This document shows, one piece after another, positions 1 through 64,000 of a stretch of DNA of 64,000 bases. Source of the stretch: Raja brachyura. Its lineage: Eukaryota. Made by a program: the position numbers and the translations under genes. The DNA is taken from NCBI GenBank assembly GCA_963514005.1, contig OY740809.1, positions 31,930,001 to 31,994,000 of the forward strand, in the 5' to 3' direction. The notes under the pieces are model-generated. The model had not been told where the DNA came from, made no database searches, and saw nothing but the letters and a program-made list of their open reading frames with translations. Within the stretch, counting starts at the first letter, position 1, and each line of letters starts with the position of its first letter.

Positions 1-22
1 TTGCCCACTCACCCAGCCTATC

Positions 23-1640
23 GTTGGAAGTACTGACACTTTTGAAAAATATAAAAGTGGATAAGTCTCCAGGTCCTGACAGGATATTCCCTAGGACATT
101 GAGGGAAGTTAGTGTAGAAATAGCCGGGGCTATGACAGAAATATTTCAAATGTCATTAGAAACGGGAATAGTCCCCGAGGATTGGCGTAATGCGCATGTT
201 GTTCCATTGTTTAAAAAGGGTTCTAAAAGTAAGCCTAGCAATTATAGACCGGTTAGTTTGACTTCAGTGGTGGGCAAATTAATGGAAAAGATAGTTAGAG
301 ATAATATATATAAGTATCTGGATAAAGAGGGTCTAATTAGGAACAGTCAACATGGATTTATGCTTGGAAGGTCATGTTTGACTAATCTTCTTGAATTTTT
401 TGAAGAGGTTACTAGGGAAATTGATGAGGGTAAAGCAGTGGATGTTGTCTATATGGACTTCAGTAAGGCCTTTGACAAGGTTCCTCATGGAAGGTTGGTT
501 AAGAAGGTTCAACTGTTGGGTATAAATGCAGGAATAGCAAGATGGATTCAACAGTGGCTGAATGGGAGTAGCCAGAGGGTAATGGTGGATGGCTGTTTGT
601 CGGGTTGGAGGCAGGTGACTAGTGGGGTGCCTCAGGGATCTGTGTTGGGTCCTTTGTTGTTTGTCATGTACATCAATGATCTGGATGAAGGGGTGGTAAA
701 TTGGATTAGTAAGTATGCAGATGATACCAAGATAGGGGGCGTTGTGGATAATGAAGAGGATTTCCAAAGTCTACAGAATGATTTAGGCCAGTTGGAAAAA
801 TGGGCTGAAAGATGGCAGATGGAGTTTAATGCTGATAAATGCGAGGTGCTACACCTTGGCAGGGCAAATCAAAATAGGACGTACATTGTAAACGGTAGGG
901 AATTGAAGAATACAGTTGAACAGAGGGATCTGGGAATAACCGTGCATAGTTTCTTGAAGGTGGAATCTCATATAGATAGGGTGGTAAAGAAAGCTTTTGG
1001 TATGCTAGCCTTTATAAATCAGAGCATTGAGTATAGAAGCTGGGATGTAATGTTAAAATTGTACAAGGCATTGGTGAGACCAAATCTGGAGTATGGTGTA
1101 CAATTTTGGTCGCCCAATTATAGGAAGGATGTCAACAAAATAGAGAGGGTACAGAGGCGATTTACTAGAATGTTGCCAGGGTTTCAACAGCTAAGTTACA
1201 GAGATAGGTTGAATAAGTTAGGTCTTTATTCTCTGGAGCGCAGAAGGTTAAGGGGGGACTTGATAGAGGTCTTTAAAATGATGAGAGGGATAGACAGAGT
1301 TGATGTGGACAAGCTTTTCCCTTTGAGAATAGGGAAAATTCAAACAAGAGGACATGACTTTAGAATTAAGGGACAGAGGTTTAGGGGTAACACGAGGGGG
1401 GAACTTCTTTACTCAGAGAGTGGTAGCGGTGTGGAATGAGCTTCCAGTGGAAGTGGTGGCGGCAGGTTCGTTGGTATCATTTAAAAATAAATTGGATAGG
1501 CATATGGATGAGAAGGGTATGGAGGGTTATGGTATGAGTGCAGGCAGGTGGGACTAAGGGAAAAAAGTTGTTCGGCACGGACTTGAAGGGCCGAGATGGC
1601 CTGTTTCCGTGCTGTAATTGTTATATGGTTATATGGTTAT
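23..1640 (+). mobile_element. 5'-truncated CR1/HER1-clade LINE, young, with near-intact RT ORF (24-1439), a frameshift near 1400 and a (TTATATGG)n tail
   Basis: ORF has CR1 RT motifs (KSPGPD, NYRPVSLTSV, DFSKAFDKV, GVPQGSVLGP, YADD). The C-terminus continues in ORF 1354-1557 (NFFTQRVVAVWNELP). Tail repeat at ~1620-1640. Confidence 0.95.
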
Positions 1641-2002
1641 CCAAGTCACCTTGCAGTCTCCTAGCATCCTCCTCACAGCTAACACTGCCCCCCAGCTTAG
1701 TGTCATCCGCAAACTTGGAAAAGTATTTCTTGCTATCTACTCTAACTATACCCCTAATAATTTGTATACCTGAAACATGTCATATTAGAATGGGGTTAGG
1801 AGGGAGAGATAGATCAGCCATGATTGAATGGTGTAGACTTGCTGGGCCGAATGGCCTAATTCTACTCTTATCACGATCTCCTTCGTTCCATGGAAATTAT
1901 TTCAGATTACCAGATCTGCTTTGGTTTCCTTTTGAATAGTTATCCTGCAGATTATCAGAGGAAAAGAGTTGAGATAAAATGTGCAGCAGACAGTTCTTGT
2001 AC

Positions 2003-2103
2003 CTCTTTCCCAATTACTTTAACCCAGACCCTCTCTCCAACATCCACAATCTCAGATGGATTATCCACCCGTCCTGCTGACATTTGTGACTTGTGGACAA
2101 GAC
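2003..2103 (-). CDS. ZCCHC17: ZCCHC17 coding exon 3 (S1 RNA-binding domain: GLVHKSQMSAGRVDNPSEIVDVGERVWVKVIGKE); gene continues off the left edge
   Basis: tttacag acceptor, GAG/gtac donor, 101 nt; close match to recalled vertebrate ZCCHC17 GLVHRTHMSSCRVDKPSEIVDVGDKVWVKLIGRE. Confidence 0.93.
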
Positions 2104-2398
2104 CTGTAAAAGAAAATAAGGATTGAGTACATTGAATGTAATTGTAATCCCCACAACCTCTGACCCATGTCCTGCCCTGTTTCGACAAAGCACACCGCTC
2201 CTTTTCTAGTTCAGAGTTATGTAGTTTGGTTAGCCATCTTAAAATTGGATATTTAAAACATTTCACATTACTGCTATTACTTCATTTAAAAATTAATGTT
2301 GCATTAAAAATTAAAGATTATATTCATTCAGAGTGGCAAAGATTTGTGTATCATTACAAGCATGCTGCCAATATACAAAACAGTAATAGATACTACAC

Positions 2399-2456
2399 CT
2401 TGCCGTTTGCAACCAGGAATCTTAATAAATGCTCCATATTCTGTTACGGATGCAAC
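2399..2456 (-). CDS. ZCCHC17: ZCCHC17 coding exon 2 (VASVTEYGAFIKIPGCKRQG)
   Basis: tttag acceptor, AAG/gtgt donor, 58 nt, phase 0 to 1 compatible with neighbours; matches VAMVTDYGAFIKIPGCRKQG. Confidence 0.92.
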
Positions 2457-2540
2457 CTAAACAAAAGTTGACATTTTTATTTTAAACAGTTAATAGCAAT
2501 TGAATAAAATGTGTGTATGTTTGAAGCAATTACAATGTAC

Positions 2541-2582
2541 CTCGCCCTCGGAGATAGTGTATATTTCAGGTATGTCTTCCAT
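2541..2582 (-). CDS. ZCCHC17: ZCCHC17 first coding exon (MEDIPEIYTISEGE); exon acceptor at ~2603 with a TAGCAG tandem acceptor
   Basis: AAGATGG start context, GAG/gtac donor; resembles MENLPALYTIFQGE. Confidence 0.88.
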
Positions 2583-4371
2583 CTTTATGCAATAGGTCGT
2601 CTGCTAAAAAAGAGATCTTGCAGAATTCTTCAGAAGGTAGCTATGATATACATATATGCCAGAAATACTTTTTCCTTTCATTTTTCTCTCCCCAAGAGGA
2701 TCTAGATGAAGGAAAACATATGCAAGTAATACAAATATTTGCTCTCAGAATGTGATAAGATGTTAATAAAGTCACTTTCATCCACTTATGAGGAGGGAAT
2801 GTTTTTTTCATTCCAGCCTTGTAATTTCTCTCACTAGAAAATCAAATGATCCCAAAACTGATATCAATACTCCCATAACAGAAACATTCTCACTATAATC
2901 AGGCAGCCCGTATGCAGTAATTACTGTAACATGCCAGTGATTATTTGCTTTGCCAACATTTTACAAAACAAAACCTATTTTCTGGAATGAACATTCCATT
3001 TCTCTCTTCACGCCCTTGTGGAATATTAAACCTCCTCATGAATTTGCCAGGCAGCCTTAAATGTAAATAAAATTTGTGGGATTTAAATCTTTATATGCAT
3101 TCTTAATCAAAGCCTCTGACTGAAAACTAAATTTAGACTTTCCTTTTTGGGCATAGAATTATTTGAGGTTCCCAAAACCCACACCAATTAAATATTTATT
3201 AGACAAATAAACATGGTCTACAATCATATGTCACATTTACTTTTATGTTTCCATATTTCTCATAACATTAGAGGTCATTCAAATCTATGCCAGATCTTAC
3301 TGTAAACCCATTTTTGTGAGGAGAATTTGGCATCTTCTGATTCAGATATGATGAGAGTGCTCACCACAATAACACCTAAATCATTACACAGTTCTCACGC
3401 AGTCCAATGTTCTTATTTTTCATATTCATGTTTGTTCATCCAACTGGACATTAGATTTGTGTATATTTAAGGCTGCAGTTACATTACCGGTCACATTGCT
3501 AACACAACATTGTTGCAGATATATCTCATATCCTAATTGCTCAGTATCTCCTTCAAGAAGCCATCTCATTGCCCAACAATAGCTATTTAACCCATAAAAT
3601 CTACTTAATTCATAAAATTTGCAAGTATATGTGTTGTATTCATTGTACGTGCATATCACAATGCTGGGTACAATGAGTTAGGTTATATCAACGTTTTTCT
3701 CCAAATGTTCCCAACACTAAGTATTTTAACACAAGATTAGCCCCACAATGTGCAATGATGGGAGAGTCCCAAATTGTGCTTTTTCAGCATGGAGCCTTTG
3801 CATCAGCTGTACCCTGTATCTATGGGTATCAATGAGCTCAGCTCATAGTCCTGCATGTTGGATGTGTCAGTTAACAACATTTGACAGGGCAGAGCTCCTA
3901 GCACTGAGAGCAAATTAGTTATAGGCAACCAAAATGAGCTCATCACCAAGTTGGCAATATTCCTGACCCGAATCATTGTCTATCCATCAAGTGTCTTTTT
4001 TTTTGTAAGCCAGCATCTGCATTCCTTGTTCCTGCAGATATATTGCCTGGCCCGCTGACCCGCATTACTAGGGGAACTCAGAGTATCTGTGGATGGAAAT
4101 AGATTGGTTGACGTTTCAGGTCAAGACCCTGCTTCATCTCTTTACCCTCCTCAGATGCGGCTCGACCTGCTGGGTCCCTCCAGCAGATTGTTGCTCCAGG
4201 TTCCAACCTCTGCCGTTTCATGTGTCACCAAAGTACGACAATAACTCCTCACAGACGTCAATCACTAAAATATAAGCTGCATCTTATAAGACCATAGAGG
4301 CTGGGATCTAGCGCAACATTCTGCTGGAGACACGGGGAGTTGGAAGTATTTGTGGAGGTTAAATGGATGAA

Positions 4372-4502
4372 GGGGATGGGAGATTGCAACCTTCACCTGT
4401 TTTGACAAATGCAATCAACCTGGCGTGCACAATCAAGTAAGATCAAAAATAACAAGTTGTCCTACAACTTTGGGCTGTGCACGCCATACGCAAGAAGAAG
4501 AA
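4372..4502 (+). mobile_element. 3' end of a LINE-derived repeat with (AAG)n tail (Vingi/RTE-like, tentative); inverted copy at 6010-6140
   Basis: Ends in ccatacgcaagaagaag; reverse-complement similarity to 6010-6140. Confidence 0.5.
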
Positions 4503-4642
4503 AGGATGAAGCAGGGTGTCGACCTGAAATGGTAACCAATCTTATTTCCATCCACAGATACCCTATTGAGTAATGTGAGGCCACACACAAACTGGAGGAT
4601 CAACACCTCATATTTCGCTTGGGCAGCTTAGAACCCAGCAGC

Positions 4643-5335
4643 ATTCCAAGTCCGACAGAGGTTCACATGCACCTCCTCCAACCTCATCTACTGCATCCGT
4701 TGCTCCAGATGCCAGCTGATCTACATCGGTGAGACCAAGCGGAGGCTGGGCGATCGTTTTGCCGAACACCTCCGCTCGGTCCGCAATAACCAACCCGACC
4801 TCCCGGTGGCTCAGCACTTCAACTCCCCCTCCCATTCCGTATCCGACCTCTCGGTCCTGGGCCTCCTCCACAGCCAGAGTGAGCAACACCGCAAGTTGGA
4901 GGAACAGCACCTCATATTCCGCTTGGGGAGTCTGCATCCTCTGGGCTTAAACATTGAATTTTCTCAATTCTGTTAACCCAGACTGCCCCCACCCCTCCCC
5001 ACCTCTCCCTCAGCCCTCGGGCCCTGACATTCCTTCTCCATCTCCCCCCCCTCCCCAGTCGCACTAGCTTCTCATTTTCACACCACAAACAGCTTACAAT
5101 GGCCTGTTTCCCTTATCATCAATACTTTTTTGCATATCTTTCATTCATTGTTCTTTATCTCTCCACATCACCGTCTATATCTCTCGTTTCCCTGATCCCT
5201 GACCAGTCTGAAGAAGGGTCTCGACCCGAAACGTCGCCTATCTCCTTCGCCCCTTAGATGCTGCTGCACCCGCTGAGTTTCTCCAGCTTTTTGTGCAACC
5301 CTCGATTCTCCAGCATCTGCAGTTCCTTCTTTAAC
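4643..5335 (+). mobile_element. Penelope-like element 3' fragment (GIY-YIG endonuclease end, 3' region, hammerhead-like motif at 5204-5238)
   Basis: Encodes FTCTSSNLIYCIRCSRCQLIYIGETKRRLGDRFAEH; nearly identical to 27440-28120. Confidence 0.9.
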
Positions 5336-5559
5336 ACAGCGTGAATATTGATGTATCTAACTTTAAGTAACCCTTGTATTCCCTCTCTCTCCATCCACAT
5401 TCCAGCCTCTGCAGTCTCTTGTGTCACCAAAGCACAACAATAGCTCCTCACGGATACCAATCAGTAAAATATAAACTGCAGCACAACATCCAGCTACAAC
5501 TACAAAGCAGCAACTTCAGAAAACGAGACTAATTGAGAAGAGACAGACAGAATTCACCC

Positions 5560-5825
5560 AGCGACGGCCATCTTACCTCCGCTCCAACCACAGCCAATGG
5601 GGAAGTGTCTTACTCAACGATGCCGCTGCAAATGACGTCACCGCCGGCCAATCAGCGCGCAGATGTGAGAGCCCGACCCCCACAAGGACCGTGATTGACA
5701 GGGGAGCGGACCAATCAGACCGAGGTGGGCGGCGGGGGCCAATGCGGAGGCGCGTTGTCGGGAGGTGGAGGACGGGCCCTTGACGACGGGCTGTCGGTCG
5801 GAGCGGCGGAGACAAGGAGAAGAGG
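5560..5825. promoter_or_regulatory. Bidirectional CpG-rich ZCCHC17/SNRNP40 promoter, including the probable non-coding first exon of ZCCHC17 (donor GAG/gtaag at 5576)
   Basis: CCAAT at 5594, 5648, 5711 and 5739; CRE TGACGTCA 5633-5640; GC box GGGCGG 5727-5732; YY1-like GCCATCTT ~5567-5574; no TATA box; head-to-head genes. Confidence 0.85.
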
Positions 5826-5939
5826 ATGATCGACCAGAAGCGCAAGGCGCAGGAGATGGCGCTGGTGCAGGCCAAGCGCCCCCGCAACGACCTGCTGCCC
5901 CCGGTGCAGGGGGGCCCACAGCAGGCCGTGCTGCAGGCG
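5826..5939 (+). CDS. SNRNP40: SNRNP40 exon 1 (MIDQKRKAQEMALVQAKRPRNDLLPPVQGGPQQAVLQA)
   Basis: ATG at 5826, GCG/gtgagt donor; resembles the N-terminus of U5 snRNP 40 kDa protein; phase 0 joins exon 2. Confidence 0.9.
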
Positions 5940-6266
5940 GTGAGTCAGTGAATGAGTGGGGGCGGCTCAGCTCAGCTCAGCTCGGGCCGGGCCGGGCCAC
6001 GGCCACGTTACTGCCTTCTCCTTGCGTGTGTCGTGCACAGCCTAAAGTTGTAAGACAACTTGTTCTGTTTGTGCACGCCAGGTTGATTGCATTCGTCGAA
6101 ACAGGGTGGACCTGGTGAAGGTTGCAATCTCCCCATCCCCACCGTACTGCCGCTCTCCGAAGACAGACACACAACAAATGCTGGAGTAAACTCAACGAGA
6201 CAGGCAGTGTCCCTCTTCACTCGAGTGCCTTCTTCAGGCTGCGTTCCTGAATTAGTTCGGAGACAG

Positions 6267-6366
6267 GGGGGTTACACAAAAAGCTGGAGAAACTCAGCGG
6301 GTGCAGCAGCATCTAAGGAGTGAAGGAGATAGGCGACGTTTCGGGTCGAGACCCTTCTTCAGACTC
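6267..6366 (-). mobile_element. ~100 nt Penelope-derived mini-insertion beginning at the hammerhead-like core
   Basis: 12 bp TSD gttcggagacag (6255-6266, 6367-6378); CTGAAGA-AGGGTCTCGACCC-GAAACGTC on - strand. Confidence 0.85.
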
Positions 6367-6629
6367 GTTCGGAGACAGTTTCGTTTAGTTTATTGTCACG
6401 TGTACAGTGAAAAGCTCTAGTTGCGTGCTAACCAGTCAGTGGAAAAACAATACACGATTACAGTCAGTATTATACTGTATACAGGTACACGATAAGGACA
6501 TGTATAGGAAGGAACTGCAGATGCTGGTTTACACCAAAGAAAGACACAAAAAGCCGGAGTAACTCAGCGGGACAGGCAGCATCGCTTAAGAGCATGAATA
6601 GGTGACGTTTCGGGTCGAGATCCTTCTTC

Positions 6630-7050
6630 GTGGGCTTGTACACTCTGGAGTTTAGAAGGATGAGAGGAGATCTCATTGAAACGTATAAGATTGTTAAGGG
6701 ATTGGACTTGCTAAAGGCAGGAAACATGTTCCTGATGTTGGGGGAGTCCAGAACCAGGGGCCACAGTTTGAGATTAAGGAGTAGGCCATTTAGAAGGGAG
6801 ATGAGGAGACACTTTTTCTCACAGAAAATGGTGAGTCTGTGGAATTCTCTGCCTTGCAGGGCGGTAGAGGCAGGTTCTCTGGATGCTTTCAAGAGAGAGC
6901 TAGATGGGGCCCTTAAAAATAGTGGAGTCAGGTGATATGGGGAGAAGGCAGGAATGGGGTACTGATGGGGATGATCAGCCATGATCACATTGAATGGTGG
7001 TGCTGGCTCGAAGGGCTGAATGGCCTACTCCTGCACCTATTGTCTATTTG
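6630..7050 (+). mobile_element. CR1/HER1 LINE 3' fragment
   Basis: ORF 6630-6935 LEFRRMRGDLIETYKI...RTRGHSL...WNSLP, followed by the HER1-type 3' UTR. Confidence 0.9.
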
Positions 7051-8448
7051 TAGAATAACGTCTAGTGTGAAATAAAACCAGTAATGTGCGTCAAAGATAG
7101 TCCCATGGTCTCCAATGAGGTGACAGTAGTTCAGGACTGCTCTTTAGTTGTGGTAGGATGGTTCCGTTGCCTGATCAGGGACCCCCCCCATGCCCTTTCC
7201 CCCTCTCTGTTTTTACTCACTGGCAGACTGGAAACCCTTGCGGTTATTGTCACCCCAGCATTACCCCTTGAACGGTCAGATTTGTCCGTCTCTCAGGTTA
7301 AGCAATATCCCATCTGTCGTTGATCTGAGTTAACACCTTGTGTAGGAAGGAACTGCAGGTGCTAATTTACATTGAAGATAGACACAAATGCTGGAGTAAC
7401 TCAGTGGGTCAGGCAGCATCTCTGGAGAAAAGGAATAAGTGATGCTTTGATTTGGGACCCTTCTTCAGACTGCAACATCTGTGACATCCTGTAACTGCAT
7501 CTTATAATATCTACCTTTACCTTTGGAGTCAAGAGTGTTTAATTCTAAGTCTGAAGAAGGATCTTGACCTGAAATTATCATATTGAAGGGTGGTGCTGTC
7601 TCAAACGGCCGAATAACCTACTCTTGCACCTATTTTACTACGTTTCTAGAGCTGCTGCCTGAGCCGCCGAGTTACTCCAGCACTTTGCGTCGTTGTATTT
7701 AATTGTCTTATGCACTGACAATGGAGCTATGAAATTCCTACTTGAAACAACATTACAGGCCTGTAACACCATAAACGTTATATAATAATATAAAATAATC
7801 AAGAATAAAATAAATAAATAACCGCCAGTGTAACAAACAATTTCCTGGAGGAACTTGCTCTACCCAATTGTCCTGTTCCCATCTCTTTTGCACCTTTCCT
7901 CCCTGTAGTGCAATCTGTCTGAAGAAGGGACTGACATGAAAAGTGGTCTTTCCATTCCCTCCACTGATGCTGCCTGACCTGCTGAGTTTCTCCATCACTT
8001 TGTGTTTTGCTCAAGATTCCAGTATCTGTAGGTGCCTAGTCATCATATTGCTGCTGGAGGATCTGGGCGAGTTAACGCAGCTCACATTGTAGCCGATGGG
8101 GTCAGCATTTTTTTCAGGCTGCTGTCACTAACTGGATGTGCTTGGTCACTGTGGGGCTCCCTTCCCTCTCACCTGCTGCTGCTTCCTCCTGTTGGCCCGC
8201 AATTTGTTTCTCATCCACATCCTCCTCCTTCTTCCCTACAGTCGCCAACATCTTCCAAGGTGCAGTATTTAGGCGACTCCAGGGAAGGAGGAGGAGGGGG
8301 TGAAAAGGCTGAGTGGACAGAGCAACGAGAGGAGGAGGTGGTGGTGGTGAAGTGGGAGTGGACGAAACGATGTCCAACAGGAAGTAGCAGCAGCTGGTGA
8401 GGTGGGAGGAAGCCCCACGGTGGCCAGGCACACCCTGTCAGTGGTAGT

Positions 8449-10735
8449 AAACATAGAAATTAGGTGCAGGAGTAGGCCATTCGGCCCATCGAGCCTGCAC
8501 CGCCATTCAATATGATCATGGCTGATCATCCAACTCAGTATCCCGTACCTGCCTTCTCTCCATACCCTCTGATCCCCTTAGCCACAAGGGCCACATCTAA
8601 CTCCCTCTTAAATATAGCCAATGAACTGGCCTCAACTACCCTCTGCGGAAGAGAGTTCCAGAGACTCACCACTCTCTGTGTGAAAAATGTCTTTCTCGTC
8701 CCTGTCTTAAAGGATTTCCGCCTTATCCTTAAGCTGTGACCACTTGTCCTGGACCTCCCCAACATCGGGAACAATCTTCCTGCATCTAGCCTGTCCAACT
8801 CCTTAAGAATTTTGTACGTTTCTATAAGATTCCCTCTCAATCTCCTAAATTCTAGAGAGTGTAAACCAAGTCTATCCAGTCTTTCTTCATAAGACAGTCC
8901 TAACATCCCAGGAATCAGTCTGGTGAACCTTCTCTGCACTCCCTCTATGGCAATAATGTTCTTTCTCAGATTTGGACCCCCTAAACTGTACGCAATACTC
9001 CAGGTGTGGTCTCACCAAGACCCTGTACAACTGAAGTAGAACCTCCCTGCTCCAATACTCAAATCCTTTTGCTATGAAAGCTAACACACCATTCGCTTTC
9101 TTCACTGCCTGCTGCACCTGCATGCCTACTTTCAATGACTGGTGTACCATGACACCCAGGTCTTGCTGCATCTCCCCTTTTCCTAATCGGCCACCATTTA
9201 GATAATAGTCTGCTTTCCTGTTTTTGCCACCAAAGTGGATAACCTCACATTTATCCACATTATACTGCATCTGCCAAACATTTGCCCACTCACCCAGCCT
9301 ATCCAAGTCACCTTGCAGTCTCCTAGCATCCTCATTGCTATCACTGCCCCGTGTCCTCCGCAAACTTGGAGATATTGCCTTCAATTCCCTCATCCAAAGT
9401 CAAGTCAAGTCAAACAAACTTTATTGTTATTTAAAAATACATCGATATATGCAGTTCCAAACGAAATTCCGTTGCATTTGGCTCCCTGTGCAACACGATA
9501 ATTAACAGAAGGATAAACATGGATAAAATGGATAAAAAGGATAAATAGACAATGGTGGCAGCCCATTACATGGCATTCAGGAGTCTGATGGCTTGTGGGA
9601 AGAAGCTGTTGCAGAACCTTAATGTTCTGCTCCTTATGCTACGATATCTTTTGCCCGAGGGCAACAGAGTGAACAGTCCGTAATGGAGATGTGTGGGGTC
9701 TTTTATAATACTGCTGGCCTTAGACACGCAACGTTTGGTCACAATATCCCCGATTGAGGGGAGAGAGGTCCCGATGATTTTTTCCGCTGTCCTCACCACT
9801 CTCTGCACGGACTTCCAGTCAGAGGCTTTACAGTCCCCAAACCAGACAGAGATACAGCTGGTCAAAATACTCTCTATGGTCCCCCTGTAGAAAGTGGTGA
9901 GGATGGGATGGGGGAAGGTGAGCTCTTCTCATCCGGCGCAGAAAGTGCAACCGCTGCTACGCTCTCTTAACTGTTGATGAGATGTTATTTGACCAGGTCA
10001 GACTGTTAGTGATCTGCACCCCCAGGAACTTAGTGCTACTGACCACCTCCACATCGCTGTCATTGATGTGAAGTGGTATGGGACTGTGCCGGTTTTTCCT
10101 GAAGTCGACTATGACCTCCTTTGTTTTTTCGACATTCAGGATCAGGTTGTTCGTATTGCACCAGTCCACCAGTTGTTTCACCTCCTCCCTGTAAGCCAGA
10201 TCATTAATATGTATTGTAAATAGCTGGGGTCCCAGCACTGAGCCTTGGGGTGCCCCACTAGTCACTGCCTGCCATTGTGAAAAGGACCCGTTTACTCCTA
10301 CTCTTTGCTTCCTGTTTGACAGCCAGTTCTCTATCCACATCAATACTGAACCCCCAATGCCGTATGTTTTAAGTTTGTATACTAATCTCTTGTGTGGGAC
10401 CTTGTCGAAAGCCTTCTGGAAGTCCAGATACACCACATCCACCGGTTCTCCCTTATCCACGCTACTAGTTACATCCTCGAAAAATTCCATAAGATTCGTC
10501 AGACATGATTTACCTTTCGTAAATCCATGCTGACTTTGTCCAATGATTTCACCACTTTCCAAATGTGCTGCTATCCCATCTTTAATAACTGACTCTAGCA
10601 GTTTCCCCACTACCGATGTTAGACTAACTGGTCTGTAATTCCCCGTTTTCTCTCTCCCTCCCTTCTTAAAAAGAGGGGTTACGTTTGCTACCCGCCAATC
10701 CTCAGGAACTATTCCAGAATCTAAAGAGTTTTGAA
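8449..10735 (-). mobile_element. CR1/HER1 LINE fragment (8449-9398 and 10196-10735) split by a Rex1-type insertion
   Basis: CR1 RT ORFs 8535-8939, 8887-9393 and 10196-10754; the peptide INDL/DEGIEGNISKF is contiguous across the insertion. Confidence 0.9.
9397..10195 (-). mobile_element. Rex1/Babar-clade LINE 3' fragment with (TTGAC)n tail
   Basis: AYREEVKQLVDWC, KTKEVIVDFRK, LPSGKRYRSIRSRT, NSFFPQAIRLLN motifs. Confidence 0.88.
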
Positions 10736-11672
10736 AGTAGTCTGAAGAATGCACAGTTCTCAGGCGCTACAATGTCAGTCGCAATAATAGCGGCGTCAAC
10801 CAATGTATGGTGAGTGAAGAAGGGCTCGCTGGTGCAGACCAGCGGTATCGGCTCCTAGTCCTCTGGTGAAATGACACAAAATGCTGGAGCAACTCAGCAG
10901 ACTGAATCAGTCTGAAGAAGAGTTCCGATGGCACCTATCCATGTTCTCCAGAGATGTGTCTGGCCTGCTGAGTTTACTCCAGAACTTTGTGTCCTTTTGT
11001 GTATTAACCATCATCTGCATTTCTTTGTTACAACTACATACAATGATTATATCTCACTTGGTTATAGCAGACTAGTGTATAAGGATACCCTCTAGGGTAC
11101 TTTATGAGGGTTTACTGTATAAAAAATATACTCCCTCCAAATGCCAGAAATTCAAATCAGTTTTTCCAGGCAGTATTTCTAACTGCTAAGAAGTTCAACT
11201 TCTCATGGCTCATGTGGCAAATAGTACACTAACTGTGCCTAAAAAAATGTATCCTGTAATGCTGAGATCAGCAGAAATTGCTAGAAGTGCATGCAACGTG
11301 AATCATGAACCAGAAATCCTATTTTAAACAGATCTTGTATAAATATAGCCAGTGTTGTTAAAAATAAACTTTTTCCTGCTTGTCTAAGTTATTGACATTG
11401 AATCCAGTGAAACTGACATTGTGAATTTTGTGGGTTTGGGATTCGGAAAGGTGTTTGGCAGACATGAACCAAAATTCCAAGATCTGTCAGTTTAATAAAC
11501 TTGTCGTATAAGGAGATTGAAGGTTTAAAATCTACGTGTCACTGGCAGATATCAGTGTAAGCCCCCTGGCCATGTACGGATGTAGTTCTCAGAACTGGAA
11601 AATTCTCAGCCCTTCAAACAAAAAGGTGGCACACCTGATCGAGCTGCTGCCTTGCCGCACCAAAGACCTGGG

Positions 11673-12218
11673 AGGTCATGTTGCAGTTGTAAAAGATGTT
11701 GGTGAGGCCACATTTGAAGTACTGTATTCAATTTTTAAGGTGTTGTCAAGGTAGAAGGGATGCAGAGAAGTTTCACAAGGATGTTGCCATGACTTGAGGG
11801 CCTGAGCTATATGGAGAGGTTGACTCTATTCCTTGGAGTTCAGGAGGATGAGGGGCGATCTAATAGAGGTGCACAAAATCATGAGAGGAATAGATTGGGT
11901 AAACACGCAGAGTCTCTTGCCCAGAGTAGGGCAATCAGGGACCAGAGGACATAGGTTTAAGGTGAGGGGGTGAAAGATTTAATAAGAACCTAGGGGGGGT
12001 GACCTTTTCACACAAAGGGTGGTGGGTGTATGGGACGAACTGCCGGGGGAGGTAGTTGAGGCAGGTATTATCGCAACGTTTACAAAACATTTTGACAGGA
12101 CAGGTTTAGAGGGATATGGGCTAAATGCATGCAGGTGTTTAGTGTAGATGGGACATGTTGGCTGATGTGGGCAAGTTGGGCCGAAGGCCTGTTTCAATGC
12201 TGTAAGACTCTATGCTAT
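11673..12218 (+). mobile_element. CR1 3' fragment inserted into a tRNA-derived SINE (head ~11625-11672, body 12219-12490)
   Basis: 8 bp TSD gacctggg at 11665-11672 and 12219-12226. Confidence 0.8.
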
Positions 12219-12559
12219 GACCTGGGTTTGATCCTGACCTTGGGAGATGGCTGTGTGGCGTTTGCATGCTCTCCCTATGACCACTTGAGTTTCTTGCGGG
12301 TGTTCCGGTTTCCTCCCACATCCAAATGTGCTATGGATTTGTTGCTTAATTGGCCTCTGTAAGTTTACCCCTAGCTTGTGGAGATTGGATGTGAAAGTGG
12401 AATAATAAAGAACTAATTTGAACAGGTGATCAGTGGTAAGTTTGGTCTTGGTGGGCTGAAGGGCCTGTTTACATGCTCTACCTTTCAATCAAATAATGGC
12501 AGGATAATTTTTATTTGCTTTGCCTCTACAAATTTAACTTTTTGCAGGGAATTATGGTC

Positions 12560-12902
12560 TCATAGAAACATAGAAATTAGGTGCAGGAACAGGCCATTCG
12601 GCCCTTCGAGCCTGCACCGCCATTCAATATGATCATGGCTGATCATCCAACTCAGTATCCTGTACCTGCCTTCTCTCCATACCCTCTGATCCCCTTAGCC
12701 TCAAGGGCCACATCTAACTCCCTCTTAAATATATCCAATGAACTGGCCTCAACTACCCTCTGTGGCAGAGAATTCGAGAGACCCACCACTCTCTGTGTGA
12801 AAAAATTCCTTCTCATCTCGGTCCTAAAGGATTTCCCCCTTATCCTTAAGCTGTGACCCCTTGTCCTGGACGTCCCCAACATCGGGAACAATCTTCCTGC
12901 AA
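12560..12902 (-). mobile_element. CR1/HER1 LINE 3' end
   Basis: ORF 12652-12912 RTRGHSLRIRG...; near-identical to 8449-8785. Confidence 0.9.
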
Positions 12903-13129
12903 TTAATCTCAATTAATAGTGATTGAAAAGTGAGTTTTATTGATTGGTACATTTTTCTAAAATGAAATGGATCAATAGAATGTGATTATTGCAGTAATTT
13001 TAATTGAAATGTGCCAATTGCAAAGGTTGCAATACTTGTTTTGCTGTACATAGCCTCCAGGGAGAGTTGGCTCCTGCTACTATTCTCCACATTTTCTCAT
13101 GACCAAGCTGGTTGTTAACCAGAGCAATT

Positions 13130-13877
13130 CTCTACAGCATATAATCCTCCAACACTTTTCCCACCTCCAACAGGATCTCACTATTGGCCACACCTTCCCA
13201 TCTCCACCCCATTCTGCTTTCCGCAGAGACCATTCCCTCTACAATTTTCTGGTCAACTCATCTCTTCCCACCCAAACCCTCCCCAGGTTCATTCCCCTGC
13301 AACTGCCGGTCCCTTTACCTCCCCCCCCCCCCCCCCTCGACTCCATCCAAGGACCCTGACAGTCTTTTCAGGTGAGTTAGAGGTTCACCTGCACCCCCTC
13401 CAACCTCATCTACTGTATCTGCTGTTCCAGGTGTCATCTTCTGTACATCTGCGAGACCAAACGCAGCCTCGGCGATCGTTTTGCTGAACCTTACCCTACC
13501 TGATCTCCCGGTGGCTCAGCACTTTAACTCCCCCTCCCATTCCCAATCTGACCTTTCTGTCCTGGGCATCTTCCATTGTCAGAGTGAGGCCCAGCGCAAA
13601 TTTGAGGAACAGCATCTCATATTTCGCTTGGGTAGCTTACACCCCAGCTGTATGAACATTGACTTCTCGAACCTCAAATAGCCCTTGCTTTCCCTCTTTC
13701 TCCATCCCCTTCCCGGTTCTCCCACCGGTTGTTCTGTCTCTGACTACATTCTATCTCTGTCCCGCCCACTCCCCTGACATCAGTCTGAAGAAGTGTCTAG
13801 ACCTGAAATGTCACCCTTTCCTTCTCTCCAGAGATGCTGCCAGTCCCGCTGAGTTACTCCAGCATTTTGTGTCTACC
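13130..13877 (+). mobile_element. Degenerate Penelope-like fragment
   Basis: Frameshifted homology to the GIY-YIG region (PDLPVAQHFNSPSHSQSDL) and a decayed hammerhead-like tail at ~13782. Confidence 0.85.
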
Positions 13878-13882
13878 TAGAG

Positions 13883-14076
13883 CAAGGATTCCCAACCTGG
13901 GGTAAATTTACCCTCAGGGTGTAACTTTGTTGATTCTGGATTTGTACATATTTTTTCTCATTGACTGACTATTTGGTTTTGGCATCATTAGTTATTTATA
14001 AATAAGTGAAATAACATTGTTATGTGCTCTTAACGTTGCCTGGGGTAACCGGGACGAAAAAGGTTGGGAACCCCCG
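13883..14076. mobile_element. hAT (Charlie-like) MITE, 194 bp; a second, split and inverted copy lies at 55456-56011
   Basis: Terminal inverted repeats (TIRs) caaggattcccaacct / aggttgggaacccccg; 8 bp TSD acctagag/acctagtg with central CTAG. Confidence 0.8.
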
Positions 14077-14711
14077 ACCTAGTGCAATTCTCTAGTTTCA
14101 GTCATTAACCCATGTCAAAAACAGAAACTGAATGAGCGATGGTTGTTTCTGTGCCGGACCCATTTTAGAATAGATTAAGTTGCAGCAAGGGGAAGTGGAG
14201 AAAACAGAGGGGACACCTGTGATGGGCTCCCTTCAAAATTGTCACGGTAACAGTTGCTTCTAAAAATCAGCAATTGGAGCAAAATGATAGAACTAATTTG
14301 GTACAGCCACATCTGTTGGACAGTCGGGAAAAAATAGAGAAACAATTGTTGAAATGAATATTAAATTCCAAGCATTGTAACTTGCCCATTGATAGATGAG
14401 ATGTTGTTACTTGAGCTTTTGTTGGGGCAGTGTGGGAGGTTGAAGACCGAGGTTGTGGGAGTAGGATGGAGAATTACAGTGACAGTGACTGGGAGCTCGG
14501 GATATCCTTCACAGAGTGAATGAAGGTATCCTGCAAAGCGATCACCCCATCTATACTTGGACCCTTTGAAACAGTTTAATTTGGAAATTTGTTGAGAGGT
14601 TTCCATTTTCCCATGGCCTATGCAAAATGGGGGACATGGTGATGGTAGTTACCCAGGAGTAGATAGAATTACTGATCATTTTGTCTTTTGATTTTCTTGC
14701 CAATCGTATAG

Positions 14712-14841
14712 GGACCCCCAAGAACCTCGAGTCTTCAAGCTCCCATAATGCTTTTAACGGGCCATGAGGGAGAAGTTTATTGTTGTAAATTTCACCCCAA
14801 TGGATCAACACTGGCATCTGCAGGATTTGATCGACTCATAT
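14712..14841 (+). CDS. SNRNP40: SNRNP40 exon 2 (GPPRTSSLQAPIMLLTGHEGEVYCCKFHPNGSTLASAGFDRLI)
   Basis: ag/gt boundaries, 130 nt, WD40 GH motif, near-identical to the recalled vertebrate protein. Confidence 0.97.
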
Positions 14842-16505
14842 GTAAGTGAGAGCAATTATTTACTTGCATTTCTGTTTTTAACTGTTTTCTATCATTACGA
14901 ACCACAGTATTTGGTAGGTGTAACTGTGATTTATTTGTTTGAAACTACAGGACTTATTGTTTCATTAATGGTGATGCATTTTTTTTTGTTCCACTACATC
15001 AATTGTAAACAAAGTTTAAATTCTGTACTTTGGTGTAATTAAACGGTGCAAGTACAAGGTGTTTGAATCCAAGGATCATTATAGTACCTTCATAATGGGT
15101 GAAATAATGCAAATGGTGGTGGAAGAAAGTGATGGGAGCTTTAGTATGTTTATTGCCCAAAATGTAACCGTTAATGGAATGTTGGCCATTCCCAATAAAA
15201 TTGGAATTCAACTATAAGAAAATGAGCCGAAGGGTTTAGAGCATCTTCATCTTAATCCACAGAGAATCGATCCACCAATTCCCGCTATGATAACAGTATT
15301 CAATGTTACAAATCTAGCAAATGGTTTTAAGAGATTCATAAATTTCTACTCACTTGTGGTTTAAATATACTCTAGTCAAGATGCTTAAAATGATAATCGA
15401 TTTGATAAGTGGTTACATAAAGATCTATACTCTCAAAGTAAACCAGAATTGCAAGATTTTAAAATTAGCTAGTTAACGGGAAAGCATTTTTTCTGCAGAA
15501 AATGAGCAGAAATCCATGATGTCCTCTCAAATAGATCATAAAGTCATGTAATAAGAGCAGAATTAGGCCATTTTGCCCGTCAAGCCCAAATCGCCATTCA
15601 ATCATGGCTGATCTATCTCTCCCTCCTAACCCCATTCTTCTGCTGTCTCATAACCCCTGTTGATGGTGTGTTTATTGATATATGGGTCAAAGATGGGTAA
15701 ATGGATTGAGGCATGAATCAGCGATGAACTAATATGTTGGCATGATATTTGTGAGGGGAAAATGTTAATCGTCTTGTGTGAATGTTAAAAACACCCATTG
15801 GAGCAAATGTAGGGCTTTGCTTGTGGCTTTATGTATCTGGTGACATTGAGCTGTGTAACATAAGAATGCATTATTGGTTGTATGGTGACTAGTTTTAGCT
15901 GATAAATTGTGACTTTCATTAAAGCTGGTTTGCGAACACCCTGAGTGTATTTGAAATAAATCAGCAAAACGTCCGCATGGCAACATTCTAATCATTCCGT
16001 TTGAAACACAAGGCAAATTTGAAGCTTTTAAAATGATCTTCTGTCAGAATGTCAGATATATAATGCATCCCTGCACCTTGCTGCGGTGGCTACCATCAGA
16101 GTAGGTAACCGTAGATCAATCTGCTTGCAAAATCAAGAAACAGCTCACAACAAAGGCTAGGACCTCAACAATATCCTGGCTGTGCTGTTGCAGATTCAGA
16201 ACCAGCTTTGCCACTTGCCAAAACACTGCCATCTACTCCACAAATGTAGAGAAGTTTCTGATTGGTGGAGCCCGATAGTGGTACTTGGGGGAGGGTATTT
16301 CTGGGGGTCATGCAGTGAGGTGGGTAGAATTGAGAATTAAGGAGGGGGAGATCACAGATGGAATTTTACAATTGACCCTTTTACCAGTGGAAGTTACAGG
16401 AGGAAATATGTAAGGAAATTGCACACAGCTGCAAGAATAGTGAGGTGATTGATAACTGTGGGGTATTTTAGCTGCAGATATATGAAGGAACACAGTAAAG
16501 CATAA

Positions 16506-16725
16506 TGTTTAAGAAAGATCTGCAGATGCTGGAAATTACGAAGGTGGACAAAAATGCTGGAGAAACTCAGCGGGTGAGGCAGCATCTATGGAGCGAAGGA
16601 ATAGGTGACGCTTCTGGTCGAGACTGAAGTCTGAGTCTGAAGATGCGTCTTGACCAGAAACGTCACTTATTCCTTCGCTCCATAGATGCTGCCTCATCCG
16701 CTGAGTTTCTCCAGCATTTTTGTCT
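16506..16725. mobile_element. Palindromic head-to-head pair of Penelope tails inserted as one unit
   Basis: 14 bp TSD acagtaaagcataa (16492-16505, 16726-16739); arms are reverse complements. Confidence 0.85.
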
Positions 16726-17183
16726 ACAGTAAAGCATAAGGCCATTTGGTCTAATGGCATTATGCAGATGTTTTGACCCTGTGAACTTTTAAATTTATTT
16801 TTTTTTCTCTGAGAATGCTGCTCTACTGAATGATTTTCTGCTAGTTTATGTTGAAGTTTGTATGAATTATCTTGCTTTAGATTTATGCTGTTTGCAGGTG
16901 GCTGAAAGCTCCTGTAAAATGCAGTGTGCTGGAGGAACTCATTGGGTCATGTAGCATCTGTGAAGGGAATGGATAGATTCCAATTGGTCTGAAGAAGGGT
17001 CCTACATCTATCCTTTCCCTGCACAGATGCTGCCTGAATCGCTGTGTTTGTCCAGCATTTTGTGTTTTGCTCAAGATTCCAGCATCTGCAATTTTTTCTG
17101 TGGCTAAAAGTTGTTGTTATTTTGGAAAGTTCAGAAAGGCCATGTAGCTTGAACCTTCATATATTGTCTCTTGCTCCTTTTAG

Positions 17184-17277
17184 TATTTTGGAATGTATAT
17201 GGCGACTGCGATAATTATGCTACATTGAAAGGTCACAGTGGAGCAGTGATGGAATTACATTATAACACAGATGGCAG
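17184..17277 (+). CDS. SNRNP40: SNRNP40 exon 3 (LFWNVYGDCDNYATLKGHSGAVMELHYNTDGS)
   Basis: ag/gt boundaries, 94 nt, phases consistent. Confidence 0.97.
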
Positions 17278-17864
17278 GTACTATAATATTATACTTGTCG
17301 TAATTCCGAGGCCTGGTTTATTTATTGATTAAAACTGTTCTTTATCAACATGTATTGTAGTCTAATTTTCCGGTCCAGTGAAACTGTTCATTCAAAGCTG
17401 CAGCAAATTATAAAGAGATTGATTCAAAATCTTCAAAACTGCTCATTTTTATTTCATCACAAAACAAAAGCGCCATTCAACAAGCTTGCCTCTCCCTATT
17501 CTTGCTTTGGTGATTTCACCATCTCATGAATCTCAAAATTATGGAACTACTTCACTGCTTTCTCTTTGTATGGTTTTAAATTTGGCGTCAAACTGCTTTA
17601 GTTTATTATGGTCATCGAGCACAGAACCGGGTCCATGTTGACCATCAGGCAATCATTTTCACTAATCCTATGCTGATTCTTTTTTATTTTTGCTCAACGC
17701 AAGGCATTGAGCAGGAATTGTAAATGAACAAAAATATCTGAAAAATTAACTGAATTTCATAAAATAAAGTGCAGTTCTATTAATAAAATTATATACGTTC
17801 CCACCTTCATCTACTTCTGTTAGCCGACTGTTCATCGATTTACTTTGATTTGTTTTATTCTCAG

Positions 17865-18030
17865 CATGCTTTTTTCAGCATCAACAGACAAAACTGTAGC
17901 AGTGTGGGACAGTGAAACGGGTGAAAGAATAAAGAGACTGAAAGGTCACACATCCTTTGTGAATTCATGTTATCCAGCCAGACGGGGACCACAGTTGGTC
18001 TGTACAGGAAGCGACGACGGAACAGTGAAG
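17865..18030 (+). CDS. SNRNP40: SNRNP40 exon 4 (MLFSASTDKTVAVWDSETGERIKRLKGHTSFVNSCYPARRGPQLVCTGSDDGTVK)
   Basis: ORF 17845-18060; ag/gt boundaries, 166 nt. Confidence 0.98.
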
Positions 18031-18773
18031 GTGATCGAAATTAAACATCAGATTTTCTGATCCTCCGGTTTACTGAAACCAGTAAAAGCTAGAAGAATTT
18101 GTTCACAAGTTCAAAGGGACTAAAAGATACTAGCACAAAAGAAGTATAATCTACATTTATGTCTGAATATTTGAGCCCTGCCGATGATTGGAGTTTATCT
18201 AATGAACACAAATTGGACAGGCTGTATACGGCCCAGATTTTTGCCTTGGGACTGCTGAATTTTCATATTTTAATTATAAATGCAGTTCTATGTTATCATT
18301 AACTCAAGTGAAAGGATGAAGGTGCAAGGGGATTGCTGTAATTTCCACTTCCGATGGTTGTTGATTTATTCCTTGTTAGAAAGTGTGCATTGGGTAAGAA
18401 TGTGATCTGTGTGGATATCGTGCCTTATCCCATTGACAGCCAGAGTCTGGTTTTGCACATCAGGAATTGCCATTTGAACAAGCATCAGAAGATTATTGAC
18501 AACAATGGAACTGTAGTCTTAAAAAGTGTTAACTATCCAAAAAAAAAGAAAGATATGAAAGATATATTGTCTGGACTACATACTTGCAAGCTGTAATTGC
18601 TAAAATGTGTGAAAGGTGATGTTAAAGGAAGGTTATTTTTTAATAACAAATTGTTTCGCATTCTGAAGGTCTTTCTCTTTTGCCCTTTACAGTTTATCCT
18701 TCACCTTGCTTACTACTTTTGTAATCCAAAATATATGGCAACAGCTAAATTGTATTTATTTTTCTGAACCCAG

Positions 18774-18896
18774 CTATGGGACATTCGGAAGAAGGCTGCA
18801 ATCCATACGTTTCAAAACACGTACCAAGTACTAGCCGCGACATTTAACGACACAAGCGATCAGATTATCTCTGGTGGTATTGATAACGACATTAAG
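18774..18896 (+). CDS. SNRNP40: SNRNP40 exon 5 (LWDIRKKAAIHTFQNTYQVLAATFNDTSDQIISGGIDNDIK)
   Basis: ag/gt boundaries, 123 nt. Confidence 0.97.
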
Positions 18897-21680
18897 GTAA
18901 GATGCACTTTGAAGTGAATCATTTATTTGCAGGAATATAACACTGAAATCATAATTTTAAAGTATTTTAAAAAAAGCAAAAGCTGATTTAAAAAAAAAAA
19001 ATCCCTGGCAGAATTTTCTAGCTATTGCTCTTTTTCATATTGTGACCTTGTATTTCCATCATTTTCATTTTGGATTGAACACTGATGTGGTTTGATTTTG
19101 TGTTTAATAATCAGGTTTTTATAGCAATAGGTCAAATGATTTGGAACCGACAAAATATTTTGTGCGCTTGAAATTTTGTAGATGCTGCAGACGATTCTCC
19201 AAAGAGTATCAGTTTAGTTCCATTTCTAACTAGCTGAATGATCTTCCAACATTCTGCTTCACACATAGCATAGTGGTATTATCAAGACCTGTTGTGCAGC
19301 TTTTGATGCTCTGGTAGAAAACCCATGGGTGTTTTCGTGAAAGGCTCTTGTTCTAGTGGATTGTTTATTCCTCAAAGAAAATTTCCGATACCTCATCTCA
19401 ATGCCCATGTTATTTTAATAGAAGACTATGCTGTATTGTGGGCCACAGCTAATTCTTAACCTGTTGTTGTCCAGCTTGTTTTTAGTAGGGGTTAGTTGGA
19501 GGGTGCTAGGATGGGAAGATTGCTGAACTTCACCTGGGTTAGCTAGTGTCTTGAATTTCTGTGTTTCATTCGGTTTCATATTCTACGTATATTTTGAAGT
19601 TCGTAGATTTATACCCAGCAACTCTGAAGGAATGACAATATATTTACGTCAGAATGTTGTGTAACTTGTTGGAGAATCTGGAGATGGTGTTGATTCCATG
19701 TCCCTGAAGCTATTGTTCTAGCTGGTAGAAAGGGCAGGTTTGGAAGGTGATCTTGGAGTCGCGAGGACAAGTCACGGCATTGCATTTTGTTGATTATATA
19801 TCCTCTGGTGACTGATATCTGGCAGTGGAAGGAGTGGATTTTAATGGCGTGCGCAGGATCGCAAACACAGAGTCTGCCTCATCCAGGATAGTTTTGAGAT
19901 TGAGTGCAGCAGGAGCTCCACGCCTCCCTGGCATTGATTTGTGTTTGCAGATGGATGGATATTTGGGTGTGAGGAGGTAAGTCACTTGCTCTTGTCTCTG
20001 GTCTTTCCTTGTGCTGGTTCAGTTTCGGGGATTGTTTGGCTAAATGTGTGGCCAGTCTGGAGCAAGATTGTTGGTCCTTCAGCCAGTATATTGACTGGTC
20101 CCATGGCCTGTGCTGGATTCAATGCATTAGCTATTTCTTAATGTCATGTGGCATGAATGGAATTAACCAAAGACTGGCTTCTCTGATGGTGATGTTAGAA
20201 GGAAGCCAATATGCACCATGCATTTTTGACCTAACATGGTTGCAAATGCTTCCACTGTATTTTTGGCCTTCACATGTCAATGGAGCTGCTGCCTCCAGAT
20301 AATAGTTTATTTGTCCACTATTCACAATGAAACATGGTAGGATTTAATGCAATGCTTGTAAGATTAGTCTGTTTTGCCGATTGCACTCTGCTTTTATTGT
20401 TTAGCGTGCGTGTAGTTCTATATTGCCACTTCAGATTTGCACCTCAATTTTACTTTGCAGCTTGCCCTTCACAATCTTAATTGAACCATGGTTATTGCTC
20501 TTGGCCGAATGGTTATGGTCGAGAGTGAGAGATATGCTGGGCCATATTGTGGTGCTGTACATTGCTGCTGCTCATGGTTAGCAGCACCCCACAGAGTCCA
20601 GCTTTGAGCTACTGTATCTTTTCGGATTGTATTGGAGAGCTTCCAGAAGTCACTGTCATCTGCAGACTAAATTTGATATTCTTTAGAATTTAGTCACTGG
20701 CAGTGCTGCCTATTCACTCCTAGTGATTGACAAAATATCCTGCTCCAAATTGTTAAACAACATCCTGTGTGCATTCAGTGGCAATGAGCAAGATTGAACT
20801 CTATATGCCCCTTCTCATTGCACTCTCAAGATATCAAAGCTGCAATCCATGAAATGTCCTACATGCACTCCATGCCAATTGGAATGGGAGAACATTGATT
20901 GAAGGGAAAAACATTACCGTATCATGAAGAAGGGTCTCGACCCGAAACTTCGCCCATTTCTTCTCTCCAGAGATGCTGCCTGTACCGCTGAGTTACTCCA
21001 GCGTTTTGTGTCTACCTTCGATTCAAACCATCATCTGCTGTTCTTTCCTACAAACCGTATCGTGCACAAACCGTATCATGTTTCTGAACATGGTTTATCC
21101 TCTGGTTTGGCATCTTGTACATTTGGAATCGAAGGCCAAGTGCAAAGATTGTCATCTTGTCTTTTCTGTCTTCATTTTGTTTACCGAAGCTGTTAAACGG
21201 AAATAAGTCAAATGTGAAACTATCGCAGAAGTGGATTTTGTATTTGAACACCTTAAGAGGATCACGATCGAATCTATTTTATATGGAATGCTGTGTGTAT
21301 GCATTGTACATTGAATAAAACTCTTGAAAAACAAGTCAGAACCCTTGCCAAAAATAGGAAACCTAGACATGAATTGATCATATCGATTAACTATCACAAC
21401 TCAATATGTTGAAACAGTTGATCCCAAAATTATTTTTTAAAAAGCTACGCTGCATTTGTAGGAAGATTTCCATACTCTGATACATGATGCAGAATCTAGA
21501 GTATAAATGCAAAATGCTTGTGATTTTATAACTCGTGGCATTGTTTGCTTTGCAGTAAACACCAGCAATAAAATAAATCTGTTATTGTAGATTTAGTGAC
21601 TTTCTTAAATATTGCAATGATTGATTACCTACTGATTTCAATTTAGGTTTGGGAACTAAATTATCTACTTTTCAATTTAG

Positions 21681-21801
21681 GTTTGGGACCTCCGACAAAA
21701 CAAATTAATCTATACCATGCGTGGTCATACAGACTCGGTGACTGGCTTGGCTCTAAGTGGTGATGGCTCTTATCTTCTTTCTAATTCTATGGACAATACA
21801 G
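21681..21801 (+). CDS. SNRNP40: SNRNP40 exon 6 (VWDLRQNKLIYTMRGHTDSVTGLALSGDGSYLLSNSMDNT)
   Basis: ag/gt boundaries, 121 nt. Confidence 0.97.
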
Positions 21802-21939
21802 GTAAGAAAATGTCTTTCAAAAGAAGAATATTTACCTGTTTGATTCAGTAACCTTGAGGTCATGAGTTGATAAAAGTCCTGTGACTTTTTGGAAATCTTG
21901 TATAAAAGGTTGCTGTTTGCATAGTTTTCAATAGGTTAT

Positions 21940-22320
21940 CACATCCAGTTCTCTGGGGTGGAACCCTCTCCAAGACTGACGTGAAGCTCACCGGTTGACC
22001 TGTTTTTACAAAATGTTAAATGGTCAGCTAGACATAGATCACAAGACCTACGCCAACCCCAAACCAATTAGGAGCAGACGAGGGCATTCGATCCAATTTG
22101 TGGTCCCAGCCACAAATGCAGATGTGTACAGCAATTCATTCTTCCCACGCACTATTAAAGCATGGAATAATCTTTACCAAACCACGGTTGCCCAGCCAGA
22201 TGCAACTAGATTTAAAGTGGCACTTTCTTCCCAATAACCCTCTCTGGCTTAACCCCTCCCTTCACCACCTCCAGTTTAAATTCCAGTTGGAATATTTTGG
22301 ACGACTAAGTAACCAAGAAC
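21940..22320 (+). mobile_element. LINE 3' end of the CR1/L2 supergroup (Crack/Daphne-like), with (AACCAAG)n tail; second copy at 42995-43324
   Basis: SRRGHSIQF...YSNSFFPRTIKAWNNL C-terminal motif in both copies. Confidence 0.75.
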
Positions 22321-23053
22321 TCATGAAATCCCACAAATGGCAAGTCATTAAATGTTGCAGCCCAGATGGCGGGCATTGTGTCTGTGCCAGTTCCTTGTTG
22401 AAACAATTTGGCTCAACTGTTCTTCCCCATTTCCCATTCATGTTCCAGCTTCCCTCCATTTTGAATATTACTGATGAACTTGCTTTCGCAGTGCTTTAAG
22501 ACACAGCTTTCCAAATAATTGATGAAAACTCAACGTCCCCTCGTCAAATTATTTGGGTTATAAACTGACATCTTGGAATAGTACTGGAATCTAGAATCGC
22601 CTCCGTCCCAGCGAAAATGACACGTTAATTTGGTCAAATGTCATCTGCTTAATGTTTGCCCACTGAATGTGTGCTAATAGTAGCCAACCAGTTTCAAAAT
22701 AACTAACTGCTTGGATCCAAAATCGTGCCTGCAAATTGGTGTCCTAGCAGAATATGAAACATTGGGAACATTATGCCATCATATCTTTCCATTCTGTTTG
22801 TGGTGCAACCACACCGCTACTCAAATTGCCAGAGTTCCCAAAATAGGGGAAGGTGAACAAAGTCAACCTGCCTTGGGTTTAGTTTTTACCTTTTTGGTGT
22901 TATGTTTTGGTAAATGAATGAAGATTGAAGCGAGCCAAACAATAAACTGGTAGGTGAGGTCGCTGGGAATCTTTATTGCTTATGCTGCATTTTTATTAAA
23001 AATTACTTTTGAATAAAGCAAAAGTAGATTGCAAACTATGATTTGATTTACAG

Positions 23054-23136
23054 TGCGAGTCTGGGATGTGAGACCATTCGCTCCAAAAGAGAGATGTGTA
23101 AAAATATTCCAAGGCAATGTGCACAACTTTGAAAAG
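23054..23136 (+). CDS. SNRNP40: SNRNP40 exon 7 (VRVWDVRPFAPKERCVKIFQGNVHNFEK)
   Basis: ag/gt boundaries, 83 nt. Confidence 0.97.
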
Positions 23137-23306
23137 GTATGTGTCTTTATTTTCAATTGACTGCGTTAGCATTGTCAATCAAAACTAACGTAATGGCACC
23201 ACTGTACTTTGAGAACATGAAGCAGGAATTTCATCTATATTTTGGAATTTGTAACACGATGATTGGATTTATTTTCGCTGAGAACGGAAAACTAAATTGA
23301 AACAAC

Positions 23307-23612
23307 AGGGTGGCGCAGCGATGCGATAGAGTTGCTGCCTTACAGTGCAATGCCTTACATAGATCCGGGTTGATCCTGACTACGGGTGCTTGTCTGCACA
23401 GAGTTTGTACATCCTTCCCATGACCTGCCTGGGCTTTCTCCGAGAGCTCTAGTTTCCTCCCACACTCCAAAGACATACAGGTTTGTAGGCTAATTGGCGT
23501 GGTGAAAATTGTGAATTGTCCCAAGCGTATGTATGATAGTGTTAGTGTGTGGGGATCGCTGGTCGGGGTGGACTCGTTGGGCTAAAGGGTTATCTAATAA
23601 ACTAAACTAAAC
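23307..23612 (+). mobile_element. tRNA-derived SINE (HE1/V-SINE-like)
   Basis: Pol III A box TGGCGCAGCG, B box-like GTTGATCC, conserved core ggtttcctcccacactccaaagac, (CTAAA)n tail. Confidence 0.85.
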
Positions 23613-23867
23613 AAACACTTTTAATTATTATTCTGATTTTGATTATCATAGCTGGTTACATTCAAAGCTTAATGATTTCTGATTTGATAATATAAACAAG
23701 TGCTGTAGATCATGGATTATGTTGTTGTATAATATTAATATTTGGAATCAGTTGCTCTGTGAATTATTGGTCAACTGAGGAGAAAACATTTAGTTTGCAA
23801 GTCAGAATACGTCTGTTTTGAAATGAATGCTCCAATGTCAAATATGACGACATGCAATCTCTTTTAG

Positions 23868-23929
23868 AACCTCTTGAGATGTTCATGGTCAACTGATGGA
23901 AGCAAAATAGCAGCTGGATCTGCAGACAG
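23868..23929 (+). CDS. SNRNP40: SNRNP40 exon 8 (NLLRCSWSTDGSKIAAGSADR)
   Basis: ag/gt boundaries, 62 nt. Confidence 0.97.
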
Positions 23930-24269
23930 GTAAATATTAACTCTTATCAGACCTTGGGCTATATGTATTATCTTTAAATCTATAATTTCCCCGATAACTG
24001 AACTGTGTTTCAAATATCCTTGTAATGTCAAGAATAAAGAGTGATGGAAATCATTTAAATTTAATTTGTGAAGTAATAGGAAATTTTAATTAAATTCACC
24101 GCAACAATATTTTGCTTAACAGTGCATAACCGCTTATGGTGAAAATCAGCAGGTTCCAAAATTCTGACTGAATTAAATAATCTTTGTAAATTAAAGCTGT
24201 TGAAAATTGGGGGGGGGGGGGAAGATTATTAAACCCATCAGCAGTGAATGTTGACATTATTCCTTTTAG

Positions 24270-24373
24270 GTTTGTGTATGTCTGGGATACAACATCACGA
24301 AGAATTCTGTATAAGTTACCAGGACATGCAGGCTCAGTGAATGAGGTGGCATTTCATCCTGAAGAACCGATCA
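24270..24373 (+). CDS. SNRNP40: SNRNP40 exon 9 (FVYVWDTTSRRILYKLPGHAGSVNEVAFHPEEPI)
   Basis: ORF 24244-24492; ag/gt boundaries, 104 nt. Confidence 0.98.
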
Positions 24374-25285
24374 GTAAGTGTTGTATTATTGGGATGCTCT
24401 CAGAGAGGTTAAACAAAGGTTCTAAGATGTCTTGTGTCGGCGCTGAAATGGAGCGGGCGTTCGTGTCCTGGCTTCTTCCGCTGCTTGTTTGATGGCTTCT
24501 AGGCTCTATGGTTCAATAGTTCTTTGTTGTCACGTATGCACTGCACAGTGAAATTATTTTTGCATAACATCGCACATTTATGAGTCGCCATATTTTGGCG
24601 CGATTTACAGAAGTCCAAAGTCCGGTCCACAAGCTCGGTGTATTGGAGCGGCTCCCGGCCCAGATAAGCCTCAGGCCGCTGTGGGGCCTCCTCCGACACC
24701 CTCAACCATCTTGGCACGCGATCCAACGTCCCTCTCCTCGCTCGGCTGCCTCTGTGTCCGGGGGGTGCTTCCTTCAGCTGACCTACTTGTACTCTGAAAC
24801 CCTTGCTGTAATTCATTGACTAAAGCACTTTAAAATATATCAATATCAATACCACAGATGTTAGATAAAATCTTTCTCCTTTTTACTATATATGCAAAAG
24901 ATTCCTTACTGATTTGGTGCTGCTCAAGCCCATTATCTTTGAATCACAAACTGAGTGTTTAGAAAACTTAAAAATCCTTGATAAAGCTACACGGATTCTA
25001 AGATGTGTTTTGAGAAAATAGTGAATAATCTGTAATGTAATAAACTTTATGAGCGTGTAATTTCAATCTGTTTGATGGTTTGCCAGAAACATTTATTTTG
25101 GTTGGCTTGCTGCTGTGATCGCAAGGCTTATTGAAGCACGCCATTAATGTTACTTTATTTAATGCAATGCGGCTTTTGTTGCATCCAAATAATGGTAGAT
25201 AAAACAATATTTCAGAACAACTGCAAATCAGTTTTATAATTTGAGTGATTGTTGTATTGACGGATAATTTTTTTTATTCCTTCAG

Positions 25286-25335
25286 TTCTATCTGCATCGA
25301 GTGATAAAAGACTCTACCTTGGAGAGATTCAGTAA
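25286..25335 (+). CDS. SNRNP40: SNRNP40 last coding exon (ILSASSDKRLYLGEIQ*); spliced CDS 1047 nt = 348 aa WD40 protein
   Basis: ttcag acceptor, TAA at 25333-25335; exon lengths sum to an intact frame. Confidence 0.97.
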
Positions 25336-25606
25336 AGAGGAACAGCCTGAGCAGAGGAACCCCTCCAGACTTTATTTGGTTACTGCCCAGAAACCGTTTG
25401 ATTCCCAGGGAGAATGTAATGGCAAGTGTATGTATATACACACGACTTGTTTCATGACAAGGCAAATGAGCCTGGTGGTTCTTGCATTCGGTGATGTGAA
25501 TGTAAAGTCATTGTTTCAGAATCTACGCAGTTTCTGTACTTGGAAATTCTGGCCTGGGTTTCAGTTTCATAATATGACTGTATAGTCCTTTTTATATTGA
25601 GGAAAA

Positions 25607-25612
25607 AATAAA
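25607..25612 (+). terminator. Probable SNRNP40 polyadenylation signal
   Basis: First AATAAA ~270 nt after the stop codon, followed by T-rich sequence. Confidence 0.7.
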
Positions 25613-25859
25613 TTGACATTTCTTTTGCTTAAAACTCTGACTGGACGTTGGTGTGAACAGTGAACGATTTTCTGAAAATGTCCTTCATTTCTAATAATTA
25701 AATAGAATCAGCATCACTAATACTAGAGTAGACCTTTTAGTTTACATTTTTCAACACTTAACTGATTACTAGTTTAAGACTAATTGTTGAATATAATTTC
25801 CTTGGGAAAGAAGTCTTGATTTCACACTTCTGCATTTAATTTATTCTAGTTTAAGATAT

Positions 25860-28380
25860 GGATGCATTGGTTTATTATTCTCACATACACCAGATGAAGA
25901 ACTTTATTTCTGTGTAATCCAGTCAAGTCCTAATATACATGAGTAGAATCATACTCTGCACAAGTACAACATAGTGCAAAGAGAAAAATACCAGAGTGTA
26001 GAATATAGCATTATCGTGGTGGAGTTACCGAGAAAGTGCAGATTAAAATAAAATGTGCAAGGCTTGAAATGAGGAAGGTTGGAAGACCAGGACCATACCC
26101 CACCTTCTATGAGGAGCATTCAGTAATCCGATCACATTGGGGAAGAAGCTGTTCCTGAATCTGGTGGTATTTGCTTTCAAGCTTTTGCATTTTATACCCA
26201 ACAGGAGGTGGGAGAAGAGGGATTGGCTGGGCAGAAAATTGTCTTTGATTCTTTTTGGTGCTTTCCCAAGGTAGCGTGAAGTGTAGAATCAGTTGATTGG
26301 GGTGGAAACTACCTTGTGTGATGAACTGGGCTACAACCACAGCTCTCTTCAATTACCTGCAGCTTTGGGCTGAGCTGTTGCCGACCTAAGCAGTGATGCA
26401 TCCCATTAGGATGCTTTATTCTGTAGAGGTTAGTAATTGGTGGAGACATGCCGAACTTCCTTGGTCTTTGAGGAAGTAGAGGCATTGTTGTGCTTTCATG
26501 ACCGTGGCTTCAGTATGGTTGGCCCAGAACAAATTGTTGGTGATATTTACGCATGGAAACTTAAAGCTCTCAACCATCTCACTTTGACACTTTGATGCTG
26601 TCCTCGCTTCCTGAAGTCAATAACCTAGCTACGCCTGCCTCTTTGTCGGGTACGTCGAACAATCTTTGTTCTCGGCGTACCAGGGCCCCACCCCCGACCT
26701 TTACCTCCGTTACATTGACGACTGCTTTGGTGTCACCTCCTGCACCCACGCAGAACTGACTGACTTTATCCATTTCACCACCAACTTCCATCCGGCACTC
26801 AAATATACTTGGACCATTTCCGACATTTCCCTACCATTCCTTGACCTCACCATCTCTATTGCAGGTGACACACTCCTGACTGACATCCACTACAAACCAA
26901 CTGACTCCCACAGCTACCTGGACTACTCTTCCTCCCACCCTGCTTCCTGTAAGGACTCCATCCCCTATTCCCAATTCCTCCGACTACGCCGCATCTGCTC
27001 CCAGGATGACGTGTTCCACACCAGGTCATCGCAAATGTCCTCGTTCTTCAGAGAACGGGGTTTCCCCTCCCCCACTATCGATGAGGCTCGCACCAGGGTC
27101 TCCTCCATACCCTGCAACACTGCCCTCTCTCCCCATTCCCCCACTCACAACAAGGGCCGAGTCCCCCTGGTCCTCACCTTTCACCCCACCAGCCAGCGCA
27201 TACAACAGATAGTCCTCCGCCAGTTTCGCCACCTCCAACGTGACCCCTCCACTCGCCACATCTTCCCATCTCCCCCCCTGTCTGCCTTCCGCAAAGACCG
27301 CTCCCTCCGCAACTCTCTCGTCAATTCTTCCCTTCCCTCCCGCTCCACTCCTTCCCCGGGCACTTTCCCTTGCAACCGCAAGAGATGCTACACTTGTCCC
27401 TTCACCTCCCCCATCCACTCCTTTCAGGGACCCAAGCAGTCATTCCAAGTCCGACAGAGGTTCACCTGCACCTCCTCCAACCTCGTCTACTGCATCCGTT
27501 GCTCCAGATGCCAGCTAATCTACATTGGTGAGACCAAGCGGAGGCTAGGCGATCGTTTCGCCGAACACCTCCGCTCGGTCCGCAATAACCAACCCGACCT
27601 CCCGGTGGCTCAGCACTTCAACTCCCCCTCCCACTCCGTATCCGACCTCTCGGTCCTGGGCCTCCTCCATGGCCAGAGTGAACAACACCGCAAGTTTGAG
27701 GAACAACATCTCATATTCCGCTTGGAGTTTGCATCCTCTGGGCTTAAACATTGAATTTTCTCAATTCTGTTAACCCAGACTGCTCCCTTCCCCCCCCCCC
27801 CCCCCCACCTCTCCCTCAGCCCTCGGGCCCTGACATTCCTTCTCCATCTCCCCCCCCCCCCCCCCCCCCAAGTCGCACTAGCTTCTCATTTTCACACCAG
27901 AAACAGCTTACAATGGCTTGCTTCCCTTATCACCAATACTTTTTTGCATATCTTTAACTCATTGTTCTTGCTTTATCTCTCCATATCACTGTTTATATCT
28001 CTCGTTTCCCTGATCCCTGACCAGTCTGAAGAAGGGTCTCGACCCGAAACGTCGCCTATCTCCTTCGCTCCTTAGATGCTGCTGCACCCGCTGAGTTTCT
28101 CCAGCTTTTTGTGTAACCCTCAATAACTTCTTTGTCTTGCTGGCGTTGAGGGAGTGGTTGCTGCCTCTTTCATCCTTGTACTCGGTGTCATCATAGTTTG
28201 AGATCCGGCCCACTATAGTGATATCCTCTGCAATCTCATTAATGGAGTTAAGTAGAATTTGGCCGCACAGTCATGAGTGTAGAACAAAGGTAGTAAAGGG
28301 CTGAGAAGGCATGTTTATGGGGCACCAATGCTGAGAATTATCGTGGAGGATATTTTATTGCCTATCCTCACCAATTGTGT
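25860..28380 (-). mobile_element. Old Rex1-type LINE fragment (~25860-26624 and ~28120-28380) split by the Penelope insertion
   Basis: Degenerate RISNYDDTEY, SLNASKTKK and FRNSFFP-like segments on either side of the insertion. Confidence 0.65.
26625..28120 (+). mobile_element. Young 5'-truncated Penelope-like retroelement: RT C-terminus (RYIDD), thumb and GIY-YIG endonuclease in one 362 aa open frame, followed by a hammerhead-like motif at 28022-28056
   Basis: ORF 26666-27754 (YLRYIDDCF, LPFLDL, YKPTDSHSYL, NLVYCIRC..YIGETKRRLGDRFAEH); TSD tcaataac at 26617-26624 and 28120-28127. Confidence 0.95.
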
Positions 28381-29194
28381 GGTCTTTGGTTCAGGAAGCG
28401 GATCAACCAGTTGCAGCGAGGGGTGCAGGGGATGATTTTGGATGGGATTATGGTGTTCGACGCAGACAATAAATTGGAGTCTGACGTCGGCCTGCCTGGT
28501 GCCGGCAGATCCGTTCCCAAAGCCGACTTCTGTGGCCGATCTGCTGTGGCCGGGGCTCTGGAACTCTGGCCCAGCTGGAGCCAGCTGATCCATTCCATAG
28601 CTGGCTTTACGGGCTGGTTACACCCCCCCCCCAGGCCATGACCTCAGTTGGTCCAGCAAAACGGTTAATACGGCAATGCTCTGGAACCAATGGAGCTGGA
28701 AAATCAGTGGTACACCTACACTCAACTCCAGAGGTACAACAATATAGCTAATTCATAACTGGCCATTAAGGTGCCAGCTGGCAGTTTGAATTTAAAGCAA
28801 GAATAAAATGGATGCCGTGTAGAATCTAACATGACAAAGGCACATTGAGCACAATTAGTGCTGCAGAGCCGTTCTTGGTCAATGAAATGATTTTCAAAAG
28901 CAGTGTCGCGCGAGTTGAACAAGCGAACAATGTGCCATAATGATACCTTTCTACCCTCTGGCTCAAACTCTTTTCTAACTCTGCCTGGTGCATTCTATTA
29001 AACATAGAAAATAAGTGCAGCAAGAGGCCATTTGGCCCTTTGAGCCAGCACTAAAGACTAAAGTAAGGAGTCACGCATGATGTAAAACTAAATCAAATGC
29101 AAAAGGTTTTATTGCTTGCCATAACATACTGTGAATAAACACTAAACTTTCAGGTGGCAATTAAACATTTTATTGTTTTGGAAAGATGAAACAG

Positions 29195-29463
29195 TTACGG
29201 GAACTTTGTTAGCAATATACGAATGAATAAAATTATGGTAGCCCCCAACAGTGCAAACAGTGCAACGGTGATGCAGCTGACTAAACCGACAGTGACAATC
29301 AGCTCATCCACATCAACGTCACTGATAGTGACACCCTTTTGTACATGCAAGCTCCTGCAGCCTAAAAGTAGAACGGCAATGACAAGTGTTAAATGAGCTG
29401 CCAGTACGATAATCACATCTTGCTCCAGGTGGAAAAGAACCTTGGGCTGGGTTGTGTAGAACT
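29195..29463 (-). CDS. Candidate terminal exon of an unidentified gene, with two hydrophobic segments (VIIVLAAHLTLVIAVLLLGC; LIVTVGLVSCITVALFALLGATIILFIRILL)
   Basis: Strong ttattttgttttgcag acceptor, 88-codon open frame to TAA, AATAAA on - strand at 29169-29174; phase 1 matches exon 34038-34110. Confidence 0.55.
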
Positions 29464-29487
29464 CTGCAAAACAAAATAAGACAAGGG

Positions 29488-30315
29488 GTGTCACGATTTA
29501 TGCGGATGGTGCCAGGACTGGAGGGTCTGAACTATCGGGAGAGGTTGGGTAGGCTGGGACACTATACCCTGGAGTGCAGGAGGATGAGGGGGTGATCTCA
29601 TAGAGATGTGTAAAATCATGAGAGGAATAGATCGGGTAGATACACAGAGGAGGTGAATCGAGGACCAGAGGACATGGGTTTAAGGTGAAGGGGAAAAGGA
29701 ACAGGAATCTGAGGAGTAACATTTACACACAAAAGATGGTGCGTGTATGGCACAAGCTGCCACATGAGGCTGGGACTATCCCATCGTTTAAGAAACAGTG
29801 AGACGGGTACATAGATAGGATAGGACAGGTTTGGAGGGATATGGACCAAACACAGACAGATACATAGAAAATAGGTGCAGGTGTAGGCCATTCGACCCTT
29901 CGAGTCAGCACCGCCATTCAATGTGATCATGGCTGATCATCCACAATCAGTACCCCGTTCCTGCCTTCTCCCCACATCCCCCTGACTCCACTGCCTTCTG
30001 AGGCAGAGAATTCCACAAATCCACAACTTCTGGGTTAAAATGTTTTTTCCTCATCTCAGTTCTAAATGACCTACCCCTTATTCTTAAACTGTGGTCCCTG
30101 GTCCTGGAATCCGCCAACATTGGGAACATGTTTCCTGCATCTAGCGTGTACAATCCCATAATAATTTAATATGTTTCTATAAGATCCCCTCTCATCCTTC
30201 TAAATCCCAGAGAATGGAATTCCTAGACCCTAAATTCCAGGGACTAGTGTAGCTGGGACATGTTGGGTGGTGTGGTCAAGTTGTGTCGAAGGGCCTGTTT
30301 CCACATTGTATCTAT
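29488..30315. mobile_element. Nested CR1 3' fragments: a + strand copy interrupted by a - strand HER1-type copy at ~29860-30230
   Basis: ORF 29947-30159 and CR1 3' UTR motifs. Confidence 0.8.
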
Positions 30316-32158
30316 GAAATTTAGCAAAACACAATTAGCTCTAAAATCTTAAGCATGCAGCTGAATGGGACCTTTATTTAAAATACTTCACCTGAATGGA
30401 ATTGCAGTGGTTAATGCCAAGGAACCGTGCTGCTTCATAAGCTAAAATGTCACTGAGTAATTAGTAACCTTTAATTTACTTTCAATTATGTTGATTGAAA
30501 GAAGATAACCTTTGTTCTATTGTGGGGAGTTTTAATCTTTGTTTGAATTATATGTCTAAGCAAATTTGCTATTAAAACTAAGAGAGCCTTATTTGTGATT
30601 GCGCATTAAGAACAGAATGTTCAACTTTCTTGATTGGTGAGGGTGTTTCTGGATTTGTCAGGGCATCAAAGGTTTTGACTGCGCTGTCCTTCGCCCCCCT
30701 GGTGGAGGAGTAGACCTCACGGCCCTCGACAACAGCACATTGAACTGGCTACAGCACCTGGAGGGCGTTACATAGCCTCTGCTGCCTCAAACGGAGGAAG
30801 AAGAAGAAGAAGAAGGTTACAGGGAGAAGACAGAAGAATGGGGTTGTTGGGGAAAAATAGATTGGCCATGTTCGAATGGTGGAATAGACACATTGGACCG
30901 GATTGCCTAATTCTGCTCCTATGTCTTATGGTCTGAAACTTCTCACTGAATAATATGTAAGAAAGGGTTTGTGACAACTGTCACCGCAATAGTTCTCATG
31001 CACCCTCTGCTATGAAAATGACACGGAATCAACATTCTACAATACAGTAGAAACAAGGAACTGCAAGTGGCATTTAACAAACCAAGACACAATGCTGGAG
31101 TAATTCAGCAGGTCAGGGAGAATATGGAGAGGTGATGATTTTGGTCAGGACCCTTCTTCAGACTGATTGGGGGGGGGGGGGATATGGGGGTGGAGAAAGA
31201 GGACAAAGATGCAAGATACATTTATTTGTCACATGTTCCAATTGGTACAGAGAAACATGTTGTCACCATACAGCCATATGAATAATAAAGAGCACAGAAC
31301 ATGATAGACTTTAACGCAGACATCCCCGCACAGTGGGATGAAAATTTCCCACAAACTTGGCAAGAAACAGGTTGATGGAGGTGGGGAGTGTTTTTTGACG
31401 GGATGATGGTTGGGCAAAGGATGGAGATGAAAAGAGCCACGGTGTGAGACTAAAGGATTGAAGAGTTGTGAATTGTGAAGCTAGAGGAAGGAATGTAGGT
31501 GGAGGGGAGAAATAGGTGGAAGCCCAGATGAGGCCCAGTGGAAGTGGGTGGTGGTAACATGGGAGAAGGGAGGGTTATGTAGTTACCTAAAATTGAAGAA
31601 TTCAATGTTCATACCGTTGGGTTGTAGGCTACCCAACAGTACAACCCTCCGGCCCACAACTTCCATTGTGTACATGATGCCAAGTTAAACAAATCTTTGC
31701 CTGCATGTGATCCACATCCCTCAAATGCATATCCATGTGCCTATCTAAAATCCTCCTAAACACTGCTATCATATCTGCCCCTATCAGCACCATTCGAAGC
31801 CCAGTCCAGGCCCCCACCACCCTTTGTATAAAAACAAACTTGGCCTGCACATCTCCTGTAATCTTTGCCTCTCCCACCTTTAAAACAATGCTCTCTAGTG
31901 GTTGACATTTCCATTTGGGGGGGGGGGGGGGGGGAGGAAGGTTCTGACTGTCTACCCTATCTATGCCTCTCACAAATTTATATATTCCTCTATCAGGTCC
32001 CGTTTACCTTCCCCCCCCCCCCCCCCCCCCCCCCTTCCTCAGCCTCCGATACTCCAGAGAAAAGGATAAAATAGACTACATGCAATCTCTGGCAAAATAA
32101 AGTGTCTACCTGGTACTTTGAGTGGTTCCACTCCGTAGTGACATCTCGCATCACTTAC

Positions 32159-32344
32159 CTCCTGTCATCCTCTTCCTTTAGTTCTGAATTATGCACCCAC
32201 TCCCCAGATGCATCGGGCCTTCGACTAAATCGTTGTCTATCTACTATATTGCAGTGAGTTATTCATTCTCATCACTCTGTCTTTGAGATTTGATGCTGCA
32301 GCCCATTTATCTTCATGCTTTTTTGTTGCTGAAATTGCTTACAC
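32159..32344 (-). pseudogene. Exon-like segment of the unidentified gene with stops in all frames (decayed exon or alternative terminal exon GVSNFSNKKA*)
   Basis: ctacag acceptor, GAG/gtaagt donor, 186 nt symmetric exon. Confidence 0.4.
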
Positions 32345-32885
32345 CTGTAGATTATTTCTCTATATTCACACCACTAAGCCATTTAATAAATATTAAATGC
32401 CATGAGTGCCTAGTACTGTATTTATTGAAGAAGGCAGACCCAGCCTGCTGAAACTTTCCTATATGAGGGTTGATAGATTTATTCTGCACTTTCTCCGTAA
32501 TATTTCAACGGTGTTTCATGCCAATCCAAATTCAACATGCACTCTCCTCTGGCTGCCTTGATCAAAGTTCCATATGAATTTAACATTACTGCCCTGTTTT
32601 TTTGTAGTCTATTGTTCTGGAAAGGTATTATGAAGAAAGTAATTCACTGCAAACTGTTTTATATGTAGGAAGGAACTGCAGATGCTGGTTTATACCGAAG
32701 ATAGGAAGAAAAAGCTGGAGTAACACAGTGGGTCGGGCAGCATTTCCGGAGAAAAGGAATAGGAGACATTTCGGGTCAAGACCTTTCTTCAGACTGAGTC
32801 AGTGGAGAGGGAAACTAGGGGTTTGAAAGGTGTTGGCTCTGTTTTGTTCTGAAGTCTGAAGAAAGGTCTCGACCCAAAACGCTAC

Positions 32886-33453
32886 AGGGCCTGTTCCACC
32901 AGCATGCAACTCTATGCGATGAACGCGATCAAACCGGCACCGGGGGCCGCGCGGAGGTCGGGTGATCCCCTGTACAGGGCCGTTCCCACCAGCATGCGCC
33001 TGCATGCGGCAAGCGCAACTAAACTGGCAGCGAGGGCCGCGCGGAGGTCGGGTGAGTGGTGCAACGCTGCGCAAAGCAAGACGAACTTGGAGCAAGTCCA
33101 AGGTAAGTTCGCCAGGACTTAGAGGGGCACACAGAGAGGGGCACCGAGGCACACACACATACAGGGCCACGGAGCCACACACAGAGAGGGTCACGGAGGC
33201 ACTTACAAATAGGTTCACGGAGGCACGATGTGTGTAAATGTCGAGGCGACTGCGAGCCGACAAGCCGTTGCTGCGCGGAATTTTTGGACATAGTCGGTTT
33301 TTCGGAGCCCCGCGCGGTGTCGGGACGAACGCCGCACAATTCCGCACGGCTCCGGCGATCGAAGTGGGACCGGCCCCGCGACGCCGGACGGCTCAAGCGA
33401 CCACATTAGGTCGCGCTAATCGCATAGAGTTGCATGCTGGTGGGACAGGCCCT
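32886..33453. mobile_element. PIF/Harbinger-type MITE, 568 bp, GC-rich
   Basis: ~35 bp TIR agggcctgttccaccagcatgcaactctatgcgat; 3 bp TSD tac; inserted in a Penelope tail. Confidence 0.8.
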
Positions 33454-34037
33454 TACCTATTCCTTTTCTCCGGAGATGCGGCCTGACCCACTGAGTTGCT
33501 CCAGCATTTTGTGTGTCTGCCTTCGGTGTAAACCAGCATCTGTAGCTCTCCCCCCCCCCCCCCCCCCCACACAACCAGTTTTAAGTGTTGTGAGTAGTAA
33601 TTACATGAGATGTTAAAAAAAAAATCAATGCGTTCAAATTGAATAAACAGATGTTTCTTTGCGACTGGTGAGTTTAAAGGTTGAAGCATGCCTGAAGGAA
33701 ATTGTAAACAGTCCCTTTTCAGGTATTCATCGATATGTTTTACATATCTGAGGTCTGCTGCATGGTATGCTGTTTCCTGCTTGGGTCATAACCACATTAA
33801 GGGAATTAAGTGCTTTCTGAGTGTCAAATTACCATGAGCAGCGCACGAGATGCAAATTGTCTCGTGTTGCATCTGTATAAATAACATGAATAACATTATC
33901 CATTTCATTTTTCATCAGTATGTTTGTTTGTTCAGATCTTCTGCAAGCCTAAGCACTTTTCTTTTGCAGAAACTAGTCGAAATATTGCCAGAGTTTCCAT
34001 GGCAATAAAAGCTTTTGTATATATTTGTGTGCGTTAC

Positions 34038-34110
34038 CTGTCTCTGTTGGAGCAGATTCATCTATTGCAGCCGGGTCCTCAGGTTCCCCCAGATTGATGC
34101 CTTCACTGAC
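34038..34110 (-). CDS. Candidate internal exon of the unidentified gene (VSEGINLGEPEDPAAIDESAPTET)
   Basis: gtgttttag acceptor, CAG/gtaac donor, 73 nt, open in phase 0 to 1. Confidence 0.5.
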
Positions 34111-35389
34111 CTAAAACACACATAGATTTGTCCATGATTGGAAGCCATTGAGAAGAAGCTAAGTTGGAGTAGGTTTCATAGGTTTGTGCTCAGTCATACG
34201 CAACGGAAACAGGCCCTTCAGCCCAACTCGTCCGTGCGAACCAGGAGGCTTTATAATTGAAGGTAGACACAAAATGCTGGAGTAATTCAGCGGGTGAGGC
34301 AGCATCTATGGAGAGAAGGAACTGGCGATGTTTCGGGTCGAATATTCCTTCTGTACATAGGTGCTGCCTCACCCGCTGAGTTACTCCAGCATTTTGCGTC
34401 TACTTTCGATTTTACCAGCATCTGCACTTCTTTCTTAAACGGTTGTTTAATTGAGCTAGATAGACACAAAATGCTGGAGTAACTCAGCGGGACAGACAGC
34501 ATGTCCGGATAGAAGGAATGGGCGATGTTTTGGGTTGAGACCCAGGTCTGAAGAAGAGTCTCAACCAAAAACATTCCGGTTCCTTCTCACCGGAGATGCT
34601 GCCTGTCCCGCTGAGTTACTCCAGCGTTTTGTGCCTCCGGTGTAAACCAGCATCTGCAGTTCTTTCCTACATGTGTATAGTTGAGCAAGTTCCATTTGGT
34701 TGCATTTGCCCCATATCCCTCCAACCTTTTCTTATCCCTGTATCTGTCTAAATATTTTTTTTAATATCACCATTGTACCTGCCCCTCCAAGCTGCTTCCA
34801 GCAGCTCTTACTATTTACACACCATGTTCTGTGTAATGAAAATGCCCCTTTATGTCTTGGAAAGTGTTGGTCTGGGAGCACACGCCAACAATGCATGCAA
34901 GAACATTGCAGGTACTCAATACTGCAAAGGATAACATTGACAAAGGACAAAGGACATTCATTGTCACATACACCAATTGGTGTAGTGAAATTTGAGTTGC
35001 CATTGCACCAAACACCAATAATATAAACACAACGTTACAGAATTTAACATTAAACATAAAAATCATCCCCCCCACAGTGGGATCAGCGTTTCCCACTGTG
35101 AGGGAAGGCAGCAAAGTTCAGTCCACTTCCTCTGTGCTCACCCGTGGTCGGGGCCTATTGAGGCCTCCGCAGTCGCCGCTACGGCAGCCCGATGTTTCAG
35201 GCCCTCTCATCGGGATGATGGAATGCCGGCGTCGGAAGAATGCTCTCAGCAGCTTGGAGTTCCGGAATGGCCGCTTGCGTTTCAGGAAATTGCGTTGGGT
35301 TTAGTGAGTGTGAGGTGTGAAATGGCGTGAAAGCAAAGGTCTGCAGGAGTAATGTTTGTTTGTAAAGTATCCATTACAATTGGCAGGAA

Positions 35390-35860
35390 GTTGTACGACC
35401 ATCTACGACGGGCCTCGACACAGTTGACGTTAAACTGCGACAATCTGCATCAGCCGGCGTCAACATTTCCAGGACCTCAACAGCGACAACATACGACGGC
35501 GCCTACGATATCTTGCGACCGCACGGATATCGGCATATCAAACAGCGGCAGCCGAAGTCAACATACGGCCACCCGTGACACGATACGACAGACTGCATCA
35601 CCGTCTATGACATCTGAGGACGACAGGTTGATGTATGATGACACAGGCTGTCGCAAAATGAATTGGCCAAGGTCATGACCTTGCGTCAGCGTACGACAGG
35701 GCGCACGACATGATAAGACACGCAGGTGTCGTGGAACGATTTTGAACATTCCAAAACCCAGCGGCGGCAAGGAGACACCGCGCGTCATTACGTGCGTCAT
35801 GCCGCGGCAACCTCTTTTCAGGCTGTTGCCGAAAATGTCGCCCAAGTGGGACAGGCCCCT
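35390..35860. mobile_element. Partial Harbinger-type MITE (right TIR agtgggacaggcccct; ACGAC-rich interior)
   Basis: TIR shared with the 32886, 46541 and 49372 elements; left end not found. Confidence 0.55.
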
Positions 35861-37291
35861 AAAAGTAGTCGGACACAAAAAGCTGGAGTAACTCAGCGGG
35901 ACAGGCAGCATCTCTGGAGAGAAGGAATGGGTAACGTTTTGGGTCGAGGCTTTTCTTCAGACCGGTCCCACTCCTTCTCTCCAGACATGGTGCCTGTCCC
36001 GTTGAGTTACTCCAAGTTACTGTGTCTATCTTCGGATTAAACCAGCATCTGCAGTTCCTTCCTGCACATAGATTTTAAGTATCCCATTTTATACAATGTG
36101 TCTCTATTACATTGAATGAGAAGGTTTCCCCAATTTAGCTGTGGCCCGAGCGATAGTCATGAATCCCAGATGTTAATTTGCTTCTACACAATAAAAATTT
36201 CATATAGAAATAATGATCCTATACGAAGTTCTCTCACTCGAGACAAAATAATTCAATACAGCGTCCATAAAAGTGATGCAAGAGTGCAGAGAAGGGTCTT
36301 CACTTTCCTCCTGTCTGAGTCTGATTTCCACATATTCTTAAATCATAGGAGCAGAAGTAGGCCATTCGGCCCATCGAGTCTACTCCGCTATTCGATCATG
36401 GCTGATCTTTCTTTCCCTCTCACCCCAATTCTCCTGCCTTTTCCCCATAATCCTTGACACCCTTACTAATAAGAATCTTGTCAATCTCCGCCTTAAAAAT
36501 ACCCACACAATATTAGCAGCTCTTGCACTTTTATTTGTTAATATCTCAAGAATCGTGGCAATATTATTAAGCTGGAATTCATTCCCCTTCACAACACCGT
36601 CATTCAATATCACAAAACGAGTCCTATGTTTTCATCTATATTATTCCTCCACTAAGCCACTGCGATTCCTCAGTCTTTCCTGTTATGTACCTACCCACAC
36701 AGCAATCAGATTATATTAATTGATCTCAGTTGAAAAGGCTATAGTTACAATGACAAAGTTTACAGTTTAGTATATTGTCACGTGTACCGAGGTACAGTGA
36801 AAAGCTTTTGTTGCGTGCTATCCAGTCAGTAGAAAGACAATACATGATTACAATCGAGGCATTCACAGTGTACCAATACATGATAAGGGAATAACGTTTA
36901 GTGCAAGGTTAAGCCAACAAAGTCCAATCGAGGATAGTTTGAGGATTACTAATGAGGTAGACAGGAGTTCAGGACTGCTCTCTGGTTGTGGTAGGATGAT
37001 TCGGTTGCCTGATAACAGCTGGGAAGAAACTGTTCCTGAATCTGGAGGTGTGCGTTTTCACACTCCTGTACCTTTTGTCTGATGGGAGAGGGGAGAAGAG
37101 GGAGTGACCAGGGTGCGACTGGTCCTTGAGTATGTTGCTGGCGTTGCTGAGGCAGCGTGAGGTGTAAATGGAATCAATGGAAGAGATGTTTGTTTGTGTC
37201 GAACCCCTTCTTCAGACTGATGTGAGGGGGGGGGGGGGGGAGAAGAAAGGAAGAGGAGGAGCCAGTGGGTCCTCGATTCCTCAGCCCACTC

Positions 37292-38139
37292 CTCGCTAGC
37301 GATTCCTCAGCCCACTGGCTCCTCCTCTTCCTTTCTTCTTCCGTCCCCACCCTCACATCAGTCTGAAGAAAGGTTTCGGCCCGAAACATTGCCTATTTCC
37401 TTCGCTCCATAGATGCTGCCTCACCCGCTGAGTTTTTCCAGCATTTTTGTCTACCTTCGATTTTACAGCATCTGCAGTTCCTTCTTAAACAAAAGTTTGT
37501 TTGTGTGATGGTCTGGGCTGTGTCCACAATTCTCTACTGGAGTCCTTCCAAAGATGCCTGGCCTACCTACTCATCTAAAACTACAAGATCCGGCTTCAAA
37601 AAACTTCAATCCTGCTTGGATGTTAAAAAGGACAAGTTCTCATGACTAATCTGTGGATAAACTGGGGAGAAAAAAAAGATGTTCTCTTTCAAAACAAAAA
37701 AAGCCCTGGACTAAGTCAGCGGCTCAGGCAGCATCTCTGGGGAACATAAATACCCACAAAGGGATTCGCTGACCTGCTGAGTTACTCCAGCACTTTTAAC
37801 TATTTTTTTGCAAACCAGCATCTGCTGTCCCTTGAGTCTCCTCTCGACTGTTAATGAGGGAGGCAAATTGACAACTTATAAGGAACTCTTGATGTTACAT
37901 TGAATGCATGCGTAATGCAATCCACATTTGGCGCAAAATCTACCTTGCTGTAATCTGATCAAGAAAGTTCTCCTAACCATTGTGGGCTCTCTAAGCAGAG
38001 ATCACAAAACTCTGAAGAAGGGTTTCGGCCCGAAACGTTGCCTATTTCCTTCGCTCCATAGATGCTGCCGCACCTGCTGAGTTTCTCCAGCACTTTTGTC
38101 TACCTTCGATTTTCCAGCATCTGCAGTTCCTTCTTGAAC
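37292..38139 (+). repeat. Segment duplicated in inverted orientation at 61868-62701
   Basis: Long unique stretches are reverse complements, e.g. gactaatctgtggataaa and aggcaaattgacaacttataaggaactcttgatgttacattgaatgcatgcgtaatgcaatccacatttgg. Confidence 0.95.
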
Positions 38140-40689
38140 ATCATAAACTAGAATGTATGGAGGTGAAGGGGAAAAGATTTATTAGGAATCTCAGTAGTAG
38201 CCTTTTCACACAAAGGATGGCGAATGTATGGAACAAGCTGCCAGAGGAAGTAGTTGAGGCAGGAACTATACCAATGTTTAAGAAAGTTAGACAGGTACAT
38301 GGATAGGATAGGTTTGGAGGGATATGGGCCAAACACAGGCAGGTGGGGCTAATGAAGTTGGGACATGTAGGCTAGTGTGGGCAAGTTGGGCCGAAGGGCC
38401 TGTTTCCAAGCTGTATCACTCTATGATGCTATGACTCCAAAGCTTACTGCCTATTTCTTCCAGTTCCACATGAAGATTATCTTCTATGATGCCACTGAGC
38501 ATTGTTCCCGACAGAAGCCATAATTATGTACATCATTCTCAGAATCCTGAAGATTGACTGGAACCACTCATGAATCATACATTTATTAATGCTTCATGTC
38601 AGCAAGATAATACATATGAACTCACCAATTGTTATTTTAATGCAGTAATTGTCAATGAAAAGAAGCATCGTTTAGTAATCTGTTGATGAAAAAACTGGTT
38701 TATGAACTGGAATCTAATAATTTCACACAATGGAAACAGTTGGACAGCATTGATCTTGTGCAGGGGAGCCAATTCACTATGTGAGAAGTGTGTAGGAAGG
38801 AACTGCAGATGCTGGTTTACACCGAAGATGGAGAAACTCAGCGGGACGGGCAGCATCTCTGGAAAGAAGCAATGGGTGACGTTTCGGGTCGAGTCTAAAG
38901 AAGAGTCTCGACTCGAAGCGTCACCCATTCCTTCTCCCCAGAAACGCTGCCTGTCCCGCTGAGTTACTCCAGCATTTTGTGTCTACACTCAGTGAGAAGC
39001 CAGGATAACTTTAGGAATTAAATAGCTTGAAGACCCTTCTTCAGACTTGCTTGTCTGTGGAATGTGGGAAGAAACCGGAGCACCCGGTGAAAATCCACGC
39101 GGTCACAGTGAGAACATACAAACTACGCATAGGGAGCACCTGTAGTCAGGATCGAACCAGGATCTTTGGCGCTATGAGGCAGCATCTCTACCGCAGTGCC
39201 ACTGTGCTGTGATGTCAGCAACAATAGATATTGCCTTAAACACAATATATCAAGCACGAGGAGCATAATCTGTTACTTGGTTTAGTTTAGTTTAGAGATA
39301 CAGTGTGGAAACAGGCCCTTCGGCCCACCGGGTCCATGCCGACCAGCGATCCCTGCACATTTACACTGTCCTACACCCACTAGGGACAATTCTTACATTT
39401 ACCAAGCCGATTAACCCACAAACCCGTACATCTTTGGAATGAGGGAGGAAACCGAAGATCTCAGAGAAAACCCACGCGGGTCTCAGGGAGAATGTACAAA
39501 CTGCCCGCAGAATGCAGATCAGTCATTATATTTCTGATCCATGTCGGGCATTTGTAATTACGTCTTATGGAATGCGATCTAGCTAGCGCATGCGTGTTAT
39601 TCAGGATGGGGGTTGGGCATTCTGATAAGAGATGCTGGAATGCATGGAGACTTTCTTCTGGTCTCCGATTCCTATGGATAATAAAGAACTTCACATGAAG
39701 TTAAACGAACGACATCGTTATTACCATCTCATACACAGACAGCACCTGTAACCGGGATCGAACCCGGGTCTCCGACACTGCGTTCGCTGTAAGGCAGCAA
39801 CTCTACCGCTGCGCCACCGAGGCTGCCCCCATCAGCAGATATTGTGAAGGATAAACCAAATCTTGTTTGGCGGTTTTAAGATGTGTCTTGATGGAGAAGG
39901 GATAGGCAGAGAGGGAGGAAATTCTAGAGCTTGAGGCTGTGGCCGCTGAAGACATGACCTTCTAAGTTAATCTGTCACAGAAACACATGGCCTCATCTCT
40001 GCATACTGTCTGCTCCATACATACTAACCAATTTACACCGTTTTCAGCCAAATGAAAAACTGTCCTCAAAAGCCAACCCTTAAAAACTAGTGAGGTTAAT
40101 TAAAATATCAAAATACAGAGACACATATCAATAAGTTAAAAAAAAATCCACATCAAGCAAATAATTGAAACTGGAGATTGCAAGCCAGATATCTTCGTAA
40201 GAAAAACTTAAATAAATTGATATATTAATATTGTTTAAATATTTAAAAACACTTGACTATGACTATTACCGCATGAAATTGACTGATTAATCTTTACTAT
40301 TTGTATCACACATTTATTATGCATAATCTTTTAATAAAAATTAGAGTGAGGATTATGTTCTACCCTGTGGCTATCTTATGACTAATTGAAAAGAAGCAGA
40401 ATGCCAAACACAATAAATGGGAGGAAAATTTCAGATCAATTTCCCTCAAATTGCTTCAGTGTCTTATATTTATTTGATTTACAAATGCATTCAATCAAGA
40501 AAGTCCAGTTAGGGTTTCATGTCTCATTTTTTCTGAATACCAAAAAAGACTATTAATGGTTCTGTGAAAAATAATTGCATGTGATGGTAATTGTTTTAAA
40601 TCTGTTTGTTTAATACTTTTCTAACTTGGAAGCCAAGAGATAAATCTACTTAGTGAATACTTAGTTTCAATGAAACACTTTGCAAAGAG

Positions 40690-40912
40690 ACGTTATTGAG
40701 GTTTATGGATGAATCTGAAGCAAAAAAACAGTAAGTTGATGTGTAGATGATGTATAAGTGCATTAAGTGTGGCACTGAAGCAGATTGTGAATTTGAGAAA
40801 GGAATATCCAATTAATTCTATGGCATTCCAACAGTAGGTGCCAGATATAGGGAGAGATATAGGGAATTCTACTAAATAAAAAGAAGATTCAATTTAATTG
40901 GGAATTGACATC
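40690..40912 (+). repeat. ~220 bp direct duplication, copy at 45956-46170
   Basis: acgttattgaggtttat...gggaattgacatc shared with moderate divergence. Confidence 0.9.
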
Positions 40913-41656
40913 TATTAGAGACACGGAGTGATACAGCGTGGAAACAGACCCTATGGCCCAACTCGCCCATCCCAGCCAACATGTCCTATCTACACTAGTC
41001 TATTGTCATACCTATTAAGTCTTTTCCCCTTCACCTTAAACCTATGTCCTCTGGTCCTTGATTCCCCTACTCTTGGCAAGAGACACTGTGTATCTACCTG
41101 ATATTCCTCTCGTGATTTTACACATGAGTTTCTATTGATGGGTAAACCATAAAGATCAAGAAAATGAGATATCTTGCTTGGGTTTTAACTGCAGTTTGCA
41201 TCAGATAGATAAAGAGCTAATATTGTCTGTGCAGATCTGAAACACTGCAAACATTTTGATCATCCATGTAGCAGCTTGTTTGATCGTCCTTGACAGAAAC
41301 ACCAGAACACAGCAGGAGCTATGAAAGACTCTTTCAATTAATTTCTAAAGAGAAAAGTTGAAAGAACTTGGGAGATAAAACCCCATTGATTTTCCACCCT
41401 GCGATTCCTCCTTTCATAGGATATGAAAACATGTCTATTCCATTTCTGTTTCCGAGTTGCACTCAATAATCCCCTTGTGGCCACCTTGCACCATGTGGAA
41501 CTTCAACACCACAGGGTGGAATAGTTGAGACAGACACGAAATGCTGGAGTACCTCAGCGGGTTAAGCAGCAACCATGGAGATGGAGCCCTTCTTCAGGCT
41601 GATGGGTAAAAAAGCTGGGAGAGAGCAGGGCAAGGACAGAGCATGGCCTGTACAGG

Positions 41657-41929
41657 GGGCAAGGTGGCGCAGCGGTAGAGATGCTGCCTCACAGCGCCCG
41701 GAGACCCGGGTTCGATCCCGACTACGGAGTTTGTCCAATCTCCCCGTGACCACGAGGGTTTCCTCCGAGATCTTCGGTTTCCTCCCACATTCCAAAGACG
41801 TGCAGGTCTGTAGGTTAATTGGCTTGGTATAAGTGCAAATTGTCCCTAGTGAGTGTAGGATAGCGTTAATGTGCGGTGCGGACTCGGTGGGCCAAAGGGC
41901 CTGCTTCCGCGCGGTGTCTATTAACTAAA
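41657..41929 (+). mobile_element. tRNA-derived SINE. Further copies at ~39055-39210(-), 39285-39830(-), 44055-44345(-), 49088-49720(-), 50666-50958(+), 51665-51960(-) and 52697-52966(+).
   Basis: A box TGGCGCAGCGG, B box GTTCGATCC, CR1-like 3' tail gggccgaagggcctgtttcc. Confidence 0.88.
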
Positions 41930-43589
41930 ATACGAAATATTCAATATTCTGTACAATATTTAAATAACAGTTTCCCACTTTTTTGACATTCTATTTCATC
42001 TGAATATTTCTTCAGCAAATATTGTGATGAATTAACCCTAACAGTCCTACTGTTATACCATACCTACATGAGATTTATTCAAACTGAATTTGAGTTTCAT
42101 TTATTGGTGTTGAATCCATCTTCTGCTAATGATGCTCAGCAATATATTCATATTCTTTAAACTATACAGCTCAGGATGTAAAGAACTGGGTCGTTATTTG
42201 ACCAGAAGGCGTAGCTTTAGGGTGAGAGGGGCAAAGTTGGAAGGACATGTGTGGGGCAATGGTTATCACACTTATCCGGGACTCGGGTTTGTTAACTTTT
42301 TTTTTCATTGCAATGGAGATTTAATCTGTCAATAATAGCAGTGGACCAGCCACTTAACCACTGTGTTATCCTGGCAGATACGAGTGGCCTGCATCATCTT
42401 CTTCCCACGATACTATCACTGTTTATGATCAGCTAAAAATTAATGTAGAAGCTAGGAACTGCAGATGCTGGTTTACCAAGAAAATACAAGAAAGTGCTGG
42501 AGTGACTCAGCCAGCATCTCTGGAGAGAAAGGAAGGATGACATTTCAGGTTGAGATCCTTCCTCAGACTGAGAGTCAGGGGAAAGGGGGAGACGAGAGAT
42601 ATGGAAGGGTAAGGTGTGAAAATGACCGATGAAAGCAGGAGATGATCAAGGAAATTAAGAATCGTTCAATGGTTGCTGAGGGGAAGGTGCCAACGAGGCG
42701 TACAAATGGTAAAATTAATCAGGAGGATAGTGAAACTAGTCAGAGAACTAGGGTGGGGGAGAGATGGAGAGAGAGAGGGAAAGCAAGGGTTACCTGAAGT
42801 TAGAGAAATCAATATTCATACCGCTGGGTTGTAAGCTGCCCAAGAGAGATTTGAGGTGCTGTTCCTCCAATTTGCACTGGGCCTCACTCTGACAGTGGAG
42901 GAGGCCCAGGACAGAGAGGTCCATGTGGGTAAAGGAAGGAACTGCAGATGCTGGTTCAAACCGAAGATAGACACAAAATGCTGGAGTAACTCAGCGTTTT
43001 TACAAAATGTTAAATGGTCATCTAGACATAGATCACAAGACCTACACCAACCCAAACCAATTAGGAGCAGACGAGGGCATTCGATCCAATTTGTGGTCCC
43101 AGCCTCAAAGACAGATGTGTACAGCAATTCGTTCTTTCCACGCACTATTAAAGCATGGAATAATCTCCACCAAGCCACGGTTGCCCAGCCAGATGCAACT
43201 ACATTTAAAGCGGCACTTTCTTCCCAATAACCCTCTCTGGCTAAACCCCTCCCTTCACCACCTCCAGTTTCAATTCCAGTTGGAATATTTTGGAGGACCA
43301 AGTAACCAAGAACCAAGAACCAAGCTGGGAAGGCAGCATCTCTTGAAGGAAGGAGGGTCTGGACCCGAAACGTCACCCATTCCTTCTCTCCAGAGATGCT
43401 GCCTGTCCCGCTGAGTTACTCCAGCTTTTTGTGCCTGTCAGTATGGGGATAGGAGGGGGAGTTAAAGTGTACGGCATCTGGGAGATCGATTAGGCCTCAG
43501 TGGACTGAGCAGAGTTTTTCAGCGAAACGATCGGGTGACATTTAACACATGATAAAATATATTAGAATTAGAGGTACTCACGGATGTGT

Positions 43590-43851
43590 CTTCTTCCTCT
43601 TCCTCTTCCTCTTCCTCTTTCACTTCTTCCTCTTCCTCTTCCTCTTTCTCTTTTTCCTCTTCCTCNNNNNNNNNNNNNNNNNNNNNNNNNNNNNNNNNNN
43701 NNNNNNNNNNNNNNNNNNNNNNNNNNNNNNNNNNNNNNNNNNNNNNNNNNNNNNNNNNNNNNNNNNNNNNNNNNNNNNNNNNNNNNNNNNNNNNNNNNNN
43801 NNNNNNNNNNNNNNNNNNNNNNNNNNNNNNNNNNNNNNNNNNNNNNNNNNN
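43590..43851. other. (CTTCCT)n polypyrimidine microsatellite (43590-43665) running into an assembly gap (N, 43666-43851)
   Basis: Direct reading of the sequence. Confidence 0.98.
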
Positions 43852-43903
43852 NTTTGGCTCCATGAACACTGCATCCTTTGCAGGGCACGTTTGTAAAGAC
43901 TCA

Positions 43904-44007
43904 CCAGATAGTAAAGTGTTTATGAACATCTGCTACACAAAAAGAATAAGAAAGATCGGCACACTTAGAAGAAGACAAAGTTCCTTTGAAGTCAGCAAAC
44001 TTCGAAT
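43904..44007 (-). pseudogene. Exon-like segment of the unidentified gene (phase 0 reads IRSLLTSKELCLLLSVPIFLILFV*QMFINTLLS; phase 1 is open)
   Basis: CTG/gtgagt donor; acceptor weak; reading frame ambiguous. Confidence 0.3.
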
Positions 44008-46540
44008 CTAATTTTTTTTCTAAAGTTAAAAGTCCTCCTCAGTTGCAGAGACACAGAGCACGGAAGCGGGCCCTTTGGTCCACCGAGTCTGCGCGGAAAA
44101 TCGATCACCCCGTACTCGATCACTATCCTACGCACTGGGGACGGCTTACAATTTTGCCAATGCCAATCAACCTACAAACCCACATGTCTTTGGAGTGGGG
44201 GAGGAAACCAAGGCACCCGGGGAAAACCCATGCTGTCGCAGGGAGAACGTACAAACTCCGTACAGACAGCACCCAAGGTTAGGATTGAACCCGGATCTCT
44301 GCCGCTTTGAGGCAGAACTCCACCTCTGTGCCACCGTGCTGCCCTCAGCCTTATGCTGTATGTTTTGCTTCCAGGATCTTTCTCCTGGGAAAGTTATAAA
44401 TTCATCGGTCAGCGAAATTCATCGGGCATCCGACACATGTGTATTCCACTCATTTTATTACTGGTGTTCCTCTGCTCAGTAGATATGTAACAACGGTATA
44501 TGAGAGAGATAGTAAGTAAGTAAGTATATTGGCCAAGTATTCACATACAAGGAATTTGCCTTGGTGCTCCGCCCACAAGTAAAAAAAGTCTAAATAGATA
44601 GGACAGACAGTCAGAACCCTTTCCCAGGTGGCGTTATGTCCAACACGAGAGGGCATCGCTATAAGATGAATAGGGGAAGGCTTAATGGAGATGTGCGGGG
44701 CAAGTTTTTTTACACAGAGAGTGGTGGGGGCCTGGAATGCATTGCCACGTGGTTGTAGAGGCAAGTGATAGTGGCATTTGAGAGGCCTTTAGATGGGCAC
44801 ATGGAAGTGCAGTGAATATGGATGTGGAGAGGATATTTCCACTAGTGGGAGAATCTGGGACTAGAGGTCATAGCCTCAGAATTAAAATGTTGTTTTAGGA
44901 AGGGGATGAGAAGAGATAGTTCTTTCGAGGGTGGTGAATCTGTGGAATTTTATGCCACAGAAGGTTGTGGAGGCCAGGTCAGTGGATATTTTTAAAACAG
45001 CGATTGATAGATTCTTGATTAGTACAGGTGTCAGAGGTTATGGGGAGAAGGCAGGAGAATGGGGTTCAGAGAGAGAGATAGATCAGCCATGAATGAATGG
45101 GGGAGTAGACTTGGTGGGCGAAATTCTATCCTATCACTTACGACCCTATGACCTTATGAATAGACGGATATGGATCATGTTCGGGCAGACGAGATCGGTT
45201 TAATTCGGCATCATGTTCGGCACAAACATTGTGGGCCCAAATGCATGTTCCTGTGATGTACTGTTCCATCCCTTAAGATGCACGCGAAGTACTGGAACAC
45301 TTGTGCCTTGAAGCTGTTCTGTCATTTACTGGGACGGTTTGTAACCTGATATTAGCTTCAGATTCACTGTTCTCTCACGAGCGTTACACCTCAACGCAAA
45401 TTGCTATTTCTGTCTTGTCAGAAAAGCTCAGTAACTGCTGCAAATTTAATTTAATATTCAGCCTTGGAATTCATTAGAATTATTTAAATTATTTTGCTTA
45501 ATTGCGATTCCCTCCAATATGCTGATCACGGTTCCTGAAAGTGGCACCAGAACCGGTACCGTCAAAGTGCGATGTAATGCAAGAAGCAAGTTGAATTCGT
45601 CACATTTCACAGAATCCGACTTGCCCCATGTTGGTTCAATTGGCCCAATGAGAAATTCTGTGGCCAAGTGCAGCAATGCTTTTGTAGATTTATCAAAATG
45701 TTGCTTGGATCAAGTCTAGGTGAACCACATTTAAGAGTCATAGAGTGTTTTTTTTTCCTTTTTATCCATGCCTATCCTCCTGTTAATTTATCGTGTTGCA
45801 CAGGGAGCCAAATGCAACGAAATTTCGTTTGGAACTGCATATATCAATGTATTTCTAAATGACAATAAAGTTTGTTTGACTTGACTTTGACTTGACTACT
45901 GCGTGGAAACAGGCCCTTCGGCCCAACTTGTCCACGCCGGTCAACGTGCTAGGAAACGTTATTGAGGTTTATAGATAAATCTGAAGCAGAAAACCAGTAA
46001 GTTGATGATGTATAAGTGCATTAAGTGTGGTACTGAAGCAGATTGTGAATTAGAGAAGGGAACATCCAATTAATGCTATGGCTTTCCAACAGTAGGTGCC
46101 AGATTTAGGGAGAGAGATAGGGAATTCTACTAAATTTACAGGAGAGTCAATTTGATTGGGAATTGACATCCATGAGAGTCATAGAGTCACAGAGTGATAC
46201 CTCGTGGAAACAGGCCCTTCGGCCCACTCCGGCCAACATGTCCCACCTATACTAGTCCCACCTGCCAGCGCTTGGTCCATATCCCTCCAAACCTGTCCTA
46301 TCCATGTGCCTGTGGCACCTTCACACCCATGTTGGTTTTGCAGACAGCCTGTCACCGCTGGCGACTCACCAGCAGCCTCACGAGAAGGTCCAGCCACAAG
46401 CAAAGATCACAAGAGCTCAATAACAACTCCAAGGTCAGATGCACTAATTGGCCTTATCTGCACATGGGTTACGATTGGTGAGAATGTAGGTAAAAGGGGC
46501 TTCTGGAATAAACGTGACACAAGGTGACTGGCTCAGCTAA

Positions 46541-46748
46541 AGGGTCTGTCCCACTTTCACGACCTAATTCACAAGCTTTTTTACTCGTGGACATTTTCCA
46601 TCTGGTTAGAAAAAACCTAACCTACTTGATGCCACAAGTACCTACGACTAACATCACAACCTACCTACGACCTCCTACGACCTTGTTGCGAGTCAAGGGC
46701 AAACTCGGCAGAGGTGGTGAATTAGGTCGTGAAAGTGGGTCAGGCCCT
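46541..46748. mobile_element. PIF/Harbinger-type MITE, 208 bp
   Basis: TIR agggtctgtcccactttcacgacctaattcac and its reverse complement; taa/gaa flanks. Confidence 0.8.
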
Positions 46749-47189
46749 GAAGTGTCGTTTGTTCTTTGCTTTTGTCGTGGGATCCTACAAACCTGTCTAA
46801 TGATTTTCTTAAACGTTGGGATAGTCCCTGCCTCAACTACTGTACCTCCTCTGGCAGCTTATTCCATACACCCACCACCCTCTGTGTGTAAAAGTTACCC
46901 CTCATATTCCTTTTCCTATTTGGCATTCTTTGTGCCACAGGATTTGTGGAAGCGCCTTATCTGTGGGGATTGGAAGCGTTTCTGACTTTAAGGGAATTGC
47001 CCTGCATATTCCACTGTTAAATTCAAAGTAGCCGTTGTTTTTCTGGTTGTCCATTCCTACCACATTACCGCCAATGTCCTCAAGTCCCTGATTCCTAAAT
47101 CACCAACCTTCCATTCACTCCCAACTCTTGACTTCTAATTGCTTGCCCAACTGATTTCCCTATTCCCCAGACCTTAATTCTCTCATGAT

Positions 47190-48013
47190 TGGGCATCCGG
47201 TGGCGCTGCTGTTAGCTGCCTCCGCCCAAGGTCTGGTTGTCTTTTTTTATTTTGTTATGTTTAGAGTGTGTCTTTTTGTTTTTTTTCAGTATTCTTTTCG
47301 ACATTTTGGGGGAAGCAGGTAGGTTAAGGGGGAAACCGTCCTTCATTCGTTTCCTGGCGAGGATGCGGCTATTATCCGAGTCTCGTCCTCGCCCCCCCAC
47401 CGTGGCCTACCAGCTGGATTGGCGCGGCCTTTCCTGCCGGGACCGGACCAGAGCTTCAGCAGCGGCGGCGAGGCGCTGGAAACATCGCGGAGCGGGCGAG
47501 GCCTTCCTGGGATCGGCGCTTGGCGCTCCGGAGTGGTGGGCCGCTGCTCCAACATCGCGGAGCTGTGGGCGCGGAGCTCGCAACGCTGGCGGCGCTGACT
47601 TTAACATCGCGGAGTCCTGGGACCCATTGCCGGGGGTCGCCAGTGCGAATCTCCGCCCAGCGCGGCCTGTGGACATCGGGAGCCGCGGACTCCGGTGGAA
47701 GGTGGCCAACGAGAGGTTCCCGGCGAGAGGGCCTGGACATCGGGACGCCCGTAGCGGCGACTACGGGGGGCTCGGGAGGCCCCGACCACGGGTGAACATT
47801 GGGGAACATCGGCGAGGAGGTTGACTGGACTTTGGTTCCTTCCCTCACGGTGGGGAACTTTGGTGCTGCTGTGGCGATGTTTGTGTCGTGGACCACTGTG
47901 GTCTGTGTTTTGTGGTTTTTTATTTTATTTTTTAGTATGACTGTAAGGGAAAAATAATTTTGTTGTCTCTTCATTGAAGTCAATGCCAATAAATTAAATC
48001 AAATCAAATCAAA
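47190..48013 (+). mobile_element. Unclassified GC-rich non-autonomous retroposon ending in AATAAA and (ATCAA)n; partial inverted copy at ~35040-35290
   Basis: Tail repeat; 47700-47860 is reverse-complement similar to 35080-35210; no RT motifs seen. Confidence 0.6.
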
Positions 48014-49371
48014 TTCAGCCAGTCAGGCAGCATCTCCAGCGAACACGGACAGACAGCACCCATGGAAAGGTGGCGTCTCTGGAGAACGTGAGAGGAATAG
48101 ATCGGGTAGATGCACAGTATGTAGGAAAGAACTGCAGATGCTGGTTTAAATCGAAGGTTGGCACAAAATGCTGGAGTAACTCAGCGGGACAGGCAGCATC
48201 TCTGGAGTGAAGGAATGGGCGACGTTTCTGGTCGAGACCCTTCTTCACAGAGTCTCTTGCCCAGAGTAGGTGAATCGAGGACCAGAGGACATAGGTTTAA
48301 GGTGAAGGGGAAAAGATTTAATAGGAATCTGAGGGGTAATGTTTTCACACAAAGGGCGGTGGGGGTATGGAACAAGCTGTCAGAGGAGGTAGTTGAGGCT
48401 GGGACTATCCCAACATTTAAGAACCAGTTAGACAGGTACATGGATAAAGGAATGTGGGCCAAACGCGGGCAGGTGGGGCTAGTGTAGCTGGGACATGTTG
48501 GCTGGTATGGGCAAGTTGGGCCGAAGGGCTTGTTTCCATTTTGTATCACTCTGTAACATACTGCGGTCTGGAGACCCAAAACATCACTTATCCACGCTCT
48601 CCTGAGTTACTCTAGCACATTTTGTCCTTTTGCGAAGTTGTTTAATATCGTGTTTCCAAACGTGGCGTCAGGTCCAGCACAGACAATGCGGGCCGAAGGG
48701 CTTGTTCCTGTGATGTACCGCTCTGTGTTCTAAACATAAACAAGCAGCACTTCCATGAAGCAAGGGCTTTACAGGCATTTTAAACACTCTCTTGTTCACG
48801 AAGTTTGTCCTGAATTCCCTTTGGATTTATCTCATATTTATGAGCCGCACTCAATGAACTGAAAACAAAAACAACTCGCAGTGAGATAGAGGATTATTAT
48901 CTCCCAATGTCCTAAAGCAGAACACGAACAATGAATTACTTTTTGAAGTGCAAACTAGTGTCGTCTAGGCAGCGGAGGCACATATGAAAGTGACATTTTC
49001 GAGGCTGTTAGATGGGCGCACGAGTATGCAGTGAATGGAGGGATATGGATCGTGCAGGTGGAGGGGATTAGTTTAGCTTGGCATCATGTTTAGTTTAGTT
49101 CAGAGAAACAGCATGGAAACAGGCCCTTCGGCCCACCGACTCCGTGCCGACCAGCAATCCCCGCACATTAACACTATCCTACACACACACACTAGGGACA
49201 ATTTACAATGATACCAATCCAATTTGCCTGCAACCCTGTACGTCTTTGGAGTGTGGGAGGATAACCGGAGCTCCCGGAGGAAAACCCACGCAGGTTACGG
49301 GGAGTAGGTACGAACTCCGTGCAGACGAGCACCCATGGTCAGGATGGGAATACGGGTCCCTGGAGCTGTAA

Positions 49372-49686
49372 AGGGGCCTGTCCCACTCTACGAGGTAATT
49401 CAAGAGTTCTCCCGAGTTTCCCCTGATTCAAACTCGGAGATTTACGGTAATAGCCGCTCGTGGGTACTCGGGGCTCTCGTGGACATTTTTCAACATGTTG
49501 AAAAAACTTAACGAGCTTACCGCGTTTCCCGAGTGCCTGCCGTTAACGTTACGAGCCGCCAACATTACGAGTCCCTGCGCTCTGACATACCCGCAACGTA
49601 CGTTTTACGCACTTACCACGAGTGTGATTTTTTTTTCAAACACTCGGGAGAGCTCTTGGGTAAACTTGTACAGTGGGACAGCCCCT
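49372..49686. mobile_element. PIF/Harbinger-type MITE, 315 bp, inserted in a SINE
   Basis: TIR aggggcctgtcccact / agtgggacagcccct; TAA TSD; host SINE sequence gctg-taa-ggcagcaact is restored on removal. Confidence 0.85.
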
Positions 49687-50349
49687 TAAGGCAGCAACTG
49701 GACCGTCGCGCCACCGTGACACAGTCTATGGCACAGCCATTATGGGCCGAAGGGCCTGTTTCGGGGGGCGCACGACGCGAATGCTGCAACCAATGTTCGG
49801 CAGAGCAAGATATAACATGAGGAATTGTAAGAATGAGCGAACAAGCTATTTTGGGCAACACTAGTTGAAAGAGGACTGCGCTTGGAAGAACAGTGAAAAT
49901 TCAGTCTAAATCTACAAATAACGCACAAAAATAGTTGGAACAACTAATGGACAAAATATTCACATCACTGCATCTGGCTTCACTTTGGCTTGAGGTTTCT
50001 TTAGTAAAACAGCTGCTGCGGGAAAACCAGGCAATTTGATATTTTTTGTTTCAATAAACCGTGAAAAAGCAATAGAAGGAAAAGCACTTCAGTCAAATTG
50101 CCAATTACTAGCTTCCTAATAAGTGTGTGTAAGTAACTTATTAAAGAACAAATGAGAAACTCAAAATAATTATTTAATCTAAACACAAAGATTGTCAGCA
50201 GAACACTGGAAATTTGCATTTTTATGGGCCAAACACGTTTTAAACTGACAGAGTGTAACTGAAATGAAGATCCCAGTGGGATCCCTTACATCCATGTAGG
50301 AGATCAGAATGGCGTAATATCTCGTAGGAAAGGCGATGATTTTAACAGT

Positions 50350-50615
50350 GCAACTAACACTCCACCGAGTCTCACTACCTGCTGAGGGTCTACCTGTCCC
50401 CGGTGTTGCGAAGGATGGGCCTGGAGCAGATGTCACGCAGTGTGCCAGTCAGCTGGGCATTGCTGCACCATCTGTCGTTCGTGGGAAGGTTCTTCCGGGC
50501 CAACACCTTTGACCACAGGTCCACCGGGCGGTGGTCAGCAAGGAACGTCCTGCAGGGAAATGACTCCATGGATCCTGTGGCACGGTTCCCAGAGCAGACT
50601 GCACAAAGTGTCAGC
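50350..50615 (+). mobile_element. Tx1/L1-clade LINE ORF2 fragment
   Basis: HYLLRVYLSPVLRRMGL...HLSFVGRFFRANTFDHRS..WSARNVL..DPVARFPEQT resembles recalled chondrichthyan Tx1-like ORF2. Confidence 0.75.
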
Positions 50616-52138
50616 CTGGAGACTGTGTCAAGTAGAGGCAATGGGGATTAACAATAAGCGTGTGGCACGGTGGCACAGCGGTAGAGCTACTGCCTTACAG
50701 CGCCAGAGACCCAGGTTCGATCCTGACTACGGGTGCTGTCTGTACGGAGTTTGTACGCTCTCCCCATGACCTGTGTGGGTTTTCTCAGAGATCTTCGGTT
50801 TCCTCCCACACTCCAAAGAGGTACAGGTTTGTAGGCTAATTGGCTTGGTAAATGTAAAAATTGTCCCTGGTGTGTGATAGTGTTTATGTGCGGGGATCGC
50901 TGGTCAGTGCGGACCCGGTGGGCCGAAGGGCCTGTTTCCGCGCTGTATCACTAAACTACACGCCCGGGGACTATTATTACCAAAGACAATTAACCTACAA
51001 ATTGGTACATGTCTGGAGTGTGGGAAGAAAGTTCAAGTTCAAGTTCACAGTTATTGTCACATTGGTACAAACACCGGAGCACCCGGGGAAAACCCAGGAG
51101 GAGAACATCCATGGGATCACAAGGAGAACGTACAAACTCCGCACAGACAGCACCCGTATCTAGTATTACACCAAGGCTTTGAGCAGTCTGGCTTGGTATC
51201 TGAAAATGTCTGGAGTTAAGGATGAAGTCAATGGTTGGGCAAAGGTGATGCTGAATGCATTGATGGTGGGAACGTTTAGTCGGTGGTGCTAAAGGGATTG
51301 GAGAGAGTGAATGACGTTCAGGGGTGAGATGAAACAGTGGAGCAAGTGGGGGAGGGGAGCAATTGTTGAGGAGGGGCGGAGATAGTAAAGTTTGGCATCA
51401 GATTTTGTTTGGGCGGCACAGTGGTGCAGCGGTAGATTTGCTGCCTTACAACTTTTATTCAGTTTCTTACCTTGCCGGAGATGTGATTATTTTCCGGATC
51501 GCATCTGCGGTCGCTCTGCGGCCTGCCATCGATGGAGCTGGAGGTCTCCTCGAACTGACCTTGAGCCCCACCTCGGGGCGTGGACTTAACATCGGAGTCG
51601 ATCCCTTGCCCCCTTTGTTCTTGGCTCCCCGCTGGGTCGCTCTCCGACAGCCCTGCTCGCTCCCTTTTAGTTCAGTTTAGAGCCACAGCGCGGAAACAGT
51701 CCCTTCGGCCCACCGAGTCCGCACCGACCTGCGATCCCCGCACATTAACACTGTCCTACACACAATAGGGACCATTTACACACACACACCAAGCCAAGTA
51801 AGCTGTACGCCTTTGAAAGGAAAACGAAGATCTCGGAGATAACCCACGCGGTCACGGGGAGAACGTGCAAACTCCGTGCAGACAGCACCCATGGTCGGGA
51901 TCGAACCCGGGTCTCTGGCGCTGCAGGGCAGCAGCTCTATCGCTACGTCACTGCGGCCACCCCTCTCTCGGTGACTCACTCCTCACTACCTGACCTCAAA
52001 CCCCTCGCTACCTCTCAGCAAGATAAACGCGCATTGAAGGAAGAATGTGGCAAAGAGAGAGGGGCAGAATGGAGAAACCACAACACAGAAATACACGAGC
52101 AAGAAACAATTGCAAACGCTTTGAATTGGCATACTCAC

Positions 52139-52303
52139 TTCCTCGTCTTCAATCTCTTCGATAATCCAAAATCGAATTATTTTAATGCGCTGTACAACTG
52201 ACAGTCTAGTTTCTATGACGGCCAACCCAGTCTCGATGACTGCCAAGCCAGTCTCCATGCATAGCTCCAGGTCTGTTTCTGTTCTGCGTTCTTCTTGCTT
52301 TAT
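52139..52303 (-). CDS. Candidate internal exon of the unidentified gene (IKQEERRTETDLELCMETGLAVIETGLAVIETRLSVVQRIKIIRFWIIEEIEDEE), coiled-coil-like
   Basis: Pyrimidine tract + aag acceptor, GAA/gtgagt donor, 165 nt open phase 0 to 0; 21-nt repeat units differ at synonymous positions. Confidence 0.65.
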
Positions 52304-53257
52304 CTTGAAATAGGGAAAAGTTGAAAAATGTAAATTAAAGCCCTCTGAAGAATATTGGACTGTAAGTGTCTATGACTCAGTTGAAGGAAGATTACGTATC
52401 ATAGAGTTGGTGTCAGAGTCTGTTCATTTTTGGTCAGGTCATTTCATTATCTTGAGGTCCAGGCGGAAATGTTACTGGAATATTTTACATTAAGATTCAG
52501 AAACTTATTAAAAAGTTTTTCTTGTTTTTAAAAGAGGTAACACAGAATGGAGGAAATGTCCACACCGACCATCGATCACCCATTCTTATAGAGTCTTTCT
52601 GTGGAGGTTCTCATGCTTTCTATACAACCTCATGAAGCCTCGACATGTTTTATAGCCTATGAAACATGCATTTGAAATGTGGACAACATTAGGACAGGAC
52701 GGTGGCACAGCGGTAGAGTTGCTGCCTTACAGCGCCAGAGACCCGGGTTCGATCCTGACTACGGGTGCTGTCTTTGCGGAGTTTGCACGTTGTCCCTGCG
52801 TGGTGTTCTCTACGGTTTCCTCCCACACTCCAGATTTGTAAAGTAATTGGCTTGGTGTAAATGTAAGTTGTCCCTAGTGAGTGTAGGGTAGTGTTAGTGT
52901 GCGGGGATCGCTGGTCGGTGCAAACTCGATGGGCCAAAGGGCCTGTTTCCGCACTGTATCTCTAAACGGAATAACGTCAAGACCAGAAATGTATTCGCTG
53001 ATATCATCAGGTCACAGAAGATCCTGAAAGGGATTGAAAAGGTGGGTGGTCAAGGGCTATTTCTTCTAGAACTAGAACTGTGATGAAGGTCATAATTTTA
53101 AGTTGGGGCATTGACCATTTAAGAGCGAGGAATGGGGAAATTCCCTTTCATTAAACAGTCATAGTTTTGTTGGAAGGCTCCACTCAAGGAGACTATGAAT
53201 GCCAGGTGTAGCTGACATTAATACATTTTTGGACACTAACACAATAAGCGATGTTAG

Positions 53258-53354
53258 GAAGTCTGAAGAAGGGTCTCGACCCGAAACGTCGCCTATCTCC
53301 TTCGCTCCTTAGATGCTGCTGCACCCGCTGAGTTTCTACAGCTTTTTGTGTACC
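53258..53354 (+). mobile_element. 97 nt Penelope-derived mini-insertion headed by the hammerhead-like core
   Basis: 12 bp TSD aagcgatgttag (53246-53257, 53355-53366). Confidence 0.88.
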
Positions 53355-54724
53355 AAGCGATGTTAGACCTGGGTGGAATGGTGAACTTCAAGACCTGGAT
53401 CTGTTATCATCTAATAGAATGTCAGAGTAGATGCACGTTCATCAATGTGGCTACTTGGCCCATCAGGTCTACTCCGCCATACAATCATGGCTGATCTATC
53501 TTTCCCTCTCAACCCCTTTCTCCTGCCTTCTCCCCATAACCCCTGACATCATTCCTAATCAAGAATGTGTCAATCTCCACCTTAAAACTATCCATTGACT
53601 TGGTCCCTTCAGCCATCTGTGGCAATGAATTCCATAGATTCACCATCCTCCAACTAAAAACATTCCTTCTCATCTCCTTTCTAAAAGTGTGTCCTTTTAT
53701 TCTGAGGCTGTGGCTTCTAGTCGTAGACTCTCCCACTGGTGGAAATATCCTCTCCACATCCACTCTATCTAAAGGGAGCTTCCCTGCTGTCGTCAGAACA
53801 CCCTTGTGGGACACTTAACATCCATTTCTGGGGGTGAGGGATTGGAGATTTTACATCTGAAAAAAAATCACCAAAAATGCAGCTCTATGTGAAGTAAGAC
53901 TTGAAATAAGACTTATTTTCCCAAAATGGAGTCATAGAGTCTTACAGCACGGAAACAGGCCCTTTGGCCCAACTTGCCCACACCGACCAACAAGTTCCAT
54001 CTACACTCGTCCCACCTGCCTGCGTTTGCCACGGTTCCCTAAACCTGTCCTATCCCAACTACCTCTCTAAATGTTTCTTAAACGTTGCGATAGTACCTGC
54101 CTCAACTACCACCTCTGGCAGCTCGTCCGATGCACCTACGACCCTCTGTGTGAAAAAAGAACCCCTCAGGTTCCTAATAAATCTTTCCTCCCTCACCTTC
54201 TACCTACGTCCTCCAGTTCTCCATTCCCAATTGTGGCAGGAAGCACAGAGCAGCTGTCAATAGCAGAATTGCAGTCATGATGCTGCCTAGTGTTGGTGCA
54301 GCAGTGCTGCTGTGGATCCAAACAGCGCTGACTGCACTCGAGTATGTAAAGGGGAATCGCACACAATTGCAGTATTGAACATCGGAAGTGGTCTCAGTTT
54401 TCAACATAGAACATTGAACAGTACAGCACAAAGATGGAGGTAGTCATAAATGCTGGAGAAACTCAGTGGGTGAGGCAGCATCTATGGAGCGAAAGAAATA
54501 GGCGACGTTTCGGGTCTCGACTATTGAACATTACCTAGTTCCTTCACTCCATAGATTCTGCCCACTGAATCTCTTCAGCATTTTTGTCTACCTTCGATTT
54601 TCCAGCATCTGCATTTCCATCTTAAGCGCAAGAACGGGCTTGTCAGCCCACAATGTACAGTATGTGCTCAACACAGCGCCTAGCTGAACTGATCTCTTCT
54701 GCCCGCACACGATCCACGTCGCTC

Positions 54725-55215
54725 CATGCTGACCGGTTGCATCGTGGGTTGGTTCGGCAACTTGAGCGCCCAGGATCGGAAAAGACTGCAAAAAGGTGTA
54801 AACACTGCCCAGTCCATCATCGGCTCTGACCTCCCCACCATCGAGCGGATCTATCGCAGTCGCTGCCTCAAAAAGGCTGCCAGCATCATCAAGGATCCAC
54901 ACCATCCTGTCCACTCATCTCCCCGCTGCCTTCAGGTAGAAGGTACAGGAGCCTGAAATCTGCAACATCCAGGTTCAGGAATAGCTACTTCCCCACAGCC
55001 ATCAGGCTATTAAACTCAACTCAAACAAAACTCTGATCATTAGTAGCCCATTGCACTTTATCTGTTTATTTATCTGTGTATGTATATATATTCATTGGTA
55101 TACGGACACACTGATCTGTTCTGTATTCATGCCTACTATGTTCTGTTGTGTTGAAGCAAAGCAAAAATGTCATTGTCCTATCTGGGACACATGACAATAA
55201 ACTCTCTTGAATCTT
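54725..55215 (+). mobile_element. Rex1-type LINE 3' fragment; another at ~58518-58925(+)
   Basis: LTGCIVGWFGN..QDRKRLQK..RCLKKAASIIKDPHHP. Confidence 0.85.
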
Positions 55216-56284
55216 GGACCTTGAATCTATCCCCCTGTATTTCTATGAGCCTATCTAAAAACCTCTTAAACACCACCATCATATCTGCCTCCACCACCAC
55301 CACCCCCGGCAATGCGTCGCAGGCTCCCACCACCCCTTGTGTGTTGCGTATAGGAAATTACACTGTACATCTCCATACAACTTTCTCAGTTAAAGCTATG
55401 CCCTCTAGTCCCTGACATTTCCATTCTGGAGAAAAAAAGTTTTGACTGACTACGCCAGGGCTGCCCAACCATTTTAGTCCCGTTTAGCCCAGGCAACTTT
55501 AATAGCACATAACAATGTTAGTTCACTTATTTATGAACAACTAATGATGAACAGAGTGTTAAAGAAGGAACTGCAGATGCTGGAGAATAGAGGGTTACAC
55601 AAAAAGCTGGAGAAACTCAGCGGGTGCGGCAGCATCTAAGCAGCGAAGGAGATAGGCGACGTTTCGGGTCGAGACCCTTCTTCAGGCTGGTCAGGGATCA
55701 GGGAAACGAGAGATATAGACAGTGATGTGGCATAGAGTTGGAGGGAAGGGGGTATCACAGAGCGGGAGCAGTTAGAGAGGAGGTTGTGAAACTGTCTTCG
55801 TAGGGAGGAGGAGAACTTCTTCAAAGTAGACATACATTGAGGAGATATCGCAGTGGAGTAGACAAAGTGTTAAAGAAGGAACTGCAGATGCTGGACAGAT
55901 ACCGGTATACCAGACCCAAACACAGTCAGTCAATGAGAAAAAATATGTACAAATCCCGAATCAACAAATTTACTCCCTGGGGGGGAATTTATCCCAGGTT
56001 GGGAAACCTTGGTCTGCCCAATCGATGCCTCATAATCTTATATACTTCTATCAAGTCTCCCCTCAACCGACATAATATCAAGGTGATATTATTGTGAGGT
56101 CTTATCTCACCTCACAGATGGGCAAAAGATCCCAAGATGTCAAGAATAAGACAACTCTCCTAATGTCAGCCAAATTCTTAACGATCACTCCCATAATCAA
56201 CTTACGTAGCAACTTGCAAGGAATATGTCCCATTCAATCAGACCACTCGTCGAGCTGGACCATTTCAATGCTAATTTATCTTAC

Positions 56285-56349
56285 CTTTGCTCGTGGAACT
56301 TTGTCGTTTGCTCCATAATTAGCTGTACATTTTGTCCATGGACCAGTAT
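56285..56349 (-). CDS. Candidate small exon of the unidentified gene (phase 1 to 0: TGPWTKCTANYGANDKVPRAK)
   Basis: AAG/gtaaga donor; aag acceptor is weak; two frames open. Confidence 0.35.
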
Positions 56350-56755
56350 CTTTAAATCATAATTATAGAGCAGGGAACACCTTCAGCTAACTACACCTGT
56401 GCCTATTCTTTGAAGAAGTTATCCAGCTAATCCCTCTCAATGGTCTCCTCCCCACAACCCTGACCTTTAAGAAAGGTTGTTGGATGTGAAGCACTTTTGT
56501 GGTTCTCAAAGGCACCGTGTAAATGGTAATTCTTCCTTTCTTCAGCTGAATGAAACACTTATTTCTTAAATATCAGTTTTAGGCAAGTAACATTATAGTC
56601 CGGTGTCGGTCCCTATTTAATGCGCCATTGCACTTTGTGGGAACCCATTGATTTGAACATGTGCAATCCTTCAGTAAACACAAAGTGCTGGAATAACTCA
56701 GCATCTCTGGAGAACTGGCTTGACCTTGCACTAAACGTTATTCCTTTACCATGTA

Positions 56756-57497
56756 CAGTGGCTTGCAAAAGTTTTCATACCCCCTTGAATCTTTCCACAT
56801 TTTGTCACGTTACAACCACAAACGTAAATGTATTTTATTGGGATTTTATGTGATAGACCAACACAAAGTGGTGCATAATTCTGAAGTGGAAGGAAAATGA
56901 TACATGGTTTCCAAATTTTATTACAGATAAAAAACTGAAAAGTGTGGCATGCAAAAGTATTCAGCCCCCCTGAGTCAATACTTTGTAGAACCACCTTTCG
57001 CTGCAATTACAGCTGTATGTCTCTACCAGCTTTACACATCTAGGGACTGAATTTTCTGCCCATTCTTCTTTACAAAATAGTTCAAGCTCAGTCAGATTGG
57101 ATGGAGAGCATTTGTGAACAGCAATTTTCAAGTCTTGCCAGAGATTCTCAATTGGATTTAGGTCTGGACTTTAACTGGGCCATTCTAACACATGAATATG
57201 CTTTGATCTAAACCATTCCATTGTAGCTCTGGCTGTATGTTTAGGGTTGTTGTCTTGCTCAAAGGTGAACCTCTGCCCCAGTCTCAAGTCTTTTGCAGAC
57301 TCTAACAGGTTTTTTTCCAAGATTGCCCTGTATTTGGCTCCATCCATCTTCCCATCAACTCTGACCAGCTTCCCTGTCCCTGCTGAAGGAAAGCATCCCC
57401 ACAGCATGATACTGCCACCACCACGTTTCACAATGGGGATGGTGTGTTCAGGGTGATGTGCAGTGTTAGTTTTCCGCCACACATGGCGTTTTGCCAG
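56756..57497 (-). mobile_element. Tc1/mariner transposon fragment: one IR/DR-type TIR plus DD34E transposase segment
   Basis: TA-CAGTGGCTTGCAAAAGT terminus with inner repeat at ~56950; ORF 57171-57515 [14 protein letters not shown]...[10 protein letters not shown]...VLEWPS. Confidence 0.92.
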
Positions 57498-58046
57498 GCT
57501 TTGCCCTGCTCCCACCTCTCTTTACCAGCATTTCATCCCTCCTACTAGAATCAGTCTGAAGTAATGTCCTGGTCAAATCATCATCTATTCATATCCTCCA
57601 GAATGCTGCCTGACCCGGCAAATTACACAACCCTGCCACTTGTGTCTCCATATAAAAACCTTGCCTTTGTATAAAAAAGCACATAAAAAGATAGATATTT
57701 CTCACTATGCGCGTTGCCAATTCACAAGTTCATAGGTGCATAAGTGATAGGAGCAGAATTGGGCAATTTGGCTCATCAAGTCTACTCCGCCACTCGTTCA
57801 TGGCTGATCTATCTCTCCCTCCTAACCCCATTCTCCTGCCTTCTCCCCATAATCCCTGACATCCGTACTAACCAAGAAATTCCCCGAATATCTGAAAATA
57901 CAACACGAAACATGTGGCTCTGATCTTCACCACAGGTCAATACAACCCTATTGCAAATCTAGCTTGAATGTTGCATTGTTACTTCATTAGACTCCACCAA
58001 ATTCAATTGTATTGATTGATCGATCTCCTTGGCAGTTCATACTCAC

Positions 58047-58193
58047 CCCATATCCAGCTGTCTTGGTGGATGGCTGGCCATGGCTAAACTAATTAGCAGA
58101 ATTAGAATTGCTGATGAACTGCTGGAGCCAAATCATCATTTTGAGTAACTACATTTATTGGATTGATAGTCGGAGGGAGCAGTTTAATTGGGA
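58047..58193 (-). pseudogene. Exon-like segment with strong splice sites but stops in all frames (non-coding or decayed exon)
   Basis: tctcttttttttttaag acceptor, GGG/gtgagt donor, 147 nt. Confidence 0.35.
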
Positions 58194-59784
58194 CTTAAAA
58201 AAAAAAGAGAACGTCTCAGGTGACATCTGATTCGCTATAATTAAAATAACTTGTTTGATTGTAGTTGGATCATTGTAGGTCAGACAACAGCAGCTCAATG
58301 AAATTCTTTTCCAAACACTTTCTGGATTCTTATAGTCATATAACATGGAGACAGGTCCTTCAGCCCAACTTGCCCACATTGACCAACATGTCTTATCTAC
58401 ACTAGTCCCACCTGCCTGTGTATGGCCCATGTCCCTCTAAACCTGTCCTATCCGTGTACCTGTCCAATTGCTTGTCAAACATTGCGATAGTCCCTGCCTC
58501 AACGTCCTCCTCTGGCAGCATGCAGAGAGTAGTGTGTTCGGCCGAATGCACAATGGGGACTACACTCGCCCCCCTGCAGGAACTATACATCAGGAGGTGC
58601 AACTCCAGAGCCAACAAGATCATGGGGGACCCATTCCCCGCCAGCAACAGCCTGTTCCATCTGCTACGGTCAGGCAAACGCCTCCGTTGCCATGCTGTGA
58701 GAACAGAGAGGATGAGAAGGGGTTTCTTCCCAGAGGCCATTAGGGCTGTGAACTCCTATCTCACCAGGGACTAACTTTACTGGACCAATTTACTGTTGTG
58801 TGGTGTCTTTTTTAAATTGCTGTTCATTATCTTTTTTTTCCTCCCACTAATATGTAATATGTGAATATGTGATTCTGTTCCATTCTGTTTTGTAGTTTTT
58901 TTTTGCACAATCCGCAAGCATTGACTTGACACCCACCACCCTTGTATCTTTCCTCCTTCACCTTAAACCTATGTCCTCTGGTCCTCGATTCCCCAACTCT
59001 TGCCGGCATTGTGCCTCAGTTTGGCAACAGAAAGAGATAATGAAGGTGATTTTGTCCAAGTTGGTGTTGAGGAATCTATTGTACCTACTTGAAGGCGTGT
59101 GTAAGGTGAGACAGTGTCCTTTGTTCAAATTGTCCCAAGGACCATATTAACAACAACAAACTGGTTGTTTGTGGTCCCTGAAAGCAACCTCAAACATGGA
59201 ACAGAACAGTGCAGGAAAAGGCCCTTCAGCCCACAAAGACGCGATTCACTCCACTTGTGAGTCACTCTATGACTCAGAAACGTTCTTCCAAAGGTGACAG
59301 GCGGGTGGAACAACTGCTTTCACAAGGTCATAATGGTGACCTTATGAAAGACCTTATAATAAGGCCTTAAATTGATCAATGGTGTTATATCATTAATGTT
59401 TTATTATTATTAATAATGTTTAATGTTGTCTGAGTCATTCGTAAAACTGTCACTGTATGTCATGTTGTTACTTGTGGGCGGAGCACCAAGGCAAATTCCT
59501 TGTATGTGAATACTTGGCCAATAAACTTACTTACTTACTTAAGGGATAGTAGAATTTGTCATTCGGTCCATCGTCTACGCCATTCAATCATGGCTGATCT
59601 ATCTTTCCCCCCAACCCCATTCTCCTGCCTTCTCCCCATAACCTCTGATGCCCGTACTAATGAAGAATCTATCTTACTCCGCCTTAAAAATATCTACTGA
59701 ATCCATTATATGTAAAACTAATTTCAGAATCGAAATGTAGAACATTTGAAATCGTTGGACCTCTTTAATAGCGTTGCTACTTAC

Positions 59785-60042
59785 TTCCAGGTGGACCTCC
59801 AGCGCTTGCTTGGCGGGCAAGAGCGCAGTGAACGGGCGGTGCAGGTTGAACGGAGGAGGACTGGCGATCTCCAGACTGACGTCCCTGGACATGGCCCCGT
59901 TTCTAACGGGCTGGTGGATGGAACCCAGCAAGCACTTGGGCATGACATTGCTCCTCGGCCCATTGGCGAACAGGTCGTGATACAGCACGTTGAGCGAGAA
60001 ACTAGCAGTGACGACAAATACAATCCCGCACCATATAGACAT
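59785..60042 (-). CDS. Candidate first coding exon of the unidentified gene (MSIWCGIVFVVTASFSLNVLYHDLFANG...ALEVHLE), hydrophobic N-terminus
   Basis: CpG-rich unique sequence, 86 open codons, GAA/gtaagt donor in phase 0. Confidence 0.45.
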
Positions 60043-60309
60043 TGGGGATGGGTGGACCTGCGGTCAAGTCCGCTCGGCCGGCGGTGCCATTCTTTCTTTC
60101 TTTCTCTCCCTCTCTTCTCTCGTCTGCCTTTTTTCTTCAGACGCTTAATTCGGACTGAGAGTTTCTTGCCCAGAGTCGCAAGTTGGAGTTCTGGAACTTC
60201 GCGACAAAGGGAGAGAATTCACGGTGGAATGTTCTTACAATGAGGCCTCTGAAGCTGCAGGAACCACGGGTATCTCAAACCCTGGTGAGATGGGTGGTGA
60301 CTTAACCTT

Positions 60310-60402
60310 GGGTTACACAAAAAGCTGGAGAAACTCAGCAGGTGCAGCAGCATCTAAGGAGCGAAGGAGATAGGCGACGTTTCGGGTCGAGACCCTTCTT
60401 CA
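60310..60402 (-). mobile_element. 93 nt Penelope-derived mini-insertion ending at the hammerhead-like core
   Basis: 11 bp TSD gacttaacctt (60299-60309, 60403-60413). Confidence 0.88.
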
Positions 60403-61189
60403 GACTTAACCTTATCTGAGAGACTCACCCCATCACTAACCCCCATTTAAAATAATCTAACTGGCAAGTAGCAAATTAACGTTTAAGCGGGCCAAACGTC
60501 CTGAAGAATGAACAGATCACAGTAGACAATAGACAATAGGTGCAGGAGTAGGCCATTCGGCCCTTCGAGCCAGCACCGCCATTCAATGTGATCATGGCTG
60601 ATCATCCCCAATCGGTACCCCGTTCCTGCCTTCTCCCCATATCCCCTGACTCCGTTATTTTTAAGAGCCCTATCACTTACATGGACATGGACAGAGCAGC
60701 TTTAGAGGGAACATGGGCCAAATGCAGGCAGGTGGAACTATTGTAGATGGGACATGTTGGCTGGTGTATGGAACGAGCTGCCAGAGGTGGTAATTGAGGC
60801 AGGTACTATCGCAACGGGCTCGGTGTGGGCAAGTTGGGACGAAGGGCCTGTTTCCACGCTGTAAGACTCTAGTCGTTGGTGACAATATGTGGCTGTGCCA
60901 CTCGCCTCCACATAACATAGAATGAATGGCGCAGAAGTTACTGTACGTAGAGGGTTTATGGGGAGAAGGCAGGAGAATGGGGTTGAGAGGGAAAGATAGA
61001 TCAGCCATGGCGGATTAGACTCGATGGGCCGAATGGCCTAATTCTGGTCCGACAACTAATGAAGATACAAGGAACTGCAGATGCTAGTTTATACAACAAA
61101 AATACACGAAGTGCTGGAGTAACTCAATATTAAATTTGGAGATGAAGGCACAAAATGCCGGAGTAACTCAGCGGGTCAAAGACCATCTC

Positions 61190-61555
61190 GAGATGGACAG
61201 GCTAGATGTAGGAAGATTGTTCCCGATGTTGGGGAGGTCCAGAACAAGGGGTCACAGTCTAAGGATAAGGGGGAATTCCTTTAGGACCGAGATGAGGAAA
61301 ACATTTTTCACACAGAGAGTGGTGAGTCTCTGGAATTATCTGCCACAGAAGGTAGTTGAGGCCAGTTCATTGGCTATATTTACGAGGGAGTTAGATGTGG
61401 CCCTTGTGGCTAAAGGGATCGGGGGTATGGAGAGAAGGCAGGTACAGGACACTGAGTTGGATGATCAGCCATGATCATATTGAATGGCGGTGCAGGCTCG
61501 AAGGGCCGAATGGCCTACTCCTGCACCTGTTGTCTATGGTTCTATGTTTCTATGA
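61190..61555 (+). mobile_element. CR1/HER1 LINE 3' fragment
   Basis: ORF 61136-61474 RSRTRGHSLRIRG...; (TTTCTATG)n tail. Confidence 0.9.
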
Positions 61556-63313
61556 GGGACGAGACACAATGTGCTGGAGAAACTCAGCGGGCCAGGTAGC
61601 ATCATAGAAACATAGAATATCTCTGGATTACAAAAAAATGGGCGATGTTTCGGATCAGGACCCTTCTTCGGACTCCAGAGATGCTGCCCGTCCCGCTGGG
61701 TTACTCCAGCACTTTGTATCTATCTTTGACATAGACCAGCACCTGCAGTTCCTTCTGTCAGCATGTCACTGGGGAACGTGGAGAGGCGGCGTTTCTGCGT
61801 CGGGACCCTTCTTCACTCAGTTGGAAATATTCAAGAGTTTTCTGATCCGAGCGATCGAACTGCACATTTTTAAGAAGGGACTGCAGATGCTGGAAAATCG
61901 AAGGTTGTCAAAATGCTGGAGAAACTCAGCGGGTGAGGCAGCATCTATGGAGCGAAGGGAATAGGCAACGTTTCGGGCCGAAACCCTTCTTCAGAGTTTT
62001 GTGATCTCTGCTTACACAGCCCACAATGGTTAGGAGAACTTTCTTGATCAGATTACAGCAAGGTAGATTTTGAGCCAAATGTGGATTGCATTACGCATGC
62101 ATTCAATGTAACATCAAGAGTTCCTTATAAGTTGTCAATTTGCCTCCCTCATTAACAGTCGAGAGGAGACTCAAGGGACAGCAGATGCTGTTTTGCAAAA
62201 AAATAGTTAAAAGTGCTGGAGTAACTCAGCAGGTCAGCGAATCCCTTTGTGGATATTTATGTTCCCCAGAGATGCTGCCTGAGCCGCTGACTTACTCCAG
62301 CACATTTTTTGTTTTGAAAGAGAACATCTTTTTTTCTCCCCAATTTATCCACAGATTAGTCATGAGAACTTGTCCTTTTTAACATCCAAGCAGGATTGAA
62401 GTTTTTTGAAGCCGGATCTTGTAGTTTTAGATGAGTAGGTAGGCCAGGCATCTTTGGAAGGACTCCAGTAGCGAATTATGGACACAACCCAGACCATCAC
62501 ACAAACAAACTTTTGTTTAAGAAGGGACTGCAGATGCTGGTAGACAAAATGAAGGAAAAACTCAGCGGGTGAGGCAGCATCCATGGAGCGAAGGAAATAG
62601 GCAACGTTTCGGGCTGAAACCCTTCTTCAGACTGATGTGAGGGTGGGGACGGGAGAAGAAAGGGAGAGGGGGAGCCAGTGGGCTGAGGAATCGCTGGCGA
62701 GTTAGATGTGGCCCTTGTGGCTAAAGGGATCAGGGGGTATGGAGAGAAGGCTGGTACAGGATACTGAGTTGGATGATCAGCCATGATCACATTGAATGGC
62801 GGTGCAGGCTCGAAGGGCCGAATGGCCTACTCCTGCACCTGTTGTCTATGTTTCTATGTTTCTATGAGAGACGAGACACAATGTGCTGGAGCAACTCAGC
62901 GGGCCAGGTAGCATCATAGAAACATAGAATATCTCTGGATTAAAAAAAAAATGGGCGACGTTTCGGATCAGGACCCTTCCTCGGACTCCAGAGATGCTGC
63001 CCGTCCCGCTGGGTTACTCCAGCACTTTGTATCTATCTTTGACATCGACCAGCACCTGCAGTTCCTTCTGTCAGCATGTCACTGGGGAACGCGGAGAGGC
63101 GGCGTTTCTGGGTCGGGGACCCTTCTTCACTCAGTTGTAAATATTCGAGAGGCAGTTTTCTGATCCGAGCGATCGAACTGAACATTTTTAAGAAGGGAAC
63201 TGCAGATGCTGGAAAATCGAAGGTTGTCAAAATGCTGGGGAAACTCAGCGGGTGCGGCAGCATCTATGGAGCGAAGGAAATAGGTGACGTTTCGGGTCGA
63301 AATCCTTCTTCAG
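61388..63313 (+). repeat. Direct duplication of ~600 bp (61388-61993 and 62699-63313) bracketing the inverted copy of 37292-38139
   Basis: ORFs 61638 and 62951 share MGDVSDQDPSSDSRDAARPAGLLQHFVSIFDIDQHLQFLLSACHWGT; same composite junctions in both copies. Confidence 0.93.
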
Positions 63314-64000
63314 ATTCTTCAACTGAACATTTTATCTATGTGTTAAAGAAGGAACTGCAGATGCTGGAGAATCGAGGGTTACACAAAAAGCTGGAGAAAC
63401 TCAGAACATTTTATCTAGTTCCCCTCTCCCCGCCTGAGAATTGACACTATTTTAGCTTTCAGGATTCTGCCATCTGTTGCACATGGATTTTTATTTTTTG
63501 CTGGTGTTTAAACGCGGAGGAAGTAAAACTGAGCGGACTATCAGCATAATAGGGACGCCTTTATCCTGGCAGTGGCACTTGGTAATAGAGTTTGTATTGC
63601 CATCCTCTCGCCAGCGCTTTGTACAGGAAACAATCGCATTGAAAGCGCTCGCTAGATGTCAGCAGTTACTGTAGCGGGAATCCGCCAGGAATGTGACGGC
63701 GGCCCCCAACATGTCTTGCCAAGGAGCTACTGTTTCCCAATTGCAAATTTAAATCTGCCCAGAAAGATGGCCACAGTTGTGGTTGAATTAAGTGCCCGTC
63801 CCAATGCAGGGAGGAGAGGGGTAACACAAGCGCCGTTTGACAAATGAACATGGGTGTGAGTCAGCCCGGACCACAGTCTGAAGAAGGGTCTCGACCCGAA
63901 TCGTCGCCTATCTCCTTCGCTCCTTAGATGCTGCTGCACCCGCTGAGTTTCCCCAGCCTTTTGTGTACACCTCGATTCTCCAGCATCTGCAGTTCCTTCT

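Follow-up and report, generated by a model that had tools for sequence, protein, structure and literature searches.

A minimal type I hammerhead motif in the pseudo-LTRs of a young Neptune-type Penelope element of Raja brachyura, with genomic junctions that suggest rare cleavage in the animal

Penelope-like elements (PLEs) carry minimal hammerhead ribozymes in both pseudo-LTRs (pLTRs). As aligned by Cervera and de la Pena (2014; PMC4209133), these combine a CUGANGAH core, a G...C stem II and GAAA-N-palindrome-N-UH with a short helix I and a pyrimidine- or U-rich flank; an extra nucleotide after the core is a listed trait, and the copies are dispersed, mostly solo or on opposite strands. Minimal PLE hammerheads barely cut in vitro, and the sections of that study cited here give no evidence of cleavage in vivo. 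Craig et al. (2021; PMC8557442) call their function unclear. For PAc, which is a Poseidon element from Anolis carolinensis, cutting by the hammerhead requires the element protein (Frangieh et al. 2024; PMC11167929). Dimer-cleaving PLE hammerheads with a very short palindromic stem III have been described by Lunse, Weinberg and Breaker (via PMC6765202); a variant from a shark or skate may already be among theirs. Non-LTR retrozymes are non-coding, pLTR-related, hammerhead-bearing repeats defined as tandem arrays, and animal retrozymes were found in one chondrichthyan (bioRxiv 10.64898/2026.07.22.740005).

We analysed a stretch of 64,000 nucleotides of the R. brachyura genome (the window; contig OY740809.1, positions 31,930,001 to 31,994,000), in which a sequence-only reading had placed a hammerhead-like repeat at eleven positions. 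The motif was found at all eleven, on the strand given (table 1). Numbering starts at C3 = 0 and puts the predicted cut at +28, after GUC as the reading had expected and as the hammerhead rule supports. Six copies carry the exact 28-mer (5208+, 6362-, 28026+, 53263+, 55685- and 60403-). A full descriptor of the minimal hammerhead (core, extra H, 4-bp stem II, GAAA, self-complementary NN, UH) fitted nine of the eleven named copies and nothing on either strand of the reversed window; the exceptions were the copy at about 63286-63313(-), through a stem II mismatch, and that at 63878(+), which has one mismatch to the 28-mer (A15.1 to T) that breaks the core. CUGANGA and GAAA, flanking a stem II whose first pair is G10.1-C11.1, are likewise present in nine of the eleven (control 0). 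The extra nucleotide is A in 264 of 274 near-full units, the palindrome at 15.2-16.2 reads ACGU without a loop 3 and is followed by C or U, and helix I has 2 bp (U-G or U-A plus G-C). At the level of sequence, this confirms the core-bearing repeat as a real hammerhead motif of the Penelope type, minimal type I with a palindromic stem III, sharing every feature of the PLE alignment outlined above and agreeing with its >80% consensus. The very short palindrome and predicted dimer also match the dimer-cleaving hammerheads, compared by description only.

Table 1. Features of the window; strand and basis are given where available.
Feature	Position	Strand	Basis or remark
GIY-YIG end of second young copy	4632..4976	+	
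Hammerhead in pLTR of second young copy	5208..5235	+	exact 28-mer, descriptor
Hammerhead, short copy starting at -3	6335..6362	-	descriptor
Older ORF end, 73% identical, with decayed pLTR unit	13133..13873	+	
Example of head-to-head unit pair	16551..16720	.	one of 14 in window
5'-truncated Penelope ORF (RT end, C-X4-C-X2-C linker, GIY-YIG)	26624..27754	+	
3' pLTR of 26624 copy, ending at proximal 3' end point (+95)	27755..28121	+	
Likely capped element RNA start, -3/-2	28023..28024	+	5'-end pile-up, extra G
Hammerhead of minimal type I (core CUGAAGA, extra A, CUCG loop, GAAA, ACGU, C17)	28026..28053	+	fits published consensus
Stem II of 28026..28053 hammerhead	4 bp	+	descriptor
Predicted scissile bond after GUC, +28	28053..28054	+	hammerhead rule; genome-wide copy ends, A-tailed junctions
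Second-subfamily hammerhead (UUCG loop, U-G closing pair, U17)	38012..38039	+	descriptor
Short insertion, -3 to +89, 12-bp target-site duplication; hammerhead 53263-53290	53260..53352	+	
Hammerhead within longer pLTR piece	55658..55685	-	exact 28-mer, descriptor
Short insertion, -3 to +93; hammerhead 60376-60403	60310..60406	-	11-bp duplication overlaps its 5' end
Second-subfamily hammerhead	61967..61994	-	descriptor
Second-subfamily hammerhead, loop variant	62603..62630	-	descriptor
Copy with stem II mismatch	63286..63313	-	fails descriptor
Short copy from -4 into tail; core broken at A15.1	63874..64000	+	

The extra A, the ACGU palindrome and the 2-bp helix I had been flagged as odd; all three occur in the published alignment (PMC4209133), so the motif belongs to a known kind. 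Its ACGU stem III is common to the fugu, cichlid, Xenopus and lamprey rows, whereas stem II (4 bp versus 5-7 bp) and stem I (2 bp versus 3-6 bp) are shorter than in the vertebrate rows, while invertebrate rows include both lengths; no cartilaginous fish is among the rows compared. The hammerhead search proposed from the letters alone was answered by the descriptor and not by Rfam, which returned no hammerhead family among 56 matches in the window (E up to 1), all low-complexity hairpins. This null says only that Rfam models miss such minimal hammerheads. A second subfamily (GGGTTTCGGCCC) does keep stem II as claimed, through U-G, and also has U for C at position 17, which had gone unmentioned. 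Its change from U-A to U-G is one-sided and is no covariation; between copies we found only one-sided changes and no double-sided compensatory one. A pattern for diverged families in which N7 is U or C gave 3,267 matches (control 30); by eye, the 100 listed appear to be point variants of one and the same family, without a compensatory pair, and these candidates were rejected. The subfamilies differ at 0 of 27 motif positions versus 7 of 56 others (p = 0.09), and in four runs from four organisms variants of at least 10% were absent from 28026-28052 versus eight places at 28053-28084.

The host is a young Neptune-type Penelope element with the motif within both pLTRs. The element has a 1,191-aa ORF with RT and GIY-YIG; profile matches to RVT_1 (E = 3e-4) and GIY-YIG (E = 1.5e-3) both lie below Pfam's cut-offs, and GIY-YIG exceeds its cut-off in the copy at 4632. 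In translation, the RT-EN linker reads C-X4-C-X2-C, which fits the CX2-5CxxC of Neptune EN+ PLEs (PMC8557442). The C-terminal GIY-YIG, a pLTR from a partial tandem, an inverted 5'-truncated copy, a 30-40-bp tail and a pLTR hammerhead are likewise shared with them. The putative assignment to the Neptune clade rests on the linker motif and on the report of only Neptune and Poseidon among vertebrate PLEs (bioRxiv 10.64898/2026.07.22.740005); PAc, by contrast, is a Poseidon element (PMC11167929). In three of ten long loci (L019, L020, L021) the hammerhead lies in sense on both sides of the ORF, and in two more the 5' pLTR is cut inside or after it. The sequence-only reading had rightly placed the motif in sense downstream of the ORF, about 230-270 nt past the ORF ends at 4632-4976 and 26624-27754, and had missed the 5' pLTR copy, 164 nt before the ATG, which unlike that of PAc does not overlap the ATG (PMC11167929). 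Dispersal by a young element was also borne out, all 109 scored ORF matches being 97-100% identical.

An initial look at the cut site, with breaks in 2 of 124 young copies and 1 of 100 among the matches listed, suggested no signal, which was seen only by targeted junction counts. Estimated clean 5' ends at +26 to +31 numbered 37, 27, 158, 35, 63 and 81 (from 20-30 loci per position, ignoring microhomology shifts). The excess at +28 over its neighbours has a ratio of 3.1 (95% range 1.7-5.4), and +28 ranked first in only 95% of resamples. AAA directly preceded +28 at 29 places, versus 5, 6 and 3 for +29, +30 and +31 (all 61 matches listed); about nine of the 29 lie on one small contig, on unplaced contigs or in a near pair and may be duplicates, which would leave about 20. 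Five of 11 inspected +28 loci consisted of variably ending sense element sequence, 3-4 extra A and an exact +28 start, three of the five with the A-tailed junction within one target duplication, while four of six control loci were plain deletions using the element's own GAAA. The broader pattern AAAA-N(0-6)-anchor was of little use because its 271 matches were mostly point changes at C15.2. Repeating the junction test on the second subfamily revealed no raw excess (4 at +28 versus 13, 10 and 38; 100 of 138 matches listed). Only locus inspection rescued a cut signal there: the +28 loci inspected were A-tailed (3/3), those at +29/+30 plain deletions (5/5), and those at +31 inverted (8/10) or other (2/10). 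A-tailed element RNA joined exactly at the cut is likely to be the scar of rare cleavage in vivo, and rare breaks exactly at the predicted position suggest that the hammerhead does cut in the animal.

Could the motif instead be a silent passenger, kept as a promoter or RT-binding signal, with the +28 excess due to RT pausing at a hairpin or to noise? More than 99% of young copies are unbroken at the cut (an estimated 158 broken of at least 54,345), as this would predict, and the second subfamily has no raw excess. In Anolis, core mutants leave in vitro insertion unaffected, and the RNA-seq reported there has no reads ending at the cut (PMC11167929), a difference from the rare skate junctions on it. 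The predicted folding also favours this explanation, since at minimum energy the core is paired with the tail and a CGAC/GUCG hairpin ending at G28 arises. When the 130-nt unit is folded, the predicted probability of stem II is below 1% and that of stem I nil. For the 2-bp helix I a predicted pairing probability of only about 0.06 is recorded; an intermolecular ACGU helix gains about 3 kcal/mol over two monomers and is not the best co-fold. The whole-unit fold is, however, no more stable than shuffles (z = -1.49; 19 of 200 fold equally well), and tail-core pairing as an anti-ribozyme switch was rejected on the same figures. Pausing would leave unexplained the A runs that join G1.1 exactly to variably trimmed element RNA, and the catalytic consensus is matched throughout, from the core and its extra base to the G-C pair and the palindrome. 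We consider a silent passenger unlikely.

Where the element RNA begins is indicated by the 5' ends of 124 young copies, a sample partly picked from the intact-motif list, with most of it lying in one contig's first 4.2 Mb and a few duplicates included. Sixty-one start at -5 to 0, a density of about 10 per nt that compares with 0.18 upstream of this pile-up and 0.58 downstream of it, and the 3' ends fall at two fixed points, +88-95 and +120-131. Among the matches listed, copies starting at -2 are directly preceded by G in 61 of 100 (expected 36%). The base before AGT is G in 4,404 cases versus A in 2,901 and T in 2,172, i.e. 46% G versus 34% expected. Randomly truncated long copies have G before the start in 9 of 27; the local test alone gives 15/25 versus 9/27 (p = 0.09), and some random truncations, too, carry additional bases rich in G (4 of 11 that have such additions; three further cases). 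An untemplated 5' G is an accepted cap mark for LINE-1 and SVA (PMC4859970). The pile-up and the extra G point to run-off copying to the capped start of uncut RNA, and with a start at -3/-2 the 5' arm of stem I would be only 2-3 nt long. A splice acceptor in place of a capped start, with the short copies made from spliced RNA, is suggested by a stretch rich in pyrimidines whose closing CCAG lies one base before -1, and has a precedent in a D. virilis intron with its end at helix I's 5' end (PMC4209133). We regard it as very improbable: 25 of 43 non-inverted copies in the pile-up have a target duplication no more than 12 nt from the 5' end, which leaves no room for an exon, the peak lies at -4 to -2 (45 copies) and not at -1 (7), and the junction has an excess of G. 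Separately, loose contig ends before 28022-28024 showed low agreement (0.33-0.45) in three of four runs, consistent with a fixed 5' end among relatives. These four come from 24 runs, all of them contigs and two recorded as RNA, both with a small share; assembled contigs cannot show RNA starts or ends, and the loose ends were left out of the start claim.

The motif forms the 5' part of a unit of about 92 nt, of which the window holds 61, covering 7.3% (reversed control 0). Stretches totalling 400 kb, sampled at round-number genome positions, contain 164 units, or 3.3% of bases (control 0), with the 31-nt ribozyme part at about 1.3%. The earlier view that ribozymes gave rise to much of the short repeat content was therefore overstated. 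Against the 164 units stand only 34 descriptor matches: the majority of copies are decayed. The exact 28-mer occurs 50,608 times genome-wide (control 0); by scaling we estimate about 1.1 million unit copies and about 10^5 intact ones, against 4,000-9,000 reported in coelacanth and Xenopus (PMC4209133). The short copies are end pieces of the Penelope element and no ribozyme family. Decayed units in the window include 14 head-to-head (fold-back) pairs, and none of its eight tandem-repeat rows is the hammerhead unit; the skate copies, dispersed or fold-back, differ in this from retrozymes, with which they share the non-coding, pLTR-related, hammerhead-bearing make-up. A self-propagating SINE- or retrozyme-like family with an internal promoter, cutting and re-ligating into circles, is suggested by the roughly half of young copies that are 95 or 130 nt long with their own target duplications, by one 61-nt head-to-tail array (L272-L274) in which every unit starts at +28, and by the proposal that animal retrozymes derive from pLTRs (bioRxiv 10.64898/2026.07.22.740005), but has very little probability, given that the short copies are identical in sequence to long young copies, lack a tandem layout and start at the core, where a cut and circularised monomer would start at the cut, and that the lone array may be a local duplication.

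Taken from genomic copies, our preferred reading is that the pLTR of a young Neptune-type element carries a minimal type I hammerhead, which probably makes up the first 31 or so nucleotides of a capped RNA; most insertions are likely made from this RNA in its uncut state, and the motif likely cuts only on rare occasions. Cutting is predicted to need a second motif copy or the element protein. RT would start at two fixed 3' points: on the 3' pLTR copy this would give long, randomly truncated insertions, and on the 5' pLTR copy run-off at the cap after 95 or 130 nt, hence the short copies. PAc likewise has two RT starts about one 'tail' apart near the pLTR-ORF junction, and uncut RNA as its main substrate (PMC11167929). 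On cut RNA, RT would run off at G1.1, after which it would either join the target or switch to the end of an A-tailed RNA, in many cases a trimmed upstream piece of the element's own RNA. We lean slightly towards the fuller proposal that the genome holds a fossil record of Penelope hammerhead self-cleavage in vivo, in which cutting would decap the RNA at its 31-nt capped ribozyme and RT would jump from the cut end to the oligo-adenylated, 3'-trimmed upstream fragment or to other A-tailed RNAs. Our search found no literature on a cartilaginous-fish case, the 5' pile-up or A-tailed junctions; this is weak evidence of novelty, as the search left out most subscription papers as well as Repbase and Dfam.

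For a Penelope element the motif is unremarkable in itself; rare events become countable in a family with tens of thousands of nearly identical copies. If the fuller proposal is true, ribozyme activity could be assayed from sequence alone, by counting junctions, in any Penelope family of high copy number. Should the +28 junctions hold, they would speak indirectly for cutting by the ribozyme in the germ line. Should the -3/-2 start hold, it would account for a stem I of 2 bp as well as for the abundance of short copies of fixed length, and would suggest that cutting, by removing the cap, limits the element, and that copying does not need it.

The sequence-only reading had placed a hammerhead motif, intact or nearly so, at 11 positions of the window. 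The motif was present at all 11, and nine matched the full descriptor (core, extra H, 4-bp stem II, GAAA, self-complementary NN and UH), six as exact 28-mers and three as intact forms of the second subfamily, which has a UUCG loop, a U-G closing pair and U17; none matched in the reversed window. Of the other two, one has a mismatch in stem II and one a broken core. The motif heads a unit of ~92 nt, of which the window holds 61 copies (7.3% of the window; control 0), 28 of them in 14 head-to-head pairs. The exact 28-mer occurs 50,608 times in the 2.7-Gb genome (control 0). Forty 10-kb stretches, chosen at round-number places, contained 164 units, or 3.3% of bases, and 34 descriptor matches (controls 0), which scales to ~1.1 million units in the genome and a ribozyme part of ~1.3% of bases. 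Three descriptor matches in this sample (L041:1-10000 to L067) have a CUGAUGA core and different stems, and may be other, older hammerhead families or chance. The head-to-head pairs form fold-backs (for example 16551-16720, 34464-34633 and 38826-38983), with junctions frequently on short palindromes of the element. Solo and inverted pseudo-LTRs (pLTRs) and target duplications are described in part of PMC3846280.

The remaining features of the window include two exon-sized pieces of host genes, which resemble ZCCHC17 and SNRNP40, head to head; if so, many of the repeat copies would be intronic. The LINE fragments are presumably of CR1/L2 type, and the near-dimer is a later insertion. A frame at 57171-57521 (-), which in our view resembles a Tc1-type transposase piece, gave no match in a Pfam search.

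Other features of the window
Feature	Position	Strand	Remark
S1 RNA-binding domain, exon-sized host-gene piece	1955-2281	-	E = 5e-6
WD40 piece, exon-sized host-gene piece	24190-24492	+	weak match
LINE fragment	8535-10766	-	RVT_1 E = 2e-27 at 9957-10766
LINE fragment	6606-6935	+	
90-bp near-dimer	32883-33055		splits, between 32885 and 33453, a single pLTR unit

The motif almost certainly belongs to the minimal hammerheads that Penelope-like elements (PLEs) carry, a kind already described. The published consensus (Cervera and de la Pena, PMC4209133) reads CUGANGAH, G...C, GAAAN-palindrome-NU, H; the paper counts the additional base and the palindrome among the traits of the family, and its alignment includes a 2-bp helix I in Culex, D. 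virilis and Oikopleura and a 3-4-bp helix II in Caenorhabditis; every trait of the Raja motif falls inside the range seen there. Among 274 near-full units, drawn from 545 matches after removal of partial, duplicate and motif-selected ones, the ribozyme varied in its loop, in the closing pair (U facing either A or G), at position 17 and at CpG sites. Covariation, sought across these units and the five largest haplotype groups, was not shown. The majority base differed among the five groups at 0 of 27 ribozyme positions versus 7 of 56 downstream non-defining positions (p = 0.09), and no variant at 10% or more was found within 28026-28052 in contigs of four organisms. A literature search found nothing on the motif in cartilaginous fish or on the A-tailed junctions described below; Lunse et al. 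and supplements (bioRxiv, PMC4209133 file 1, Frangieh et al.) may bear on both.

The host element was traced from a 376-aa frame at 26624, for which all 109 scored matches were 97-100% identical, several of them lying in open frames of ~1,200 aa. Three of the ten long loci fetched from the genome (L019-L021) have the order pLTR, 1,191-aa ORF, pLTR, with a hammerhead in both repeats, 164 nt upstream of the ATG. The 1,191-aa protein gave weak RVT_1 and GIY-YIG matches and contains a C-X4-C-X2-C linker, a type named as a mark of Neptune/Nematis in part of PMC8557442. Taking the first C of the core (window 28026) as position 0, copies have two 3' end points, at +88-95 and +120-131, and 119 of 124 young copies, selected with an anchor that lies downstream of the cut, end inside or adjoining them. 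The stretch between is the usual PLE tail, which in Anolis reflects two start sites of the reverse transcriptase (RT), according to a portion of PMC11167929. Near-invariant across subfamilies, AGAUGCUG (window 28074-28081) finds its complement, CAGCAUCU, in the tail (+102 to +113). A helix formed by the pair, between the two RT start points, is a candidate for RT binding.

The same 124 copies, part of them picked from intact-motif places and the majority from one contig end, start at -5 to 0 in 61 cases, at -60 to -6 in 10, at +1 to +31 in 18 and farther upstream in 35, the last being partly artefacts of poly-C tracts and a 900-nt limit. A target duplication lies within 12 nt of the end in 25 of 43 non-inverted copies of the -5 to 0 peak, so that each of these is its own insertion, without an exon in front. 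G was in excess before the start: at -2, the first 100 of 11,205 matches had it in 61 cases (36% expected; counted by eye, with a search pattern that excluded T one base further up), and at -3 it preceded 4,404 of 9,477 (34% expected; inverted pairs may contribute some). Thirteen non-inverted -2 loci, from the 21 of 30 that allowed classing, had extra bases after the duplication in six, ending in G in all six; by comparison, G preceded the end in 9 of 27 long random truncations. An untemplated G is the accepted cap mark (PMC4859970, in part), and Penelope of D. virilis has an internal promoter within the pLTR (PMC2377424, in part). The element RNA thus probably has a capped start at the motif (-3/-2), with the caveat that G-rich extra bases also occur at some random truncations. 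Such a start leaves space for a stem I of 2-3 bp only.

Cleavage is predicted between +27 and +28. Nearly all copies run across the scissile bond, so that they were copied from a template either not cut or joined again. Rare cleavage events were sought by counting junctions at which a position is preceded by two mismatching bases; for +26 to +31 these numbered 52, 21, 157, 88, 80 and 123. Clean ends were estimated by inspecting 30, 20, 30, 20, 30 and 30 loci and scaling up the clean fraction, which gave 37, 27, 158, 35, 63 and 81; a slightly different clean-end rule gives 12 versus 11 clean loci at +28 and 5 versus 6 at +27. The clean-end ratio for +28 was 3.1 (1.7-5.4), and +28 was the top position in 95% of resamples. 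Runs of at least three A preceded the junction at 6 of 30 loci at +28, compared with 2 of the 80 across +29 to +31 (p = 0.005). Genome-wide, AAA immediately before the junction was counted by eye at 29 places for +28 (~20 once likely duplicates are collapsed) versus 5, 6 and 3 for +29, +30 and +31. At 5 of 11 inspected +28 loci, element sequence that stops at +27, +24, ~+2 or far inside the ORF is followed by 3-4 extra A and then the exact +28 start, three of these loci lying inside one target duplication. At one more, L271 (contig G000:C2, ~15949735-15949915), 116 nt of foreign A-ended sequence is joined exactly to the cut site within one target duplication, possibly by Penelope RT capturing another RNA. 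Of the remaining inspected +28 loci, one comes after a poly(A) signal plus 12 A, another is an inversion and three are unexplained; six control loci included four plain deletions and one inversion. A free RNA 5' end at G1.1, with a presumed RT jump onto oligo-adenylated ends, would produce the A-tailed +28 junctions. On balance, we favour the view that the hammerhead cleaves in vivo. Ends at +28 account for ~0.3% of the anchor copies, which number at least 54,345; this share gives no measure of the fraction of RNA cut.

Two further arrangements were seen near these positions. A 61-nt head-to-tail array (L272-L274; G000:C2:55272483-55272629) consists of units without the ribozyme, every one beginning at the predicted cut; it could be a rolling copy of a cut fragment or a local duplication. 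At three loci (L360, L368 and L398) the +30/+31 junctions follow the beginning of the element's ORF region, in sense or antisense orientation; these are unexplained internal jumps.

With an anchor for the second subfamily, the raw count ran in the opposite direction (4 at +28 versus 13, 10 and 38 at +29 to +31, counted by eye among the first 100 of 138 listed). All three inspected +28 loci had A-tailed junctions, two of them joined to element sequence. All five loci at +29/+30 were deletions using the element's own GAAA, and at +31 eight of ten were inverted and two were not. These loci are consistent with the cut-site reading, in numbers too small for confirmation.

Folded alone, the 36-nt motif was predicted to form stem II in roughly half of cases and stem I in ~6%. 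In the 130-nt unit the core was predicted to pair with the tail, leaving stem II at <1%, and this core-tail fold was not better than in shuffled sequences. Low or protein-assisted activity is reported for PLE minimal hammerheads in parts of PMC4209133 and PMC11167929, and the weak folding predicted here would fit such activity of the family.
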